NCBI GenBank assembly: GCA_029856105.1
Contig: JAHQWH010000015.1
Coordinates: forward strand, 164,543 to 228,542
Direction of reading: 5' to 3'
DNA: 64,000 nucleotides
Origin: Promethearchaeia archaeon
GTDB lineage: Archaea; Asgardarchaeota; Lokiarchaeia; Sigyniarchaeales; SOKP01
Of this stretch, positions 1 through 64,000 are shown piece by piece. The first letter of the stretch is position 1, and each line of letters starts with the position of its first letter. The translations under genes were made by a program, and so were the position numbers. Below the pieces are notes generated by a model. The model had not been told where the DNA came from. It did not search any database and saw only the letters and a program-made list of their open reading frames with translations.

Positions 1-1293
1 ACCTACTAAGGCATCAAACTGATGAGAAACATCTATTGGGTCATAGATTGTGAGCGCGTGAATAATTGCTATAATAAAACTCTGAAACACTACAGAAGTG
101 CGAATGAAAAAGTTTCTAATTCCAATTAAAGTAGTCTCGTGATGTTTTTTTAATTTCACAGCGATTTCATCGTAACAATCAGCCAAAACAGGTGATAACA
201 TAATCAAGAACAATGTTACTGATATTCCATTTAGGATGCTTGTTAAATAAAACTGAAACGCGTTCACAATAAAGAGGTTTAATAATAGACTTACTCCGTA
301 GGAAGCTAAACCTATTACATAAGTGTTCGAATGTCCTATTCTTTTAGCTAAACGAACCCATATAGGCATTGTTAGAAAAGAAGATAATAGCATTAAAATT
401 GAACCTAAGCTTCTTATGTGTTGTCCCTCTTGTAGAACATCATCAATAAAGTTGACTGTATTCATGCTCATAAGACCAAACGCAATCATGAATGTAAGAT
501 AAGAAAATACAGCCAACATGAAATTTTTTTGTTTTATAGCCATCTTCATAGTTTTAAAAAAGGAAATTCTTTCCGAGTTGTCATGCCCTACGATAAATCT
601 CTCTTTTATCACTTTAGATTCCTTGGATCCAGGTATAAACACCATGAGTGAGCACGAGAGTATAATAACGCTGATAAACGCAGCGATTGTGAACGATGTT
701 GGATTTCCGGGATCAATTACTAGTGACCAAATTGTAATTGCTAAGAAATTTGCTATAAAAGTAAAAATTTGAGTCAATATCCCTCCTTTTCTACGCGTTG
801 TATCTCCCCTAAAATGTGCAGCAAAGGCACCAAAAGAATGCGTTTGAAGAAGAGAATACGATAAATCGTATATGAATACGAATATAATATAATATATTAG
901 AATGGGCAATACGCTTTCAATCCCTGATACTTGAGGGGGGATAAATAGGAAGAAAAACAGGATAATTGTAGGAATCCCTCCGATAATGATCCATGGCGTA
1001 TGAAACCCTCGCTTTCTGGTCCATTTAAAGGGTTTATCTGTAAGATATCCTATAAATGGGTTAATTAACATACCTAATACTATGTATAGCGTATTTGCTA
1101 TTGCCATATATATTGGCCATAAAGGAACTATACTGATTAAACCAAGTTCTCCTTCGTAGAATGTCCAGACATAATTATTGAAAGCTATCATTAAAAAAGT
1201 ATTCAAAAAATATCCGGTTGAAAACATTACCATCTTTATCATACTAGGATCTTCAGGTTGAGTATGATTCACATTATTATTTGAGGTTTTCAT
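1..1293 (-). CDS. MFS transporter, GPH/MelB-like (runs off window edge, 3' partial)
   Basis: Not in ORF track. Minus-strand ATG at 1293: MKTSNNNV...FSTGYFLNTFLMIAFNNYVWTFYEGELG...INPFIGYLTDKPFKWTRKRGFHTPWIIIGGIP; NPxxGxxxD...R..PW signature and many TM segments. Confidence 0.85.
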   Translation of the reverse strand, partial: MKTSNNNVNHTQPEDPSMIKMVMFSTGYFLNTFLMIAFNNYVWTFYEGELGLISIVPLWPIYMAIANTLYIVLGMLINPFIGYLTDKPFKWTRKRGFHTPWIIIGGIPTIILFFFLFIPPQVSGIESVLPILIYYIIFVFIYDLSYSLLQTHSFGAFAAHFRGDTTRRKGGILTQIFTFIANFLAITIWSLVIDPGNPTSFTIAAFISVIILSCSLMVFIPGSKESKVIKERFIVGHDNSERISFFKTMKMAIKQKNFMLAVFSYLTFMIAFGLMSMNTVNFIDDVLQEGQHIRSLGSILMLLSSFLTMPIWVRLAKRIGHSNTYVIGLASYGVSLLLNLFIVNAFQFYLTSILNGISVTLFLIMLSPVLADCYDEIAVKLKKHHETTLIGIRNFFIRTSVVFQSFIIAIIHALTIYDPIDVSHQFDALVG

Positions 1294-1404
1294 CTTTTAT
1301 TTCAGAGTTTTTTCTTGATATTATTTTATTCGTTCTATTATTTATTAAAGGCTTCTCTCCCAAAAAGCAAAAAATAATGTATTGATTCAAATTTTAATTT
1401 ATTA

Positions 1405-1422
1405 GAAAAAATTTTATTAAAT
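1405..1422 (+). promoter_or_regulatory. BRE/TATA-like promoter of sucCD
   Basis: GAAAAAATTTTATTAAAT about 65 bp upstream of the GGAGG RBS at 1481. Confidence 0.4.
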
Positions 1423-1490
1423 ACTGAGCGATTTTTAATTAATCTTGTTCCATATGAGATTCTAGTAAATGTTATTTAAAGGAGGTTATT

Positions 1491-2618
1491 ATCGTAAGAT
1501 TACTCGAATACGAGAGTAAGGAAATTTTTAGCAAGTTTGATATTCCATTAGTTAAAAATGTGTTAATTCTAAGGGGTGAAGATATTGAAGAAAAAGTTAA
1601 AGGATTTTCATTTCCAGCAATTGTTAAATCACAAATCGCTATTGGAAGCAGAAAAAAAGCGGGGTTAATTAAAATTGCTAAATCCACAAATGAGGCAATT
1701 TCACTGTGTGATGAGTATTTTAATAGAAATATAGCTGGGTTTCAGGTTGAAGCAATTCTTATTGAAGAACTCGTAACAATAGAACATGAATATTATTGCT
1801 CAATCGCTTTAGACGCTTCAGGAAGACAATTTTACCTTATCGTAAGTAAAGAGGGAGGGATAGACATCGAAGATGTTTCCAAGGAACGCCCAGAAGCAAT
1901 AATCAAACTTAATTTTTCGTATTCAACAGGATTAACTGAGAATATTGCTAGAGCCGCAGCCACTCGACTCGGTTTGTTGGGCACTTCATTACAATTAGGT
2001 ATTAATATTGTTCTGAAATTATGGGAGATCGCAAAAAAATTAGAAGCTCAACTTGTAGAAATAAATCCTCTGGTAATGACTCCTTCTGGATTAATTGCAG
2101 TAGATGGAAAAATGATTCTAGATGATGATGCGGAGTTTCGTCAGCCAATCATTCAAAACTTACAAGAGAGGAAGTTAAGTGACCTAGAGAAGCTTGCGAA
2201 AAAAGCAGGTTTTTCGTTTGTTGAGCTATCCGGAGAGATTGGTATCTTAGCAAATGGAGCAGGACTCACGATGGCTTTGTTAGATGTTTTATCTGAGTTA
2301 GGTTTACAACCAGCTAATTTTTTGGATGTTGGGGGCGGAGCTAGTAAGGAAAGAGTATATAAAGCGCTGGATTTGATTTTTAAATTGCAGCCGAAAGCTG
2401 TTTTGGTAAATATTTTTGGAGGTATCACTCGATGTGACATAGTTGCTCAGGCGATAATTCAAGCTCTCAAAGATTTTTCAGATGCTCCACCAATGGTTAT
2501 TAGACTAACAGGGACTAACGAAAAAGAAGGAGTTGCCTTGCTTAAAGAAGCAAACATAGATGTGATTCAAGATATTATGGGAGCAGTTAAAAAAGTAAAG
2601 GAAGTGCTGAGTGAATAG
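1491..2618 (+). CDS. sucC: succinyl-CoA synthetase (ADP-forming) beta subunit; true start upstream of ORF-track GTG (1560), at a non-canonical codon
   Basis: ATP-grasp (KSQIAIGSRKKAG, EINPL), ANGAGLTMA, ANFLDVGGGA, NIFGGITRCD; in-frame upstream extension reads (I)VRLLEYESKEIFSKFDIP, the conserved SucC N-terminus, behind GGAGG. Confidence 0.9.
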   Translation: MVRLLEYESKEIFSKFDIPLVKNVLILRGEDIEEKVKGFSFPAIVKSQIAIGSRKKAGLIKIAKSTNEAISLCDEYFNRNIAGFQVEAILIEELVTIEHEYYCSIALDASGRQFYLIVSKEGGIDIEDVSKERPEAIIKLNFSYSTGLTENIARAAATRLGLLGTSLQLGINIVLKLWEIAKKLEAQLVEINPLVMTPSGLIAVDGKMILDDDAEFRQPIIQNLQERKLSDLEKLAKKAGFSFVELSGEIGILANGAGLTMALLDVLSELGLQPANFLDVGGGASKERVYKALDLIFKLQPKAVLVNIFGGITRCDIVAQAIIQALKDFSDAPPMVIRLTGTNEKEGVALLKEANIDVIQDIMGAVKKVKEVLSE

Positions 2619-3480
2619 CATGTATATTAATGAGAACTCAAAAGTAATCGTTCAAGGCATGACGGGAAAACAAGGGATGTTTCACACTCAAATTATGCTT
2701 AATTATGGTACTAAAATTGTTGCTGGAGTTACACCTGGAAAGGGAGGTCAACAAGTACATGATATTCCAGTTTTTAACAAGATGAAAGAAGCAATTCAAG
2801 AAACAGGCGCAGACACGAGCATTATTTTTGTTCCTGCACGATTCATTTTAAGCGCAGCTATGGAAAGTTTAAATGCTGGAATCAACATGACATGCATTAT
2901 AACCGAGAATGTGCCTGTTTTTGATATGATTCAACTTGTAGAGAAAGCTAAAGAAAAAGGATTATTTTTAATTGGTCCGAATTGCCCTGGAATGCTAATC
3001 CCCGATAAAATCAAATTGGGGATAATGCCAAACAACATGTGTCATTACGGTGATGTCGCAGTAATCTCTAAAAGTGGAACATTATCTTACGAAATAACAA
3101 AAGCTATTGGGAATAGTGATATCGGAGTTTCTGCATACATAGGTATAGGTGGAGATCCTGTGAGAGGAACTACTATGCAAGAAGCTGTAGCTTATTATTC
3201 AGAAGATCCAAAGACTAAAATAATCGTCCTTATAGGAGAAATTGGAAGCGACGAGGAGGAAAAAACTGCAGAGCTTATTAAGTACAATGTTTCTAAACCA
3301 GTTATAGCCTATATTGCTGGAAAAAGCGCTCCAGAAGGGAAAAGAATGGGCCATGCTGGTGCCATAATTTCTGGGGATATTGGAACTGCAAAAGGGAAAA
3401 TTAAAGCTTTGAAAGACTCAGGAGTTTTAATTGCTAATACTCCTTGGGAGGTTCCTCAAGTGATTAAAGAAATATTATAA
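2611..3480 (+). CDS. sucD: succinyl-CoA synthetase alpha subunit
   Basis: VQGMTGKQG, GVTPGKGG, IGPNCPG, SKSGTLSYE, GIGGD, phospho-His motif RMGHAGA; overlaps sucC stop. Confidence 0.93.
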   Translation: MNSMYINENSKVIVQGMTGKQGMFHTQIMLNYGTKIVAGVTPGKGGQQVHDIPVFNKMKEAIQETGADTSIIFVPARFILSAAMESLNAGINMTCIITENVPVFDMIQLVEKAKEKGLFLIGPNCPGMLIPDKIKLGIMPNNMCHYGDVAVISKSGTLSYEITKAIGNSDIGVSAYIGIGGDPVRGTTMQEAVAYYSEDPKTKIIVLIGEIGSDEEEKTAELIKYNVSKPVIAYIAGKSAPEGKRMGHAGAIISGDIGTAKGKIKALKDSGVLIANTPWEVPQVIKEIL

Positions 3481-3632
3481 ATTAAAGTGAATTTAAATTA
3501 ATTGCTTATTATCTATAAAGTGCCCAGCTGAGCTCAAAATAAAATCCCTATTAATTCGGATCATGCTAACCCTTAAAAAATTTGATGAAACTACTACACA
3601 AAAGGGAAAAGAATCCCATATAAATCATGTAG

Positions 3633-3649
3633 GTAAAACTTTTATTAAA
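3633..3649 (+). promoter_or_regulatory. BRE/TATA-like promoter of aclBA
   Basis: GTAAAACTTTTATTAAA upstream of aclB. Confidence 0.4.
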
Positions 3650-3716
3650 GTTGAGTTTACACTAATTATAAATATTTGACATAATAATAAAAATAAAATA
3701 TAGGAAAGAGAGAAAA

Positions 3717-5012
3717 TTGGCTCAAAAAAATATTTATGAGTATGATGCTAAGAAGATTTTAGCTAATGAACTGCCAAAGTATTACCCCGAATTCAAATAC
3801 CATAACAAATTAGTGATTATTGACTGCGAGACTGACTTAGAGAAAGCAATTTCAGATAATCCTTGGATAAATACAGAAAAAGTTGTAGTTAAACCTGACC
3901 AACTTTTTGGAAAAAGAGGGAAGGCAAATCTACTTTTGCTAGATGCAAATTGTGATGAAATGAAAGATTTCTGTTATACCAATTTGGATAAAGTCTACGA
4001 GATTGGGAATGTAAGAGGTGCATTGAAGCGTTTACTTGTCGAACCTTTCATTCCTCACGAAAAAGAATATTATGTTTCTATCACAACCGAAAGAGAGGGT
4101 GATGTGATCCATTTCAGTTTCGAGGGGGGCATTTATGTGGAAGAGAATTGGAATAAGGTCATTCACATACCAATACCTATTGGAACTGATATTAAAACCT
4201 TTGATTTAGAGAATAAATTGCCAGATTTAGGAGACTCTAAAGGTGTTTTAATGCCTTTTATTAAGGGGCTTTATCAAGTGTTTGTCGATCAGGATTTTAC
4301 TTTTCTTGAAATCAATCCATTCGCAATCGCTCAAGACAACAAAGTTGTTCCATTAGATGTTAAAGCTAGATTAGATGATACCGCTATGTTTCTTCACGCG
4401 GATACATGGGGGAATCCAATCAAACCGATTGAATTTCCTACTGCTTTCGGGCAAGTTATGTCTGAAAAAGAAGCGTATATACGGGAATTAGATGAAAAGA
4501 CAGGGGCTTCCCTCAAATTAAAAGTTCTGAATCCAGTTGGTCGAGTTTGGACTATGGTAGCTGGAGGAGGGGCTTCAGTTATCTATACTGATACGATCGT
4601 GGACTTGGGATATGGAGAAGAATTGGGGAATTATGGAGAATATTCTGGGAATCCATCACGAGAATATACTGAAATTTACGCTCAAACCATTATAGATCTC
4701 ATTACAGAAACTCCTGACATCGCAGGGAGATCAAAGTATCTCATAATTGGTGGAGGAATTGCTAATTTTACTGATATAAAAGCTACCTTTACTGGAATTG
4801 TTAGTGCTATTAAGAATTCAGTTGAAAAATTGAAAAAAGCCAAAGTTAAAATTTACGTACGAAGAGGTGGACCTAACGAAAAACAAGGACTTGAACTTAT
4901 GAAGCAGGTTGGAGAGGAGACTGGCATTCCGATTGAAGTATATGATAGATACACTCATATGACTAGAGTTGTCGATTTAATAAAACAAGCAGAAGAAGCA
5001 GGAGGGGCTTAA
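3717..5012 (+). CDS. aclB: ATP-citrate lyase, ATP-grasp/citrate-binding subunit (homologous to N-terminal part of eukaryotic ACLY)
   Basis: VVKPDQLFGKRGK, LEINPF, LDEKTGASLKLKVLNP, WTMVAGGGASVIY, NYGEYSGNP, GGGIANFT, VRRGGPN; TTG start. Confidence 0.93.
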   Translation: MAQKNIYEYDAKKILANELPKYYPEFKYHNKLVIIDCETDLEKAISDNPWINTEKVVVKPDQLFGKRGKANLLLLDANCDEMKDFCYTNLDKVYEIGNVRGALKRLLVEPFIPHEKEYYVSITTEREGDVIHFSFEGGIYVEENWNKVIHIPIPIGTDIKTFDLENKLPDLGDSKGVLMPFIKGLYQVFVDQDFTFLEINPFAIAQDNKVVPLDVKARLDDTAMFLHADTWGNPIKPIEFPTAFGQVMSEKEAYIRELDEKTGASLKLKVLNPVGRVWTMVAGGGASVIYTDTIVDLGYGEELGNYGEYSGNPSREYTEIYAQTIIDLITETPDIAGRSKYLIIGGGIANFTDIKATFTGIVSAIKNSVEKLKKAKVKIYVRRGGPNEKQGLELMKQVGEETGIPIEVYDRYTHMTRVVDLIKQAEEAGGA

Positions 5013-5013
5013 A

Positions 5014-6849
5014 ATGGAAGATTATGAACTTTTTAATAGGAATACTCAAGCAATAATCTACGGATTTCAGAGAAATCCTATCCAAAGAATGCTTGATTTT
5101 GATTTTGTGAGTAAAAGAGAAAAACAATCAGTAGCAGCAATTATAAGACCTACTCAGACGGCTGCAATTAGTTATCACAAGGTTTTTTACGGGAATAAAG
5201 AAATAGTTATACCTATTTATAAAACATTAGATTTAGCAATGAAAAAACACCCTAACGCTGATGTGATGATAAATTTTGCATCCTTTAGATCCTCGTATGA
5301 AACTAGTAAAGAAGCTCTTGAATCTGATACAATTCGCACAGTAGTTATCATAGCTGAAGGCATTCCTGAAAGACAGAGTCGAGAATTAATAAAGATCGCA
5401 GAAGAGAGGAAGAAGAATATTATTGGTCCAGCTACCGTAGGAGGAATTGTTGCGGGGGCTTTTAAAATTGGAAATACAGCAGGAACTTTAGAAAATATTA
5501 AACTTTCCAAATTATATCGACCAGGCTCAGTTGGCTTCGTCTCAAAATCAGGCGGCTTAAGCAACGAAATGAATTTTATGATAAGTCAAACAACCGATGG
5601 AGTATTTGAGGGCATTGCAATTGGCGGCGATAGATATCCTGGTTCAAGCTTAATTGATCATCTCATGCGATACGAAGCAAACCCTAAAATTAAAATGTTA
5701 GTAACTTTAGGTGAGATTGGTGGTACTGACGAATATGCGATAGTAGACGCATTGAAAAACGGAAAGATAACAAAACCTATCGTTGTGTGGGTAACAGGTA
5801 CAGCGGCAAAACTGCTGCCTAAGGGATTGCAGTTTGGTCACGCGGGAGCTATGGCAGATAGCGCAAGAGAAACTGCTGACGCTAAAAACCGTGCATTAAG
5901 AGAGGCTGGCGCTATCGTTCCAGATTCATACGAAGATTTTGACAAAGAAATTAGAAAAACATTTGAAAATTTAAAAAAGGAAGGTAAAATTGACCCCGTT
6001 GAAGAATTCGTACCTCCAGAAGTTCCACTGGACTATAATACTGCGATTCGTATAGGAAAAGTAAGAAGACCGACCGATGTAGTAGTGACTATTTCAGATG
6101 ATAGAGGTGATGTGCCAACTTTTGCTGGTGTTGGATTAGATAAAATAATCAGAGAAAACAAATCAATTGGGTATGTGATTGGACTTTTATGGTTTAAACG
6201 AGAGTTACCAGAGTTTGCTCAACAATTTATCGAGATGGTAATTAAATTGACAGCCGACCACGGTCCCGCGGTTTCAGGAGCTCACAATGCTATTATAACA
6301 GCTCGCGCAGGTAAAGATTTAATGGCGTCGCTTGCTTCAGGAATTCTCACGATCGGCCCGAGATTTGGTGGAGCAATTTCAAACGCAGCTAAATACTTCA
6401 GGGAAGCTTTGCAAAAAGAAATGACCCCCTTAGAATTTATGGGTTATATGAAAGATGTCGTGAAAATTAACATCCCTGGAATTGGCCATAGAATAAAATC
6501 AGTTCAAAATCCTGATGTACGAGTTCAATTATTGAAAGAATTTGTCTTGAAAAACTTTGAAAAACATCCACACATTGATTACGCTCTAGAAGTCGAGAAA
6601 CTTACCACATCCAAAAGAAATAATTTAATATTGAATGTAGACGGATGTATCGGTATAACCTTCCTGGATTTGCTAGAAAACTTAGATTTCACTAAAGAAG
6701 AAATTGAAGATGTAATATTCAGCGAAGCTCTAAATGGATTATTCGTACTTGGGCGCTCAATTGGAATGATGGGACATGTATTTGATCAGAAACGCCAACG
6801 CGCAGGCCTCTATAGACAACCTTGGGACGAAATTCTATTTGCAGATTAA
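5014..6849 (+). CDS. aclA: ATP-citrate lyase, CoA-binding plus citryl-CoA lyase subunit
   Basis: QRMLDFDF, INFASFRS, IIAEGIPE, GPATVGG, SKSGGLSNE, QFGHAGA (phospho-His), ADHGPAVSGAHN, GIGHRIKS, LILNVDG. Confidence 0.94.
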   Translation: MEDYELFNRNTQAIIYGFQRNPIQRMLDFDFVSKREKQSVAAIIRPTQTAAISYHKVFYGNKEIVIPIYKTLDLAMKKHPNADVMINFASFRSSYETSKEALESDTIRTVVIIAEGIPERQSRELIKIAEERKKNIIGPATVGGIVAGAFKIGNTAGTLENIKLSKLYRPGSVGFVSKSGGLSNEMNFMISQTTDGVFEGIAIGGDRYPGSSLIDHLMRYEANPKIKMLVTLGEIGGTDEYAIVDALKNGKITKPIVVWVTGTAAKLLPKGLQFGHAGAMADSARETADAKNRALREAGAIVPDSYEDFDKEIRKTFENLKKEGKIDPVEEFVPPEVPLDYNTAIRIGKVRRPTDVVVTISDDRGDVPTFAGVGLDKIIRENKSIGYVIGLLWFKRELPEFAQQFIEMVIKLTADHGPAVSGAHNAIITARAGKDLMASLASGILTIGPRFGGAISNAAKYFREALQKEMTPLEFMGYMKDVVKINIPGIGHRIKSVQNPDVRVQLLKEFVLKNFEKHPHIDYALEVEKLTTSKRNNLILNVDGCIGITFLDLLENLDFTKEEIEDVIFSEALNGLFVLGRSIGMMGHVFDQKRQRAGLYRQPWDEILFAD

Positions 6850-6857
6850 AATTTATA

Positions 6858-6867
6858 TTTTTTTTTA
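6858..6867 (+). terminator. oligo-T terminator after aclA
   Basis: T-run just after the stop codon. Confidence 0.45.
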
Positions 6868-7000
6868 TAAATAATAATTCACAATTAAAAATCGGAAAGA
6901 AACATTTGATTAACTTATAATTAATCAATAAATTGTAATATCAAGAGTATTAAAAAAAATCATAGAAAAGTAAAAAGTAAAAGAAATAGGGAAAACAAAA

Positions 7001-8194
7001 ATGGATAATATTATTGAAAATGCGAAAATCCACTTTGGGAAACTTATCAAAGAGCAGTTAGAAAGAGTAGAACGAATGAAAAAAGCCGGAGATTGGGTTG
7101 ATTACACATCGATAAAACCAATTATCATCGGACTCGTTGGGGGCGATGGTATCGGACCATTTATTACAAAACACGCGCAAGCCGTACTGGAATTCTTGTT
7201 AAAAGAAGAGAGAGAGAATGGGAGCGTTGAGCTTCGAGTAATTGACGGACTAACAATTGAAAACAGAGCAAAAGTAATGAAAGCGATCCCTGACGACGTG
7301 TTAGTAGAAATAAAAAAGTGTCATGTGTTATTAAAGGGGCCCACTACAACACCAAGAAAAGGGGATAAATGGCCAAACATCGAAAGTGCTAATGTAACCA
7401 TGCGTCGTGAGTTGGATCTATTTGCAAACGTTCGTCCAGTTAAAGTACCTGAAAAAAATATCGATTGGATGTTTTTCAGAGAAAATACTGAGGGAGCTTA
7501 TGTATTAGGTTCTAAAGGTATAAGTATCTCAGATGATTTAGCCTTTGATTTTAAGGTTATTACAACGCAAGGAGCAGATAGGATTATCAGACTAGCCTTT
7601 GATTACGCTAAAAAGAACAATATTAACAAAGTTACAGTAGTTACTAAAGCAAACGTTGTAAAAGCTACTGATGGGAAATTTCTTGCTATAGCAGAGGAAG
7701 TGGCAAAAGATTATCCCGAAGTAGAATGGGACGATTGGTATATCGACATTATGACGGCTAAGCTAGTAGATCCAGCAAGACAAAGCCAATTTAGAGTATT
7801 TGTTGCTCCGAACCTTTATGGGGATATCATTACTGACGAAGCCGCTCAGATTCAAGGAGGCGTTGGAACTGCGGGCTCTGCGAACATTGGAAAACAATAT
7901 TCTATGTTTGAAGCGATTCACGGTTCAGCCCCCCGTATGGTAGAAGATGGTAGGGCACAATACGCTGATCCTTCAAGTATTATCAAAGCAGCGGCTTTAC
8001 TTATGAACCATATAGGATTTGTTGAAAAAGCGAAAAAGCTCGAAATGGCACTTGAGATATGTGCAACGCTAGAAAAGAAAATAACAATTACTGGCCGAAA
8101 CGACGGAGCTACTGGCGAAGAGTTCGCAAAGTATATCATGGATACACTTACAGATCCACAATTAGAAGAACATTTTAAAGAATATAGTAAATAA
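7001..8194 (+). CDS. icd: isocitrate dehydrogenase (isocitrate/isopropylmalate dehydrogenase family)
   Basis: GDGIGP, LKGPTTTP, ESANVTMRRELDLFANVRP (SxNxxxR, isocitrate-type), RENTEG, PNLYGDIITD, FEAIHGSAP; context next to acl. Confidence 0.8.
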   Translation: MDNIIENAKIHFGKLIKEQLERVERMKKAGDWVDYTSIKPIIIGLVGGDGIGPFITKHAQAVLEFLLKEERENGSVELRVIDGLTIENRAKVMKAIPDDVLVEIKKCHVLLKGPTTTPRKGDKWPNIESANVTMRRELDLFANVRPVKVPEKNIDWMFFRENTEGAYVLGSKGISISDDLAFDFKVITTQGADRIIRLAFDYAKKNNINKVTVVTKANVVKATDGKFLAIAEEVAKDYPEVEWDDWYIDIMTAKLVDPARQSQFRVFVAPNLYGDIITDEAAQIQGGVGTAGSANIGKQYSMFEAIHGSAPRMVEDGRAQYADPSSIIKAAALLMNHIGFVEKAKKLEMALEICATLEKKITITGRNDGATGEEFAKYIMDTLTDPQLEEHFKEYSK

Positions 8195-8252
8195 TATGAA
8201 TTACTAAAAATATAACGATAACATTCAATTGAGTAAATTTTAACTTTTAATC

Positions 8253-8271
8253 TTTTTATTTTTTTTTTTTT
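8253..8271 (+). terminator. long oligo-T terminator after icd
   Basis: TTTTTA followed by a 13-T run. Confidence 0.5.
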
Positions 8272-8272
8272 A

Positions 8273-8762
8273 AAAAGTCCGATCCTTCCACCTGACCTTA
8301 TTATAGAGAAATGTGATTCGCGTGATCACTCCTTTAGCAAGGAAATCAATAATCACATTATGAAAATCCTAGAGACGTTTGGAATAGATAATCTTGGAAG
8401 TATTGTCGAATATGATTATGATCCATACACCGCATGGTGGGCCAGTCGCATTATCATAACTGGTGGTGCATCGAACATCCTTGGTTTGAGGTCCTTGCTC
8501 ATTAGAGAGCTAGCTAAAAAGACTTACTGGTTGTGAAAAAGCACCCTCATGTCCTTTAGTGGATGTAAGTTTCAGAGACATCGCCTTTACAATACGTAAT
8601 GTCCCTCTCGAAGATACACCTGGAACATGGTTGGGAGCATCGATAGAATCCAGCCTTAAAACATTCAAAGAGTGTTTTGTATCAAAAGAGATGTATTCAA
8701 ATAATACGGATATAATTTTCACATTACACCATGAAAAAATGTGGACATCTATACTCAAATAA
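8273..8762 (+). pseudogene. 5'-truncated, frameshifted actin-related protein fragment (C-terminal third of actin fold)
   Basis: First frame: ILPPDLI...INNHIMKILE...SRIIITGGASNILGLRSLLIRELAK; +1 shift at the A5 run 8516-8520; second frame RLTG...TWLGASIESSLKTFKECFVSKEMY. Matches actin NxVLSGGTTMxPGIxDRxxKE and [24 protein letters not shown]. Confidence 0.7.
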
Positions 8763-8770
8763 GAAGGATT

Positions 8771-9760
8771 TTATTCGATGTATATATCTCTATTTTTTAA
8801 ATTCTCTAAAACATAATTTTCTTTATCATTGAGAATGGGATTATTTTTTAAATCTAAATCCTCAAGTAATTCAAGTTTAAGCAAAGATTCAGGTAAATTG
8901 GAGATTTTATTATTAAATAGATATAATCGAATTAGAGATTTAAGGTTGCCGATTGATTCAGGTAAAGTAGTTAACTCATTTTCCATCAAATCTAAAATTT
9001 CAAGATATGCAAAATTTCCTATGGATTTTGGAAGGATCGTCAATTTATTCTTTTTTAAACCCAAATATGTTAATTGGGAAAGATCTCCTATAGAATCTGG
9101 AATATTAGTTAATTGATTACCCGATAAATCTAAAAAATTAAGAACCTTGAGTTTATTTATTGATTCTGGAATTTCTGTCAAATTACTATCTACGAAACTT
9201 AATCCAACTAGATTTTTAATCGCCAATAAAGATTCAGGAAAAGCGGATAAATTGCTATTACTGAAATCTAAATGAAATTCTGACAAATTTTTCATTGATT
9301 CTGGAAAACATTCAAATTCTGTGTCAAAAAGCGCTAAAAATTCAAGAGAACTTAAGGATCCTATTGATTCTGGAAGATTTTTTAGTGGGTTTCCATCAAG
9401 CAGTAATGAATCAAGATTTTTAAGCTTTCCTATAGAATTTGGAAGTGAAGTTATTTGGTTCTCTCTCAATTCGATTAATTCTAAAGATTTTAAGTTATCT
9501 AAACAATTTGGTAGATGAGTAAGTTGATTATGTGCTAAATACAAAAATTTTAGCGATTTAAGTTCACAAATAGAATCGGGAAGGGACTCCAACCGATTAT
9601 AAGATAAATCAAGATATTCTAAATTATCAGAATCTTCTAAACACTTGAGATCTTCTAAATTTGTTAACCCAATATTTCCTAATTGATAGCCTATATAGCC
9701 ATCATGATCCTCCTTTAGGAAATACTTCTCTCCATTAACTTCAATAAAATTTCCTGTCAT
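8771..9760 (-). CDS. leucine-rich repeat protein
   Basis: About 10 23-aa LxxLxLxxNxLxxLPxSIGxL repeats. Confidence 0.92.
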   Translation of the reverse strand: MTGNFIEVNGEKYFLKEDHDGYIGYQLGNIGLTNLEDLKCLEDSDNLEYLDLSYNRLESLPDSICELKSLKFLYLAHNQLTHLPNCLDNLKSLELIELRENQITSLPNSIGKLKNLDSLLLDGNPLKNLPESIGSLSSLEFLALFDTEFECFPESMKNLSEFHLDFSNSNLSAFPESLLAIKNLVGLSFVDSNLTEIPESINKLKVLNFLDLSGNQLTNIPDSIGDLSQLTYLGLKKNKLTILPKSIGNFAYLEILDLMENELTTLPESIGNLKSLIRLYLFNNKISNLPESLLKLELLEDLDLKNNPILNDKENYVLENLKNRDIYIE

Positions 9761-9859
9761 ATAGCTCTCAATTAATTATTATTTGAAAAAAAAATTGAAT
9801 TTTTTGATTCCATTCAAATCTAATGAATACTATAATTGTTGAATACTTAATAAAAATGC

Positions 9860-9875
9860 TTGTCATTCCCGTAAT
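9860..9875 (+). repeat. 16-bp direct repeat, copy 1 (TTGTCATTCCCGTAAT)
   Basis: Exact copy at 12811-12826. Confidence 0.6.
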
Positions 9876-10023
9876 TTCTATTATTTTTTAATTTAAGATT
9901 TTATAATTTCGATGATAAAATACAATTAGAAATCCCAAATTAATTATTAAAAGAATGTAAAAAACATTATTAGAGTGATTTGTATATATGAAGAAAAAGA
10001 AAGTAAAAATTGTTTTGTTCTTA

Positions 10024-11394
10024 TTATTTTGCTAAACCTAAATATTTTAAAGCTTTATTCTTAATTCTCTCCATCGTGGGAGTATCGGTAGTTTCTTCTA
10101 GGTAGTTAATTGTAAGGGTTAATTTTCCAGCGACTGTTACTGCGGGAATAACCAGTTCGATGTACGGAGTACCTGAAGTTACAAATATAAAACGATCTAA
10201 CTCTAATGATCCATATTTGGTAGGATAATCTAGAAGACCAAGATTGGTAATAGCCAGAACAGGTAATTTAGGAATTTGCTTTTTTGCCCTCTTATTTGCT
10301 ATATTCTTCTCATCATTGCAGTAAGTATGAATTTTTTCATATCTACTAAAATTTGAGGGAACAAGATTTCCAAAAAATGTAAATTGACGGGCATCTACCA
10401 TAGATTGATCAACGATCTCTGTAATCGCAGCAAATTGAAATATTTTTTTAATATAGAGATTTTCTTTTGCTTTATCATTGTAAATTTTAGCATTCTCCCA
10501 AAAACCTTTTTTTGGATTATATGAGAATTCAAGCTCAAATCCTGAAATATAAACTCCAAAATTTTCACCTATGGGTTTACTATAGCGCTTTCGTGTGTTA
10601 ACAGGAACCATAATATTTCGTTTTCCTCCTTTAAATGGTCCTCGGATAGAATTACGCGCTGCTAGAAAAGCTGTATTAAGAGCTGAATTCACAGTTAATC
10701 CATGTTGCCTACAGTTGTCAACGAGATTTGATGTTTCTTCTTCACTTAATTCCACTGAGATGATATTAAAATTATAGTTGTCCAAAAATGCTCTGAAGAT
10801 ATTATCCTCATCCTCCTCGTCAAAAATGACTTTTGATTTTTGCCACTTTTTATTCAAAGTATTAATTGCGAACTTTATGGCTTTTCCAATTTTAATATCT
10901 ATTGGAAAATTATCTGGAGTTGCTAAGGGTGGCTCTGGCATCTCTATTACTTTTCGATCAGGATCACCAACGTACAAAAGGAGATCACGAGCTAAAATTG
11001 CCAAAGAGGTTCCATCACATATCACATGATGACAAATTATAAGAATTTCAGAAATTTCGTGTGATTGCAATAATACAAAACGAGCTAAAGGACCTGTAGC
11101 TAATTTAAAGCGAATTTTGTATTCATTCAAGAGTTCTCTATTCCAATCTTCATCTGATGTTCGTTGAACTACTCTTAACGGATTTTCAAGAACTTTTTCA
11201 TTTATATACCATGGTTCATTGTTTTCATCAAGATAAATTCGGGCTCCCACCAATGGATGCTGTTGCCTTACTTTATTTAATGCAATTCTTAAATCATCTT
11301 CTGAGATAAATCCTTTGACTCGAGCGACTATAGATATAGTTTGATTAGGAGACCTAAAAAATCTCCTCTCAAAGGAGTTTAGTTTTCTTTTCAA
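10024..11394 (-). CDS. condensation-domain / PapA5-alcohol acetyltransferase-like CoA-dependent acyltransferase
   Basis: HHVICDG (HHxxxDG) motif, R.L...ER N-terminus, QHPLV, GPLARFVL, PVNTR, ITNLG. Confidence 0.82.
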   Translation of the reverse strand: MKRKLNSFERRFFRSPNQTISIVARVKGFISEDDLRIALNKVRQQHPLVGARIYLDENNEPWYINEKVLENPLRVVQRTSDEDWNRELLNEYKIRFKLATGPLARFVLLQSHEISEILIICHHVICDGTSLAILARDLLLYVGDPDRKVIEMPEPPLATPDNFPIDIKIGKAIKFAINTLNKKWQKSKVIFDEEDEDNIFRAFLDNYNFNIISVELSEEETSNLVDNCRQHGLTVNSALNTAFLAARNSIRGPFKGGKRNIMVPVNTRKRYSKPIGENFGVYISGFELEFSYNPKKGFWENAKIYNDKAKENLYIKKIFQFAAITEIVDQSMVDARQFTFFGNLVPSNFSRYEKIHTYCNDEKNIANKRAKKQIPKLPVLAITNLGLLDYPTKYGSLELDRFIFVTSGTPYIELVIPAVTVAGKLTLTINYLEETTDTPTMERIKNKALKYLGLAK

Positions 11395-11435
11395 TTTTTT
11401 ATATTGCGTAATTTTTTACACCTCATATTTTATTC

Positions 11436-11469
11436 TTTCATTGATTCTGAACTTTCAGAAAAAGTGAAA
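11436..11469. promoter_or_regulatory. tandem operator A: 2 x TTTCA-N7-TGAA(A/C)
   Basis: TTTCA TTGATTC TGAAC TTTCA GAAAAAG TGAAA. Confidence 0.7.
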
Positions 11470-11505
11470 GTCAAGATATAATAAATATTTTGAGTATAAA
11501 AATGT

Positions 11506-11539
11506 TTTCATTATTTGTGAAATTTCACATTTTGTAAAA
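11506..11539. promoter_or_regulatory. tandem operator B between divergent TATA-like boxes
   Basis: TTTCA TTATTTG TGAAA TTTCA CATTTTG TAAAA; TTTTTATA on + at 11543 and on - at 11495-11502. Confidence 0.7.
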
Positions 11540-11577
11540 AGCTTTTTATATTAGAAAAACTATATTATCATTAAGAA

Positions 11578-12687
11578 ATGCCTACAAATAATAAGAATAA
11601 TCACATTTACGACAAAAAGATCAGGAATTATGAAAAGGAAGTCATAAAATTCTTTGTAGAATACGGAAAAAATAAAAGATCTGATATTGAATCTCATATT
11701 CTTGCTTACATTTTATTGCGCGAAGGACAATGGTTAACTCAAGAAAACATTAGAGAATTATCACTCATTTTTTATGAAACTGAATTTAAAAAAGGCATTT
11801 CACAGGGTTCTATATCCCAAATTCTAAATAATTTCGTAGAATATAGCGTTCTAAATAAAAGAAAACTTGAGACTAAAAAGAACGCTTTTGAATATTCAAT
11901 GTCAGGAGCTTTTAATCAAGTAATGTCTTCTGCTATAGGATATGGAATAGAGGAGTTGGAGAAGTATATCTTGTTCTTGAAGAAAAAATTAGCCTCTTTG
12001 GAAAAAATTGAATATAAAAGTAATGAAGTTGAATTTCTAAGAGTTAGGCTAAATGAAAGAGTAAAGGAATTAATAGAATTCTTTATTTTTCATAAGGATC
12101 TCTATGAAGAAATATTCAAGATACCCAATAATAAAAAGAAAAATATTAGTAAACCAGAAGATCTAAGTGATTTTCAAATTAAGAAGTCTCTTAGAGAAAT
12201 TGAAAGAGATATTATTGAGTTTATAATAAATTGTCCATTATTCAGGTTTGGAAAGATGAAAGGCGCTCATTACCCTATTATTGCTTATTTCTTTACTAGG
12301 AAGAGATTAACTCAAGAAAAACTAAAAGAACTTACAGGTTTCTCTGCTGGAATGGTTTCTGAAGGTTTAAATTATATGCTTCAGGAAGGGTACATAAATT
12401 TAGATAAAGTTAAAGGTATTAGAGTACGGTATTACGAATTAAATTCAATTGCCTATTATAATTATCTACATCTATTCCGGATCGTCAAATCAAATTCTGA
12501 ATTATTTACAAGGTTAGATGCTATAAGCAGTGAAATAAAAACAAAAAGAACTGAGCTAAAAGATATAAATGGATATCGCATTATAAATAAGCGAGTTAAA
12601 CAATTTTTAAATGCAAAACCCGTGGTTGAGAAATTATTAATATCATTCAAAGATGCAATGGAAAGGTTTAAACATAAACCACAATAA
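11578..12687 (+). CDS. tandem (two-domain) GbsR/MarR-like winged-helix transcriptional regulator
   Basis: Two wHTH units: LTQENIRELS...ISQGSISQILN and LTQEKLKELTGFSAGMVSEGLN; halves resemble the gene pairs at 37821-39115 and 41085-42122. Confidence 0.8.
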   Translation: MPTNNKNNHIYDKKIRNYEKEVIKFFVEYGKNKRSDIESHILAYILLREGQWLTQENIRELSLIFYETEFKKGISQGSISQILNNFVEYSVLNKRKLETKKNAFEYSMSGAFNQVMSSAIGYGIEELEKYILFLKKKLASLEKIEYKSNEVEFLRVRLNERVKELIEFFIFHKDLYEEIFKIPNNKKKNISKPEDLSDFQIKKSLREIERDIIEFIINCPLFRFGKMKGAHYPIIAYFFTRKRLTQEKLKELTGFSAGMVSEGLNYMLQEGYINLDKVKGIRVRYYELNSIAYYNYLHLFRIVKSNSELFTRLDAISSEIKTKRTELKDINGYRIINKRVKQFLNAKPVVEKLLISFKDAMERFKHKPQ

Positions 12688-12810
12688 AAAAAGAAGGAAA
12701 TATAAAGAATTAGTATTATGAGGGCAATCAAAATAATCAGTGAAATTAAGGATTAAGCGGGTCTATATAGTAGAAAAAACAATTTTTAAAATTCTTTTGA
12801 TGATGGTGGG

Positions 12811-12826
12811 TTGTCATTCCCGTAAT
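12811..12826 (+). repeat. 16-bp direct repeat, copy 2 (TTGTCATTCCCGTAAT)
   Basis: Exact copy at 9860-9875. Confidence 0.6.
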
Positions 12827-12905
12827 ACTTTCAATAAATATTATTACAAATCCAAAATTAATTATTATAATAATGTGAAAAACACTATAAGAATGGTTTG
12901 TATTT

Positions 12906-14243
12906 ATGAAGAAAAAGAGAGTTGTTATAATCGGAGCCTTAGGTATGGATTTTCACCTGTTTAACACCGTCTTCAAAGATAATGAAGAATACGAGGTAAT
13001 TGCTTTTACTATTGCTGGAGAGCAGAATGTAGGCACAATTGAAGGGGCGGAAAGGAAATATCCGGCGGAATTAGCAGGTAAACTATATCCAAAAGGCATT
13101 CCAATGCTTCCCGAAGAACACATTGAAGAAATAATTAAACTTCATCAAATAGATGAGGTGGTGTTTGCATATTCTGATGTTTCGCACGAAGAATTAATGC
13201 ATAAAGCATCTAGAGCGCTATCTGCTGGAGCTAACTATCGTTTGATATCGGGAAAATTCACCCAAATTAAATCTAAAAAACCCGTTGTAGCAATATGTGC
13301 TGTTAGAACTGGATGTGGTAAAAGCCAAGTTTCTAGAGCAACTTATAGGTATTTAATGAGCAAAGGTTATAAAGTTGTAGCAGTAAGAGAACCAATGCCT
13401 TATGGAGATTTGATAAAACAAAATGTTATGCGTTTTGAGAAGTACGAAGATTTAGATAAGTTTGATTGCACGATCGAGGAGCGGGAAGAGTACGAACCTT
13501 ACATTGAACAGGGACTTGTGATTTATTCAGGAGTAGATTACGAAAAAATTGTTAGGGAAGCAGAAAAAGAAGCGGATGTAATCATCTTTGACGGTGGAAA
13601 CAACGAGCTATCGTTTTATGTTCCAGATTTACTTTTCATCGTAGTAGACCCATTAAGACCGGGACACGAGATGAAATATCATCCCGGCGAAGTAAACGCC
13701 CGATCTGCCGATGCGTTCGTCATTAATAAAATGAATAACGCTAAACCAGAAGATGTGAAAATCGTTGAGAATAATTTAAACGAATTAAATCCTGACGCAA
13801 CAAAAATATATACAAATTCGGTTGTTACTATCGAAGGTAATCCTGATTTAAAGGGCAAAAAAGTAATTGTTGTAGAAGATGGGCCAACTTTAACGCATGG
13901 TAGTATGTCGTACGGCGCGGGATTTGTTGCGGCAACCAATAGTGGAGCTATAATTATAGATCCAAAACCTTATGTAACAGGTACTATGAAAAAAGTATTT
14001 GAAGAATTTCCACAGATCACACAGATAGTTCCAGCCATGGGATATAACGACCAACAGATTAAAGACATGGAAGAAACTCTAAATAAAGCTGAATGCGAAA
14101 TTATAATTGATGGCAGCCCTATTGATCTTGAAAAATTAATTAATAGCAATAAACCTATCATCAGAGTCTCTTATGATATTGAACCTGTCAAAAGTCCAAC
14201 GATAGAAGAAGTCTTAGATAAATTTATTGAAAAATTTTTATAA
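12906..14243 (+). CDS. arcE: arginine synthetase (ArcE-type; cyclic 2,3-diphosphoglycerate synthetase-like P-loop family)
   Basis: DFHxFN, YPxELAGxLYPxGIP, FAYSDVSHE, AVRTGCGKSQ, PMPYGDL, CTIEEREEYEP, DGGNN, EDGPTLTHG, PAMGY match the Thermococcus ArcE family as recalled; OTC, carbamate kinase and OAT nearby. Confidence 0.75.
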   Translation: MKKKRVVIIGALGMDFHLFNTVFKDNEEYEVIAFTIAGEQNVGTIEGAERKYPAELAGKLYPKGIPMLPEEHIEEIIKLHQIDEVVFAYSDVSHEELMHKASRALSAGANYRLISGKFTQIKSKKPVVAICAVRTGCGKSQVSRATYRYLMSKGYKVVAVREPMPYGDLIKQNVMRFEKYEDLDKFDCTIEEREEYEPYIEQGLVIYSGVDYEKIVREAEKEADVIIFDGGNNELSFYVPDLLFIVVDPLRPGHEMKYHPGEVNARSADAFVINKMNNAKPEDVKIVENNLNELNPDATKIYTNSVVTIEGNPDLKGKKVIVVEDGPTLTHGSMSYGAGFVAATNSGAIIIDPKPYVTGTMKKVFEEFPQITQIVPAMGYNDQQIKDMEETLNKAECEIIIDGSPIDLEKLINSNKPIIRVSYDIEPVKSPTIEEVLDKFIEKFL

Positions 14244-14320
14244 AAATAATATTTTAAATTTTAATATGTAAGAAGGGAAGATTACTCAAGATATCAAAAA
14301 TCTCTTTTTTCATAAGTTAT

Positions 14321-14541
14321 TTATTTTTTCAGATGGTGGAAAATGTCTCCATGCCATATATATACTTTAAGTTTGGGAGATATATCTTCTAAATAATACC
14401 CAAATAATTTGCATAGGTTTTCCCTTCATGATATGCTCCTTTACTATCTTGTCGAAGTGCTTCAGCTACTTTCTTAAGAAATGTAGAAAGAATTTGAGGA
14501 TCAGTAAGTACTTTTCTATCAGCTTCAGGTAGTTTTTTCAT
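14321..14541 (-). pseudogene. alpha/beta-hydrolase internal fragment, frameshifted
   Basis: MKKLPEADRKVLTDPQIL...EALRQDSKGAYHEGKTYAN then, in another frame, LEDISPKLKVYIWHGD (IWHG motif); no N-terminal half. Confidence 0.55.
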
Positions 14542-14715
14542 ATAAATTTATTCATATTATTGTCTAATTTTTCTAAGTAGTGTATAAAACATCTCATCTA
14601 TTACTTAAATTATGATAGGTTTATATAATCGAAACTATTTAACTTCTTATTGATGATATTAGCTGCAAAGCTAAGGAAATCTTTACAAAAATGTTTAAAA
14701 AACAGGGATAAATTA

Positions 14716-16806
14716 ATGTGTAAAAATAAAAAAATCAAAGTAAGAGTTGCATTATTATTAATTCTGGCGATTTTTTTTTCAAGTCCTTTTATATTTTTAA
14801 AGACAAGCCAATCTGATGATGAAGCAAGAGCATTAGATGAGAGAAGTATCAGAAGTGCTAATAGCATATGGAGCTACACTGCGGGAGATGGTTTATTTTC
14901 GGTGGCAATCTCCTCCGATGGACATTACATTGTCGCAGGAGGCCATGATAACAAGGTGTATCTCTTCGATAAAGCCAGCCCCACCCCCCTATGGAACTAC
15001 ACGACGGGAGGTTGGGTACGTTCGGTGGCAATCTCCTCCGACGGGCAGTATATTGTCGCGGGAAGCGATGATGATCATGTGTATTTCTTCAATAAAACTA
15101 GCTCCACTCCACTATGGAACTTCACTACGATAGTTAATATATATTCAGTGGCAATTTCCTCCAATGGGCAGTACATTGCTGCGGGAATCTATCGCTCGGT
15201 CTATTTTTTCGATAAAGCCAGCTCCAATCCCCTATGGTATCACGACACGGGAGATGCGGCAGTAGTAACTTCGGTGGCGATCTCGTCCGACGGGCAGTAC
15301 ATTGCCGCAGGAAACTATGGTAACAAAACATATCTTTTTAATAAAGCCAGCTCTACTCCCCTATGGAGCTACACTGCGGGAGATCGGGTACAATCGGTGG
15401 CAATTTCCTCCGACGGACAGTACATTGCTGCGGGAAGCTATGATAACAAAGTATATCTCTTCGATAAAGCCAGCTCCACCCCACTATGGAGCTATACTAC
15501 GGGAGATAATGTATATTCGGTGGCAATTTCCTCCGACGGGCAGAACATTGCCGCGGGAAGCTATGATGACAAGATATATCTCTTCGATAAAGCCAGCTTC
15601 ACTCCCCTATGGAACTATACTACGGGAAATAGTGTATTTTCGGTGGCAATTTCCTCCGATGGGCAGAACATTGCCGCAGGAAGCGTGGACGACAAGGTAT
15701 ATCTCTTCGATAAAGCCAGCTCCACCCCCCTATGGAACTATACTACGGGAAGTCATGTACATTCGGTGACAATCTCCTCCGATGGGCAGTATATTGCCTC
15801 GGGAGGTTGGGGTAATACGATATATCTCTTCGATAACAAGCCCTATACATTTACATTGTCTACAGATGCCGATGTTCCTGATTTGGACGGTATATTTTCT
15901 TTAAATTGGACTGTTTCTTCTGGTGCAACTAATTACTCCGTGTATCGTCATTCCAGTTATATTAATGAAATTAACGATAGTTTAATCCTTCTAGCGTATG
16001 AAATCACCGATCTGAGTTTATATTTGAGCGAATATTCAGATGAAACCTATTATTTCATTGTTGTTGCAAATAACACTTACGGTGAGACCTTATCAAATTG
16101 CATTACGGTGGTGGTGGGCTTACTTCCGGGAAGCTTCACATTATCTTCAAATGCGAGCGATCCCGATGACAATGGCCTTTTTATTCTTTCTTGGACTGGT
16201 TCTTCTGGCGCAACTAATTACTCCATATATCAATACTCCAGTTTTATCACGGAAATTAACGGCAGTTTAACCCTTCTAGCGGACGAAATCACCGATCCAA
16301 GCCTAGATTTGAGTGGATATTCGGACGGAACCTATTATTACATTGTTGTTGCGCATAATCAAATTGGAGATACTTCATCAAACTGTATTACTGTAATTGT
16401 TCAAATTACCAAATCGTTCACGATCATTACTCCCAATATCTCCTCTTCGTGGGAATGTGGTACGTCTCAGTCTATATCTTGGTCTTCAACGGGGATTATT
16501 TTGAATATTAAACTTGAACTCTATAGAAATGATGTGTTCGTAATGGAGATTATTTCAAGTACTGCTAATAATGGCGAAGTTTACTGGGTAGTTTTCTCGG
16601 AACTCGCGAGTTCTGACCACTATCAGATCAAAATTATAGACGTATCTAATGCTTCCATTTTCGCCTATAGCGACTACTTTGAAATAGAAAACACTTTACC
16701 AACAGAACCACCTGGTATTCCGGGATATAATGTACTATTTCTTATTGCTACTTTAGGTTCAATTATGGCATTAATTATGAAAAAATGTTCTAATTCCATG
16801 AAATAA
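14716..16806 (+). CDS. secreted/surface WD40-like beta-propeller protein with two FN3-like domains, Ser/Thr-rich Ig-like domain and Loki-CTERM-type anchor
   Basis: N-terminal signal/TM; 8 x 42-aa SVAISSDGQYIAAGSYDNKVYLFDKASSTPLW repeats; duplicated FTLS...GATNYS.Y domain; C-terminal PGIPGYNVLFLIATLGSIMALIMKK; ORF-track start is 14650. Confidence 0.85.
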   Translation: MCKNKKIKVRVALLLILAIFFSSPFIFLKTSQSDDEARALDERSIRSANSIWSYTAGDGLFSVAISSDGHYIVAGGHDNKVYLFDKASPTPLWNYTTGGWVRSVAISSDGQYIVAGSDDDHVYFFNKTSSTPLWNFTTIVNIYSVAISSNGQYIAAGIYRSVYFFDKASSNPLWYHDTGDAAVVTSVAISSDGQYIAAGNYGNKTYLFNKASSTPLWSYTAGDRVQSVAISSDGQYIAAGSYDNKVYLFDKASSTPLWSYTTGDNVYSVAISSDGQNIAAGSYDDKIYLFDKASFTPLWNYTTGNSVFSVAISSDGQNIAAGSVDDKVYLFDKASSTPLWNYTTGSHVHSVTISSDGQYIASGGWGNTIYLFDNKPYTFTLSTDADVPDLDGIFSLNWTVSSGATNYSVYRHSSYINEINDSLILLAYEITDLSLYLSEYSDETYYFIVVANNTYGETLSNCITVVVGLLPGSFTLSSNASDPDDNGLFILSWTGSSGATNYSIYQYSSFITEINGSLTLLADEITDPSLDLSGYSDGTYYYIVVAHNQIGDTSSNCITVIVQITKSFTIITPNISSSWECGTSQSISWSSTGIILNIKLELYRNDVFVMEIISSTANNGEVYWVVFSELASSDHYQIKIIDVSNASIFAYSDYFEIENTLPTEPPGIPGYNVLFLIATLGSIMALIMKKCSNSMK
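14865..15838 (+). repeat. 8 x ~126-bp intragenic tandem repeat (WD40 blades)
   Basis: Recurrent TCGGTGGCAAT(C/T)TCCTCCGA(C/T)GG and CTCTTCGATAAAGCCAGC at about 126-bp period; GC visibly above the rest of the window. Confidence 0.9.
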
Positions 16807-17180
16807 AATTCTAAAAATTTTTTTTTTTATTTAATTTAAGGGGCTATTAAATATCATTATAAGTACTTCTTTGTTATGATTTTTTCATAATTTAATCTTT
16901 TTCACATAATTTATGGGTATGAAAAATATTTTATCCTTGGGAATCGTGTATAGTTTAATTCTTTGTAACTAATTGGTTGTTCTCCCAATAGTAATTCGTA
17001 ATTCTTGCTTTTCCATAAGCAAATAATATTAAATTTCTGAATAGAAATCTTGAAATAATTTTTCTAATTTGATCCAAGAGTCTCTATCGGATAACTTGAA
17101 TTTCTTTCCGTTTTGTTTGAATAAATTGAATTTTAAATTTAATATCTATTTCTGAGACCATAAGATTTATATAGAGAAAC

Positions 17181-17229
17181 TTACTTATAGTAAGTAATTT
17201 ACTGATGGTAAGATAATTACTATTAGTAA
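17181..17229. promoter_or_regulatory. triple palindromic operator TTACT-N3-(A/G)GTAA, 18-bp period, downstream of TATA box (17166-17173)
   Basis: TTACTTATAGTAA (17181), TTACTGATGGTAA (17199), TTACTATTAGTAA (17217), upstream of the TetR gene. Confidence 0.7.
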
Positions 17230-17284
17230 ACTTAATTAATGACTTGTAATAACATAAAATGAATAATTAAGCTGAAAGTGGTGA

Positions 17285-17956
17285 ATGAAAATTTCCAAAT
17301 TATCTAGAAGAGAACGTGAAAAATTACAGCGTCGTAACGATATACTCAAAGCTGCTGAAAAAAGATTCTTTAATAAAGGCTATGATGAGGTTTCTATGGA
17401 TGATATCGCGGGAGATTTAGAGCTTTCTAAAACAACGCTCTATTTGTATTTTAAAAATAAACCTTCATTGTATTTTGCCGTAGTAATAAAAGGTATGGTT
17501 ATCCTTAGGAATATATTGAAAAATGCTATAAAAAACGAGGAATCAGGATTAGGAAAAATAATGGGCATAATTCGAGCTTACTTTGATTACATACAAATTC
17601 ATCTAGATTATTATGGCCTTAATCTTTCATCTAGAGCCATTCGTTTTACGAAAATGCTTAAACCTAACGAGGAGGGTGATACAGAAATTGAAAATGCTGA
17701 AGAGTATATCGGATTAACAAAAGAATTACTTGAAATGTTAATTGACGCTGTCAGTTTGGGAATTAAGGATGGTACAATTAGAAAAAACCTGAATCCATTA
17801 CAGACAGTAATTTTCTTGGGTTCTACCATTGATTTTATAGTACAAATATCCCCCGAATATAAATTACTCTTAGAGATGTATAGCATAACTGCTGAGGAAT
17901 ATCTTCAACACTCGATTGATGTGTTATTACGAGGTCTAGCTGGGGAAAAAAAATAA
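17285..17956 (+). CDS. TetR/AcrR family transcriptional regulator
   Basis: ILKAAEKRFFNKGYDEVSMDDIAGDLELSKTTLYLYFKNK HTH. Confidence 0.93.
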   Translation: MKISKLSRREREKLQRRNDILKAAEKRFFNKGYDEVSMDDIAGDLELSKTTLYLYFKNKPSLYFAVVIKGMVILRNILKNAIKNEESGLGKIMGIIRAYFDYIQIHLDYYGLNLSSRAIRFTKMLKPNEEGDTEIENAEEYIGLTKELLEMLIDAVSLGIKDGTIRKNLNPLQTVIFLGSTIDFIVQISPEYKLLLEMYSITAEEYLQHSIDVLLRGLAGEKK

Positions 17957-17973
17957 TTGGAGGAAGATAAAAA

Positions 17974-18537
17974 ATGGAAAAAAATAAAATATTAATTGCG
18001 TATGGAACTCGTTACGGAGCGACAACTAGTACCGCAGAAGAAATTTCCAAAGTTCTTCAAGGTGAAGGATTTGATGTAAAAGTTGTAAATCTCCAAAAAG
18101 ATAAGGTAAAAGATATCACAAATTTTGAACTTGTTGTTATTGGAAGTGGAATGAAAATGGATATGTGGACGACTAAAGCTAAAGCATTTTTAAAGAAGTT
18201 TAGTGGTGAATTCAAGAAAAGGAAAGTGGCCATTTTCGTGTCATCAGGTGGACGGGCACTCATGGAACATAAAGGAGAACTTGATGAAATTGATAGAATA
18301 ACTAAAAAATACCTTGAAGATAAAGCTTCTAAATATGGTTTGAATCCAATATCAATGACTATGTTTGGAGGTGTTTGGGATTATAATCAGATTTCTAAAA
18401 TTTTTAGAAAATTCTTGGATGCAGAAAAAGAAAATTTTATCGCGGCAGGAATAAAAGAAACAGAGCCAGGAGTCTATGACACTAGAAATTGGGAGAATAT
18501 TCGTGCATGGGCTAAAGAGTTAGCTAGCAAGATTTAA
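17974..18537 (+). CDS. flavodoxin-domain protein (HemG/Flavodoxin_5-like)
   Basis: LIAYGTRYGAT FMN loop; DTRNWENIRAWA C-terminus; GGAGG RBS. Confidence 0.85.
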   Translation: MEKNKILIAYGTRYGATTSTAEEISKVLQGEGFDVKVVNLQKDKVKDITNFELVVIGSGMKMDMWTTKAKAFLKKFSGEFKKRKVAIFVSSGGRALMEHKGELDEIDRITKKYLEDKASKYGLNPISMTMFGGVWDYNQISKIFRKFLDAEKENFIAAGIKETEPGVYDTRNWENIRAWAKELASKI

Positions 18538-18705
18538 AAAATCCCAATTCAACATAATAAAACTTAAGAACTTTTAAATCTCTTTTTGTAAATTTCTTTT
18601 TTAATTTCTTTTAAATAATATTTAATTCTGAAGTCTCATTAAATCATCCATAATTCAAAATTATGTTTTAAATTTAAAAAATAGAACTTAATTGAGTAAA
18701 AATCT

Positions 18706-20886
18706 ATGATTTTAGCAGAAATGAAATATGAGCTTCACGAAGTCCAAAAAGGATACGCTAATAGGACTCTGTTCATTAATCTTTCAAACAATGAGATTAA
18801 AATCAAGCCTGTAACTGATATAATGAAAGAAAAGTTTATCGGTGGGAAAGGATTTGATCTTTGGCTCATGTGGAATGGACTTCCTCAAGATAGAATTGTT
18901 AAATGGGACGATTCCGAAAACGAAATTTGCATTTCTTCTGGACCTTTAGGAGGGAACATCTTTTACCCTGGTTCGGGGAAATCAATTGTTACAACAATAT
19001 CTCCTTTAACGGATATTATCGTGGATTCTAATGTTGGAGGTTATTTCGGTCCGTATTTAAAATTCTCGGGTTTTGATGCAATTGAAATTCAAGGTAAAGC
19101 TCAAAAAGAGGTTCTAATATACATAGATGGTGTTGAGGGTGTTGTTCAAATCAAAGAAGTTGAAAAATCAGAGGGGTTATCTAATTATTCTCATGAATTA
19201 ACTCAGCAACTTACTGAAGTGTACGCACAAGATGACCGTGAAAAACAACGAATCTCGGTCGTAACCACGGGTCCTGCCGCACAACACACGAATTGGGGGT
19301 TGTTAAACTTTTCTTGGTATGTTCCTGGCCGTAAATGGGCCTCAAGCAAACAAGCTGGGCGAGGGGGAATTGGGACCGTTTTTTATGATAAAAAAGTTAA
19401 AGCGTTGGTTTGTCGTACTCCAAAAGTTACAGTTGGTTCTAATCATCCTGCTAATTTAGAAGAAGCTAGAAAAGTAGGGATAGCACATACCCAAGAAATA
19501 ATTAAACTTGACCCAATACAAAACGAAATGCGTAGAGTTGGAACGGGACATCTTCCTGAGATCATGAATGTTACTGACCTTCTACCAACAGAAAATTATC
19601 GCTTCGGAAGACACAAAGAAATTAATGGAAAAGATATCCCGTATAGTAGAGAGATAATGAGAGAGATATATTCTGGAAAAGAAGGCGGGGATGGATGTTG
19701 GATTGGATGTACTGTTAGCTGTTCTCATTATTCAGAAGGCCACGAAGTTTTAACGGGACCATTTAAGGGTCAAAAATTGATTGTTGATGGCCCAGAATAC
19801 GAAACAATAGCCGGATGTGGGTCAAATTGGGGCGTTTGGGACCCAAAATGGGTTTTAGAAGTTAATTTTTACTGCGATACTTACGGCTTAGATACAATTT
19901 CAGTTGGGACAGGTATAGCATTTGTTATGGAGTGTTATGAAGCGGGTATTTTAAATAAGGAAAGGACTGGAGGATTGGAATTAAATTTCGGAGATGTTGA
20001 AGCTGCGGTTGAGTTAATTCACCACATGGCTAAAGGTAAAGGTTTTGGAGTTATAGTTGGAAAAGGTATTAAATATATGAAAAAATATTTTGTTGAAAAC
20101 TTTGGAGCGGACCCACAATTTGTTCAAGATATTGGTATGGAACACAAAGGTTTAGAATTTTCTGAGTATGTAACCAAAGAATCATTAGCGCAACAGGGGG
20201 GATATGGATTAACGAATAAAGGCCCACAACACGACGAGGCTTGGCTTATCTTTGACGATGTAATTAGAAACTCGATTCCAACATTCGAAGACAAAGCTAA
20301 AGCTTTGAGGTATTTCCCATTATGGAGAACTTGGTTTAGTTTATGCGGTTTATGCAAGCTACCGTGGAACGATATCCAACCATTAAGTCAAGCAGATTAC
20401 CCCCTCAAAGATCCTAAAACGGGAGAGTTAGTTCGAGCAAAAATTCCCGATCACGTTGAAAATTACGTTAAATATTATTCAGCAGTTACGGGACATCAAT
20501 CAACATCGAAAGATCTCATAAAGATGTCTGAAAGAGTGTATACATTTCAAAGGATATTTAACATTAGGTTGGGCAAAGGGCTTCGAAAACACGATTCAAA
20601 TCTACCTTATAGAGCAGTGGGACCAGTTACTCCACTTGAATACGAAAGTCGTGTTGAGAGGTACGATACACAGCTTAAAGAGTTAGGGCTTAAATTTAAC
20701 GGTAAATCAACCGAAGAAAAAATTACAATACTACGTAAGCATCGTGAAGAACAGTATACAAAACTTCAAGACGCGGTTTATTTAGAGCGAGGATGGAACA
20801 ATAACGGTTGTCCTACTATAGAGATGGTACGAAAATTGGGAATTGATTTTGACGAAGTAATTGATGTTATCTCTCCTTATCAATAA
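18706..20886 (+). CDS. tungsten-containing aldehyde:ferredoxin oxidoreductase family protein
   Basis: FIGGKG, ISPLT, DSNVGG, GFDAIEIQGKA, AGRGGIG, GPEYET, CDTYGLDTISVG, GLCKLPW, RGW. Confidence 0.9.
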   Translation: MILAEMKYELHEVQKGYANRTLFINLSNNEIKIKPVTDIMKEKFIGGKGFDLWLMWNGLPQDRIVKWDDSENEICISSGPLGGNIFYPGSGKSIVTTISPLTDIIVDSNVGGYFGPYLKFSGFDAIEIQGKAQKEVLIYIDGVEGVVQIKEVEKSEGLSNYSHELTQQLTEVYAQDDREKQRISVVTTGPAAQHTNWGLLNFSWYVPGRKWASSKQAGRGGIGTVFYDKKVKALVCRTPKVTVGSNHPANLEEARKVGIAHTQEIIKLDPIQNEMRRVGTGHLPEIMNVTDLLPTENYRFGRHKEINGKDIPYSREIMREIYSGKEGGDGCWIGCTVSCSHYSEGHEVLTGPFKGQKLIVDGPEYETIAGCGSNWGVWDPKWVLEVNFYCDTYGLDTISVGTGIAFVMECYEAGILNKERTGGLELNFGDVEAAVELIHHMAKGKGFGVIVGKGIKYMKKYFVENFGADPQFVQDIGMEHKGLEFSEYVTKESLAQQGGYGLTNKGPQHDEAWLIFDDVIRNSIPTFEDKAKALRYFPLWRTWFSLCGLCKLPWNDIQPLSQADYPLKDPKTGELVRAKIPDHVENYVKYYSAVTGHQSTSKDLIKMSERVYTFQRIFNIRLGKGLRKHDSNLPYRAVGPVTPLEYESRVERYDTQLKELGLKFNGKSTEEKITILRKHREEQYTKLQDAVYLERGWNNNGCPTIEMVRKLGIDFDEVIDVISPYQ

Positions 20887-20913
20887 TAATAAATATTTTA
20901 AATATGATTCTAA

Positions 20914-22995
20914 ATGGAAAACATAACCAAACATCCCATCCTGGAAATTCCCGAAAGAAAGAGAATAAAATTCAAATTTGACGGGAAAGCATTAAACGGA
21001 TTTGAGGGAATGGTTATATCTTCAGCTTTATTTCTTAATAAAATTAAAATTTTTGGTCATCACATAAAAGATTCTAGTCCTCAGGGAATGTTTTGTGCTA
21101 ATGGACAATGCTCTCAGTGTAATGTAATCGCCGATGGTATTCCAGTAAAAGCTTGTATGACGCTTCTAACAGATGGAATGGAAATAAGAAGTTGTGATGG
21201 TTTACCAGAACTACCTCTTGTGGACAGTGCCGTAGAAGTTGGCGATATAGATATTATTAATACAGAAGTTCTTGTTATTGGTGGGGGTCCAGCTGGATTA
21301 TCGGCTACCAAACTTTTTGGAGAGCGTGGAATAGATGTCTTACTAATTGACGATAAAAATAGACTTGGCGGTAAACTAGTACTTCAAACCCACAAATTTT
21401 TTGGTTCCCAAGAAGTATATGCTGGTAAGCGCGGTATCGATATAGCAGAGATTCTTGGTGAGATTGTAAGTTCGTTGAACTCAATAAAAGTTTGGCTCAA
21501 TAGCACGGTTGTAGCTGTATTTAGCGACAATTTTATTGGTGTTTTGAAGAAAAATGAAGAATATGTGTTAGTTAGGCCGAATTATCTGTTGATTGCAACT
21601 GGAGCAAGAGAGAAAATGTTAGTTTTTCCGGGAAATACTCTTCCAGGAGTGTACGGTGCAGGTGCATTTCAAACTTTAGTTAACCGCGATCTCGTTAAAG
21701 CTGCCGATAAAGTTTTTATAGTTGGCGGTGGAAATGTTGGATTAATTGCGGGATATCACGCTATCCAAGCAGGAATAGATGTTGTTGGTTTGATCGAAGC
21801 TCTATCTCTATGTGGTGGTTATAGAGTTCACGAAGATAAACTTAGAAGGTTAGGAGTTCCCATTTACACCAATCATACAATTATTTCTGCAAACGGCCAA
21901 AGCAAGGTAGAATCGATCACAATTGGTAAATTAGACGATAAATTTAACCTTATTCCCGGAACTGAAAGAACATTTAGTTGCGATACTATCTTAATTGCGG
22001 TAGGGTTAAATCCCGTTAACGAATTTTATAACAAAGCAAAACAATTCAATATGAAAGTTAGGGTTGCTGGAGACGCTCAAGAAATTGCTGAAGCGTCAGC
22101 TGCGATTTTTACAGGAAGAATTGAAGCGCTAAAAATGCTAAAAGAAATGGGAATCGAAATAGAAGAAAATATCGATGAATTGGAAAAATTTGCAAACATT
22201 ATGAAAGCAAAACCTCCAGCTCCCCGTGAAATAAAAATAATTGAAAAAGAAGATGGTATTTTTCCTCTCTTTCATTGCAATCAAGAAATTCCTTGTAACC
22301 CTTGCACATCTGTGTGTCCTCAAGGGCAAATTGAGACCGTGGATAACTTAATCACGCAATTACCATACTTTAAAGGCGAAGAGGACTGTATAGGCTGCGG
22401 AAAGTGCGTAGCTGTATGTCCGGGATTGGCAGTAACGCTAGTTGACTATCGAAAAGACAAGGAATACCCATCAGTTACATTTCCTCTTGAATTAACTTCT
22501 GAAAAAATAAGTGTTGGGCAAAAAGTTATCGTTGTAAGCGATAACCGAGAATTAGGAGAATTTGAAGTTAAACGCTCAAGATTTCTTAAAGAGTTTCCAA
22601 AAACTCTATTAATTACCGTCAAAATTCCTGCAGAATTAGCAAAAATTGCCGTTGCTATCAAACTTCAAAAAACTACGTATGATCAACCCTTAGATATATA
22701 TCAAAAATCCTATACTGACGACGATGTTATAGTTTGTAGGTGTGAACGCGTATCAGTGGGCGAAATTCGAAAATGGATTCGATATGGAATTAAAGATCTC
22801 AACGAATTAAAAGCTTTGACTAAAGTTGGAATGGGAGCTTGCGGCGGGAAGACTTGTACGCCATTAATTAATCGGATTTTTCGCGAAGAAGGCGTTTTAC
22901 CGGAAGAGGTTATTCCTAGCACAAGTAGGCCATTATTTATAGAAGTCCCTATGAGTGCTTTTGCTAGAGCTAAAGTAAAGAAGGGAGGTAAATAA
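20914..22995 (+). CDS. FAD/NAD-dependent oxidoreductase with 2Fe-2S, 4Fe-4S and BFD-like domains (proline dehydrogenase / sarcosine oxidase alpha-like, fused)
   Basis: CANGQCSQC, GGGPAG, ATGARE, GGGNVG, CNPCTSVCP and CIGCGKCVAVCP, CRCE...GACGGKTC. Confidence 0.85.
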   Translation: MENITKHPILEIPERKRIKFKFDGKALNGFEGMVISSALFLNKIKIFGHHIKDSSPQGMFCANGQCSQCNVIADGIPVKACMTLLTDGMEIRSCDGLPELPLVDSAVEVGDIDIINTEVLVIGGGPAGLSATKLFGERGIDVLLIDDKNRLGGKLVLQTHKFFGSQEVYAGKRGIDIAEILGEIVSSLNSIKVWLNSTVVAVFSDNFIGVLKKNEEYVLVRPNYLLIATGAREKMLVFPGNTLPGVYGAGAFQTLVNRDLVKAADKVFIVGGGNVGLIAGYHAIQAGIDVVGLIEALSLCGGYRVHEDKLRRLGVPIYTNHTIISANGQSKVESITIGKLDDKFNLIPGTERTFSCDTILIAVGLNPVNEFYNKAKQFNMKVRVAGDAQEIAEASAAIFTGRIEALKMLKEMGIEIEENIDELEKFANIMKAKPPAPREIKIIEKEDGIFPLFHCNQEIPCNPCTSVCPQGQIETVDNLITQLPYFKGEEDCIGCGKCVAVCPGLAVTLVDYRKDKEYPSVTFPLELTSEKISVGQKVIVVSDNRELGEFEVKRSRFLKEFPKTLLITVKIPAELAKIAVAIKLQKTTYDQPLDIYQKSYTDDDVIVCRCERVSVGEIRKWIRYGIKDLNELKALTKVGMGACGGKTCTPLINRIFREEGVLPEEVIPSTSRPLFIEVPMSAFARAKVKKGGK

Positions 22996-22997
22996 TC

Positions 22998-24164
22998 CTG
23001 GTAGAATTCGACGTGGTTATCATAGGGGCAGGAAGTGTTGGAGTTCCAACGGCCTTAGCTACTGCAGAGAATGGACTTAAAACACTCGTTTTAGATTCTC
23101 TTCCTTCCGTTGCCCAAGGGGATAATAAGCACGCTATTGGAGGGATCAGAGCTACACATTCGCTCAAAAGTAAGATATGGTTATGTCAAAGATCTATAGA
23201 AGTTTTTTCTACTTGGAGGGATTTACACGGTGATGACATCTGGTGGGAACAAGGAGGGTACTCCTTTTTAGCTTTTACCGAAGAACACGAAAAAATGCTA
23301 AAAGAGACAGTTCGACAACAAAAAGAATATGGGTTAAATATAAAATATGTAGACAAAGAAAAAATAAAAGAACTTATACCTGGGATTAATAGTGAGAATT
23401 TATTAGGAGGCACATTTAGTCCTGAAGATGGAAATGCTTCTCCGTTATTATCTCTTCATTCATTTTATCGTAAATCTAAAGAATTAGGAGCTGAATATAA
23501 CTTTAATGAAGAAGTTATTGATATTATTACAAAAGATAAAGCAGTTTTAGGAGTTAAAACTAGTAAAGCTGAATATAAAACACAATTTGTAATTAATGCT
23601 GCAGGCGGTCGCGCTAAAGACATTGGAGATATGATTGGTATTGATTTACCCGTCATTCCTGAAAGCCATGAAGCAGGGATCACGGAGCCAGTTAAGAAAT
23701 TCTTCTCTACGATGGTAATTGATATTAACCCTGCCACAGATACAAAGTTTGGAAACTCAAAAAATTACTATTTTTATCAAAACAAAGAAGGAAAAGTTAT
23801 CTTTTGTTTGACTCCTGATCCTAATATTCCCGGCATAGATCGACGCGAAACAAGCTTATACTTACCTCAAATTTCAAAACGTATGGTTAATTTATTACCT
23901 CGATTAAAAAATATAAAAATTAGGAGAACATGGCGCGGTTTGTACCCTATGTCACCAGATGGCAATCCAATTATCGGCAAAGTTAACGATATTGAAGGAT
24001 ATATTAATGCTGTTGGATTATGTGGACAGGGATTTATGCTGGGGCCAGGCCTTGGCGAACTATTAAGTCGCTTACTAATAGATAAATTAAATCAAAAGGA
24101 TAAAGAAATTTTAACCGAACTTGCATACGGACGAGATTTTTTTGAAGTAGAAGATTTAAAGTAA
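22998..24164 (+). CDS. FAD-dependent amino-acid dehydrogenase, DAO family (proline dehydrogenase / sarcosine oxidase beta-like); probable CTG start
   Basis: (M)VEFDVVIIGAGSVG, GGIRA, INAAG, RTWRGLYPMSPDGNPIIG, GQGFMLGP; GGAGGT 7 nt before CTG 22998; ORF-track start is 23013. Confidence 0.85.
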   Translation: MVEFDVVIIGAGSVGVPTALATAENGLKTLVLDSLPSVAQGDNKHAIGGIRATHSLKSKIWLCQRSIEVFSTWRDLHGDDIWWEQGGYSFLAFTEEHEKMLKETVRQQKEYGLNIKYVDKEKIKELIPGINSENLLGGTFSPEDGNASPLLSLHSFYRKSKELGAEYNFNEEVIDIITKDKAVLGVKTSKAEYKTQFVINAAGGRAKDIGDMIGIDLPVIPESHEAGITEPVKKFFSTMVIDINPATDTKFGNSKNYYFYQNKEGKVIFCLTPDPNIPGIDRRETSLYLPQISKRMVNLLPRLKNIKIRRTWRGLYPMSPDGNPIIGKVNDIEGYINAVGLCGQGFMLGPGLGELLSRLLIDKLNQKDKEILTELAYGRDFFEVEDLK

Positions 24165-24257
24165 ACATTATGATAAATAATCCTATAAATCAAGTTAAAC
24201 TAATAAATTTGATAAATAAATAAACAATAAAATTATAAAGTAAAAGTGGTATTAAAA

Positions 24258-25190
24258 ATGGTCCGACATTTAACCAAAATTTCTGACTTTTCTAAAGCAG
24301 AATGTGAGAATGTAATTAATAAAGCAATAGAAATTAAGAAGAATCCAGACAAATTTGACACTGCCTTAAAAGGAGAGACGCTTTTAATGGTATTTGAAAA
24401 ACCATCGCTAAGAACTAGAATCTCTTTTGAAGTAGGAATGCAACAGTTAGGTGGTCATGCGATTTTTTATTCAATAAAGGAATCTCCTCTTGGCAAGAAA
24501 GAAAATATTCACGACACAGCAAAAACTGCCTCGAGATTCGTTCATTTAATAGCAGCAAGAGTGTTTAAAAGACATGATATTTGGGATTTAGCCCAATATG
24601 CAGATGTCCCAGTAATTAATATGCTTGACGATTTCGCGCATCCGTGTCAAATGATTGGGGATTTTTTAACTATAAAAGAAAAGAAAGAAAGATTGGAAGA
24701 TTTAAAAATAGCCTACTTTGGAGATGCGTATAACAATGTTACCTACGATTTAATGCGAATAGCCGCTATGTTTGGTCTAAAGTTAGATGTTGCTTGTCCA
24801 GAGGGAACAGCTTATACGCCTGAACAAATTGTTCTTGAAGAGGTGGCTCAAATTTCAAAAAAAACTGGAGCAAAAGTGAATGTAGTTCATAATGCTTTCG
24901 ATGCTGCAAAAGATTCTGACATAATTTATACCGATTCTTGGATGTCTTACGGTATTCCAGTTGAAGAAGAGGATGACCGAAGGAAGATTTTCATGCCATA
25001 TCAAGTATCTCTAAAAATAATGAAAGCCGCGAAACCAGACGCAATTTTTATGAATTGTTTACCGGCAAAACGAGGTTACGAACAAACCGCTGAAGTTATT
25101 GATGGTTCTCAATCAATTGTATTTGATCAAGCAGAAAATAGATTACATGGTCAAAAAGCAATTATGCTCTTTTTACGAGAAAAATTTTAA
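24258..25190 (+). CDS. arcB: ornithine carbamoyltransferase (probably catabolic)
   Basis: FEKPSLRTR, HPCQ, GDAYNNVTYDLMR, YTDSWMSY, FMNCLPA, DQAENRLH. Confidence 0.92.
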   Translation: MVRHLTKISDFSKAECENVINKAIEIKKNPDKFDTALKGETLLMVFEKPSLRTRISFEVGMQQLGGHAIFYSIKESPLGKKENIHDTAKTASRFVHLIAARVFKRHDIWDLAQYADVPVINMLDDFAHPCQMIGDFLTIKEKKERLEDLKIAYFGDAYNNVTYDLMRIAAMFGLKLDVACPEGTAYTPEQIVLEEVAQISKKTGAKVNVVHNAFDAAKDSDIIYTDSWMSYGIPVEEEDDRRKIFMPYQVSLKIMKAAKPDAIFMNCLPAKRGYEQTAEVIDGSQSIVFDQAENRLHGQKAIMLFLREKF

Positions 25191-25254
25191 ATAGTAAGTT
25201 AGATATTATTATTTTTTCAATTTTGGTAATTATCTAACTACTAGAGGTTTTTTT

Positions 25255-26169
25255 TTGAAAACATTAATCGTTGCGCTTGGAGGAAATGCCCTCATTAAAC
25301 CTGGGGAAAGAGGAACCCCCGAACAAATGATTAATAATCTACAATCCCCTATTAAACAAATTGCAGAATTATCTGAAGAGTATAATATTATTATTACCCA
25401 TGGCAATGGCCCTCAAGTAGGTGCGCTACTCCTTCAACAAGAAGCTACCGATGAGATTACAAGAATGCCTTTACAAATTTTAGTAGCCGAAACTCAAGGA
25501 CAGATTGGATTTTTAATTGAATCGACCCTTGATGAAGAGCTCATGCACCTTGGGATTGACCTTGATAAATATTTTATTACTGTTTTGACTTATGTTGAAG
25601 TTGATCCCAACGATCGAGCGTTTAAACACCCAACTAAACCAATTGGACCTATATATAAAAAAAAGCAACCTGGATATGTGAAGACTTCCAAAGGTTGGAG
25701 GCGGGTAGTTCCATCACCAAAACCATTAAGAATTGTTCAATCACGAGAAATTAAAAAGTTAATCCAAGAGAACTTCATCGTTATATCTTGTGGTGGTGGT
25801 GGAATTCCTGTAATGAAGGAAGGAACTCGCTTTCAAGGTATTGAAGCCGTTATCGATAAAGATCTCGCAAGCGCAAAGTTAGGCGAACAAGTAAACGCAG
25901 ATATTTTAATAATTGCTACAGATGTAGAAAAAGTGGCGTTAAATTACGGCAGAATTGATTATAAGTACCTCGATAGGGTTTCAACAACAGATGCAAAAGA
26001 ATACATGAAGCAAGAACATTTTCCTCCTGGAAGTATGGGTCCTAAAATACAAGCAGTAATAAATTTCTTAGAATCTGGTGGCGAGCAAGCCATTATAACT
26101 TCAATTGAAAAAATTAAAGAAGCTTTAGAGGGTACATCCGGTACCCATTTCTTTATTAAGGATAATTAA
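25255..26169 (+). CDS. arcC: carbamate kinase
   Basis: ALGGNAL, THGNGPQVG, PTKPIGP, WRRVVPSP, GGGGIP, EAVIDKD, GSMGPK. Confidence 0.95.
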   Translation: MKTLIVALGGNALIKPGERGTPEQMINNLQSPIKQIAELSEEYNIIITHGNGPQVGALLLQQEATDEITRMPLQILVAETQGQIGFLIESTLDEELMHLGIDLDKYFITVLTYVEVDPNDRAFKHPTKPIGPIYKKKQPGYVKTSKGWRRVVPSPKPLRIVQSREIKKLIQENFIVISCGGGGIPVMKEGTRFQGIEAVIDKDLASAKLGEQVNADILIIATDVEKVALNYGRIDYKYLDRVSTTDAKEYMKQEHFPPGSMGPKIQAVINFLESGGEQAIITSIEKIKEALEGTSGTHFFIKDN

Positions 26170-26280
26170 TTTATATAAAATAAGCAGATTATACCCGTAA
26201 ATCAAATAATTCTTAATTTCTATATAAAATAAGATTATGTAATAAATATATAATTATAAATAATCTAAAATAGCATATAC

Positions 26281-26940
26281 ATGGTTAGAAAAATTGATAA
26301 AGATATCAAGCAATACTATGCCGACAGAGCATATGAATATAATAAGACATATTTAAGACCTGAACGTCAAAAAGATATTAAAAAACTTCATAAATTGCTA
26401 ACCACCCTATTAAAAGGTCATTTGGTACTTGAGGTTGCATGTGGAACTGGCTATTGGACTAAGACAATTGCATCGGTTTCAAAATTTATTACTGCTGTTG
26501 ATGTAAATGATGAAGTTCTTCAAATAGCAAAAAGTCGCAGAATTCCTTCAGATAAGGTAATTTATGTTCAAGATGATGTTTATAAATTAAATAAAATTCA
26601 AAATAATTTTTCTGCTGGTTTTGCTGGTTTTTGGTGGTCGCACATATTAAAATCTAAATTAAAAAGATTTATTGCCTTATTTCATTCAAAGCTTCAACCA
26701 AACGCTCTTGTTATTTTTATTGATAATCGACGTGTGAAGGGAAGCTCTACACCAATAAGTCGAATTGATATTCATGGAAATTCTTACCAAATAAGGAAAT
26801 TAGAGGATGGTCGAGAATATGAAATATTGAAAAATTTTCCTACTAAGAAAGAAATTCGCGAAACTATTGGAAATAAAGTTAAAAATCTTAAGATTAAATT
26901 TTTGACATATTTTTGGATTGTATCATATAATATTGAATAA
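26281..26940 (+). CDS. class I SAM-dependent methyltransferase
   Basis: YYADRAYEY, VLEVACGTGYWT, FAGFWWSH. Confidence 0.88.
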   Translation: MVRKIDKDIKQYYADRAYEYNKTYLRPERQKDIKKLHKLLTTLLKGHLVLEVACGTGYWTKTIASVSKFITAVDVNDEVLQIAKSRRIPSDKVIYVQDDVYKLNKIQNNFSAGFAGFWWSHILKSKLKRFIALFHSKLQPNALVIFIDNRRVKGSSTPISRIDIHGNSYQIRKLEDGREYEILKNFPTKKEIRETIGNKVKNLKIKFLTYFWIVSYNIE

Positions 26941-27105
26941 TATGTTTCATAAACGGACTTATTTGACATAAATAAATCTCACATAAAAACAAAGTTAATT
27001 TTTAATTTACAAAAAAAAATAGTTGTATCTGATTTTGGGAAAAATTTTTTAAAATTACGGTTATAACCCAATTTTTATATAAAAAATAAGTTAGATTTTA
27101 ATTCT

Positions 27106-28365
27106 TTACGCTACCAGCACATTTTCGATAATTTTCAAAGCCCAATCGATTTGATCTTTAGTTATAATTAGAGGCGGGGCAAAACGAATAATTGTAGAAT
27201 GAGTGTGTTTGGCCAACACGCCCTTATCTTTAAACATTTCGACTATGTGCCTTGCATCTGATTCAAATTCAATCGCTAATAATAGACCTTTACCTCTAAC
27301 CTCTTTTATTGGAACTATAGTTTTCTTTTTTGCGATATTTCTAAGCCCTTCTAGAAAATAACCTCCAAATTCTTTGGCTCTTTGAGCTAAATGGTCGTCA
27401 ATATGAATCTCTAACGATTTCATAGCAACCGCACTAGCTAAAGGGTTTCCTCCAAATGTGCTTCCATGCGTTCCAGGTTTAATAACATCAGGACCAATTA
27501 TATCTTTAGTAGTGACTATTGCAGAAACGGGATAAACGCCTCCGCCAAGCGCCTTTCCAAGTAACATCGCGTCAGGCTTCACATTTTCGTGGTCACATCC
27601 AAAAAACGCCCCAGTTCTTCCAAAACCAGTCTGAATCTCGTCAGCAATCATCAGAACATTGTACTTTGTACAGATCTCTCTAACTTTTTTTATGTATCCT
27701 TCAGGAGGGATTTTTACGCCAGCCTCTCCTTGAATTGGCTCAAATAGGAACGCCGCTACTTTTTCAGGGCCGATTTCTAAAATTATATTTTCTAATTCTT
27801 CAGCATCTCCATACGGAATAATTATAAACCCAGGAGTGTAAGGTCCGAAGTTTCCATAGTATCTTACAGCTTCAATATCCGTACTAAATCCTGCTATTGT
27901 TATTGACCTTCCATGAAAATTATCTCTGCAAACAATAATTTTAGCTTCGTTTTTAGGAATCTTCTTTTTAATATAACCCCATGCTCTCGCAACTTTTAAA
28001 CCAGAAGAGACCGCTTCAGTTCCCGTGTTCATTGGAAGCGCCATTATTCCAGAATTGTTTGGATCGTTGATATGCGGTCCAACGACTTCGCACAATTTTT
28101 TTAAAAAGGGACCCATCATATCGTTATAGAACGCACGAGATGTTAAAGTGACCTTATCTGCTTGTTCTTTTAAAGCTTTTATAATTTCGGGGTGACAATG
28201 CCCCGTATTTTGGGAAGAATAGGCAGATAAACAATCAATATATTTATTTCCTTCGGGGTCGTATACCCATACACCCTCCGCTTTTGAAATAACGACGGGA
28301 ATCGGGTGATAATTATGAGCGCAGTATTCATTATCCAAATCTATATAATATTTTGAGTCGGGCAA
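27106..28365 (-). CDS. rocD: ornithine--oxo-acid aminotransferase
   Basis: AHNYHPIPVV, DCLSAYS, GHCHP, LTSRAF, PMNTGTEA, FHGR, EPIQGEAG, DEIQTG, LGKALGGG, HGSTFGGNPL. Confidence 0.92.
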   Translation of the reverse strand: MPDSKYYIDLDNEYCAHNYHPIPVVISKAEGVWVYDPEGNKYIDCLSAYSSQNTGHCHPEIIKALKEQADKVTLTSRAFYNDMMGPFLKKLCEVVGPHINDPNNSGIMALPMNTGTEAVSSGLKVARAWGYIKKKIPKNEAKIIVCRDNFHGRSITIAGFSTDIEAVRYYGNFGPYTPGFIIIPYGDAEELENIILEIGPEKVAAFLFEPIQGEAGVKIPPEGYIKKVREICTKYNVLMIADEIQTGFGRTGAFFGCDHENVKPDAMLLGKALGGGVYPVSAIVTTKDIIGPDVIKPGTHGSTFGGNPLASAVAMKSLEIHIDDHLAQRAKEFGGYFLEGLRNIAKKKTIVPIKEVRGKGLLLAIEFESDARHIVEMFKDKGVLAKHTHSTIIRFAPPLIITKDQIDWALKIIENVLVA

Positions 28366-28503
28366 ACTATTACACTATTTCTTTCAATTATTTTTATGAT
28401 TATTTATTAGAAAGTTTCGATTCTTTAAAATGTTAGACGTTCTACTTATTTATTATGGGATTAGAAGGGGTAAATAAACTTAGAGATAGAAAATTAAATT
28501 CAA

Positions 28504-28520
28504 GAAAAAGATTTATAAAT
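28504..28520 (+). promoter_or_regulatory. BRE/TATA-like promoter
   Basis: GAAAAAGATTTATAAAT upstream of 28587. Confidence 0.45.
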
Positions 28521-28586
28521 GAATTGAAGATAAATAGATAATATACTTAAAAAGATAAGAGTCGAAAATTTAAATAGTGAAAAAGC

Positions 28587-29534
28587 TTGTCTTATTGTGA
28601 GTTTTGTGGAGCTAAAATAGATAAGTTCCCATTTAAATGCAAGTATTGTGGTGGAAATCATTGTATGGAACACCGCTTACCAGAGAATCACGAGTGTACT
28701 TTTAAGATAATCCAAACACCAGTAGTTCCAAAAGTTATACAAAAGACTTATAAACCTTCTATAAGATATCCTTCATCTAGTCAACGTGACGGATACAATT
28801 ATCAATGGCGTGAAAAAAGAAGCTACCAAAAAAGAGATAATAGGATAAAAAGATTTCAAAGAGAAATGCCAAGTAAGTTCGAGAAAGCCTTATTAACAAA
28901 CTCATTAATCACATTAATAACGGTACTTTCTTTTGTATTCATATTTTTTCCGCAGGAATTGTCTTTTAGCGTTTCTAATTTGCCTTTTTCATTAATTACA
29001 ATTTTAACATCTCCATTTATTTCCTCTTCTTCTGTAATCCTTTTTGATTTTTTCTTTATCCATGATTATGTTGGTTTAGCATTTACTATCATCATCCTCT
29101 TTGTATATTATGATATTATAAGAAAAGCTGAGAATGCATTTGGAAAGAAATTATTTATTAGTATTTTCCTTTTAAGTGTTCTTCTTTCCGCATTTTTTTA
29201 TGTTTTACTAAGAGTCTCAATAATTCAACAATATCCTATTGATGGTGTGGTAATTTGGTGTACGGGATTTGCCACAAGTGGGATAATAGGTATTATTTCT
29301 TATACTGTTTTTGTATATCCCTCTAAAAATTGGAGAATTATTTATCCCATTAGAATTAATGGGAGAATATTATTAGGGTTTATTATTTTATTCAAGTTTG
29401 GTTTATGGGCTACTAATACTTTCCTTTATATGCCAAGTATAGTTTTTAACATTCCTGATCTTGCGGGTCTTGTCATAGCTTACATTATCTATAAAATAAA
29501 AATTAAAAACCGAGGATTTTATAATGAAACATAA
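28587..29534 (+). CDS. AN1-type zinc finger fused to rhomboid-like multi-TM domain
   Basis: CEFCG...PFKCKYCGGNHCMEHRLPENHEC; about 6 TM helices with ExxFG and GFATSG. Confidence 0.75.
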   Translation: MSYCEFCGAKIDKFPFKCKYCGGNHCMEHRLPENHECTFKIIQTPVVPKVIQKTYKPSIRYPSSSQRDGYNYQWREKRSYQKRDNRIKRFQREMPSKFEKALLTNSLITLITVLSFVFIFFPQELSFSVSNLPFSLITILTSPFISSSSVILFDFFFIHDYVGLAFTIIILFVYYDIIRKAENAFGKKLFISIFLLSVLLSAFFYVLLRVSIIQQYPIDGVVIWCTGFATSGIIGIISYTVFVYPSKNWRIIYPIRINGRILLGFIILFKFGLWATNTFLYMPSIVFNIPDLAGLVIAYIIYKIKIKNRGFYNET

Positions 29535-30303
29535 AAATAACCTTACTTGCTTTGTTTTACTCCTCTTCTTTATTTCAATTATAAATTTTAGTATAGCTTC
29601 AAGAGATTATAATGATTATATCAAGATTCAAGCAGGAGATGAATTTACATGGAGAATAGGCGTGGACATGTTAAATTATCAAAAATTAGTCAATGATACA
29701 AATCAGATTTTTATAGATGATATTGATATTGAGGGTGTTAAGATTATCGTTAATGATATTGAAAAAATCCCAGATCTTTATGATTCGAGTTATTCAGAAG
29801 TGGAATTTGAAGTTAACTTTTTTCAGACTACAGATCTTAACGGAGGAGAATGGACTAAGATTGAGTCTATAGAGACTATTTCTATTTATACTTATAAAGA
29901 GGATTATTATCAGGATTTAGAACCAACCTTCTATATTAACTCTATTTATTATGGTCCATACTTTATACCTGCTGATTTGGATTGGGATGCTTTTATTTAT
30001 TATTTAGAGCAGATCTACTTTTTTGGAGGTCCATATCCATATTTAGACGTAAATATTAATGCTGTGGTAAATGGGAAAGGGATAACCCTTACATTGGATT
30101 ACCCTACCTTAGAAATATTTACATTAACGGTTAAATATACTATGACGGGAGTACTAGAATCTTATGCAATCAAATACGGGGGATATTTTTGCATTGTTAA
30201 GGAATTACAGGGAGTTCTACCTAAATTTGCCCCACCTATTATTGTAGGGATTGTTGTTATAAGTGTAGTAGGAATTATAAAAATAATAAATAGAAAAAGA
30301 TAA
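29524..30303 (+). CDS. hypothetical secreted protein with C-terminal membrane anchor
   Basis: Signal peptide; GDEFTW domain start shared with the downstream gene (NDEYVW); C-terminal TM plus basic tail. Confidence 0.7.
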   Translation: MKHKNNLTCFVLLLFFISIINFSIASRDYNDYIKIQAGDEFTWRIGVDMLNYQKLVNDTNQIFIDDIDIEGVKIIVNDIEKIPDLYDSSYSEVEFEVNFFQTTDLNGGEWTKIESIETISIYTYKEDYYQDLEPTFYINSIYYGPYFIPADLDWDAFIYYLEQIYFFGGPYPYLDVNINAVVNGKGITLTLDYPTLEIFTLTVKYTMTGVLESYAIKYGGYFCIVKELQGVLPKFAPPIIVGIVVISVVGIIKIINRKR

Positions 30304-30307
30304 AAAA

Positions 30308-31711
30308 ATGATGAAGATGAAGCGTTCAAAACATAGCTTACTAATTATACTTATTTTAGCCCTTCAATTACTATATCCAGTTTGTTCAATGTATTATATA
30401 CATGGTGATCAAAATAAAAATACAAAACCTCAAACTAAACCCGCTTCAGTGAGTGGAGGTGGATATGATATGTTTAATGATAATTATTCTTGGATTGAAA
30501 TTAAAGATTCTGGTATTCGTATGAGTATAAGTAATTATGACGATTCTTACGATGTAATACACTTAACATCTTGGAATTTTGAATTTTATAAAAAGAATTT
30601 CTCAAGGATTTACGTAAGCTCAAACGGATGGATGAGTTTGACAAATCTAGGAGATACTAACTGGTTACCAGGCTTTATTCCGAGTTATAACATTGAAAAT
30701 TTCGGTTGCATTGCTTTGTTAGCAGAGGATTTGGACCCCTCATATGAGGGAGATATCTATTATGAATTCTTTGGAACATCCCCGAATCGTTACCTTGTTA
30801 TTGAATATTATCATGTTTATGATTATTATAATTTGCAAAATGTTGGCGATTTTGAAGTTATTCTAAAAGAAAATGGAGAAATAACATTTCAATATAAAAA
30901 TGTTTATCATCTTGAATATTTTTTCCCCTTAATCGGGATTGACTATGGAGACTTAGCTAATTATAATAGATTTGATCCTAATTTACCTATTTCAAATCTC
31001 GCGATTACTTTTGAATACGATGAAATGACTTCTGGTTCGTGGGATCTCAACTGCGAAGTAAATGATGAATATGTTTGGAAAATAAATAAAATAAATAATA
31101 GTGCAATGCAGACAGTTTTTGGAAACAATTGGGAATATGATTTTGGATTACTTCCTGGATTTAATAATGATGATAAAACTAAGATTAAAATTAAATCGAT
31201 TCTGGAAAATACAACGCACAAAACAGTTACCTATGATATTTGGGATTGGGTTGAAGATGACGCCGATTTCGATTTAAATCCTAATAAAAGCGAGAGTATT
31301 GCATTTCTTATGAAACTTTCTGAAAGTAATGAAAGTAACTTACTACCACATCTAATTCCGTATTTTATGCCTACGCCGATAATACCATATCTTATAAGAT
31401 CGAATTTATCGAATATTTATTATTATTTCACATACTATAATTGGGCACCTATTGAAATATTATTCGATTCTGTTAATAGCTCATCAATATATGGTTATGT
31501 AGAATATAATTCTGAAGGAATTTTACATTATTTTGATATTATATGGTCGGATGACTATGCTAGCGAAAAAATATTTCAATTTTTCGTTTATTTAGAAGAA
31601 AATAATTTAAGAATCAAAACTATTCCGGGTTTCAACTTTTTTCATTTAGCATTTTTCACAATAGTGGCACTAATTGGAGTAGTGACATATATGAAAGTTA
31701 AATCCACCTAG
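30308..31711 (+). CDS. secreted surface protein (nidogen-like N-terminal region) with Loki-CTERM-type tail
   Basis: Signal peptide; FEFY...IYVSSNGWMS...EDLDP...FEVIL.ENGEI.FQY; IPGFNFF-TM-KVK. Confidence 0.7.
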   Translation: MMKMKRSKHSLLIILILALQLLYPVCSMYYIHGDQNKNTKPQTKPASVSGGGYDMFNDNYSWIEIKDSGIRMSISNYDDSYDVIHLTSWNFEFYKKNFSRIYVSSNGWMSLTNLGDTNWLPGFIPSYNIENFGCIALLAEDLDPSYEGDIYYEFFGTSPNRYLVIEYYHVYDYYNLQNVGDFEVILKENGEITFQYKNVYHLEYFFPLIGIDYGDLANYNRFDPNLPISNLAITFEYDEMTSGSWDLNCEVNDEYVWKINKINNSAMQTVFGNNWEYDFGLLPGFNNDDKTKIKIKSILENTTHKTVTYDIWDWVEDDADFDLNPNKSESIAFLMKLSESNESNLLPHLIPYFMPTPIIPYLIRSNLSNIYYYFTYYNWAPIEILFDSVNSSSIYGYVEYNSEGILHYFDIIWSDDYASEKIFQFFVYLEENNLRIKTIPGFNFFHLAFFTIVALIGVVTYMKVKST

Positions 31712-31854
31712 AGGTACAGCAAATCTTTTGGGAAAGCTGTGGGATAAACGAACCAAATATCAAGGTGTTTTTTAAGGAAAACTATACAAATGATTAAATT
31801 TTTATATATCGTAATCGAAAACCTTGATTCAAACAATTTAAAGCAATAATTATT

Positions 31855-33177
31855 ATGAAGAATAAAATCATTATCAATCTCATTGTAGCAAATTTGCTAT
31901 GGAGTTTTATTCCTGTTATAGTATCAGGTTTGTTCAACGAGGTTTCCGTTTTAATGGTTATTTTTCTAAGATTTTTAGTATCAGGAGTTATTCTGTTTCT
32001 TCTTGCGATTTTATTGATATTTTTAAACAATAGATTCACTTCAAATAAAAAAATTCCATTTGAAGTCCTTAAAATTATTTATATTCATAAGAATAGAAGG
32101 TTTTTCAGGTTAAGGAACATCTATTATTTCGCTATAATGGGGTTTTTTGGCATCATAATGCAACTTATCTGGTATTTTATGGCTTTAAAAGTTACAGAAA
32201 CTATTGCTTTAGCAATGATCGGATTCCAAGTTACTATTATACTCGTAGCTCTTTACGAACACGGAATCAAATCAGAGAAACTGGATATATTCAAAATGCT
32301 ATATCTCTTGTTGTTATTTGTTTCAATAGGAATCATAATAAGCGTAAAGAGTCAAGAAGCTGCTTTGCATGGAACAGGATTTTCTTTGATTGGGTTGATA
32401 TACATTACGCTCTTCACGTTAAGCCTCGCATTCTTTCAAATAACTATAAATAGAGATATTTATTCGAAACATGAGCTAAAAATCGCTAATAAAAATCGAT
32501 ACTATAAGATCGTTCGTCTCCTGATAAAAATTTCAAGTACATTCTTAATAGGTGTAATATTCATGTTTCCGTTTCTTTTGGTTTTTCAACTCGTTTTTCC
32601 AATTTCTGATTTAACTACTGAAACCGTTAAATTCTACGGTGAATTCCCGAATATGTTTAATATCCTAATGCGGGGGGATGTAATCTTTTTGATAATTTTT
32701 TCTACAATACTTCCATTCCTGCTTGTATTTCTTACGAGCGTGTATTGGAAACCCTATAATTTGACCTATAGCCAATGGAATAGTATCTTAACTCTAATAG
32801 AACCAATAGGTGCTTTGATTTTTGGTATAATTTTTGTTGGTGAGTATTTCCCGTTAGAACTCTTATTGGTGGTATTCTTTTTATTAATTGTCTCGATTTT
32901 ATTCCGGTATGCTCACGAATTGAAAAACATTGTCAACGCGTATATTCTTTTAAACAATAATATTGGAAATTTAAAGAAATTACCAATGAAATTATTGAAG
33001 TTTCAAGGAGTAATGAGCGTAGACACCTTAGCAGGAACGCACGACCTCTTACTAAATGTTAAGAGCAGTTCCATAAAAGATTTTTATTATTTAGTAGATA
33101 AACAAATAAAAAAGTTAGACGAAGTTAAAAATGTCAAAATTCTTTTTGTTAATGAAATAAGTAAATTAGAAATATAG
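31855..33177 (+). CDS. EamA/DMT transporter fused to C-terminal Lrp/AsnC ligand-binding (RAM) domain
   Basis: ANLLWS, FLRF, LIEPIGALIFG..FVGE; C-terminal AYILL...GVMSVDTLAGTHDLLLNV. Confidence 0.75.
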   Translation: MKNKIIINLIVANLLWSFIPVIVSGLFNEVSVLMVIFLRFLVSGVILFLLAILLIFLNNRFTSNKKIPFEVLKIIYIHKNRRFFRLRNIYYFAIMGFFGIIMQLIWYFMALKVTETIALAMIGFQVTIILVALYEHGIKSEKLDIFKMLYLLLLFVSIGIIISVKSQEAALHGTGFSLIGLIYITLFTLSLAFFQITINRDIYSKHELKIANKNRYYKIVRLLIKISSTFLIGVIFMFPFLLVFQLVFPISDLTTETVKFYGEFPNMFNILMRGDVIFLIIFSTILPFLLVFLTSVYWKPYNLTYSQWNSILTLIEPIGALIFGIIFVGEYFPLELLLVVFFLLIVSILFRYAHELKNIVNAYILLNNNIGNLKKLPMKLLKFQGVMSVDTLAGTHDLLLNVKSSSIKDFYYLVDKQIKKLDEVKNVKILFVNEISKLEI

Positions 33178-33186
33178 ATTATATGG

Positions 33187-33441
33187 TTGGAAATTATGAC
33201 AATGAAGGCAATAACTTTATGTAAATTAGGGATGAGCGTAATAGAAAAGGTAATTGACGAATTAAAAGAAATCCCTCAAATCAAACGCGTAATGTCTTTA
33301 ACTGGCGATTACGACGTGTTGATTGAAATTGTAGTGGATTCGTCCGAAGAGTTGTACAGCATTTTTGCTAAAAAAATTGACTTAATAGAAGGAATAATTG
33401 AGTCAAATACGCATGTAATAATGCGATCTTGGGAGAAATAA
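33187..33441 (+). CDS. stand-alone Lrp/AsnC ligand-binding (RAM) domain protein
   Basis: VMSLTGDYDVLIEI...I..IEGI..SNTHV; no HTH. Confidence 0.85.
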   Translation: MEIMTMKAITLCKLGMSVIEKVIDELKEIPQIKRVMSLTGDYDVLIEIVVDSSEELYSIFAKKIDLIEGIIESNTHVIMRSWEK

Positions 33442-33463
33442 CAAAATTTTATAAAATAAGCTT

Positions 33464-34003
33464 TTATTTTTCCCTATTAGAGATTACGCTAAGAACAAGA
33501 GTTTTAAATGCTTTTTCAACATTACCCCCATGTTTAGCACTCGTCTCGATAAATTCGCTAGCTTTCATTTTTTTTGCTAATTTTTCACCGTCTTGGGTTG
33601 TAACTATCTTTGCCTCTGTTAAATCGCTTTTATTGCCAATCAAAAGATATGCAGCGTTCTTATTTCCAAACTCTTTTAAATCTTTTAGCCATTTGGATTT
33701 TAAATCCTTAAAGGTAGCTGGTCGAGTTACATCATACACAAATAAGGCTCCAGCGCAACCTTGAAAAAACGCTTTTCGCGATAAATCATATTTATCTTGG
33801 CCTGCTATATCCCAGAGTATCATTTTAACATGGACATTCTTTTCCTCAACATTCATCTCTTTTATAACAATATTAACTCCCAAAGAAGGTTGATAATCTT
33901 GTTCAAACTTCTGATGAATATATTGATTAATTAGTGATGTTTTTCCAACAGCAGAATTACCTAAAACGGCTAATTTAAAAATCATATCAGTTCTATCAGA
34001 CAT
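33464..34003 (-). CDS. Rab-like small GTPase
   Basis: G1 GNSAVGKT, G2 YQPSLG, G3 WDIAGQ, G4 NKSD, G5 ETSAK; no C-terminal Cys prenylation motif. Confidence 0.93.
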   Translation of the reverse strand: MSDRTDMIFKLAVLGNSAVGKTSLINQYIHQKFEQDYQPSLGVNIVIKEMNVEEKNVHVKMILWDIAGQDKYDLSRKAFFQGCAGALFVYDVTRPATFKDLKSKWLKDLKEFGNKNAAYLLIGNKSDLTEAKIVTTQDGEKLAKKMKASEFIETSAKHGGNVEKAFKTLVLSVISNREK

Positions 34004-34122
34004 AAAAAATCAAATTTTATATAATGGATAATATCAAAATAATAAAATCTACCTTTTTAAAATAACTCTAATATCAATAAATTATATATCACTATTACGA
34101 ACAAGTTAAAAATTAGCCTAAT

Positions 34123-35715
34123 CTAATAGCCTACCGCTTGTCCATCTTTTCGTGGATCGGAGGCTGCAAGATAGCCATCTTCGAGTTTATATATGATTTG
34201 ACCACCACCAAATTCGAAATAATGTCCATTATATACTTGATGACCCAGTTTTCTTAAGTGTTCTTGCGATTCTTTATTAAAGCCATGTTCAAGATTAACT
34301 TTCATTCCTTGCATTACTCGCCAACGTGGTGCATCGATCGCCGCTTGAGGGTTTTGTTCGTATTCAAATATTCTTACCATCATCTGAGCATGCCCCTGAG
34401 GTTGCATGGCCCCCCCCATAACACCGAAACTCATTACTGGTTCTCCTTTTTTCGTGACAAATGCGGGTATGATCGTGTGATACGGGCGCTTCTCCGGACC
34501 GACCTGATTTGGGTGTCCATCGATTAAAGTAAATCCGTTTCCCCTGTTTTGTAAGCTAATACCTGTTCCAGGTATCACAATTCCCGAACCGAACCCCATG
34601 TAATTCGATTGAATATACGATACCATCATACCTTCAGAATCAGCAGTAGCCAAATAAACGGTATCTCCCGTTTGGGGGCTACCAAACTTAAACTTCTGAG
34701 CTTTTTTTACGTCAATTAAGTTCGCTCGGCCTCTTAGATAATCAGAGCTAAGTATTAGGGAAGTGTCAAATTCCAAGAATTTTCTATCTGAGATATATCG
34801 ATATGCGTCAGAAAAAGCTAGTTTCATCGCTTCTATCTGCAAATGGATTGACTCTGGAGAATCGGGGTTGTATTGACTAAAATCAAAATTTTTTAACACA
34901 CCCAGTGCTATTAACGCAGCTAAGCCTTGGCCGTTTGGAGGTAATTCGTGTAGAGTTAAACCTTTATAACCCATAGTTATTGAACTCTCCCATTTTACCC
35001 CGTGATTCTCTAGATCTTCAAGCGTTATCAATCCACCAGTATTCATTGCATGGCTTACAATTTTTTTTGCTAATTTTCCACTATAAAAAGATTCTCCTTC
35101 CGTTTCTGCAATTTCTTTTAAGGTCTTTGCTTGATTCGGGTTTATAAATAATTCTCCTGGCTCGGGAGCCCTCCCCTCTGGGAGGAAGGTTTCGTGAAAT
35201 TCCGGGAATTTTCTTTTTTTATACATAGTTACCAATTGCTTCCATAGTTTTGCGGTTATCGGCGACACTAAAAACCCTTTCTCAGCGTATTTTATTGCGG
35301 GTTCAAATAATTCTTTAAACTTCAATTGCCCGTATTTTTTTGAAAGTTCAACCCAAGCTGAAACTGCTCCTGGAATCGTCGCAGAATCCCATCCTAAAAG
35401 TGGCATTGATTTATAATGAGAAAAATGTTCAAATGTCCATGATGCTGGAGATTTACCAGATGCGTTTAACCCATTTAATTTTTTTCCATCCCATATGATA
35501 GCAAAAGCGTCGCTTCCAATACCATTATTAACTGGTTCAACAACTGACAATGTTATAGCAGTTGCTATCGCAGAATCTACCGCATTCCCTCCTTTTTTGA
35601 GTATATTTAACCCCGCTTGAGAAGCAAGGGGTTGAGATGTAGATACTATATTTTTAGCTAATATTGGCATTCGCTGAGAAGAATAAGGAAAATCCCAATT
35701 AAATTCTTTTATCAT
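34123..35715 (-). CDS. ggt: gamma-glutamyltransferase family protein (YwrD-like)
   Basis: SQPLA, GGNAVD, GIGSDAF, PPNGQG, nucleophile DTVY, IQSNYMGFGSG, RPYHTIIP, GVMGG.MQPQGH, SDPRKDG. Confidence 0.88.
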   Translation of the reverse strand: MIKEFNWDFPYSSQRMPILAKNIVSTSQPLASQAGLNILKKGGNAVDSAIATAITLSVVEPVNNGIGSDAFAIIWDGKKLNGLNASGKSPASWTFEHFSHYKSMPLLGWDSATIPGAVSAWVELSKKYGQLKFKELFEPAIKYAEKGFLVSPITAKLWKQLVTMYKKRKFPEFHETFLPEGRAPEPGELFINPNQAKTLKEIAETEGESFYSGKLAKKIVSHAMNTGGLITLEDLENHGVKWESSITMGYKGLTLHELPPNGQGLAALIALGVLKNFDFSQYNPDSPESIHLQIEAMKLAFSDAYRYISDRKFLEFDTSLILSSDYLRGRANLIDVKKAQKFKFGSPQTGDTVYLATADSEGMMVSYIQSNYMGFGSGIVIPGTGISLQNRGNGFTLIDGHPNQVGPEKRPYHTIIPAFVTKKGEPVMSFGVMGGAMQPQGHAQMMVRIFEYEQNPQAAIDAPRWRVMQGMKVNLEHGFNKESQEHLRKLGHQVYNGHYFEFGGGQIIYKLEDGYLAASDPRKDGQAVGY

Positions 35716-35928
35716 TATAAATCACACCATACTTTTTTTTATAAAATTTTATAAATTTTTTCAAACGCTATTATAATACTAATTGTATAATTTTAGGGGT
35801 TATAATATTAATAACAATACTTTTTTCAAAAATAGTGAAAAGAAAAATGAAAGCGATCGAATTATTTTGCTAAACTTTACGAGATTGACATTGATAGCAC
35901 GAGCGCTTATTTGAAAAATAAAAGAATA

Positions 35929-36747
35929 TTAATTTGGAATGTCTTTTTTGTTGAAAACTATGAGGCTTCCGATTACGAGCGCGGCATTTATCGACGCTAA
36001 CACAATTATGTCCCGAATAAATAAATCTATATCCGCGTGTACAAGATAATCGAGGGGATTGTAATAAAAGAACACCGTAAAATACTTCAAGTTTTCGATC
36101 TCTTCCATGTAAGAATAAAACCCATCGATAAAAAACATTAAAAAGATCGCGACTATGCCTATTACCATTGCTTTCTTGGAATTAAGGAAAATTGTCGAGC
36201 CGAAAAAGGCAATCATAGATAAAGCGCTTAAAAACAGGACAACCATAACATAAGTCCCCCACACGCGGTCCCAATAAAGACCCTCAGCTATAAACATCTG
36301 AGAAGTTGCGATCCCTCCAGAGAGGATAAGAAACGCCAAAGTCATCATAATTGTTATAAGCATATATAGCGAAACAATTTTGCTACCCAAAAACTTGGTT
36401 CGAGTTATTGGTTTTGACAAGGACAACTCGATGGTTTTTTCTTCGATATCTTGCGATAGAAGCGAACTTGCAGAAAAAACCAAATATATTCCAGCGTACA
36501 ACCAAAGAAAGCCTAATACCTCCACGGTAAGGAAACCATAAGGATTAGTCATGGCAACCATTCCTCCAAAAAAATCTAACATGCCTTCTGGGAGCAGAGC
36601 TATAATAGAGGCCATGGCTTCCAAATCGAATTCGTTTAATATATATGTTGTAAAAACCCCTAACAATCCTGTAATTCCCCCAAGAAGAATGGTCGCCCAT
36701 TTTTTATCTTTTAAATATTCTTTCACTATTGTTAGCAATTGACCCAT
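35929..36747 (-). CDS. ABC-2 type exporter permease
   Basis: DIEEKTIELSLSKPITR, 6 TM, FNKKDIPN. Confidence 0.88.
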   Translation of the reverse strand: MGQLLTIVKEYLKDKKWATILLGGITGLLGVFTTYILNEFDLEAMASIIALLPEGMLDFFGGMVAMTNPYGFLTVEVLGFLWLYAGIYLVFSASSLLSQDIEEKTIELSLSKPITRTKFLGSKIVSLYMLITIMMTLAFLILSGGIATSQMFIAEGLYWDRVWGTYVMVVLFLSALSMIAFFGSTIFLNSKKAMVIGIVAIFLMFFIDGFYSYMEEIENLKYFTVFFYYNPLDYLVHADIDLFIRDIIVLASINAALVIGSLIVFNKKDIPN

Positions 36748-37719
36748 TTAATCCATCAACCCCTTAGCTTTAATATTGTCCTTTTCTAAAGAACCAACGC
36801 TGCTCGAACTTGTATCATAATATTTCATAAAAATATCCTCGAGATCGGGACTTTGAATCTCTAAATCACTTACCTTTCCGACCTGTCCTAGAATGTCTAT
36901 GATTTCGGTTAGATTTTCGCGAGAAACTGTAAGAGAAACGCTCGTCTCACTTGTTCTTAAGTTATCAACAATCCCGGTTGGGATTTTAGAGTTAAATTTT
37001 TGAAGCTCCAAAGCGGTGGGAAATTCGATCGTAATTTCTTTTAAGGCGATTTTTTTCAAACTTTGAACGGAATCTAATTCCACAATCGTTCCTTCTCGAA
37101 TAATTCCAACGCGATGGGCAACTTTTTCGACTTCCCCTAGTAAATGAGAGCTTAAAAGAACCGTCGAGCCAAAATTTTTTTGCTGTTCGTAAAGAATTTT
37201 GTAATATTCGGCCGTAATAAAAGGATCCAAACCCGAGGTTGGCTCATCAACTATTAATAGCTCAGTTTCTGGCGCAAAAGTAAGGACAATTCCGATCTTT
37301 TGCTTGTTCCCTTTGCTAAGTTCTTTCACTTTCCTGTCTAAAACTAAGTCAATACGCTCTGCCAACTCCTCAATCTTTCTATTGGGTACAGGTTTGTTAT
37401 ACATCTTTAAAAGGAATTGAAGATTTTTTCGCACCGTTTTGTCTTTATAGAATCCCAAGTCACCAGGTAAATATGCTGTTCTCCGTCGAATTTCAGTGCT
37501 ATGTTGCTTCACATCCAATCCAAATACTTGAGCTTCTCCGGAAGTTCGTCGAATGAAATTAAGTAAGACCCTAATTGTGGTGGTTTTCCCAGCTCCATTT
37601 GGTCCGAGCAGCCCAAAGATCTCACCTTTTTTTACCTCAAATGTTAAATTCTCAATTCCACGAGATTTCCCATAATATTTTGTGAGAGCTTTTGTTTTTA
37701 TTACGAAGTTTTCATCCAT
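36748..37719 (-). CDS. ABC transporter ATP-binding protein
   Basis: GPNGAGKTT, LSKGNKQK, DEPTSGLDP, SSH. Confidence 0.95.
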   Translation of the reverse strand: MDENFVIKTKALTKYYGKSRGIENLTFEVKKGEIFGLLGPNGAGKTTTIRVLLNFIRRTSGEAQVFGLDVKQHSTEIRRRTAYLPGDLGFYKDKTVRKNLQFLLKMYNKPVPNRKIEELAERIDLVLDRKVKELSKGNKQKIGIVLTFAPETELLIVDEPTSGLDPFITAEYYKILYEQQKNFGSTVLLSSHLLGEVEKVAHRVGIIREGTIVELDSVQSLKKIALKEITIEFPTALELQKFNSKIPTGIVDNLRTSETSVSLTVSRENLTEIIDILGQVGKVSDLEIQSPDLEDIFMKYYDTSSSSVGSLEKDNIKAKGLMD

Positions 37720-37820
37720 ATCTCTAAAATATATTTATAAAATAAAAAGATTTATCGATTGAAATTTTCTATTACTTTTATCTACACTGCAGCATAAAAT
37801 TTCTGTAGCTATTCATAACT

Positions 37821-38336
37821 TTATTCGCCTTGATGATTGATCAATTCTTTTTCGATCGTTTTTATCAATTCGAGAGAAAAAGGGATGGAATTAGCCAGAA
37901 CATTGACTAACTGATAAATTTTGTCAAAACCATGCAAATTTTCTAACAAAACCTTTTCTTTTTCAATACCATCTTTGATAGCATTAATGCTTTCAGCAAA
38001 TCTTGAGATGCCTTTTGTAAGGTCCCTGAATGAATGAACAAAAGCTATATTGGGATTTTTCATGGAATAAGTAATTTCTCCCGTGGTAGACACACTAGTC
38101 TTTTCGATAAGGTCCATAGAAATTAATTTTGTTAATTCTTGTGATATCGTTCCTCGCGAAAATCCCGTTAGTTCTTGTAATTTTTCTTGAGTCAAGGATT
38201 TTCTGGTAATAAAATAAATTCTTATTGTCGTGAAAGTAGTTTTTTGCCCAATAAAAAGAGAGTAGGACAATAGGAATTTAAAAATATCCTTTTCAATCGC
38301 TCTTATTTCATCGTCGAATTCTTCAATTGTAATCAA
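37821..38336 (-). CDS. GbsR/MarR-like wHTH regulator (second of pair)
   Basis: IYFITRKSLTQEKLQELTGFSRGTISQEL. Confidence 0.8.
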   Translation of the reverse strand: MITIEEFDDEIRAIEKDIFKFLLSYSLFIGQKTTFTTIRIYFITRKSLTQEKLQELTGFSRGTISQELTKLISMDLIEKTSVSTTGEITYSMKNPNIAFVHSFRDLTKGISRFAESINAIKDGIEKEKVLLENLHGFDKIYQLVNVLANSIPFSLELIKTIEKELINHQGE

Positions 38337-39115
38337 GTATTATCCTCCTTCAACTCTTTTATAAAACTTGCTTCTTTAATTTTTTCTAGCAATTTCACAT
38401 TGTATTCGAAAAAGTTAATCATTTCGGTTACTCTTTTTGAGAGAATATCATAACCCCTCTTATCTTTATATTTATCTAATTCTTGAACCTTACTTTGTAA
38501 AAACTTTATTGCGAGTTCATTAGATTCAGATTTATAGGATCCAATATTAGAAGCAATATCAGCCATATTAACACCTAAAGCGTAGATATATTCGCGTGCT
38601 CCTTCTAAAGGTTCTTTTTTTATTGCAGGAACACTCGATAATACTTTTAAAGTCTGAGAGATAGCCCCCTTTGAAAATCCTGTTAATTCTTTAAGTTGTG
38701 TCTGAGTTAGGTTTTCATGAAGTAGTAAATAGCCTATTATTGAACCAAAAACAGCATTTTGACCCTTAACTTTACCGGCATCTACCAGAATTTCTATTAA
38801 TCTCTTTTCATAAACTCTAACTTTCCCTTCATATATGTGTGATTTACTTTTTAAATGTTGAGTATAACAAAGATCAAATGTTTCTTCCATTGCTTTCCAT
38901 AAGGTGTTAGCTTCGTCATCGTCAACATCGAGTTCTTTAATATTTCTTTTTAATTGATGTAACGAATCATTGTCCCATAGTGGATTAGTGAGGAAATCTT
39001 TAATTTTTTCTTTTAGGTAATTAATATTTCTACCCTTATTTTGTCTCAAATATTCTTGAGTTATGGTCTCCGTTAATTCTAAAATATATCTAAATTTTTC
39101 TGAATTAGTTTGCAT
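38333..39115 (-). CDS. GbsR/MarR-like wHTH regulator with about 90-aa N-terminal extension (first of pair)
   Basis: YEGKVRVYEK...GYLLLHENLTQTQLKELTGFSKGAISQTL; 4-bp overlap with the next gene. Confidence 0.78.
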   Translation of the reverse strand: MQTNSEKFRYILELTETITQEYLRQNKGRNINYLKEKIKDFLTNPLWDNDSLHQLKRNIKELDVDDDEANTLWKAMEETFDLCYTQHLKSKSHIYEGKVRVYEKRLIEILVDAGKVKGQNAVFGSIIGYLLLHENLTQTQLKELTGFSKGAISQTLKVLSSVPAIKKEPLEGAREYIYALGVNMADIASNIGSYKSESNELAIKFLQSKVQELDKYKDKRGYDILSKRVTEMINFFEYNVKLLEKIKEASFIKELKEDNT

Positions 39116-39191
39116 TGATAGGGGGTATGAAATCTAGCCACTTTAATTTATATTCCTTACATATAACATGGGATTACTTGTTTTTAAGTGT

Positions 39192-39239
39192 TTTCAAATT
39201 ACATGAATTTTGAGGATTTCATTTTCACTAAAAATGAAA
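39192..39239. promoter_or_regulatory. operator C: two TTTCA-N7-TGAA(T/A) units
   Basis: TTTCA AATTACA TGAAT (39192) and TTTCA CTAAAAA TGAAA (39223); TTATATA at 39245. Confidence 0.6.
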
Positions 39240-39309
39240 ATGCTTATATATGCAAAAAAATATTAGTATTATAATAAGGAAAGATTTTTCAAAAAATGTG
39301 AAAAATAAA

Positions 39310-40266
39310 ATGAACGCGATCGAAATTAAAGATTTAAAAAAATATTATAACAAAGGAAAAATCAAAGCAGTTGACGGAATTTCGCTTAAAGTTCCAAAAG
39401 GAGCAAGATTTGGATTTTTGGGACCAAATGGTGCAGGAAAAACAACAACTATTAGATGCATTTTGGGTTTTCTTAATCCCGATAGTGGAATAACTATGAT
39501 CAATGGCGAAGAAATTAACCCAAAAAAAGATGTTAAAATTCGGAACCAAATTGGATACTTACCAGGAGAACTTGGTCTTTATAGATATATGACTGCAGAT
39601 CAATTGATTAAATATTTTGCTAAACTATTTGACATCGAAATCGACTGGAAATTTATTAGAGATGTCACGGAGAGACTTGAAATTGAAATGGATAGGAAAA
39701 TGGGCGTGCTCAGTAAAGGAAACAAACAGAAAGTAGGCGTTTTAACCGCCTTAATGGGTAAATTTGATATATTAATTATGGATGAACCCACTTCTGGTCT
39801 TGATCCTTTAATGCAATCGGAATTTTATAGGATAATTGCTGAGCGCCAAGAAGAATCTAATTGCACTGTGTTTGTATCAAGTCATGTGCTTCCTGAAATT
39901 GAAAAATTTTGCGATAATGTTGCAATTATTAAAAATGGCAAAATTGTAGAAGTTTCCAGTGTTCAAGAGCTTAAAAAAAAAAGTCTAAAACGAATTGAAC
40001 TAGATTTCGAAAACAATAAAAGTTTAGCGGAATTTAATTCATTTCTTTTGTCAGATTTCCCTGAAGCTATTGTAAAACAAAATTACCAAGAAAGAATTGA
40101 ATTTTTACTCCCTTACAACCAGTCTCGCGATATATTACACTATATAAGTAAAAATAAATGGGCGGGAATGTCTATTAAAGACTTTAACATTACTCACTCA
40201 ACTTTGGATAATATATTTCTCGAATATTATAAGGATTCTAATTCTAAAGGAGGTGGAGTTGTTTGA
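39310..40266 (+). CDS. ABC transporter ATP-binding protein (paralog of 36748-37719)
   Basis: GPNGAGKTT, LSKGNKQK, DEPTSGLDP, SSH; ORF-track start is 39250. Confidence 0.94.
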   Translation: MNAIEIKDLKKYYNKGKIKAVDGISLKVPKGARFGFLGPNGAGKTTTIRCILGFLNPDSGITMINGEEINPKKDVKIRNQIGYLPGELGLYRYMTADQLIKYFAKLFDIEIDWKFIRDVTERLEIEMDRKMGVLSKGNKQKVGVLTALMGKFDILIMDEPTSGLDPLMQSEFYRIIAERQEESNCTVFVSSHVLPEIEKFCDNVAIIKNGKIVEVSSVQELKKKSLKRIELDFENNKSLAEFNSFLLSDFPEAIVKQNYQERIEFLLPYNQSRDILHYISKNKWAGMSIKDFNITHSTLDNIFLEYYKDSNSKGGGVV

Positions 40267-41078
40267 AGTTAATTCAAACTACTATAAAGGAAATAAGGTA
40301 CAATATTAAAGCTATTATAATACTGGCACTATGTTTTGGATTATTCTTTTTAGCATTTATGGCTATGTATGATCCTACTCTCTTTGAAGATATGGAAGCA
40401 TTACTTGAGAGTTATCCTGAAGCAATTGTACAAATGGTGGGTGACTATGTTGCATTATCTACATTTGGAGGGTTTATAAATGTTTACCTTTTCTCAATGA
40501 CTTGGTTTTATTTTGGTTTTTATTTCATCATAAAAACAGCGCAAGATATACCAAAAGAAATCGAAGATAAAACGATTGATATTATTTTATCAAAACCTAT
40601 AAAGCGTTGGAAATTTGTAATAGGTAAATATATACGACATATCATAACCGCTTTTATTGTTGTTGCCTTTTCAAGTTTTGGAGTTCTTATTGGTGTTTTC
40701 GCCTTTCCAACCATAATTCCTAGCGAAGTATACTTTAACGAGATATATACGGCTTTCTTTTGGCTTTTTGTATTTTTAGTTGCTTTGATTAGTACATCGT
40801 TATTCTTTTCGACATTTCTCCAATCCAAGCGAGCACTTACTTTAAGCTTTGCTTTTGTAACATTTTTTTACATTGTAGGAATATTTTGGGAAGCATTTCC
40901 AGAAGCAATACAGGGTATGAGATTTGTTAGTATCTTTTACTATTTTGAAACATCTAATCTACTCGTAAATCATGTGTGGGATAATGTCTTCCTAAACATT
41001 TTAATTCTAACGGGATATTCAGCTTGTATGGTAGGTTTATCAGTGCTTATTTTTAATAAGCGAGATATTCCCGTTTAA
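40263..41078 (+). CDS. ABC-2 type exporter permease (paralog of 35929-36747)
   Basis: EIEDKTIDIILSKPIKR, FNKRDIPV. Confidence 0.88.
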   Translation: MKLIQTTIKEIRYNIKAIIILALCFGLFFLAFMAMYDPTLFEDMEALLESYPEAIVQMVGDYVALSTFGGFINVYLFSMTWFYFGFYFIIKTAQDIPKEIEDKTIDIILSKPIKRWKFVIGKYIRHIITAFIVVAFSSFGVLIGVFAFPTIIPSEVYFNEIYTAFFWLFVFLVALISTSLFFSTFLQSKRALTLSFAFVTFFYIVGIFWEAFPEAIQGMRFVSIFYYFETSNLLVNHVWDNVFLNILILTGYSACMVGLSVLIFNKRDIPV

Positions 41079-41084
41079 TTTTTT

Positions 41085-41603
41085 TTATTTTATTTCCAGA
41101 CTATCAGCAAATTTTTCATATAGTTTAATCGCTGGTATATAGAAATTTATAACATTCATAATATTATTGTAGCCGTTCATTGTTTCTAGTTTACTACGCT
41201 TATTTTCCATTTCATTTTTCATTTTTTCGAGTTCACCTTCCCATTTTAACATAACAGTGATAATATTCTTAACTCTAGTGTTAGAAATTTGTTCAACCGA
41301 TTCAAATGTATATACTTTTTTACGAATACTAGGGATTTTTTTTCTAATGATCATTCCGGAGTCTACAAGGTTATTTAATTCTTGCGAGATTTTCCCAGAG
41401 GAATAACCAGTGAGATTTTTGAGGAGATTTTGGGAAATTTCTTTTCTTAATATTATGTAGATCAATATTCTTGAAGTAATTTCATTTCTAGTAGAATATA
41501 ATGGAGATTTAATTAAGTAATCAACGATTTCTTTCTCAATTTTCCTAACATTTAGATCATAAGGATCTTCGTCATCCAATTCGTCATACACTCCCTTTTT
41601 CAA
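41085..41603 (-). CDS. GbsR/MarR-like wHTH regulator (second of pair)
   Basis: IYIILRKEISQNLLKNLTGYSSGKISQELN. Confidence 0.8.
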   Translation of the reverse strand: MKKGVYDELDDEDPYDLNVRKIEKEIVDYLIKSPLYSTRNEITSRILIYIILRKEISQNLLKNLTGYSSGKISQELNNLVDSGMIIRKKIPSIRKKVYTFESVEQISNTRVKNIITVMLKWEGELEKMKNEMENKRSKLETMNGYNNIMNVINFYIPAIKLYEKFADSLEIK

Positions 41604-41606
41604 TCA

Positions 41607-42122
41607 CTATTCTCCGCTAAATGTTTCACTCATAGAAGAAGCAATATTCAAAACCTTGTTAAACCCATCCAATAACACATTAATTTGAGTGTGAAGATTA
41701 AGATATCCTTCCTTATTCCTAAATTCATCCAGTTCGTTTAATTTATCTTCCAAAAATTTAGAGACTATAGTAAAATGTTCAGATGAAACCTCACTAGTTC
41801 TTTCAATTAGTTGTGGGAGGTTTCCAGTTAGTAAATATTGATATTTATTGCTCATTGCTATTCTCTCTTTTTGTACAACGCCAAGCTTAATTAAATTACT
41901 TAGTGTTGTAGAAATTGTACCTGTAGAATAGCCAGTCAACTCTTTCAAATTAGATTGAGTAAGTTTATTGTGAATCATTAAATATCCAAGAATCTCTTGA
42001 ATTTTTGAAGGGGTATCCTTGTTTTTACCAATATCTATAAAGAATTTGATAAGCGTTTTTTCGTACTCTTTGATTTTTCCTCTAAATCTAAAATCGTGAT
42101 CTTGTGATAGATTTGAATTCAT
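41607..42122 (-). CDS. GbsR/MarR-like wHTH regulator (first of pair)
   Basis: FRGKIKEYEK...GYLMIHNKLTQSNLKELTGYSTGTISTTL. Confidence 0.8.
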   Translation of the reverse strand: MNSNLSQDHDFRFRGKIKEYEKTLIKFFIDIGKNKDTPSKIQEILGYLMIHNKLTQSNLKELTGYSTGTISTTLSNLIKLGVVQKERIAMSNKYQYLLTGNLPQLIERTSEVSSEHFTIVSKFLEDKLNELDEFRNKEGYLNLHTQINVLLDGFNKVLNIASSMSETFSGE

Positions 42123-42154
42123 TAGTTCTATATAGTTTTTAAGATTTTTAAACT

Positions 42155-42188
42155 TTTCATATTGAGTGAAATTTCATAAAATATGAGA
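42155..42188. promoter_or_regulatory. tandem operator D
   Basis: TTTCA TATTGAG TGAAA TTTCA TAAAATA TGAGA; TTTAAATA at 42193. Confidence 0.7.
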
Positions 42189-42227
42189 AACCTTTAAATA
42201 TGTAGTTTATTATTTATATTATAGATA

Positions 42228-42261
42228 CTTCAAAACTCATGAAAGTTCATGAGAATTGAGG
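42228..42261. promoter_or_regulatory. tandem operator E
   Basis: CTTCA AAACTCA TGAAA GTTCA TGAGAAT TGAGG. Confidence 0.62.
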
Positions 42262-42301
42262 AAATAAAAATATAAAGAAAAGAAAAAGGAGTGAAAAGAA
42301 A

Positions 42302-42547
42302 GTGATCTCAGAAGAAAAATTTAAAAATTATGAAGAAGGTTTTTATTTTGAAGGACCTGAAACGATAGAGAAGGAAAAAAAAGTCAAAAAGATTTTTAAC
42401 CACGGACACATATATGATATTTTTCCAACCTATGATCTTCAAGATGAAAAACTGACTCAAGATATATTAGAAGTTTATAAAATTCTGTTCTGGGGAATAT
42501 CTGCTTTAGTTTCCACACTCCTTTGGTTGTATTTTTTTCTCACCTAG
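42302..42547 (+). CDS. small hypothetical protein with C-terminal TM helix
   Basis: GGAGTGA RBS, GTG start, hydrophobic C-terminus. Confidence 0.6.
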   Translation: MISEEKFKNYEEGFYFEGPETIEKEKKVKKIFNHGHIYDIFPTYDLQDEKLTQDILEVYKILFWGISALVSTLLWLYFFLT

Positions 42548-42600
42548 TTTTCGAGCTACAAATACAAAGGATTAGGGTTGAAAAAGGAGCGGTAAAAAAT

Positions 42601-43743
42601 ATGGTTGACGGTTCGGCAAGATGGAAAAATTCTAATGGTCATAATTATTTAGAAATTTATGCTCCAAATCATTATCAATTAGGTACGTTAGAAGGATATC
42701 ATCTTTCAAAACAAATTAAGAGCTTTAAAAAGGTAATAAAATTTTTAAGCCTAACTTTTAACTCGAAAGACTATTCGTATAAGAAACTAATTAAATTATC
42801 AAAAGATTATGAACCATTCATTCCCGATCGTTTACACTTAGAAATGGAAGGAATGGCAGATTCAGTTAATCAAATATCATTTGATGATATTTTACTACAA
42901 AACTGTTTCCTTGATATATTCTATGGGATACTTATTCCAAAGTTTTCAAATTCCAGTGCTCTTAAAAATTTCGAGATAGGATGTACCTCGTTTGGAGTGC
43001 GTAATAAAAGAAGGACATTAATTGCTCAGAATTTTGATTTTCCTTTTTTCTTTAAACCTTCTGTTGCCTTTGTTTATGTTCATATTCCAGGATATCCTAG
43101 TATATTTTCATTACGTCTAGGTGCTCTACTGACTCTTCCAATGGGTGTAAATAGTTTTGGAGTATCTGTTAGAATTAATGCGATTAAGAGTATTCGCCAA
43201 GGTGGAATCTCTATTCCAAGTTCTATAAGAGTACGTGAAGGCTTAGAAAAAGCTAAAACAGCCCAGGCATTTTTAAACTATATAACGCGTAGAGATTGTA
43301 CTGCTAGCTGTAATTTACTTATCTCAGACCTTTCTAATGTATTCTCTTTAGAAGTAATACCTTATAGATATGAAAAGAGGGAGATTAATGAGTGCGTTAC
43401 AAAGAGTAATACTTTCATCTCAGAATCCCTTCAATTAAGCCTTATTGATCCTAAGTATTCGAAAAAAAGACAAAAATACGCAGATAGAAGAATCAAGAGC
43501 GCATATGAGAAATCAGGTGGGCAATTAAATGAAAAGAGTCTTTTGAGTATTCTTAAAGATTACCCCATTATTTGCAGACGTAATTTTCTTAAACCAATGA
43601 CCTTAGCTTACTTAACGGATCACTATTTTGGGATAGGGAATCCAAGAAGTAATCCATCTGGCTTAGTTCCCATATTTAATTCTAAATACTCCAATTATTT
43701 CGAACTAAAATCAAACCCCGGAAATTATAGTTGCCATGTATAA
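42601..43743 (+). CDS. peptidase C45 / acyl-CoA:6-APA acyltransferase-like Ntn hydrolase
   Basis: EMEGMAD, GCTSFG (Cys nucleophile), AQNFD, GVNSFGV; ATG 42601 after GGAG (ORF-track start is 42523). Confidence 0.82.
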   Translation: MVDGSARWKNSNGHNYLEIYAPNHYQLGTLEGYHLSKQIKSFKKVIKFLSLTFNSKDYSYKKLIKLSKDYEPFIPDRLHLEMEGMADSVNQISFDDILLQNCFLDIFYGILIPKFSNSSALKNFEIGCTSFGVRNKRRTLIAQNFDFPFFFKPSVAFVYVHIPGYPSIFSLRLGALLTLPMGVNSFGVSVRINAIKSIRQGGISIPSSIRVREGLEKAKTAQAFLNYITRRDCTASCNLLISDLSNVFSLEVIPYRYEKREINECVTKSNTFISESLQLSLIDPKYSKKRQKYADRRIKSAYEKSGGQLNEKSLLSILKDYPIICRRNFLKPMTLAYLTDHYFGIGNPRSNPSGLVPIFNSKYSNYFELKSNPGNYSCHV

Positions 43744-43778
43744 AACAATACAAGAAGATGGTTGAATTCATTAATAAA

Positions 43779-44558
43779 TTATTCTGTTTCAGTAATTGTT
43801 GGGTCAAGATAAGGAGTTTCAGAAAAAAGAATCTTGGTTTCTTTCTTTTTCAATTCTTCTAATAATGCTTCCTCGGTAAATTCTTTAAGGTTTAACAACG
43901 TCCAACCGTGAACGCCCCCACTTAATAATCCATCTGGCTTATGCATATCTGTACCAGTAAGCATTCCAATTTCTCCCTTATGTTCCATGCAAAAATCGTA
44001 GGATTCTTGATCGAAGACATTTTCCGGTTGAGAATCATCGTTAACAATCTCGATATAATCAATTCCCCAATCCAATAGGGTTTCCCGGGTTGGATGATTT
44101 TTATATTTAGCTTCGTTTACACTCCATGGGATATGATTACAGACAACTATGCCCCCTTGATCGTGAACCTTGTTAATTGCGTCAATAATCTTTTCATCTT
44201 TAGGTTTATAAGATACTCTTGTATCCCACTTTGAGACACCTAAGAAATTTAAATGAATCCTCGTAGTTGTCCATTCAATGCCACTAGTTATAAGAATACC
44301 TTTTTCAATATATTCTTCTTTAACTTTATCAATTTTTTCTAAATGCCGCATATTGTTATGATCAGTAATAGTCAATGCGTTGAAACCCATAGCTATATGC
44401 CATTCAACATTTTGTTTAATTGTAAGTACTCCGTCACTGAAGTATGTGTGAGAATGATGATCGTAAATCAAATTATAAGCCTTCTTATCATATACAGGGG
44501 GTATATGAGGTGTAACTTTTTTCCAATCATCATCAGAATAAGCGCTTGATCGAGGCAT
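43779..44558 (-). CDS. PHP-domain metallophosphoesterase
   Basis: DHHSHT.FSDG, ITDHN, GIEWT, NH, GTDMH. Confidence 0.88.
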   Translation of the reverse strand: MPRSSAYSDDDWKKVTPHIPPVYDKKAYNLIYDHHSHTYFSDGVLTIKQNVEWHIAMGFNALTITDHNNMRHLEKIDKVKEEYIEKGILITSGIEWTTTRIHLNFLGVSKWDTRVSYKPKDEKIIDAINKVHDQGGIVVCNHIPWSVNEAKYKNHPTRETLLDWGIDYIEIVNDDSQPENVFDQESYDFCMEHKGEIGMLTGTDMHKPDGLLSGGVHGWTLLNLKEFTEEALLEELKKKETKILFSETPYLDPTITETE

Positions 44559-44573
44559 AATTGCGTTTGTGTC

Positions 44574-45362
44574 TCATTTATATTTTCTATTATAGATTTC
44601 TTTCACAAAATAAGATGCTACATTCTCCGAAAATGTATTAGGTCCAAAACCCGCATCAAAACCTAATTCTTTCGCAAGTTCATTCGAAATTCTTGGACCA
44701 CCACAGACTAAAATGATTTTATCTCTTATATCTTCAGCTTCCAGTAGATCGACTAGATTAGTTAAATTTCTTACATGGATATCCTTCTGCGTTACAGTTT
44801 GAGAAACAAGAAGTACGTCAGCTTTTAGTTCTATTGCTTTTTTTACGAATTCTTCATTTGTTACCTGACTTCCAAAATTATATGCTTCAATCATTTCATA
44901 TCGCTCTAGGCCGTAATGACCTGCAAATCCCTTCATGTTCATAATTGCATCGATTCCTACAGTATGTGCGTCTGTTCCAGTCGTAGCGCCAATAACAACC
45001 AATTTTCGTTTTATTAGTGTTTTTATATGGTCATTAATTTCTTCCATAGTTAGTGCTTCAATGTCTATGGATTCCACTTTTATTTCTGTATAGTTAATAG
45101 AATGTTTGAAGCTCCCATATAACACGAAATACGTAAAACTCTTATCTAACGATACATGATAAACAACTGAAGGATTTTCTAATCCCATCTTTTTAGCTAT
45201 TTCTAACGCAGCAAAAGTAGCTTTTTCTCCATCATCTACAGGAAGAGTAAAACTAACTTGAATTTTACCGTCATTCATTGTATCTCCATAAGGTTTTATT
45301 CGAGTCAGATCTAAATTCTTATCGAACTCTTGCTTTTCAGTAGAATAATGTCCTCCACCCAT
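44574..45362 (-). CDS. kamE: lysine 5,6-aminomutase beta subunit (B12-binding)
   Basis: KPYGDTMNDGKIQVSFTLP, GTDAHTVGIDAIMNMKG..GHYGLERY, SQTVTQKD. Confidence 0.95.
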   Translation of the reverse strand: MGGGHYSTEKQEFDKNLDLTRIKPYGDTMNDGKIQVSFTLPVDDGEKATFAALEIAKKMGLENPSVVYHVSLDKSFTYFVLYGSFKHSINYTEIKVESIDIEALTMEEINDHIKTLIKRKLVVIGATTGTDAHTVGIDAIMNMKGFAGHYGLERYEMIEAYNFGSQVTNEEFVKKAIELKADVLLVSQTVTQKDIHVRNLTNLVDLLEAEDIRDKIILVCGGPRISNELAKELGFDAGFGPNTFSENVASYFVKEIYNRKYK

Positions 45363-46940
45363 TTATTTTTCGCCTCCCAAGTTTAATTCTATTGACATGT
45401 ATTCTAAGAACGGATTAAAATATTCTTTATCTTTATAAATTACTCCATCCAATCCTTTCCCCCCATCAATCTGTCTTTTGATCCCAGCAAAAATACCTTT
45501 CTCGATGGTCTTAAATAGTCCTTCCTTTTCAATTTTAGTCAGAAGCTCAAGAGATTTCTTCAATACTTCGTTTGCGCGTTGTTGCATTATTCCACCTTCT
45601 TTAAACATGATTTCGTCTCCTAAATCTTTCATATTTTTAAAAATATATTTCGCATTTTCAATGGATAAAGCCCGATCTGACATGAATGGAGTGTGAATTG
45701 CTTCCGTTAACATTCCGAGTAAGTGAATTCTCTGATTTGTAAGAATTGTAATCATGTTGAATAGCGCATCTTGAACGTGACCTTTAAATATATTACCTGT
45801 CATATATTTTGTTGGAGGCATGTATTTCAAAGGAGCGTTTGGAAATATTTCTCGCGCCATTTGTGCCTGAGCAAGTTCGTAAACGAATCCATTTTCCAAC
45901 TCAGGGTTCATTTCAAACGCATGACCTAAACCCATTTGTTCTTCTTTTAACCCCGCTAATTTTGCGAACTGTTCATTTATGAATTGTGATGCTAATACTG
46001 TGTGAGCTGCTTCATATGCATCATCAGTAGTAAGATAATTATCCTCTCCCGTATTAATGATCACTCCAGCAAATGCATTAATCATCCTTGAAAAATATTG
46101 ATCGATTATCGTTCTTTGCATGTTTATATCCCTAAATAAGATTCCATACAGCGCATCGCTTAACATCATATCTAATCTTTCAAATGCTCCCATGGCAGCA
46201 ATTTCTGGCATACAAAGTCCCGAACAGTAGTTAGTGAGTCTAATATATCGACCTTCTTCCTCACTAACCTTATCTAAAGCTGACCTCATGAGATGGAAAT
46301 TTTCTTGTGTTGCATATGTCCCCCCAAATCCTTCAGTTGTGCTACCATAAGGGACATAATCTAATAAACTTTGGCCCGTAGAGCGTATGACAGCTATGAC
46401 ATCGGCGCCTTGTTTTGCAGCTGCTTGAGCTTGGATTATATCTTCAAAAATGTTCCCTGTGGCAACAATTATATAGATTAGAGGTTCAACTTTTTCTCCA
46501 TATTTCTTAATTAATTCTTCTCTTTTTTGTTTGTTTCGTCTAATTATATCTATATTCTTCTGTATAATCGATGTTAATGCTTCTTTTATCTCTGATAAGC
46601 TCCCCCTTGGAAAATCTGTTATGATTAATTGACCTTGACTGATTTTTTCTGCGATATTTTGGGGTGATAAATTTGTGTGTATAACCGCGTTCCCAAGGTA
46701 CAATGCAACACCCCTATTTATTTGCCCTGTTTTTATGATATGATCAACTACAATGTTGGGTAGAGGAACTCCAAATTCATCAGTTCCATCGATCCCTAAT
46801 AATCTACATATTGTCCTCTCAATTGAGGTCGTAGTGTGATTGTCTATAAATTTTTGAGTATCATTAGCAATTATTCTGGCTATGTTTCTGGCTTTTTCGA
46901 CTAATTCAAAATTCAAATTTAGCTTGCTTTTTGTTTTCAA
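45363..46940 (-). CDS. kamD: lysine 5,6-aminomutase alpha subunit
   Basis: IVATGNI, AVIRSTGQSLLDYVPYG, NYCSGLCMPE, INTGEDNY, KYMPPTK, GGKGLDGV. Confidence 0.95.
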   Translation of the reverse strand: MKTKSKLNLNFELVEKARNIARIIANDTQKFIDNHTTTSIERTICRLLGIDGTDEFGVPLPNIVVDHIIKTGQINRGVALYLGNAVIHTNLSPQNIAEKISQGQLIITDFPRGSLSEIKEALTSIIQKNIDIIRRNKQKREELIKKYGEKVEPLIYIIVATGNIFEDIIQAQAAAKQGADVIAVIRSTGQSLLDYVPYGSTTEGFGGTYATQENFHLMRSALDKVSEEEGRYIRLTNYCSGLCMPEIAAMGAFERLDMMLSDALYGILFRDINMQRTIIDQYFSRMINAFAGVIINTGEDNYLTTDDAYEAAHTVLASQFINEQFAKLAGLKEEQMGLGHAFEMNPELENGFVYELAQAQMAREIFPNAPLKYMPPTKYMTGNIFKGHVQDALFNMITILTNQRIHLLGMLTEAIHTPFMSDRALSIENAKYIFKNMKDLGDEIMFKEGGIMQQRANEVLKKSLELLTKIEKEGLFKTIEKGIFAGIKRQIDGGKGLDGVIYKDKEYFNPFLEYMSIELNLGGEK

Positions 46941-47015
46941 TGTTATTATAACCTCTAAAGGAAATTAACTTTTTTAAAATTTATAATTCATTTAGTAATT
47001 CAAACAAATAATACT

Positions 47016-48053
47016 TTAGTATTTACTCGGTCCAAGATCATAAATCGGGATAGTGACTCCTCTTTTTAATTCGTTTAAGAACTTAGATTTATCAAATTTA
47101 TAACCTAAAGGCGAAGTTGGATTGATTGTGACGACAATAATTTTAATTTTATTTAAAACTTTTATGACTCCACCTTTTTTAGAATATTTTTCAAATGTTG
47201 TTTTATTTAAAAACAATTTTGTTGCATCAGGGACCAAAATTTTAATATTTCTATAAAGATCTGATTTTTTCATAAACTCCTCAAGGAATTTATCAGTGAC
47301 TGCTCCGCTAATTACAAGAACTTTAGATTTATTAGTCATAAAATTTAAGATTTCGTCTACAGAATCCAAAGCTGTTAATAGTTCTAACATTTTAACTGAA
47401 TGATCTTCATTAATAATTCCAATTTTAGCCTTGGTTATGATATTTTTTGCTAAATTAATTATTTGAATATTTTCTTCATTTTCTAGAGATATTAAATTCA
47501 TTGCATGATGTGTTATATCAATAACTTCTTGTATTTTCTTAGATACAGAGGCTCCAGTAGAAAGAATTGTCGCTTCCGATACAAGAGGTGAAGCATAAGA
47601 TCTACGATCAAATGCTCCATCAATTAGTATCAAATTACTACCTAAATTTAATAATTCTTTACATACAAATGTTAATTCTGAGTTAATAGAAGGTCCTGCC
47701 AATTCAATATAGCCATTTGATATAACTCTTGCAATAACGATTTCTCCCATTGGAGTGTTGATTCCAGTTTTCTTTATGATCTCAATTTTAGCTTCACTGT
47801 TTTGAATACTGCGAGCAGCTGTAGCCATTAATACCCCTGATTCAACAAATATGCGAGGTTTAGGTAAAGTCGTGATAGCGTCATATTTTTCACCATCTCG
47901 CCCAATAGATGTAAGTCCTAAGATATAATTTCCTTTTAAAGTTTGAATAATGTGATTTAATGTAGTAGTTTTACTAACATTCTTAGCAAGTCCTATAATT
48001 GAGATTATTTTATAATCCTTTATTTTTTCTTGTATGAAATTAGCAAATTCCAT
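47016..48053 (-). CDS. kamB: KamB-like subunit of lysine 5,6-aminomutase reactivase
   Basis: ISIIGLAKNVSKTT, GLTSIGRDGE..D, TPMGEI, IDGAFDR, position between kamA and kamD. Confidence 0.75.
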   Translation of the reverse strand: MEFANFIQEKIKDYKIISIIGLAKNVSKTTTLNHIIQTLKGNYILGLTSIGRDGEKYDAITTLPKPRIFVESGVLMATAARSIQNSEAKIEIIKKTGINTPMGEIVIARVISNGYIELAGPSINSELTFVCKELLNLGSNLILIDGAFDRRSYASPLVSEATILSTGASVSKKIQEVIDITHHAMNLISLENEENIQIINLAKNIITKAKIGIINEDHSVKMLELLTALDSVDEILNFMTNKSKVLVISGAVTDKFLEEFMKKSDLYRNIKILVPDATKLFLNKTTFEKYSKKGGVIKVLNKIKIIVVTINPTSPLGYKFDKSKFLNELKRGVTIPIYDLGPSKY

Positions 48054-48167
48054 TTTAATGAGAGTATTAAATGTATTTATATGATTTAATAAGAAGGAAT
48101 AATAAATTAAGATAACTTTAATTATCTACTAAATAATTCATCATTTCTTATTCTAAATAAAAGATAT

Positions 48168-49406
48168 TTATTTGGATAGATTTCTTTTCCTAATATTTCT
48201 TTCCAAATCATCTGGTTCAATTGTTATTTTTTGACCGCTTAATAAAGCTGAAACTCCAATTTGATTTTCATCATCTTCGCAATGACAGCCCGGAATATAG
48301 TTATCTGGTTCTTCGTACGTTGTAATAACACCCTCAAAATTTCTTAACACGACCCGTTTATTTCCCTGAGAAATTGTATAATCTGGCATTACTGGTATCT
48401 TTCCTCCACCCCCTGGAGCATCTACTACGAATGTGGGGACGCATAGGCCAGATGTGTGCCCCCTTAAACCTTCAATGATTTCAATACCTTGAGCAACGCT
48501 GGTTCTAAAATGCTCAAGACCAACAGAGAGATCGCATTGATAAATATAGTAAGGTCTTACTCTAATTTTTACAAGGTCTTGGACTAATTTTTTCATAACA
48601 TGAATACAATCATTTACTCCTTTCAATAGTACCGATTGATTTCCAAGTGGGATTCCCGCATCTGCTAACATTTCACATGCTCTTTTAGAATCTTCTGTTA
48701 TTTCGTTAGAATGATTGAAATGGGTATTAAACCAAATAGGATGATATTTCTTAATCATTTCACATAGTTCAGGAGTAATTCTTTGAGGCATAACTACGGG
48801 CGTTCGAGAACCTAATCGTATAATTTCTACATGAGGAATTTCTTTCAATCTGACCAATATCTCTTCTAATTTTTTATCAGAAATTAATAACGCATCGCCT
48901 CCAGATAAGAGTACATCTCTTATAGCTGGAGTTTCTTGTATATATTCGATACATTTACCGATTTGATCTTGGGGAGGTGCTTTATCGTGATGACCGGCAA
49001 ATCTCTTGCGAGTACAATGTCGGCAATACATCGAACAATTTTCAGTAACTAAAAACAAAACTCGATCAGGATATCTATGGGTTAGACCTGGAACTGGCGA
49101 ATCAACATCTTCGTGAAGAGGATCTACAAGATCGCTCGACGATATGTGTAATTCGTGGATAGTAGGGATAGCTTGTTTTCTTATAGGATCGTAAGGATCG
49201 TGAGGGTCGATTAACGACAAATAATAAGGCGTAATTGCCATTCGCAATTCTTTTAAGATTTTTGGGTCGTCCTCCTCTTTAGTTAGCGAAATGTATTGTT
49301 TAAGGTCTTCTAATGTACTTATTCTATTCTTAAATTGCCAGCGCCAATTATTCCAATCTTCGTCGCTTACTTCGCTAAATAATTCTTTTCTTCTATTTAC
49401 TCTCAT
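48168..49406 (-). CDS. kamA: lysine 2,3-aminomutase (radical SAM/PLP)
   Basis: WNNWRWQ, DPLHED, THRYPDRVL, CSMYCRHCTRKR, LRGHTSG, DAPGGGGKIP. Confidence 0.96.
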   Translation of the reverse strand: MRVNRRKELFSEVSDEDWNNWRWQFKNRISTLEDLKQYISLTKEEDDPKILKELRMAITPYYLSLIDPHDPYDPIRKQAIPTIHELHISSSDLVDPLHEDVDSPVPGLTHRYPDRVLFLVTENCSMYCRHCTRKRFAGHHDKAPPQDQIGKCIEYIQETPAIRDVLLSGGDALLISDKKLEEILVRLKEIPHVEIIRLGSRTPVVMPQRITPELCEMIKKYHPIWFNTHFNHSNEITEDSKRACEMLADAGIPLGNQSVLLKGVNDCIHVMKKLVQDLVKIRVRPYYIYQCDLSVGLEHFRTSVAQGIEIIEGLRGHTSGLCVPTFVVDAPGGGGKIPVMPDYTISQGNKRVVLRNFEGVITTYEEPDNYIPGCHCEDDENQIGVSALLSGQKITIEPDDLERNIRKRNLSK

Positions 49407-49447
49407 AACAATTCACTTTACTTATTATGTTATCTTCATATTCTAAA

Positions 49448-50488
49448 TTATTTTACATATTTTTCTTCAAATATTTTTCGTAATTTTTTAGACTCGCGTA
49501 ACTCATCTAAAGCTATTTGAGCGTGTCCTTTGGTATAACCATTCCCGATTATCATCGTGACATCTTTTCCAACGCCCTCAGCACCTAATGCGGCTTTTGT
49601 AAAACTAGTAGCCATAGAAAAGAAATACACGATACCTCCATCCTTAACGGGTAAAATACTTGACATTTCAGTATTTGATATACTTAGACAATTAATAGAA
49701 ATGTCAACTTCATTTCCATTGTTAATAGCAAATACCTTTTCTAAGACATCTAGCGGTTTAAGGATGTCAGCAATAATCACCTCATGGCAAAAACCTGTTT
49801 TCTTAAGGAACTCAGCTCTTTTTTCATTTCTAGCTTGCCCTATTACTCTACCATTCGGTCCAACAATGCTTTTTGCTATAAAAGAGCACATTAATCCAGA
49901 TTTTCCAGTTGCCCCAAGTATTAAAACAGAGTTTCCCGGTTTAACAATCTTTTTTGTTTGAGCCGGAGCACCCGCTACATCAAGAGCTGCTAAGGCCAAT
50001 TTATCGTCCATATCTTTTGGGATTTTAGCGTAAATTCCACTTTCAAAAAGTACGGCTTTACCTACAATTTCAACTCGATCTATATCTAATTTGATATCTA
50101 AAATTTTTTCAATCTTAAGTGGTGTCAAAGAAAGAGAAACTAATGTAGCAATTTTGTCTCCTTTTTTTAGATCGGTTTTTCCTGTCAGATCTGGTCCAAT
50201 TTTTTCTACTTTACCAATCAGCATTCCACCTGAACCAGTAACCGGATTTTGCATTTTTCCCCTTTCTTGAACAATTTCTATTATTTTAGCTTTTATTTTT
50301 TCTATATCTCCTCCCGCTTCTTCTTTAAGTTGAGTAAAGCTTGCGGAGTCGATATTCAAATAATCGACATCAATTAATATTTCGTTGTCGAATATGGTCG
50401 TATCGTTGGATATTTTAAAAGCAGGTTGAGGAAGCGCCCCTTTAGGCTCAATGACTCTATGAGTTCCGTATTTATTACCTTTTGCCAT
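49448..50488 (-). CDS. kdd: L-erythro-3,5-diaminohexanoate dehydrogenase
   Basis: YGTHRVIEP.G.LPQPA, LNIDSASF, NPVTGSGGML, TLVSLSLTPL, DVAGAPAQ, FFSMATSF. Confidence 0.94.
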   Translation of the reverse strand: MAKGNKYGTHRVIEPKGALPQPAFKISNDTTIFDNEILIDVDYLNIDSASFTQLKEEAGGDIEKIKAKIIEIVQERGKMQNPVTGSGGMLIGKVEKIGPDLTGKTDLKKGDKIATLVSLSLTPLKIEKILDIKLDIDRVEIVGKAVLFESGIYAKIPKDMDDKLALAALDVAGAPAQTKKIVKPGNSVLILGATGKSGLMCSFIAKSIVGPNGRVIGQARNEKRAEFLKKTGFCHEVIIADILKPLDVLEKVFAINNGNEVDISINCLSISNTEMSSILPVKDGGIVYFFSMATSFTKAALGAEGVGKDVTMIIGNGYTKGHAQIALDELRESKKLRKIFEEKYVK

Positions 50489-50612
50489 ATAAAGGTCTCC
50501 ATCTAAATCTTAAAAAAATAATATTATCATATCTAATCTTACTTAAGAATCATTAGAATTATAAATTTTTCAAAACAAAATTAGAAAAATAAGTTAAAAA
50601 AAAAAGATTGGA

Positions 50613-52166
50613 TTAAGCTTTGTATCTGGCATTTCCATCCATGATCTTTCTATTGAGAATCATGTCATTTACCTGCATCCCTGCAAGCAATGTTGCAAAA
50701 ACGCTATGAATGAATTTTGGTTGGAAAAGGCCTTTTACGGGTGTTCTCATTTTTAAGCGTGTCCTTCCGAAATTATCCGGATAAGGTGCCATATCGTAAA
50801 TTGCTCCTGAAGGTGAACCAGAATATCGGGCATAAGTCGCTGGAGTCGATACATCAAGAACCTTAATGTGTTTTCTCAGATCAGGAATGAGGTATTTTTC
50901 AGTTTTTTCTATAAAGAAATCAGCCCATTTTTGTTTTTTTTCATTGTATCTTTGAGGATCTTTTTCTCTTAATTCTGCCCAGTCGTCAATGCCCATAGGA
51001 ACAATCCTCAAGGCGATATTTGGTTTTCCACCCGTAGTTAACGAGGGACAGATAACTCCAAGTCGAAATTCTTCATCTGTATAACCAATTTTACCTTGTA
51101 TCATATCATCAAATAATCGATCGTAAATATCTCCTCCTGTAGTAATCACGCTGTAGCCACAATCTAAACCTAATGCACCCAGATCAATTTCGTTATCAAG
51201 TCCAATGCTTATATTCATTGATGATGTCGACATCTTAACATTTTCGACTTTATCAGCATACTTTTTATCCAGTTCACGAATGATATCTAGACCCACCATT
51301 TCTTTCATAGCAACAATAGGATCTACTGTGGTTACTACTAAATCCGAATAAATTTCACTTCCATCCTCTAATTTAACACCTTTCACTTCCCCGTTTTCAA
51401 CCAAAATTTTGTTAACTTTAGTATTAAGCATCAGTTCTCCACCTAAACTGAGATATTTTTCCTCAAATTTCTTAGGAAACTCAATAAACCCTCCTTTAGG
51501 TCGGAAAGCACCATCGAGTAGTGAGTTCATCGCAGATACAGGTACGGGTGCCGAAACTCTATCAGCCGGTAATCCACTAAATTCAGCAAATATGGTAAAT
51601 ATTTCAATAACATCAGGTTCCGTTATATTGAACTGAGCAAAATAATCCTTGAAAGTTCTCCTAGAGTTTTTTACGATTTTTGGGCAAGTAAGGAGCATTT
51701 TAAGGATTTCAATTAAATTTGGATCAAGTTTAAGTTTGAACAATTCTAAATACAAGGCTCTTGAATAATCCAAAAAGTTCTCGATTTCAGCTGCGTTCTT
51801 CGGATATTTTTCCATCAACTCATTTTTAAAATCTTCAAATCCTGACGGTAAATCAATCGTTTTTACCTTATTTGTTTTAATATCTACTAAGAAAATCCGC
51901 ATATAGTAACCTTTATACTCCTTAAGCTCAATATCGATATCAAAAAATTCTAATAACTCTGTAATATTAGGTATCATTTGGCATGTGTCGAATAAATATC
52001 CTTGCCGTTCATAGGAGGTAACATAGCCACCAGATTTTGGTTCTTTTTCGATTATTAAAACGGGTTCTTTTTTAACATCATGGTATTGCGCCCATGTTAA
52101 ACCACTGCTTAAGCCGGTGATACCTCCACCAACTACTATTAATCCATATTTATTTATTTTATTCAT
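50613..52166 (-). CDS. phytoene desaturase-like FAD-dependent oxidoreductase
   Basis: VGGGITG, EKEPKSGGY, PKGG, STPATYARYSGSPSGAIY. Confidence 0.82.
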   Translation of the reverse strand: MNKINKYGLIVVGGGITGLSSGLTWAQYHDVKKEPVLIIEKEPKSGGYVTSYERQGYLFDTCQMIPNITELLEFFDIDIELKEYKGYYMRIFLVDIKTNKVKTIDLPSGFEDFKNELMEKYPKNAAEIENFLDYSRALYLELFKLKLDPNLIEILKMLLTCPKIVKNSRRTFKDYFAQFNITEPDVIEIFTIFAEFSGLPADRVSAPVPVSAMNSLLDGAFRPKGGFIEFPKKFEEKYLSLGGELMLNTKVNKILVENGEVKGVKLEDGSEIYSDLVVTTVDPIVAMKEMVGLDIIRELDKKYADKVENVKMSTSSMNISIGLDNEIDLGALGLDCGYSVITTGGDIYDRLFDDMIQGKIGYTDEEFRLGVICPSLTTGGKPNIALRIVPMGIDDWAELREKDPQRYNEKKQKWADFFIEKTEKYLIPDLRKHIKVLDVSTPATYARYSGSPSGAIYDMAPYPDNFGRTRLKMRTPVKGLFQPKFIHSVFATLLAGMQVNDMILNRKIMDGNARYKA

Positions 52167-52223
52167 GAATTAAAAAATTGATTTTATACTATTTAAATAT
52201 TTTAATTTCCATTTTTATAAAAA

Positions 52224-52931
52224 TTACTTCTTTATACCAATGAACAATCCTCTATCCTCCATTAAGCCATTTTTTAGAAATTCTGTCTTAAAACTGGCTT
52301 TTTCCATGAATTCGAGAGTTTTGTCAATCTCAAATAAACCTAATTCATGTGTGTCTACAAAATGTATAACATCTTCATCTTTTTCAGCAATCAAATAATG
52401 CATCTCCATTATCGATAAGTCCCCTTCTATTTTTGTTGTATTAAGTCTTGCGATTTTTATGTCTTTCTCATCGTAAGTAGTCATACCGGGCGCTCCAACC
52501 CAGTAAGTGGATTTAGTAAACCAAGGCTCAATTATTAGAACTCCACCTGTTTTTAAGTGATTACTAAAATTCAGCATCGTTTTTTCTAAATTAGAATACG
52601 TTTTTACATACCCAATTGAGCTAAATAAACATAGAATTACATCAAATTCGGTTTTAAGATTAAAATTTGTCATATTACCTTGTTCGAAAATCACTTCCTT
52701 AACTTTACTTTTAGCAACTTCCACCATTTCGTTGTTAATATCAATACCCGTACAGGAAAAATCGTCTTTAAAATATTCTAAATGCTTTCCTGTCCCACAT
52801 CCAACATCAAGTAACTTATTACCGTCTGAATTTTTATATTTTTTTATTAAATCTTTAATGGAATAAGCTTCTTTATCATAATCTTTCCAATGATAAATCA
52901 AATCGTAGTATTTGGCTAATTTTTTATACAT
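52224..52931 (-). CDS. class I SAM-dependent methyltransferase (TylM1/DesVI N-methyltransferase-like)
   Basis: YDLIY..KDY..EA, LLDVGCGTGKH, CLFSSIGY, IIEPW. Confidence 0.85.
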   Translation of the reverse strand: MYKKLAKYYDLIYHWKDYDKEAYSIKDLIKKYKNSDGNKLLDVGCGTGKHLEYFKDDFSCTGIDINNEMVEVAKSKVKEVIFEQGNMTNFNLKTEFDVILCLFSSIGYVKTYSNLEKTMLNFSNHLKTGGVLIIEPWFTKSTYWVGAPGMTTYDEKDIKIARLNTTKIEGDLSIMEMHYLIAEKDEDVIHFVDTHELGLFEIDKTLEFMEKASFKTEFLKNGLMEDRGLFIGIKK

Positions 52932-52954
52932 AATTTAATATTCCTTATTTTATT

Positions 52955-53779
52955 TTAATTCAAACTTAAAATCTTTCTCGCTTCGTAAGGAGATGCGATG
53001 TCTCTACCTATTTCTTTTGAAATCCTAACTATTTTTTCGACTAATTCACTGTTAGACTTAGCGAGTACACCTTTAGAACGATAAATGTTATCTTCAAAAC
53101 CTACTCTGGCATGGCCCCCCATAACTATAGATAACGTAACCATAGGAAATTCATGTTTTCCAATAGCACACACGGTAAACATAGAGTTTTTTGGAATACT
53201 GTTTATCATAAATACTAAATCTCGAGGTGTTGCTGCTATTCCTCCGATGACGCCTAATACAAAGTTAAAATGCATTGGATCTTTGATATATCCTTTGTTA
53301 TTAAGTCGTAATGCCATGTCGATCATGCCCTTATCAAAACATTCCAGTTCTGGTTTAATTCCATGCGAATTCATCACTTGAGCAAAATGTATGATAGTAT
53401 TTTCTGTATTAACAAAAATTTCATCGCCACCAAAATTCATCGTACCACAATCAAGAGTTGCCATTTCGGGTGGAGGATCCATGAAGATAGGTTGTAGTCT
53501 CTCTTCATTACTCATTCCTATAGCACCTCCCGTTGAAGGTTGAACGATAACATCGGGACATCTTTCTTTTATCTCATCGACACACGCTTGGAATCGTTTT
53601 ATATCTTGAGTAGGAGTGCCATCGTCTTCTCTTACATGCAGATGTATTATACTCGCACCTGCTAAGAATGCTTTTTCTGCTTCGATCCCTATTTCTCTAA
53701 CAGTATAAGGAATGTTTGGATTCTGTTTCTTTGTTACTTCAGCTCCACATATCGCGGCGGTTATAATTAATTTTTCCAT
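52955..53779 (-). CDS. kce: 3-keto-5-aminohexanoate cleavage enzyme
   Basis: MEKLIITAAICGAE, IHLHVR, QPSTGGA, DCGTMNFG, ELECFD, RVGFEDN; start 53779 or 53788 (ORF-track 53860 overlaps kal). Confidence 0.93.
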   Translation of the reverse strand: MEKLIITAAICGAEVTKKQNPNIPYTVREIGIEAEKAFLAGASIIHLHVREDDGTPTQDIKRFQACVDEIKERCPDVIVQPSTGGAIGMSNEERLQPIFMDPPPEMATLDCGTMNFGGDEIFVNTENTIIHFAQVMNSHGIKPELECFDKGMIDMALRLNNKGYIKDPMHFNFVLGVIGGIAATPRDLVFMINSIPKNSMFTVCAIGKHEFPMVTLSIVMGGHARVGFEDNIYRSKGVLAKSNSELVEKIVRISKEIGRDIASPYEARKILSLN

Positions 53780-53789
53780 ATACATCATA

Positions 53790-54173
53790 TTACTTTTTTC
53801 TTTGTTTCTCTCTTGGAACAACACAAGTTCCACTTGCTTTGCATACGACAATAGGTTCATTTAAGAAATCAGCCGCAGAATCATTTATATCTGGTTTTAA
53901 TGTAATAACCTTTCTTGCCTCAAAAATCATCTTTCTTGAAGTGTTACCTATTTCAATAATTTTTCCTTCAGCTTCTATATAATCACCAGCATAAACGGGA
54001 GCTAAAAATTCAATGCTGTCATAAGCCCGAAATAAACCCTCATCTCCATCGTTTTTAATCAATAACTCAGTAGCAACATCCCCAAATAATTCTAATATTT
54101 TAGCCCCATCAACTAAATTTCCTCCATAATGAGCATCGTTTAAACTCATCCTTACTCTAATTAATGATTTCAT
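53790..54173 (-). CDS. kal: 3-aminobutyryl-CoA ammonia-lyase
   Basis: [46 protein letters not shown]. Confidence 0.93.
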
Positions 54174-54395
54174 ACAAGATCATTCCCTATTTTTTTTTTC
54201 TTAAGATAAAATTATATTCTAATTTCAATATTATCTTATGAAATTAAAAATTTCTTTTATTTTCAATGTTTTAATAGTAAAATTTATCTTCAAAACTTTG
54301 TTGTTTTAATGGAAAATTTATTGAAATTTAGCTTATATTTAATTAAAAAAACAAATGTGATTTTTATTTTATTTAAAAGATTCAATAAACTATAA

Positions 54396-54554
54396 AAATG
54401 CGAGATTTGCGGAAATGAAAAAGATGTGCCTTTATGCTGCGATTGGTCAATGATTGTGAAGGATGACTATATAATATGTTGTTGTGAATCAGAAGAGTGT
54501 GGTTATCGACCTATCCCCGAATGTAGTGGACAAAAAATGAATTACATGGGATAA
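54396..54554 (+). pseudogene. small Cys-rich (desulforedoxin-like, duplicated) metal-binding protein lacking an in-frame start
   Basis: KCEICGNEKDVPLCCDWSMIVKDDYIICCCESEECGYRPIPECSGQKMNYMG*; in-frame TAA at 54393-54395 directly upstream. Confidence 0.5.
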
Positions 54555-54595
54555 TGAAAAAAATATGAAAAATTATTTTAAAAAAATTGGAAAAA

Positions 54596-56176
54596 TTACC
54601 AAATTAAATCGTTAATTACGTCTTTATCTCTATCAGCTTCTTTTTTACCAAGTACTTTTCTAATGCGTAAATCGTTGATTGAATCTTCGAGTTTAGTATC
54701 CAAATTCTTAATATCCATCAAATTGCCTGTTTCTCCTCCTTTATCGACTAAATTTATCATCGCGTTATCCTTATTCATTAAATCTCTTAATTTATATCTA
54801 AAGGCATCTGTTACTCTTGTCCGTTGGATTTTCCCTTTTTTTATCAAAATAGGAAAAACGGGAGCTCTTTCTGTAGTTCTGCGCGTATTTGGATCTACAA
54901 AGTAGAAAATAAACATAGGTATACCTACGATCACATCTTTAGTCATAATTTCAATAGAAAAAGTGTTAAAGAAGTTTTGAACGTTAGTCATTTCAACATC
55001 TTTAATTCTTTCGATGTTATCAAGACAAGATTGTTTTTCTTGTTTGATTCTTGCAACTATGCTCTCGGCTGAAGTAAGGTCGCTGCTAAGTTCACTATGT
55101 TTTGCTTGGATAGTGCTTTCAATCTCAGATTTTTTCCTCTCAAGCTCTCTAATTTTTTGTTGTTTGGATTTTTCTAAATCGTTTATTTCTCGTTGTACAT
55201 TCTTCCTTATTTGAGCGACTTCGGATTCATATCTGCTAATTGTATTCCCTAGATCTTGATATTTTATGCGTAAGTCTTTTAGTGCACCTTCAACTTCAAA
55301 TAAGTCGTTTTTATTGATTGAATTTTTTAGTCTATCTACGCCATTTTTTGTTGCGCTAAGATTGTTGTAAAGATCGCCAGTTTTATCGTTAATTTTATAC
55401 TTTCCACCTTTTACCAATTCTTCAGGCGTAGCTTCAATTTTTCGGTTTTTCTCAGCTTCTAATTCTCTAGTAACTATTGCTAATTGCTTTTCCTCTTCGC
55501 TTGTATCGACCTTTTGACTTTTCAATTTGTCAGCATCTTGGCCACCGCGTTGAATCCACTTATCACATAGTTTGATAATTTTTTGACCATAATTATCTAG
55601 GTGTTTAACATCATTTTGAGATATGTAATCAAAAACTTCTGGAATGATTTTTGCTTGATTTATACTTTTAGGAATCGGTCCTCCTTCTAAGAGGAAATAT
55701 GGCTCACTAAATGAATTAATATTGTATTGATTTAAGAAAAAGTTTTTAAAATACTCAACTTCACTAGCACTAAAAAGGGCTTCTTGAATTGCCGTACCTC
55801 TTCTATAATTTTTAGATTTCTTTAAATAATTACTATTATACGACTGCAAAGAATTTAAGAATGATGCTGAATCTGCACCTTGAATTATGTTATCTGGACT
55901 GGGTGGCGTTTGTGAAAATTTTCCTACATTTAATTTCTCTTGTTTATTTAACAGATAACTACAAACGCAAGCACGAGTTTCATTTAAAGGAACTAAACGA
56001 ACGGGCCAAAAACAAGCAGTAATTCTATTTATCTTGCCTAGTTTTTTAATAGTCTTTCCATAAATGTTTATACATTCGTTTAATGCCATCGCCATTTCAT
56101 CTAGTAATGTAGCTTTTGAGCGGGCAGGGATTACTTCGCCAACATTGATTAGAAAAGGAATTATTTTATCTACCAT
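54596..56176 (-). CDS. hypothetical protein with long central coiled coil
   Basis: 526-aa ORF; heptad-rich region in the central third, flanked by beta-rich CFWPVRLVP and VGIPMFIFYF segments. Confidence 0.8.
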   Translation of the reverse strand: MVDKIIPFLINVGEVIPARSKATLLDEMAMALNECINIYGKTIKKLGKINRITACFWPVRLVPLNETRACVCSYLLNKQEKLNVGKFSQTPPSPDNIIQGADSASFLNSLQSYNSNYLKKSKNYRRGTAIQEALFSASEVEYFKNFFLNQYNINSFSEPYFLLEGGPIPKSINQAKIIPEVFDYISQNDVKHLDNYGQKIIKLCDKWIQRGGQDADKLKSQKVDTSEEEKQLAIVTRELEAEKNRKIEATPEELVKGGKYKINDKTGDLYNNLSATKNGVDRLKNSINKNDLFEVEGALKDLRIKYQDLGNTISRYESEVAQIRKNVQREINDLEKSKQQKIRELERKKSEIESTIQAKHSELSSDLTSAESIVARIKQEKQSCLDNIERIKDVEMTNVQNFFNTFSIEIMTKDVIVGIPMFIFYFVDPNTRRTTERAPVFPILIKKGKIQRTRVTDAFRYKLRDLMNKDNAMINLVDKGGETGNLMDIKNLDTKLEDSINDLRIRKVLGKKEADRDKDVINDLIW

Positions 56177-56339
56177 TTTTTTGAATCACATAAATTTTCT
56201 ATTTTCTATATTAAATCTAAAAATGAGTTAAGTAAATAAATTTTTCCCTCTAGATTTTCAATGTTTATCTTTGAATTAAAAACTTAAAAGAAGGAAAACC
56301 CAATATATATTAAAATAAGTTATTAAAAGATGATAAAAT

Positions 56340-57158
56340 ATGGTTGATAAGTTTCTAGAAGGAAAGGGTGCCCTTATAACTGGGGGCGCATCTGGTTTTG
56401 GGAGGGGTATAGCAATTGAATATGCGAAAAGAGGAGCAGATTTAATCTTAGTTGATATAAATGAAGAACTTTTAAATGAAACCTGTAAGAAAATTGAACA
56501 AGAATATAAACAAAAAGTTATCCCTATTGTATGTGATGTTTCAAAATCAGAACAAGTACAAGATATGGCAAAGAGGGCTTTTAAAGAATTAGATAATATA
56601 TATGTGCTAAATAATAATGCGGGGATTGGTGATATATATGGACCTGATTTATTGAGAATTAAGGAAGATTTGTTCGATAGAATAATTAGTGTTAATCTAC
56701 GAGGTCAATGGTTAGTCTCTAAATATGTAAGTAAAAAAATGAAATCCCAAAAGTTTGAAAACGAGCTTTTATCTGGAAAAGTAATTCATACTGCATCTAT
56801 TGCCGGAATGGTTGTTGATATCAAATTATCAGCATATACATTAAGTAAAGTTGGAGTAATTGCCATGGTAAAAATGCTTGCGCAAAGTTTAGCTCCAAAA
56901 ATCACTGTTAATGCGATTTCACCAGGTTATCATGTAACAGGGATATATAATTATTCTGAAAACGCTATGAAAGCCACAATGGATGATGGACATGTTAAAA
57001 CACCTTTAAATAGAATAGGAACTGTTCAAGATGTTGCAAATATAAGTGTATTTTTAGCGTCTCCTTTATCAAACTTTATAACAGGACATAATATTCCCGC
57101 AGATGGTGGAATTGCAGAAGTAGGCGTTCCAGCAAACTATTTAAAGTCAGAAATTTAA
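56340..57158 (+). CDS. short-chain dehydrogenase/reductase (FabG-like)
   Basis: TGGASGFG, NNAG, ASIAG, YTLSK, VNAISPG, ITG..I.ADGG. Confidence 0.92.
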   Translation: MVDKFLEGKGALITGGASGFGRGIAIEYAKRGADLILVDINEELLNETCKKIEQEYKQKVIPIVCDVSKSEQVQDMAKRAFKELDNIYVLNNNAGIGDIYGPDLLRIKEDLFDRIISVNLRGQWLVSKYVSKKMKSQKFENELLSGKVIHTASIAGMVVDIKLSAYTLSKVGVIAMVKMLAQSLAPKITVNAISPGYHVTGIYNYSENAMKATMDDGHVKTPLNRIGTVQDVANISVFLASPLSNFITGHNIPADGGIAEVGVPANYLKSEI

Positions 57159-57273
57159 AATCTTTTTTTTTTATAGTTTCTGATATATAAAAAGATTAAA
57201 AATTTATATACTAAAGAAAATCGATAATTAATTATAAAAATTAAAAAATTTTAATATTAAAAAAGTGATAAAA

Positions 57274-57669
57274 ATGATTGAAATTATACTTGCAATATTT
57301 CAAATAATTGGAGCTATAGGCATTGGGGGATTCTGGATATATTTTTTCTTAGTCGAGAATAAAAATCCTGAAAATACTGAAGTTTTTCTTGCTTTTGAAA
57401 GATCCTTTCCAATTCCAGACATATTATGGGCGACACCTGCTCTATTACTTGCAGCAATTGGTCTATTGACTGGTAAAAGATATGGTGTCTTTTTTTCCAT
57501 AGCTGCAGGAAGTGCTATATTATTTCTAGGGCTATTAGACATATCTTTTAATGCCCAAAATGGTGGATATAAGAAGAGTACATCTGATACAATAATGAAC
57601 TTAGTTATTAACTTATACTGCGTCATTTTTGGGATACTATACATGGTATATGGTTTTATAAATTTCTAA
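57274..57669 (+). CDS. small 4-TM membrane protein
   Basis: Four hydrophobic segments; AFERSFPIPD, GLLDISFN. Confidence 0.75.
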   Translation: MIEIILAIFQIIGAIGIGGFWIYFFLVENKNPENTEVFLAFERSFPIPDILWATPALLLAAIGLLTGKRYGVFFSIAAGSAILFLGLLDISFNAQNGGYKKSTSDTIMNLVINLYCVIFGILYMVYGFINF

Positions 57670-57691
57670 ATTATACTGAGAAGTGAATCAA

Positions 57692-58543
57692 ATGGCAAAA
57701 GAGAAACTAATAAAAAAACAACCTTTTAAAGACAAAATAGCTATTATTTGTGGTGGCTCTACAGGGATAGGAAAGGCAACAGTAAGGGAATTTGTGATAT
57801 TAGGAGGTAGTGTGTGTATTATCGCAAGAAGATCTGACGTCTTACTAAATGCTGCTGAAGACATTAAGAAAGAATTGAAGCACGGCTCACAATTTGTTGA
57901 CCATATATCATGTGACGCTACAGATATCGAAAAATTAAGACCACTTTTAGTAAGTTTTATTGAAAAACATGGACATCCAAATTATTTAATAAATGTAGTT
58001 GGATATGCTCTTCCGGATTATATTGAAAATTACACTTTTGAAGATTTCAAACAAAACATGGATATTAATTACTACGGTCAATTAGCCCCTACTTTAATAT
58101 TGTTGCCTTACTTTATGAAAGAGAAAAGTGGACATATAGTATTTGTTTCTTCAGTCTCAGGATTTCTTGGTGTAATGGGTTATGCTGCGTATACCCCTAC
58201 TAAATTTGCAATTGTTGGATTAGCAGAACAATTAAAAACTGAATTAAGTCCTTACAATATTAACATATCTGTATTATATCCCCCTGATACTGAAACACCC
58301 GCCTTTGAGAGAGAAAACATTAAGAAACCAAAAGAATGTATGATCATTTCAGAGCGAGGAGGTCTTTTACAGCCAGAACAGGTAGCAGAACCATTTATAG
58401 AAGGTATATTAAAGAAAAAGTTTTATATAACTCCTGGTGAAGCAAAATTTTTATGGAAAATGAAGAGACTTTTTCCTAATTTAGTTAATAACATTTTAGA
58501 TAAAGAATTAAGAAAAGCCAGAAAACAATTAGGAAAAAACTAA
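57692..58543 (+). CDS. SDR oxidoreductase, 3-ketodihydrosphingosine reductase (KDSR/Tsc10)-like
   Basis: GGSTGIG, VFVSS, GYAAYTPTKFA, YPPDTETPAFEREN..KP.E. Confidence 0.8.
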   Translation: MAKEKLIKKQPFKDKIAIICGGSTGIGKATVREFVILGGSVCIIARRSDVLLNAAEDIKKELKHGSQFVDHISCDATDIEKLRPLLVSFIEKHGHPNYLINVVGYALPDYIENYTFEDFKQNMDINYYGQLAPTLILLPYFMKEKSGHIVFVSSVSGFLGVMGYAAYTPTKFAIVGLAEQLKTELSPYNINISVLYPPDTETPAFERENIKKPKECMIISERGGLLQPEQVAEPFIEGILKKKFYITPGEAKFLWKMKRLFPNLVNNILDKELRKARKQLGKN

Positions 58544-58546
58544 TTA

Positions 58547-58560
58547 TTTTTTTTTTTTTT
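58547..58560 (+). terminator. 14-T tract after KDSR-like gene
   Basis: T-run immediately after stop. Confidence 0.45.
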
Positions 58561-58604
58561 AAATTAAAAAATGTTTTTAATTATTGAATGAAACTGAGTA
58601 AATT

Positions 58605-59426
58605 ATGAAAGAAAATTATTTAAAAGATAAAATAGCAATTATTACAGGAGCAGCAGGAGGTATCGGGAGAGAAATAGCAAAATTATTTGATATATATGGT
58701 ATAAAATTAATTTTGACAGATATTAATGAAGAAGGTTTAAGAGTAATTGCAAATGAGCTTTCGCAAGAACCATTAATTATTCCTTGCGATATAACAAAAA
58801 TAGAACAAGTAAAAAACTTAATTTCACAAACGAATTCAAAGTATGGAACAGTAGATATTCTTATTAATACAGTTGGTATTATTATTCCTGCTCTTTTCGA
58901 AAATACTAATTATTCGGATATTGAAAAACAGATTAATGTTAATTTATTAGGTATAATTCATTGTACCAAAGAAATTATTCCAATAATGAAAGATGCGGGA
59001 GGGGGAAATATTGTTACTATTTCTTCTCTAGCAGGAATAGTTCCAGAAACTTATAGTTCAATTTATACAGCAACCAAGTTCGCCCTCAGAGGTTTTGATC
59101 TAACCTTAAATCTTGAGCTTAAAAAGCACAACATAACCGTCTCCACTATTTTTCCTGATTCTGTAGATACGTCTATGTTAGAATACGAAGCAAAGCATGG
59201 CGGGTCGCCCTTAACATTTTTAAGTGACCCTGTAAACCCTGAAAGAGTCGCTAAAGCTGCATTAAAAGCAATTCTTAAAAATAAGGTAGAGATTTGTGTC
59301 CCTCACTTTCAAGGAACTTTATCTAAATTTATTATGTGTTTCCCTAAGAGGGTTCAAAAAATGTGGCCAAAGCTAGAAAAGAAGGGAGAGAAGAGGAAAC
59401 AAGAGTTTTTGAGAAATTTAAATTAG
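58605..59426 (+). CDS. short-chain dehydrogenase/reductase
   Basis: TGAAGGIG, ISSLAG, YTATKFALRG. Confidence 0.9.
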   Translation: MKENYLKDKIAIITGAAGGIGREIAKLFDIYGIKLILTDINEEGLRVIANELSQEPLIIPCDITKIEQVKNLISQTNSKYGTVDILINTVGIIIPALFENTNYSDIEKQINVNLLGIIHCTKEIIPIMKDAGGGNIVTISSLAGIVPETYSSIYTATKFALRGFDLTLNLELKKHNITVSTIFPDSVDTSMLEYEAKHGGSPLTFLSDPVNPERVAKAALKAILKNKVEICVPHFQGTLSKFIMCFPKRVQKMWPKLEKKGEKRKQEFLRNLN

Positions 59427-59645
59427 CCATTTAATAATTAATCGAGAAAAAATATTTCAATTAAGAGGACAAAATTTCAATACGAGATTTCAGAATGTAT
59501 TCTTTTTTCATATTTTTTATATAAATTATAAGTATTCGAAGTACTTTTTTTGAATAATTATTCCTTAATATTAAAATAGGTAAATTAATATTAATAATAC
59601 AAGAAAATAAAAAATTTCAAAAATAAAAGGAGATGAAAGAAAAAA

Positions 59646-59804
59646 ATGCCAAGAGGAGATAGAACGGGACCAGATGGAAAAGGTAGCAAAACTGGCAGAG
59701 GTTTAGGTTATTGTTCTGGTAGCGATTCCCCTGGATTCACAAAGGGTTCTAGACAGGGAATGGGACGGAGAAAAGGTAATAAATCCAGGCGTAGAAATAG
59801 GTAA
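59646..59804 (+). CDS. small Gly/Arg-rich DUF5320-like protein (52 aa, below ORF-track cutoff)
   Basis: MPRGDRTGPDGKGSKTGRGLGYCSGSDSPGF...GMGRRKG; GGAG upstream. Confidence 0.8.
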   Translation: MPRGDRTGPDGKGSKTGRGLGYCSGSDSPGFTKGSRQGMGRRKGNKSRRRNR

Positions 59805-59980
59805 CATCGGTTTTATATTCATGTAATATATTTTTTATTTTATGAATAATTTTTCCAAATTTTTTAGAATTTAATATTTTGATTTATTCTTTAAATAATT
59901 AGTAAAAATTATAATATTCAATTATTATCATTAATTTCTATCTAATTGATTTTGATAAATATATAAGTTGATTATAAAAG

Positions 59981-61105
59981 TTGGAAAAAGATAATAAAAG
60001 AAGAAGGATCGGTCTAATAATTAACCCCATTGCAGGCATGGGAGGGAGCGTAGGACTTAAAGGAACTGATGGTGACATATTTAAGAAAGCTATTAAAATG
60101 GGGGCTAAACCAATAACTCCTGACAGAGTTCATACTTTACTTTCTAGTATCAAAAATAAAGATAAAATTCATTTATTAGTTGCTCCAGGTAATATGGGAG
60201 CCAATATAATAAAAGATAGTGGCATCGATTTTGATATTATTGGTAATATTAATCAAGAAACTACTGCTGAAGATACAAAGAGAATAGCAAAATTGATGAA
60301 ACAACAGAATATTGAATTGTTAATTTTTTGTGGTGGAGACGGGACAGCCAGAGATATTCACGATGCCATTGGCTTATCTATACCTGTTGTGGCAATACCT
60401 TCTGGCGTTAAAATGTTCAGCTCTGTTTTTGCCATTAACCCTAGAGCTGCTGCCGAAATTGTTGATAAATTCATAAAGGAAACGGTTGAACTTCAAGAAA
60501 ATGAGGTTTTAGATATTAATGAAGACTCGTTTCGAGAAGGAATTTTAGATTCAAGACTATATGGGTACTTAAATGTTCCTAAAGTTATGAATCTTCTACA
60601 GGCTGGAAAAGATGGTTCTAAAATAGGAAGGTCCATTGAAGAAAATAAACGTGAAATTGCTCAACATGTTATTGAAAATTTAGATGATGACACATTATAT
60701 TTACTTGGACCTGGTACAACTGTAAAAGCAATTACCGATCAGTTAAACCTAACAAAAAGCCTACTTGGAGTAGATGCTCTTTATAACGATAAGATTGTTG
60801 GGATAGATTTAAACGAACGTGGGATCCTAGAACTTTTGAATAAACATAAAAAAGCAAAAATTATCGTCTCGCCAATAGGGGGGCAAGGATTTATTTTTGG
60901 AAGAGGTAATAAGCAATTTACTCCTAAAGTTCTAAAAAAAATTGGAAAAAAGAATGTTAAAATAGTTTCAACTGAAGAAAAAATTAAAGGTTTAAGATGT
61001 TTAATGGTAGATACTGGCGATATTAAGACCGATGAAATGCTTAAAGGACTTGCAAAAGTGATAATCGGATATAAGGAGGAGCTAATAATAGAAATTGAAT
61101 GTTAA
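59981..61105 (+). CDS. ATP-NAD kinase family protein (AcoX-like)
   Basis: INPIAGMGGSVGLKGTDG, GGDGTARD, IPSGVKM.S, GPGTT, GGQGFIFGRGN.Q. Confidence 0.88.
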   Translation: MEKDNKRRRIGLIINPIAGMGGSVGLKGTDGDIFKKAIKMGAKPITPDRVHTLLSSIKNKDKIHLLVAPGNMGANIIKDSGIDFDIIGNINQETTAEDTKRIAKLMKQQNIELLIFCGGDGTARDIHDAIGLSIPVVAIPSGVKMFSSVFAINPRAAAEIVDKFIKETVELQENEVLDINEDSFREGILDSRLYGYLNVPKVMNLLQAGKDGSKIGRSIEENKREIAQHVIENLDDDTLYLLGPGTTVKAITDQLNLTKSLLGVDALYNDKIVGIDLNERGILELLNKHKKAKIIVSPIGGQGFIFGRGNKQFTPKVLKKIGKKNVKIVSTEEKIKGLRCLMVDTGDIKTDEMLKGLAKVIIGYKEELIIEIEC

Positions 61106-61167
61106 GCATTTAATTTCTAACATAAGTAATATATTGAAAAATAATAAGTGAATAATAAGAACGATTT

Positions 61168-62172
61168 TTGTCAAATAGGGTACGAAACATGTTAGTTAGA
61201 TTAGATAGAAACGAAATGTCTATAAAGCTCCCAAGAGAGATTACCGATCCTATCAAAGAAAGCATAGAACTTTTAAATCGATATACACCTCAAAGTAAAG
61301 TAGAGGAATTATTATCAATATTAAGTACATATACGGATTCTCCTAAAAATTCAATTATTATTAGTTCCGCATCTGACATCTTGCTTAAAGAATTTATTTA
61401 TCTTTTTGCGAAAAATAGGCAAATTATTCTCGCTGATCCGTCATTTTTCTTAATTAACGCGACTTGTCGAAAGACTTATTCTTCAATTTTAAAAGTAAGA
61501 TTAAAAGAACCTGAATTTAAATTTTCAATTGTACCGTTAATTGATGAGTTAAAAAAACCAACGTTAATTATTTTAGATAACCCTAACAACCCAACTGGAA
61601 ATATAATTTTAGATAAAAACGAAGTAAAATTGATATTAGAAAATGAAAATGTTATTTTTTTAGTAGACGAAGCTTATTTTGAATTTTCAAATATATCGTA
61701 TGCTAATTTAATCGCAGATTATCCTAATCTAGCTATTTTAAGAACATTAAGCAAGGGATTTGGATTATCTGGGTTAGGAGTGGGATATATTATTGGAGGG
61801 GAAACTGTTCAAAAGAGGTTTCTCGGAATTAATACAATGCTACCTTATCCAAACGTAGTAGCTGGCATAAGTGCCTTGAAAAACAAAAACTACGCAATGG
61901 AATACATTAAAGAAGTTGAAAAAGAAAAAAATCGAATTAGAAGTATTGCTTTAAAATTAGATATCTCAGTTTTTAAAAGTTATTCGAATTTTTTATTAAT
62001 GAAAACAAAAATACCTAACATTTCAAAAAAGCTTACCGAGCAAGGAGTATTGGTACTAGACGTATCAAAACAACTAGGTTTAGAATATTTTAGGGTTACA
62101 ATAGGAAATAGAAAAGAAAACGAATATTTCTTAGGAGCTTTAGAAAAAATCACCTATCAAAATAGAGATTGA
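61168..62172 (+). CDS. PLP-dependent class I/II aminotransferase, HisC/CobD-like
   Basis: LDRNE, NRY, NPNNPTG, VDEAYFEF, RTLSKGFGLSG, RVTIG. Confidence 0.85.
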   Translation: MSNRVRNMLVRLDRNEMSIKLPREITDPIKESIELLNRYTPQSKVEELLSILSTYTDSPKNSIIISSASDILLKEFIYLFAKNRQIILADPSFFLINATCRKTYSSILKVRLKEPEFKFSIVPLIDELKKPTLIILDNPNNPTGNIILDKNEVKLILENENVIFLVDEAYFEFSNISYANLIADYPNLAILRTLSKGFGLSGLGVGYIIGGETVQKRFLGINTMLPYPNVVAGISALKNKNYAMEYIKEVEKEKNRIRSIALKLDISVFKSYSNFLLMKTKIPNISKKLTEQGVLVLDVSKQLGLEYFRVTIGNRKENEYFLGALEKITYQNRD

Positions 62173-62288
62173 ATGCTAAGTATACCAGATTTTTTTAATA
62201 TTTAATCCAATAAGCTTTAATTTTATGTAAAAGTTTAAATATTTAGCTAACACATTTGTAAATTAACCTTTTTAATAGAGGGTGCGAA

Positions 62289-64000
62289 ATGAATTTAAAT
62301 AAAAAACATATAATTTTAGGCTTTTTGATATTAGTTTCTATGTTCTTTCCTTTCTATTCAACGATTTCTCTGAAGTTCAATAATACTGAAAGGATCGATA
62401 ATACCTATGATAATGCTCTAAGAAGCTCCCAATGGGTATTATCTAGTCGAATCATCATCAACGAAACAGAACCTACTCAAAATTGGGCGTTTACTGCAGC
62501 ATCTGAGCCTTGGTGTTCTGGGTCAGGAATATTGGCTGATCCTTACATAATACAAGATGTTACGATCGATCTACAAGGAGCTGGGAACAGTTGTATTTCT
62601 ATTTTTGATTCGAATGTTTATTTTCAGATTAAGGATTCTACTCTTACTAATTCTGGATGGGGTATGACTGCAGGGATTTATATGGAAAATACAAATAACG
62701 GACAATTGCTAAATAATAATTGTTCTAATAATGAGCAAATCGGAATCTATCTAAAAAACTGTGATAACAATACAATCTCTGGGAATATTGTATCAAATAA
62801 TCAAATGGGGATAAAGTTGGATTATAGCCATTATAACACCATCACAAGTAATGCTCCAAACTCAAATTCCAATAGTGGGATAGACCTTTATTCATCTGAT
62901 AATAATATAATTACGGGAAATGTGCTGAGTTTTAATGGAGAAGGTATAACTCTTGGCAATGTCGAGAATTGCACTGTTACTGGGAATATTATGAGTTCTT
63001 GTGGTATATATGTCTGGTTAAACGAAGATGATCTTGATGAGTTTGTTTCAAATAAGGTAGATACTACAAATAAAGTGAACGGAAAATCTGTTTATTATTA
63101 TATCAACAGGAATAACTTAGGAAATACTGACTTCACAAATCCTGGACAGATAATATTAGTAAATTGTACTGACAGTTTTTTGTCTAACTTTGATATTACA
63201 TATACCTCGTGGGGGATTCAAGTTTTATTTTGTGACGATATTACTATATACAATAGTGATTTCACTAATAACAAGTTTGGGATTGGAGTAAGATATAGTT
63301 CTTTTATTAATATCACAGGAAACACCGCTAGTAATAACCAAGCAGGAATAAACTTATATAATAGTGAAAATTGTACTATCTCTGAGAACATTGCGAATGA
63401 TAATTCTGATCCTATCAATTATTGGGGATATGGGATTCGTTTAGGAGATTGCGAAAATTGTACAGTTTCAGATAACACTGCAAATAATAATTTTGAAAGT
63501 GGCTTAGAGGTGGGGTATTCTGAGGAATTAGACATATTTGGAAACACCTTTAATTACAACAGATATGGAATAAAAACAACTGATGTTGTTGAGAGTAAAA
63601 TAGAGGGAAATGTCATTAATGGAGCTACTTCTTATGTTGATAATTGGGATGCGGGAATTATTCTCTCTTCATATTGGGGGGATGCAAGTGCTAATATTAC
63701 CCTTAAAGATAACCTAATGACAAATTGTGGGTTAATTTTAGGTAATGTTGAAAAATTAGAACATATCACTTCACATGATATAGATGACACTAATTTGGTA
63801 AATGGAAAACCACTATACTTTTATACCAATGAAACCGGATTAATTTCAACCGATTTTTCTAATGCTGGTCAAATATTTTTGATTAATACAAATAATTCTG
63901 TTATAGATAATTTACTATTCTCTAACACTACAATCGGTATAGGATTATATTATAGCAACGGTAACACGATTTCGAATTGTGAATTTAAACATAATAAACA
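62289..64000 (+). CDS. secreted NosD/CASH parallel beta-helix protein (3' partial)
   Basis: Not in ORF track. ATG 62289: signal peptide, WCSGSG..ADPYII, repeated GIxL..S..N.I..N...NN, two NxVNGKxxY(Y/F)Y motifs. Confidence 0.85.
   Translation, partial: MNLNKKHIILGFLILVSMFFPFYSTISLKFNNTERIDNTYDNALRSSQWVLSSRIIINETEPTQNWAFTAASEPWCSGSGILADPYIIQDVTIDLQGAGNSCISIFDSNVYFQIKDSTLTNSGWGMTAGIYMENTNNGQLLNNNCSNNEQIGIYLKNCDNNTISGNIVSNNQMGIKLDYSHYNTITSNAPNSNSNSGIDLYSSDNNIITGNVLSFNGEGITLGNVENCTVTGNIMSSCGIYVWLNEDDLDEFVSNKVDTTNKVNGKSVYYYINRNNLGNTDFTNPGQIILVNCTDSFLSNFDITYTSWGIQVLFCDDITIYNSDFTNNKFGIGVRYSSFINITGNTASNNQAGINLYNSENCTISENIANDNSDPINYWGYGIRLGDCENCTVSDNTANNNFESGLEVGYSEELDIFGNTFNYNRYGIKTTDVVESKIEGNVINGATSYVDNWDAGIILSSYWGDASANITLKDNLMTNCGLILGNVEKLEHITSHDIDDTNLVNGKPLYFYTNETGLISTDFSNAGQIFLINTNNSVIDNLLFSNTTIGIGLYYSNGNTISNCEFKHNK

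Follow-up and report, generated by a model that had tools for sequence, protein, structure and literature searches.

Paired and fused type 1 and type 2 GbsR/MarR-like regulators of Asgard archaea and their conserved palindromic candidate operator

Introduction

Why are two different wHTH regulators always encoded together, or as one chain, beside a symmetric palindrome, and do they act on it as one unit? The question is raised by three loci in a 64,000-nucleotide stretch of DNA from a Promethearchaeia archaeon (contig JAHQWH010000015.1; hereafter the window), for which a heteromeric regulator family reading double operators, possibly with DNA looping, had been proposed from the sequence. Asgard archaea are the closest known relatives that eukaryotes have among prokaryotes, and to our knowledge almost no transcription factor/operator pairs have been defined in them so far; a search of the literature on Asgard transcription factors and operators found no defined pair.

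Results

The regulators resemble MJ223 and GbsR

The regulators had been described as GbsR/MarR-like wHTH proteins, and an MJ223/GbsR-like assignment is upheld by a profile match and by a structural alignment over the full chain of MJ223 of Methanocaldococcus jannaschii (PDB 1KU9), the template of this subfamily. Pfam MarR_2 was the top match for all five proteins, with 28.5 bits for the type 1 subunit of locus 3 (P0005) and 20-24 bits for the others (cut-off 27). A profile made from the six halves matched MJ223 with E = 5e-6 over profile positions 21-155 (hmmsearch). An AF2 model of the fused protein (pLDDT 87, pTM 0.84) has two wHTH modules, each followed by two long helices, and a disordered linker between them; because the model is of a single chain, the way in which the halves pack against each other is partly forced. 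Residues 12-183 of the model aligned with the whole 1KU9 chain with a Z of 9.4, 149 of 151 residues and an rmsd of 3.8 Å (VIA), and Foldseek gave a target-normalised TM of 0.64 for the model against 1KU9. Matches over the full module were obtained with 4NB5, 5JBR and 1KU9 (Z 9.4-9.8), and matches to the wHTH with many MarR, Fur and ArsR-type chains (Z 7-8.4). The best score against the GbsR-type equivalog CudC of NCBIfam was 21.8 bits, against a cut-off of 218; the NCBIfam matches to CudC, Lrs14, Sta1 and MsvR were all far below threshold, and the proteins were not named after any of them.

Type 1 and type 2 form a fixed unit

Only six domains of the family are present in the genome, and they make up three type 1 + type 2 units. 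HMM typing reproduced both the original division into two types and the order type 1 then type 2 at all three loci, and the unit, fused or split, recurs in every related genome examined. There, type 1 precedes type 2 in 43 of 43 split pairs and in 27 of 30 fusions, the other three being low-scoring and ambiguous (in two of them each half typed as type 2, in the third each half as type 1). Across the taxonomic order the family matches are adjacent gene pairs or fusions of 340-400 aa, and in 30 of the 43 split pairs the type 2 start codon lies no more than 4 nt from the type 1 stop. In a phylogenetic tree, types 1 and 2 formed two deep clades (supports 99 and 96), and fusions from another class had their N and C halves in the matching type clades. 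The family is small: a search of 1.84 billion representatives returned 451 clusters at 50% identity; the sole homologue with a source name came from Promethearchaeota. Types 1 and 2 are best explained as two paralogues, separated long ago, of an MJ223/GbsR-like regulator of the MarR superfamily.

Three loci with a two-operator layout

Candidate operators, for which no strand is given, lie between the regulator genes and a divergent gene. At locus 1, a single open reading frame (11578..12687, + strand) holds two family domains, a type 1 half (residues ~1-185) and a type 2 half (~190-369) joined by the disordered linker. The divergent gene (10024..11394, - strand) is predicted to code for a condensation-domain acyltransferase (PapA5/wax-ester-synthase-like; Pfam Condensation, 1.3e-17, AATase and PapA_C). 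Two doubled operators, each with 1 mismatch in 20 specified bases, are found between the two genes. The proximal one (11506..11539) begins 4 nt past a TATA-like box directed toward the regulator gene (11494-11501), and is kept in orthologues L031 and L035-L037; the distal one (11436..11469), toward the condensation-domain gene and 70 bp away, is likewise kept in orthologues. A fused regulator with a divergent condensation-domain gene was found at 9 loci in three genera.

At locus 2 the regulator is split. The type 1 gene (38333..39115, - strand), which scored 191 bits higher with the type 1 than with the type 2 HMM, codes for an additional helical N-terminal extension of ~90 aa, and this 259-270 aa form of type 1 was found again in several genera. 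The start of the type 2 gene (37821..38336, - strand) overlaps the type 1 stop by 4 nt. The regulator-side operator, an exact unit (39223..39239), sits 4 nt downstream of a TATA-like box (~39244-39251, minus strand) and is found at position -124 in all orthologues; an additional unit with 1 mismatch lies 31 bp downstream (39192..39208) and is kept at -93. A further exact unit (39287..39303), the candidate operator of a divergent ABC transporter, ends 6 nt before an ATG at 39310, and in the orthologues the corresponding operator ends 5 nt before a conserved MNAIEI start. Locus 2 therefore has the same two-operator layout, with a spacing of 64 bp, and the two-operator geometry that had been claimed for the other two loci extends to this one. 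The ATG at 39310 is likely to be the true start of the divergent ABC ATPase (39310-40266, + strand; Pfam ABC_tran, 1.3e-25), whose revised MNAIEI N-terminus matches the orthologues. The operon (39310..41078) also includes an ABC-2 permease gene (40263-41078, + strand; Pfam ABC2_membrane_2, 2.3e-19).

One exact unit in the window, at 35824..35840, is an orphan that does not lie beside a regulator. It falls within a relic of ~60 bp that comprises the ABC promoter, the operator and the first seven codons (aligned to 39260-39330), and the reading frame of which stops after 8 codons. A second ABC ATPase (36748-37719) was considered as part of this relic and rejected, since an operator is lacking there and the protein starts with an unrelated sequence (MDENF...).

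Locus 3 is also split, with a type 1 gene (41607..42122, - strand) and a type 2 gene (41085..41603, - strand) placed 3 nt past the type 1 stop. In minus-strand reading, TTTAAATA (42193-42200) is followed 4 nt downstream by the proximal doubled operator (42155..42188, 1 mismatch in 20), which is kept in orthologues L002-L005, L032 and L034. At a spacing of 73 bp, a degenerate distal doubled operator (42228..42261, 4 mismatches in 20) faces a small conserved ORF (42302-42547, + strand) with a C-terminal hydrophobic stretch and a start that is conserved in orthologues; a gene for a predicted peptidase-C45/AAT-like acyltransferase (42523-43743, + strand; Pfam AAT, 2.6e-8) overlaps its end. The orthologues retain a doubled site at the position of the distal operator, with 2-3 mismatches.

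The palindrome in the window and in the genome

A pattern scan found six exact copies of TTTCA-N7-TGAAA in the window (at 11453, 11506, 35824, 39223, 39287 and 42155), against 0.5 expected from shuffles. Of the single units listed in the original prediction, those at 39192 and 39223 were recovered, but the exact units at 39287 and 35824 had been overlooked. Abutting partner units with 1 mismatch begin at 11436, 11523 and 42172, and the units of the fourth doubled site have 1 (42228) and 3 mismatches (42245). Single units with 1 mismatch number 23 in the window against 12 expected; 12 of the 23 fall in the four intergenic stretches concerned, and the remainder corresponds to the chance level. 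With up to 3 mismatches allowed, the window contains three 34-bp doubled sites, where 0.05 would be expected. Three doubled sites with no more than 1 mismatch are present in the 3.66-Mb genome, each adjoining a family regulator, and allowing 2 mismatches in the 20 specified bases returned the same three only. The site at 42228-42261 is not significant alone, because 24 sites genome-wide match equally well. Thus, three of the four abutting pairs first proposed stand as genome-unique sites, whereas the fourth is degenerate, though kept by the orthologues.

Outside the window, the same genome has 23 exact units, 18 of them within long ORFs, which fits the chance rate; four others are intergenic (C12:40690, C85:26320, C161:61625 and C211:83792). 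As these 23 units behave like chance occurrences, no wider regulon was found in this genome. Three complete relatives have 18-55 exact units per genome against 6-10 for a reversed control, an excess from which we draw no conclusion because the control differs in word content.

Operator and promoter geometry in related genomes

When dyads were scanned without bias in 50 non-redundant upstream regions, TTTCA-N7-TGAAA ranked first by far, with 47 exact copies in 33 of the regions against 0.12 expected. The palindrome lies within 300 bp upstream of 64 of 71 units, with conserved positions at about -55 to -66 and -115 to -130, so that the association first noticed in the window is conserved; the seven units without the motif are mostly distant fusions from other families. 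In the regulator promoter the proximal operator follows the TATA box after 3-5 bp, and the distal operator lies 53-73 bp away, just before the divergent gene. That one site abuts a TATA box agrees with the positions of TATA-like hexamers: in 48% of the loci the proximal operator is preceded by one that ends 0-6 bp before it, against 7% at control positions, in DNA of 32% G+C where TATA boxes are easily found. Likewise, the placement of the other site at the start of the divergent gene was recovered at 18 of the 21 loci scored, where the distal operator ends 5-30 nt before the ABC ATPase ATG. A canonical TATA box beside the distal operator on the divergent strand was not enriched (9% against 7%), a measure that is confounded by the palindromic proximal TTTAAA box. 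The abutting double operator is not a trait of the family as had been supposed: it is present at only 19 of 70 loci, in two orthologue groups, and most loci have single or interleaved units. Doubled units are clade-specific. Of the 71 units, 33 have an ABC ATPase as divergent neighbour, 9 a condensation-domain gene and 3 an AAT-like gene.

Discussion

We consider it probable that the palindrome is bound by types 1 and 2 together, either as a heterodimer or as one chain that forms a pseudodimer, and that this regulator represses both itself and the divergent gene. Adjacent type 1 and type 2 genes, probably translationally coupled, would give a 1:1 heterodimer, and the fused chain a pseudodimer, the two wHTH heads of which would each read one arm of the 17-bp palindrome. 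The first operator would act directly downstream of TATA in the regulator's own promoter, and the second, 53-73 bp off, where transcription and translation of the divergent gene presumably begin. This gene usually codes for an ABC-2 type exporter; one clade has a condensation-domain acyltransferase instead, and an AAT-like acyltransferase is found here as well. Bound between TATA and start site, the regulator may block recruitment of RNA polymerase, as known archaeal repressors do, and both genes would remain repressed until a ligand releases the regulator. In some clades each operator has two units, either abutting at an offset of 17 bp or interleaved at one of 7 bp, and there two regulator units therefore probably bind side by side.

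A more tentative proposal is that the regulator, as an Asgard-specific branch of the MarR superfamily, could have become obligately asymmetric, in two subunits or one chain, with heads that read a symmetric palindrome and bodies that split roles, two units binding cooperatively to doubled or interleaved operators and one ligand switching the back-to-back promoters. As to how roles might be split, one body could sense the ligand and the other hold the complex together or contact the transcription machinery.

No asymmetry was detected between the arms of the palindrome or their flanks. The operator thus gives no positive sign of a heterodimer, and homodimers would suit it equally well. Types 1 and 2 could then be separate homodimers on different units or operators, their pairing reflecting co-regulation, for example by a repressor and an antagonist or second sensor. 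Known GbsR/MJ223-type proteins are homodimers (PMC6207618), and many promoters have two units, abutting or interleaved, with two operators per region. Separate homodimers nevertheless seem rather unlikely to us: same-order fusions are common and lie dispersed between the split forms of the tree, no fusion of type 2 then type 1 was seen among the 30, and lone type 1 or type 2 genes were found in the related genomes only as truncated fragments. Moreover, many loci have one unit per promoter, and the fused model packs both halves together.

The heterodimer reading could be extended by a tetramer of two pairs, or of two fused chains, that bridges the operators and loops 36-47 bp of promoter DNA. 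Spacings are kept within a narrow range, with peaks at 53-56, 60-66 and 70-73 bp, and at 63-64 and 73 bp they come close to whole numbers of helical turns. Yet loci of the doubled-operator clade most often have a spacing of 70 bp, which is out of phase, helical phasing over all spacings is weak (R = 0.24, p ~0.05, in related and hence non-independent sequences), and a loop of ~60-70 bp would be very tight. Because phasing is weak and the 53-73 bp spacing follows from two back-to-back promoters, each with its operator, the looping first suggested is neither needed nor supported, and we regard it as quite improbable. Finally, that another factor binds the palindrome, or that it is a structural promoter element and the regulators recognise something else, is highly improbable: exact units do occur elsewhere in this genome and in others, but the motif accompanies the regulator genes in paralogues and genera with otherwise unrelated flanks, whatever the divergent gene.

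A heterodimeric regulator on this palindrome would offer a concrete candidate pair, conserved across the order, with a 17-bp operator, a position relative to TATA, a two-subunit regulator and defined targets, and testable in vitro with recombinant protein. The split and fused forms provide a natural series for the evolution of homodimeric wHTH proteins into heterodimers and single-chain pseudodimers. For annotation, one gene start is corrected (39310), and ~450 clusters of 'hypothetical' proteins receive a name and a predicted regulon.

Among known systems, GbsR, OpuAR and MJ223 have been described as homodimers from single genes, and an aromatic cage near the linker, absent in MJ223, as the choline/glycine betaine inducer site (PMC6207618). 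Each half of the regulators described here resembles MJ223 and the GbsR family (GbsR, OpcR, OpuAR, CudC) in having an N-terminal wHTH and then long C-terminal helices, and, as for GbsR, the predicted role is local repression of transporter genes. Unlike these single-gene homodimers, the present family has two diverged paralogues in fixed order or fused, a difference in gene architecture only. The predicted targets also differ, being ABC-2 exporters and acyltransferases rather than osmoprotectant importers.

The original prediction knew of no precedent. This holds for the paired arrangement, of which we found no description in the literature (searches on MarR proteins in heterodimeric or tandem form returned mostly unrelated matches), but not for the single chain with two wHTH domains, which has a precedent in SarS. 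In work of Li et al. from 2003, SarS was reportedly found to mimic a dimer within one chain, which has two MarR-like wHTH halves that are homologous to each other. PDB entry 1P4X, which we take to be SarS (SarU and SarY presumably being further two-domain members of the SarA family), matched the fused model weakly (Foldseek E = 5.8e-3, rmsd 17.8 Å; VIA Z 7.2, rmsd 11.6 Å). The likeness, two wHTH halves in one polypeptide, is one of design by analogy: unlike the fused regulator, SarA proteins dimerise via N-terminal helices and are without the long C-terminal helical hairpin. We know of no split two-gene form of fixed order for SarS, and the Asgard fusion looks like an independent one in a different lineage.

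A palindromic operator over the promoter, a divergent target that is often an exporter and autoregulation, here predicted, are features shared with MarR, MexR and EmrR; MarR-type proteins can also activate. The operator downstream of TATA is shared with the archaeal repressors MDR1, Phr and TrmB, and archaeal repressors bound between TATA and the start site block polymerase recruitment. In contrast to all these homodimeric proteins, the Asgard family has an operator sequence and an architecture, paired or fused, that are specific to it.

A regulator family of two domain types in a fixed order

Five ORFs of the window encode six domains of one family, and no further members were found in this genome. 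Alignment separates the domains, by their sequence signatures and by two indels, into type 1 (the N-terminal half of the fused regulator at 11578-12687, locus 1; the C-terminal part of 38333-39115, locus 2; and 41607-42122, locus 3) and type 2 (the C-terminal half of the fusion, 37821-38336 and 41085-41603, respectively), which bears out the original prediction of two wHTH types, type 1 preceding type 2. Pfam gave only a weak match to MarR_2, above the cut-off for one protein, and a search of the regulators against NCBIfam gave no match above threshold. A profile of the six halves matched MJ223 (PDB 1KU9), which serves as structural template for the GbsR family, at E = 5e-6. For the fused protein, an AlphaFold2 model built on 25 natural fused homologues (pLDDT 87, pTM 0.84) contains one module in two copies, each a wHTH with two helices of about 30 residues after it, and a disordered linker joins the copies. 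Residues 12-183 of the model align to all of 1KU9 (Z 9.4), 4NB5 (Z 9.8) and 5JBR (Z 9.5). The label "GbsR/MarR-like" given to these proteins is thus right as to fold and subfamily resemblance. The type 1 protein of locus 2 is also extended at its N terminus by about 90 helical residues (38846-39115, minus strand) with no Pfam match; the extension marks one type 1 clade of 259-270 aa proteins found at eleven of the fetched loci, from several genera, and the divergent gene at most loci with an extended type 1 codes for an ABC ATPase.

In a domain-profile search, 21 of 41 close relatives had members of the family, as did 181 of 400 genomes across the phylum; the matches either adjoin each other or lie as two within one frame of 340-400 aa. 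We fetched some 70 loci, which span several genera and families, and typed every domain with HMMs made from the window's own halves, three of each type. Type 1 came before type 2 in 43/43 split pairs and in 27/30 fusions, extending the predicted order to the relatives; the three fusions of untyped order are the most divergent, low-scoring proteins, and no unit with type 2 before type 1 was found among the 43 split pairs and 30 fusions. In a tree of 150 domains (FastTree, with long branches, of which we rely on the basic split alone), the two types formed separate clades with local support of 99 and 96. In fusions that belong to a different class of the phylum, the N-terminal halves grouped with type 1 and the C-terminal halves with type 2. 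The split and this placement argue that the duplication giving rise to the two types is old. Fused and split forms alternate inside both clades. A start codon for type 2 lies at most 4 nt from the type 1 stop in 30 of the 43 split pairs (with a 4-nt overlap in 17), suggesting that the two proteins are made by coupled, equimolar synthesis. Among 1.84 billion representative proteins the family makes up only 451 clusters, in many of which two stretches match, and its sole named homologue is a hypothetical protein of Promethearchaeota. Two other loci, in different genomes, hold isolated frames of 80-93 aa matching the C-terminal part of type 2 alone; these are probably remnants of lost regulator pairs.

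A palindromic operator accompanies the regulators

The window has six exact copies of the 17-bp unit TTTCA-N7-TGAAA where dinucleotide-preserving shuffles predict 0.5, an enrichment in line with the original prediction. Units with one mismatch number 23 against 12 expected, and 12 of the 23 fall within the four short intergenic stretches in question. A reading of the three intergenic regions confirmed abutting pairs at 11436/11453, 11506/11523 and 42155/42172, each 34-bp site deviating at 1 of its 20 specified bases. In the whole 3.66-Mb assembly (32% G+C) these predicted tandem operators are exactly the doubled sites with two mismatches or fewer; the next best have three and are unrelated, and 0.05 sites with up to three mismatches are expected in window shuffles. 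A fourth predicted pair, at 42228-42261, is present with four mismatches, but is not significant alone, since 24 other places in the genome match as well. Two exact units had been overlooked, at 39287-39303, immediately before the divergent ABC ATPase gene of locus 2, and at 35824-35840.

The association also holds in related genomes, where 64 of 71 units have, in the 300 bp upstream of type 1, at least one palindrome with no more than one mismatch, the mean being about 2 per upstream region against about 0.06 expected at the chance rate of the window. In a scan of 50 non-redundant upstream regions for every palindromic dyad of 5-mers with a gap of 0-14, TTTCA-N7-TGAAA ranked first (47 exact copies in 33 regions; 0.12 expected), and the next-ranked dyads were the same palindrome in shifted reading. 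The palindrome is symmetric, with arms alike and flanks alike, and among distant paralogues the flanking DNA is otherwise unrelated. One complete genome of the same order has 55 exact palindromes, against 6 for the reversed control, and at least five regulator units; its regulon may be larger.

Abutting 34-bp sites with up to three mismatches were found at 19 of 70 loci, nearly all belonging to two orthologue groups: fused regulators divergent from a condensation-domain gene, as at locus 1, in three genera, and the orthologues of locus 3. Doubled operators are clade-specific, so the tandem arrangement, first read as a feature of the family, stands for these groups and not for the family at large. 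At the remaining loci the units are single, or interleave at a 7-bp offset (TTTCA-nn-TTTCATGAAA-nn-TGAAA), or are shifted by 5-6 bp. At many ABC-type loci, seven of them recorded, the interleaved form stands in place of the abutting one.

Operators lie within putative divergent promoters

About 55-66 nt separate the proximal operator, on the regulator side, from the type 1 ATG downstream of it. A TATA-like hexamer precedes this operator by 0-6 bp (mostly 3-5) at 48% of non-redundant loci, against 7% of control positions, as predicted for one of the two sites. In the window, TATAAAAA (11494-11501) precedes the operator at 11506 of locus 1, TATATAAG (around 39244-39251) the operator edge at 39239 of locus 2, and TTTAAATA (42193-42200, minus-strand reading) the operator edge at 42188 of locus 3. 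The distal operator, on the side of the divergent gene, is 53-73 bp away. Of the 21 ABC-type loci scored, 18 have a distal operator that ends 5-30 nt short of the ATPase's conserved start, MNAIE(V/I), in agreement with the predicted second site at the start of the divergent gene. At locus 2 the operator ends 6 nt before 39310. The ORF listing puts the start of this ATPase at 39250, but because the conserved N-terminus MNAIEI begins at 39310, with the operator just upstream, 39310 is likely the true start. The DNA between the operators has TATA-like boxes in both directions, a layout that we read as a pair of back-to-back promoters, in each of which an operator separates TATA from the start site. 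The DNA looping that had been considered is neither needed nor indicated, as the helical phasing of the operator spacings is weak.

Between the distal operator of locus 3 and the AAT-like gene is a small ORF (42302-42547) whose start is conserved and whose C-terminal stretch is hydrophobic. It overlaps the listed start of the AAT-like gene in another frame, and the two may be either separate genes or a single gene that changes frame.

Divergent genes and neighborhood

The divergent neighbor is an ABC ATPase gene followed by an ABC-2 permease gene at 33 units, a condensation-domain acyltransferase gene at nine and an AAT-like gene at three. In two genomes of one genus, from the family of the window's genome, three units (one split, two fused) share a stretch of about 10 kb with ABC transporters and the condensation-domain gene, a clustering that suggests a single larger functional module. 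In the window, a second ABC ATPase and ABC-2 permease pair (35929-37719) follows the locus 2 regulators immediately on the same (minus) strand, with its own TATA-like stretch and without an operator; the pair is missing from the orthologous loci of related genomes. Downstream of this second permease gene, an orphan copy of about 60 bp (35800-35868) holds the TATA-like box of the ABC transporter, the exact operator at 35824-35840 and the opening seven codons, MKAIELF, with a stop after them. It looks like a relic of rearrangement or duplication.

A proposed mode of action and its precedents

Taken at the level of sequence, the regulator-operator system is real and conserved. The best reading is that types 1 and 2 would form a heterodimer or, when fused in a single chain, a pseudodimer, which would repress its own gene and the divergent gene. 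An archaeal repressor bound between TATA and start site blocks polymerase recruitment, and the regulator could act in this way at both back-to-back promoters.

Literature searches turned up no description of this regulator-operator system, nor had the original prediction known of one. For the fused form, we take the nearest precedent in design to be SarS of the SarA family, whose fold match to the fused regulator is weak. GbsR-type proteins have been described as homodimers (PMC6207618), whereas the regulators here come as type 1 and type 2 pairs or fusions, and are a new variant inside the MJ223/GbsR branch of the MarR superfamily.

Follow-up and report, generated by a model that had tools for sequence, protein, structure and literature searches.

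A clade-7 tungsten-family oxidoreductase as a candidate substitute for P5C dehydrogenase in an arginine/proline gene cluster of a Loki-type Asgard archaeon

In the genome of a Promethearchaeia (Loki-type Asgard) archaeon (92% complete), a gene of the tungsten-enzyme family (WOR, here also AOR) stands on one strand with genes of arginine breakdown, which raises the question of which aldehyde its product oxidises and whether it replaces the NAD-dependent P5C dehydrogenase (P5CDH) between ornithine or proline and glutamate. We conclude that the cluster is probably an anaerobic route from arginine and proline to glutamate, with a clade-7 WOR in place of P5CDH. The features of the window, as we call the whole 64-kb stretch of DNA that was analysed, are collected in Table 1. 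As an earlier note on this DNA had reported, the open reading frames for AOR, alpha, beta, arcB and arcC follow one another in the same direction with gaps of 27 (AOR/alpha), 17 (alpha/beta), 81 (beta/arcB) and 64 bp (arcB/arcC), all under 100 bp, and rocD lies nearby. The membership that it proposed was incomplete in that arcE, encoding the entry step for arginine, had been missed; its beta gene also stands, with a start that is probably the CTG at 22998, preceded by GGAGGT and giving the length seen in homologues, rather than the codon at 23013. Few relatives have a gene similar to the WD40-like insertion, most having arcE directly before the AOR, and their slot between arcC and rocD contains different genes or none. 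Eleven fetched loci carry a flavodoxin-family gene upstream of the AOR; its product is a possible low-potential electron carrier for the enzyme. A scan of the locus for sigma-70 promoters and terminators, a model ill-suited to an archaeon, gave counts at chance level.

Table 1. Features of the gene cluster (positions are those of the window)
Feature	Position	Strand	Basis
Probable arginine synthetase ArcE, 445 aa	12906..14243	+	Homologue names, weak cDPGS likeness, linkage
Repeat-rich (WD40-like) surface protein, lineage-specific insertion in the cluster	14650..16806	+	Sequence
TetR-family regulator, variable part of the cluster	17285..17956	+	PF00440; few loci have one
Flavodoxin-family protein, variable	17974..18537	+	PF12724 over cut-off
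WOR/AOR-family large subunit, 726 aa, clade-7 type	18706..20886	+	AFOR_N (159 bits) and AFOR_C (310 bits), over Pfam cut-offs
Fused alpha, 693 aa	20914..22995	+	Fer2_4, Pyr_redox_2, 4Fe-4S dicluster, Fer2_BFD
DAO-family catalytic beta	22998..24164	+	Pfam; 388 aa from CTG 22998, 383 aa from GTG 23013
Ornithine carbamoyltransferase ArcB	24246..25190	+	TIGR00658 359.5 > 280.85; PRK00779 over cut-off
Carbamate kinase ArcC	25255..26169	+	TIGR00746 370 > 358.25
SAM-dependent methyltransferase, inserted between arcC and rocD, not conserved	26281..26940	+	Pfam
Ornithine aminotransferase RocD, convergent on arcC	27106..28365	-	TIGR01885 520.5 > 378.4

On the arginine side, ArcE converts arginine, ADP and Pi to citrulline, NH3 and ATP. 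The gene that we assign to it has homologues named 'predicted GTPase' or 'cyclic 2,3-diphosphoglycerate synthase', is weakly similar to real cDPGS (E 0.0015) and is linked to arcBC, and in all three respects it fits the ArcE described in PMC11032458; its identity as ArcE is probable. With ArcB and ArcC present and ArcA (PF02274) not found in the 92% complete genome, the arginine synthetase set resembles that of Thermococcus kodakarensis, which has ArcE (TK2200), ArcB and ArcC, likewise lacks ArcA and has an ornithine aminotransferase; there the pathway feeds proline synthesis, ATP and carbamoyl phosphate, and the available portions of the two sources describe no GSA-oxidising WOR (PMC11032458, PMC13260591). 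In the Loki genome, by contrast, the arginine synthetase genes share their cluster with those for a WOR and a proline-dehydrogenase (ProDH)-like enzyme.

The latter enzyme is a two-subunit flavoprotein. Its fused alpha unites a [2Fe-2S] domain, an FAD/NAD domain, two [4Fe-4S] clusters and a BFD [2Fe-2S] domain, that is, alpha, gamma and delta in one chain, and 16 of 16 Fe-S cysteines are invariant in 11 orthologues; in Firmicutes the same parts are separate genes. All PDH2-type components are thus present as one fused chain plus beta, in an order (alpha-gamma-delta, then beta) that is the order of pdhA-F-X-B in T. profundus (PMC4364671), where alpha, gamma and delta are separate instead of fused. 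The best solved matches for both subunits belong to PDH1 of P. horikoshii (PH1363/PH1364, PDB 1Y56), namely 1Y56_A, which is PH1363, for alpha and 1Y56_B for beta (E 2.7e-49, the next being 1.6e-22). Beta keeps the His and Tyr that align to the active-site pair of PDH1 beta; the R-C-G and G-H-G-F motifs of PDH1 beta are changed in it (T-x-R-C-G to N-K-H-A-I, and G-H-G-F to G-Q-G-F), it is about one-third identical to PDH1-type betas, and in the tree it forms a long branch apart from the Firmicutes/PDH1-type betas. Beta belongs to a divergent L-proline-dehydrogenase-like subfamily, which makes proline a less certain substrate. An identity as sarcosine or glycine oxidase was rejected, the scores being far under the cut-offs for soxA (155 against 1164), soxB (94 against 529) and ThiO (105 against 251). 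The oxidation of glycine or sarcosine to glyoxylate or formaldehyde, which the earlier note had offered as an alternative, is weak on these scores, and none of the recurring neighbour families identified here indicates either compound.

The AOR has the catalytic equipment of its family. At least 95% of 101 clade members share T280, E364, E366, Y488, H509, C331, C335, C339 and C550, and none of these residues varies in an alignment of 40 sequences, across which the pocket region is unusually invariant; T280, E366, Y488 and H509 correspond to the second-shell residues Thr243, Glu313, Tyr427 and His448 of PfAOR, and the four cysteines, all intact, are those of the [4Fe-4S] cluster. The predicted structure shows the AOR fold (pLDDT 86) and matches solved AORs with Z 38-40 and rmsd 2.2-2.4 over about 570 residues. 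By similarity the protein appears to be a clade-7 type WOR, although a position as sister to clade 7 is also possible: it is 55% identical, over the full length, to A0A124IPM5 of Desulfosporosinus sp. BRH_c37, the clade-7 AOR on LOEW01000144 (3102-5294), with which it shares its signature motifs, and 18-30% identical to solved WORs of other clades. Unlike that listed member, the Loki AOR has no WorS partner in its cluster and sits among arc/roc genes. Clade 7 is one of 92 WOR clades and makes up about 19% of gut WORs after normalisation; it is not among the five clades with a defined physiological role, and zero members are listed as characterised (Putumbaka et al. 2026, PMC13328260). The main text of that article does not mention proline, ornithine or semialdehyde, while its neighbourhood table for clade 7 lists ProDH-like, GluDH/KGOR, aminotransferase and P5CDH genes, as do our neighbour data.

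The signature motifs C-[RK]-L-P-W and H-x-E-A-W are common to the AOR clade and P. furiosus FOR and are lacking in seven other AOR paralogues of the genome, which has ten further AOR-family genes. FOR (PDB 1B25/1B4N) is also the best Foldseek match (E 3e-33) and, at 27-30%, the solved WOR of highest identity, with a Z tied with three other AORs; we discarded a structural ranking of FOR above other AORs, which Z could not separate. That the enzyme is FOR itself is ruled out by this identity and by its size, 726 aa against about 620 aa and thus some 110 residues longer, but it may work in a FOR-like manner. The substrate proposed for FOR, whose physiological role is itself unresolved, is a glutaric semi- or dialdehyde, to which the substrate proposed here, glutamate-5-semialdehyde (GSA), adds an alpha-amino group. 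Arg481 and Arg492 of FOR are taken here as the basic residues at the distal-carboxylate site, a search of literature with few subscription papers having found no description of Arg481; in sequence alignment, K551 matches R492 within C-[RK]-L-P-W, and the invariant R541 falls one position off R481.

Is the company that this enzyme keeps more than a coincidence of one genome? The order arcE-AOR-alpha-beta-arcB-arcC with rocD convergent is kept across the genus, RocD occupying the same convergent position in many relatives. Among beta-centred metagenome contigs, which come mostly from one lineage, are not independent and were counted only where long enough to show each gene, the AOR is upstream of beta in 35/39, arcB is downstream in 40/48, and arcE and rocD are present in 18/22 and 18/30, respectively. 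The arrangement is not chance, and the link between the AOR and the arc/roc genes, for which a neighbourhood check had been suggested, is conserved. Against the proposed role, three closed Loki genomes show no linkage of the AOR with beta, beta lies at most 10 kb from a clade AOR in 16 of 80 loci (many contigs being short), and the majority of AOR clade members have no neighbour genes of the Pro/Arg type. Where such neighbours occur in other lineages, they are different genes of the same metabolism, which counts for GSA as the substrate: split ProDH genes in eight Firmicutes loci, most with a PrdR-like regulator, glutamate dehydrogenase (GluDH) with 2-oxoacid:ferredoxin oxidoreductase in three loci, P5CDH in three Bacteroidales loci, Xaa-Pro-peptidase-like genes in Anaerolineae and, further, an ornithine-cyclodeaminase-like gene and a class III aminotransferase. 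Two distinct beta subfamilies in the tree are each linked to the AOR, suggesting that the linkage arose independently more than once.

We then turn to the enzyme that the AOR would replace. A check of the genome for rocA and putA, as the earlier note had advised, found neither PutA/Pro_dh nor P5CDH (92% complete), and none of 20 genomes of the genus has a P5CDH-level match. An ALDH encoded between arcB and arcC in three loci was considered as a P5CDH and set aside, its best model being succinic semialdehyde dehydrogenase, below cut-off. The genome carries three GluDH genes and a KGOR-like pair. The strongest evidence that the substrate is GSA comes from two Desulfosporosinus genomes, whose loci L309 and L313 are orthologous proline-dehydrogenase operons (beta 89% identical); their alignment, 3,330 nt long at 79.8%, runs to the stop codon of beta. 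Directly behind beta, L309 has a P5CDH (TIGR01236 786 > 613.6), and L313 has WorS and an AOR that is 58% identical to the Loki AOR and bears the same signature motifs. This exchange in one operon slot suggests that the AOR probably oxidises GSA, with ferredoxin, the same step being that of P5CDH (RocA/PruA/PutA C-domain, TIGR01236-01238), which has an unrelated fold and cofactor and yields NADH instead of reduced ferredoxin. Since the Loki beta is divergent and long-branched, the swap applies directly to the Firmicutes enzyme and not to that of Loki. A strict mutual exclusion of AOR and P5CDH does not hold: in one genome the complete cluster occurs alongside a likely P5CDH, in another there are two, and a P5CDH-level match is present in 16 of 50 other clade-7 genomes. 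The earlier claim that the AOR oxidises GSA in place of the NAD-dependent P5CDH thus gains partial support from linkage, absence and swap. A description of a GSA-oxidising AOR was not found in the literature searched, whose coverage excludes most subscription papers.

In the route that we propose, ArcE, ArcB and ArcC would turn arginine into ornithine with two substrate-level ATP, by known chemistry, RocD would convert ornithine to GSA, in equilibrium with P5C, and the fused alpha with beta would interconvert proline and P5C. At a pterin-bound centre of W (or Mo), the clade-7 WOR would oxidise GSA, giving glutamate, and send the electrons through its own [4Fe-4S] cluster to ferredoxin or flavodoxin, while glutamate would go onward via GluDH and 2-oxoacid:ferredoxin oxidoreductase. 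If true, the gap from ornithine or proline to glutamate would be filled in Loki-type Asgard archaea without a detected P5CDH, anaerobes would gain low-potential electrons from arginine and proline at a step that textbooks give to NAD, and the resulting ferredoxin could serve H2 or ion-gradient formation.

The same substrate might instead be handled in the other direction, which we consider unlikely: driven by reduced ferredoxin, the WOR would reduce glutamate to GSA for proline, ornithine and, via reversible ArcB/ArcE, arginine, or GSA would be dismutated: the WOR would oxidise one molecule to glutamate while the flavoenzyme, serving as an NADH sink, would reduce another to proline. For an anaerobe that lacks quinones, proline oxidation (about -120 mV) runs uphill when NAD is the acceptor, which speaks for such a reversal. 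Moreover, proB, argC and argG are all without a match over cut-off in the genome, whereas carB and proC are present, and the only ALDH-family gene is closest to succinic semialdehyde dehydrogenase rather than ProA, so that no canonical route from glutamate to GSA was found. On the other hand, proC already covers P5C reduction, in bacteria the neighbouring genes appear to be catabolic ones (for peptidase-like proteins, amino-acid transporters, GluDH and KGOR), and the gene replaced in Desulfosporosinus encodes P5CDH, a catabolic enzyme. PMC11032458 bears on both sides, ArcE being reversible in vivo and Thermococcales without argGH running ArcE-ArcB-ArcC in degradation.

We judge it quite improbable that the substrate of the flavoenzyme is a different amino or imino acid (D-proline, hydroxyproline, pipecolate, a D-amino acid, sarcosine or glycine), with the WOR acting on the matching aldehyde, e.g., 2-aminoadipate semialdehyde, glyoxylate or formaldehyde, in place of GSA. 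The divergence of beta would allow for this, and automatic annotation calls it 'sarcosine oxidase beta' or 'D-amino acid dehydrogenase', but the soxB and ThiO scores speak against this reading, and L-ProDH is its best solved relative by 27 orders of magnitude. An orthologue in Anaerolineae adjoins a cyclodeaminase/imine-reductase-family gene; against this, RocD yields GSA whatever beta does, and the P5CDH swap points to GSA for the AOR clade. Lysine has a separate aminomutase route within the window, so a C6 semialdehyde is not needed. Finally, that the AOR is a general aldehyde detoxifier, merely co-regulated with amino-acid catabolism, is very unlikely: detoxification is the usual role given to WORs, many characterised WORs are broad-spectrum, most clade members stand beside unrelated genes and P5CDH often co-exists, but the ten other AOR-family genes are at hand for detoxification, the pocket region is unusually invariant across the clade, and a generalist leaves the exact swap with P5CDH unexplained.

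Extended beyond this cluster, GSA oxidation becomes a more tentative proposal: that clade-7 WORs are dedicated GSA:ferredoxin oxidoreductases, with an ECF-imported cofactor here and in about half of the sampled relatives, seems to us possible, if somewhat short of an even chance. If true, a tungsten enzyme would have a substrate-specific role not seen before and would complete a route from Arg and Pro to Glu that yields reduced ferredoxin, both in Asgard archaea and in numerous anaerobic bacteria, those of the gut among them, and naming a substrate for clade 7 makes the function of the clade directly testable.

As to the cofactor, moeA, moaC, moaE and tupA were not found in the genome (92% complete), also with same-genus query sequences. 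The moe/moa/tup site, which lies outside the window beside a flanking hydrolase gene, is occupied by an ECF cassette of a PF09819 S component, a fused double ATPase (double ABC_tran) and CbiQ/EcfT, accompanied by a molybdopterin-binding-domain protein (PF00174). The cassette is whole in one relative and split over two contig ends in the present genome, where an assembly gap is an unlikely cause of the missing moe/moa genes, the site by the hydrolase gene holding EcfT. Eight relatives have the cassette at this site, and synthesis and ECF alleles never occur together in the two families checked. Fisher's test of moeA against ECF gives p 2e-6, which is overstated since kin are not independent; five changes on the tree, built from the AOR and not from species markers, are the fairer measure. 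The swap at one site, together with the PF00174 domain, suggests that the cassette imports a W/Mo-pterin cofactor, which would then probably be taken up ready-made and not synthesised by the Loki cell. In cofactor-making relatives the moe/moa cluster also includes a transporter of TupA type (PF12849), which points to W; for the Loki enzyme 'tungsten' is a family label, and its metal may be W or Mo. In its S component, ATPases and T component the cassette matches Group I ECF vitamin importers (YkoEDC type), from which it differs in the PF00174 protein and in its exchange of place with moe/moa/tup genes. A literature search with few subscription papers found no paper on ECF uptake of pterin cofactors and no description of molybdopterin synthesis in Loki. 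Such import, if true, would mean that Asgard syntrophy also involves reliance on partner cells for a cofactor. We also observed that many of these archaea have several WOR genes and no detectable cofactor synthesis, and carry the importer instead.

The earlier note placed five genes on one strand, encoding an aldehyde:ferredoxin oxidoreductase-family large subunit (AOR), a fused electron-transfer subunit (alpha), a DAO-family subunit (beta), ArcB, and ArcC. This arrangement was recovered, with gaps of 27, 17, 81, and 64 bp, and rocD, also said to be nearby, lies convergent to the cluster and passes the ornithine aminotransferase equivalog cut-off. A GGAGGT inside the end of alpha is followed by a CTG two bases past the alpha stop codon (window 22984-23000), which is probably a non-canonical start of beta. 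The window lies on contig C19 of a 3.66-Mb genome (G000) that is 92% complete.

Features in and around the AOR cluster, with the transporter cassette located elsewhere in the same genome
Feature	Position	Strand	Assignment or remark
Succinyl-CoA-synthetase-like pair, ATP-citrate lyase (two subunits), isocitrate-dehydrogenase-family gene	1560-8194	+	Upstream of the cluster
Leucine-rich-repeat protein	8771-9760	-	Ordinary for a Loki genome
Candidate ArcE	12906-14243	+	445 aa; part of the cluster absent from the earlier note
AOR	18706-20886	+	AFOR_N/AFOR_C
alpha	20914-22995	+	Fer2_4, Pyr_redox_2, 4Fe-4S dicluster, BFD
beta	to 24164	+	DAO
arcB	24246-25190	+	OTCase
arcC	25255-26169	+	Carbamate kinase
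rocD	27106-28365	-	Ornithine aminotransferase
Rab-like small GTPase	33464-34003	-	Ordinary for a Loki genome
Gamma-glutamyltranspeptidase	34123-35715	-	Ordinary for a Loki genome
Lysine 5,6-aminomutase alpha/beta, reactivase KamB, lysine 2,3-aminomutase, KDD, KCE	44574-53860	-	All over cut-off; lysine fermentation
ECF cassette of G000	C60:2602-6697 (L243); C148:3-707 (L228)		Outside the window; S component (PF09819), double ATPase, EcfT, one or two further exported proteins, and a membrane-anchored protein with molybdopterin-binding domain PF00174 (over cut-off)

The association with arc and roc genes proved to be conserved, since the order arcE-AOR-alpha-beta-arcB-arcC with convergent rocD is found across the genus as well as in a second one. 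In contigs centred on beta that extend far enough to be informative, AOR lies upstream of beta in 35 of 39, and arcB is present in 40 of 48, arcE in 18 of 22, and rocD in 18 of 30, while AOR and beta are at most 10 kb apart in 21 of the 29 related genomes with both; these counts come from related genomes and are not independent evidence. Three closed Loki genomes carry AOR and beta unlinked; two of these (G044 and G055) have a WorS-type ferredoxin gene adjoining the AOR. The closest AOR relatives (68-85%) are mostly Promethearchaeota, and across the clade beta falls within 10 kb of the AOR in only 16 of 80 loci. Members of the block at the head of the table also stand close upstream of arcE in several relatives (L115, L117, L130, L188, and L197), a proximity hinting at a glutamate/2-oxoglutarate super-cluster.

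The earlier note had proposed that the AOR oxidizes glutamate-5-semialdehyde (GSA) to glutamate, yielding reduced ferredoxin, in place of an NAD-dependent P5C dehydrogenase (P5CDH). Gene context supports this well, and GSA:ferredoxin oxidoreductase is the most likely function, one that we consider probable on comparative grounds. The predicted structure has the AOR fold (pLDDT 86), and the second-shell residues of aldehyde-oxidizing tungsten-family AORs (WORs) and the four Fe-S cysteines are invariant in 40 aligned sequences and kept in at least 95% of 101 clade members. The top Foldseek match is the formaldehyde:ferredoxin oxidoreductase (FOR) of Pyrococcus furiosus, with Z tied among four enzymes. 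The motifs C-[RK]-L-P-W and H-x-E-A-W are common to the clade and FOR, for which glutaric semialdehyde is the proposed substrate, and are absent from seven other AOR paralogues of the window's genome. AOR residues K551 and R541 align at or adjacent to FOR Arg492 and Arg481, which we take to hold the far carboxylate of glutarate. A homologue 55% identical to the window AOR (L049; UniProt A0A124IPM5) was placed by Putumbaka et al. 2026 in WOR clade 7, which accounts for 19.24% of gut WORs after Tup normalisation and for which they give no characterized member; the words proline, ornithine, and semialdehyde do not appear in their main text (PMC13328260). Neither the fold nor the flanking pathways are new, and FOR has already been proposed as a semialdehyde-oxidizing W enzyme. 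A specific GSA role for this clade was not found described in the searchable literature; such a role for a large uncharacterized clade is easy to test.

The clearest case for the substrate is a natural swap in Desulfosporosinus. Two operons (L309:7539-12538 and L313:5757-11653) align over 3,330 nt at 79.8%, the alignment ending at the stop codon of beta (betas 89% identical); 39 bp past beta the first carries a P5CDH (TIGR01236, 786 > 613.6), and 33 bp past beta the second carries WorS and a clade-7 AOR. More generally, the Firmicutes AOR sits after split proline dehydrogenase (ProDH) genes, mostly under a PrdR-like regulator that scores below the PrdR cut-off, and the betas there are nearest to that of Pyrococcus horikoshii L-ProDH (E 3e-81 versus 4e-47 for sarcosine oxidase), whose genes were identified as PH1363/PH1364 (PMC4364671). 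The AOR occurs with glutamate dehydrogenase and 2-oxoacid:ferredoxin oxidoreductase in Desulfosporosinus and one Thermoanaerobacteraceae genome, next to P5CDH in three Bacteroidales, and next to Xaa-Pro-peptidase-like genes in Anaerolineae. At three further loci, from Sedimentibacter and one other Firmicute (L310, L311, and L314), Xaa-Pro-peptidase-like and dipeptidase-like genes follow split ProDH genes; these genomes carry a WorS-AOR elsewhere and, in two, also a P5CDH. The suggested check of the window's genome found neither PutA nor P5CDH, and none of 20 genomes of the genus gave a P5CDH-level match; for the sole ALDH-family gene of G000, succinic semialdehyde dehydrogenase is the best match, far below cut-off. 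G000 also has a KGOR-like pair and three copies of glutamate dehydrogenase, with three such genes in tandem at C49:1426-5478 (L231).

The substrate of the window beta is less sure, because the Loki beta has altered motifs and groups on a long branch with orthologues of the Anaerolineae type, separately from the betas of Firmicutes; apparently, two beta subfamilies became linked to the AOR independently. AOR and P5CDH can co-exist: one genome (G042) has the full cluster together with a likely P5CDH, and P5CDH occurs in 16 of 50 other clade-7 genomes. As for direction, carB and proC are over cut-off in the window's genome while proB, argC, and argG are not, so that, of the genes detected, a reversible WOR may be the sole one connecting glutamate with proline and arginine. 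On redox potentials, NAD-dependent oxidation of proline is thermodynamically uphill, and it is tempting to speculate that reduced ferredoxin from the AOR drives it.

The genome gave no confirmation of the "tungsten" label. Of the 61 genomes searched, 60 carry AFOR_C genes (3-18 copies each; 11 in G000), but only 21, 20, and 20 carry moeA, moaC, and moaE, respectively; none of the three was found in G000 or in three single-contig genomes. Same-genus genomes with synthesis genes hold them in a single block, moeA-moaB-moeA-moaE-moaD-moaA-moaC-tupCBA. At this site, G000 and eight relatives instead have a five- or six-gene ECF cassette, and a ninth shows the EcfT end alone (relatives' loci L221-L227 and L233-L263). 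Within the genus, moeA is present in 11 genomes and the S component in 18, with no overlap, and in a second family in 2 and 10, again with none; both occur together in two more distant genomes. At least five changes of state are seen on the AOR tree, and G000 differs from its sister G017. The simplest reading is that the cassette is a candidate importer of ready-made W/Mo-pterin cofactor. That clade-7 AOR is a dedicated GSA oxidoreductase running on such an imported cofactor is plausible, if somewhat short of probable. A further connection of the cassette to pterin metabolism comes from G045 (L248, ~7483-9762), where a moeA-like gene is directly adjacent to genes encoding homologues of two exported proteins of the cassette. 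Four Bacteroidales loci (L044, L045, L050, and L074) have the clade-7 AOR with moaA/moeA/moaC and a ModE-like regulator, some also with ThiF or a WtpA/ModA-like transporter, and at seven loci the AOR has a gene for the nucleoside phosphorylase PpnP nearby (L031, L040, L050, L053, L063, L066, and L069).

The candidate ArcE has no Pfam or NCBIfam match; its homologues are named "predicted GTPase" or "cDPG synthase", and its likeness to true cDPGS is weak. It probably corresponds to the arginine synthetase ArcE, for which the published description gives the same naming pattern, presence in Lokiarchaeota, and a location near arcB/arcC (PMC11032458). Arginine deiminase had no match in the 92% complete genome. 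Arginine biosynthesis is patchy within the genus: argC and argG are over cut-off in one genome (G034, C2:150925-152547), and genes of this type were not found in G000, G017, G044, or G055. Finally, three relatives (L001:12018-13517, L181:10261-11763, and L194:5152-6654) carry an NAD-type aldehyde dehydrogenase gene between arcB and arcC, with succinic semialdehyde dehydrogenase as its best match, below cut-off.
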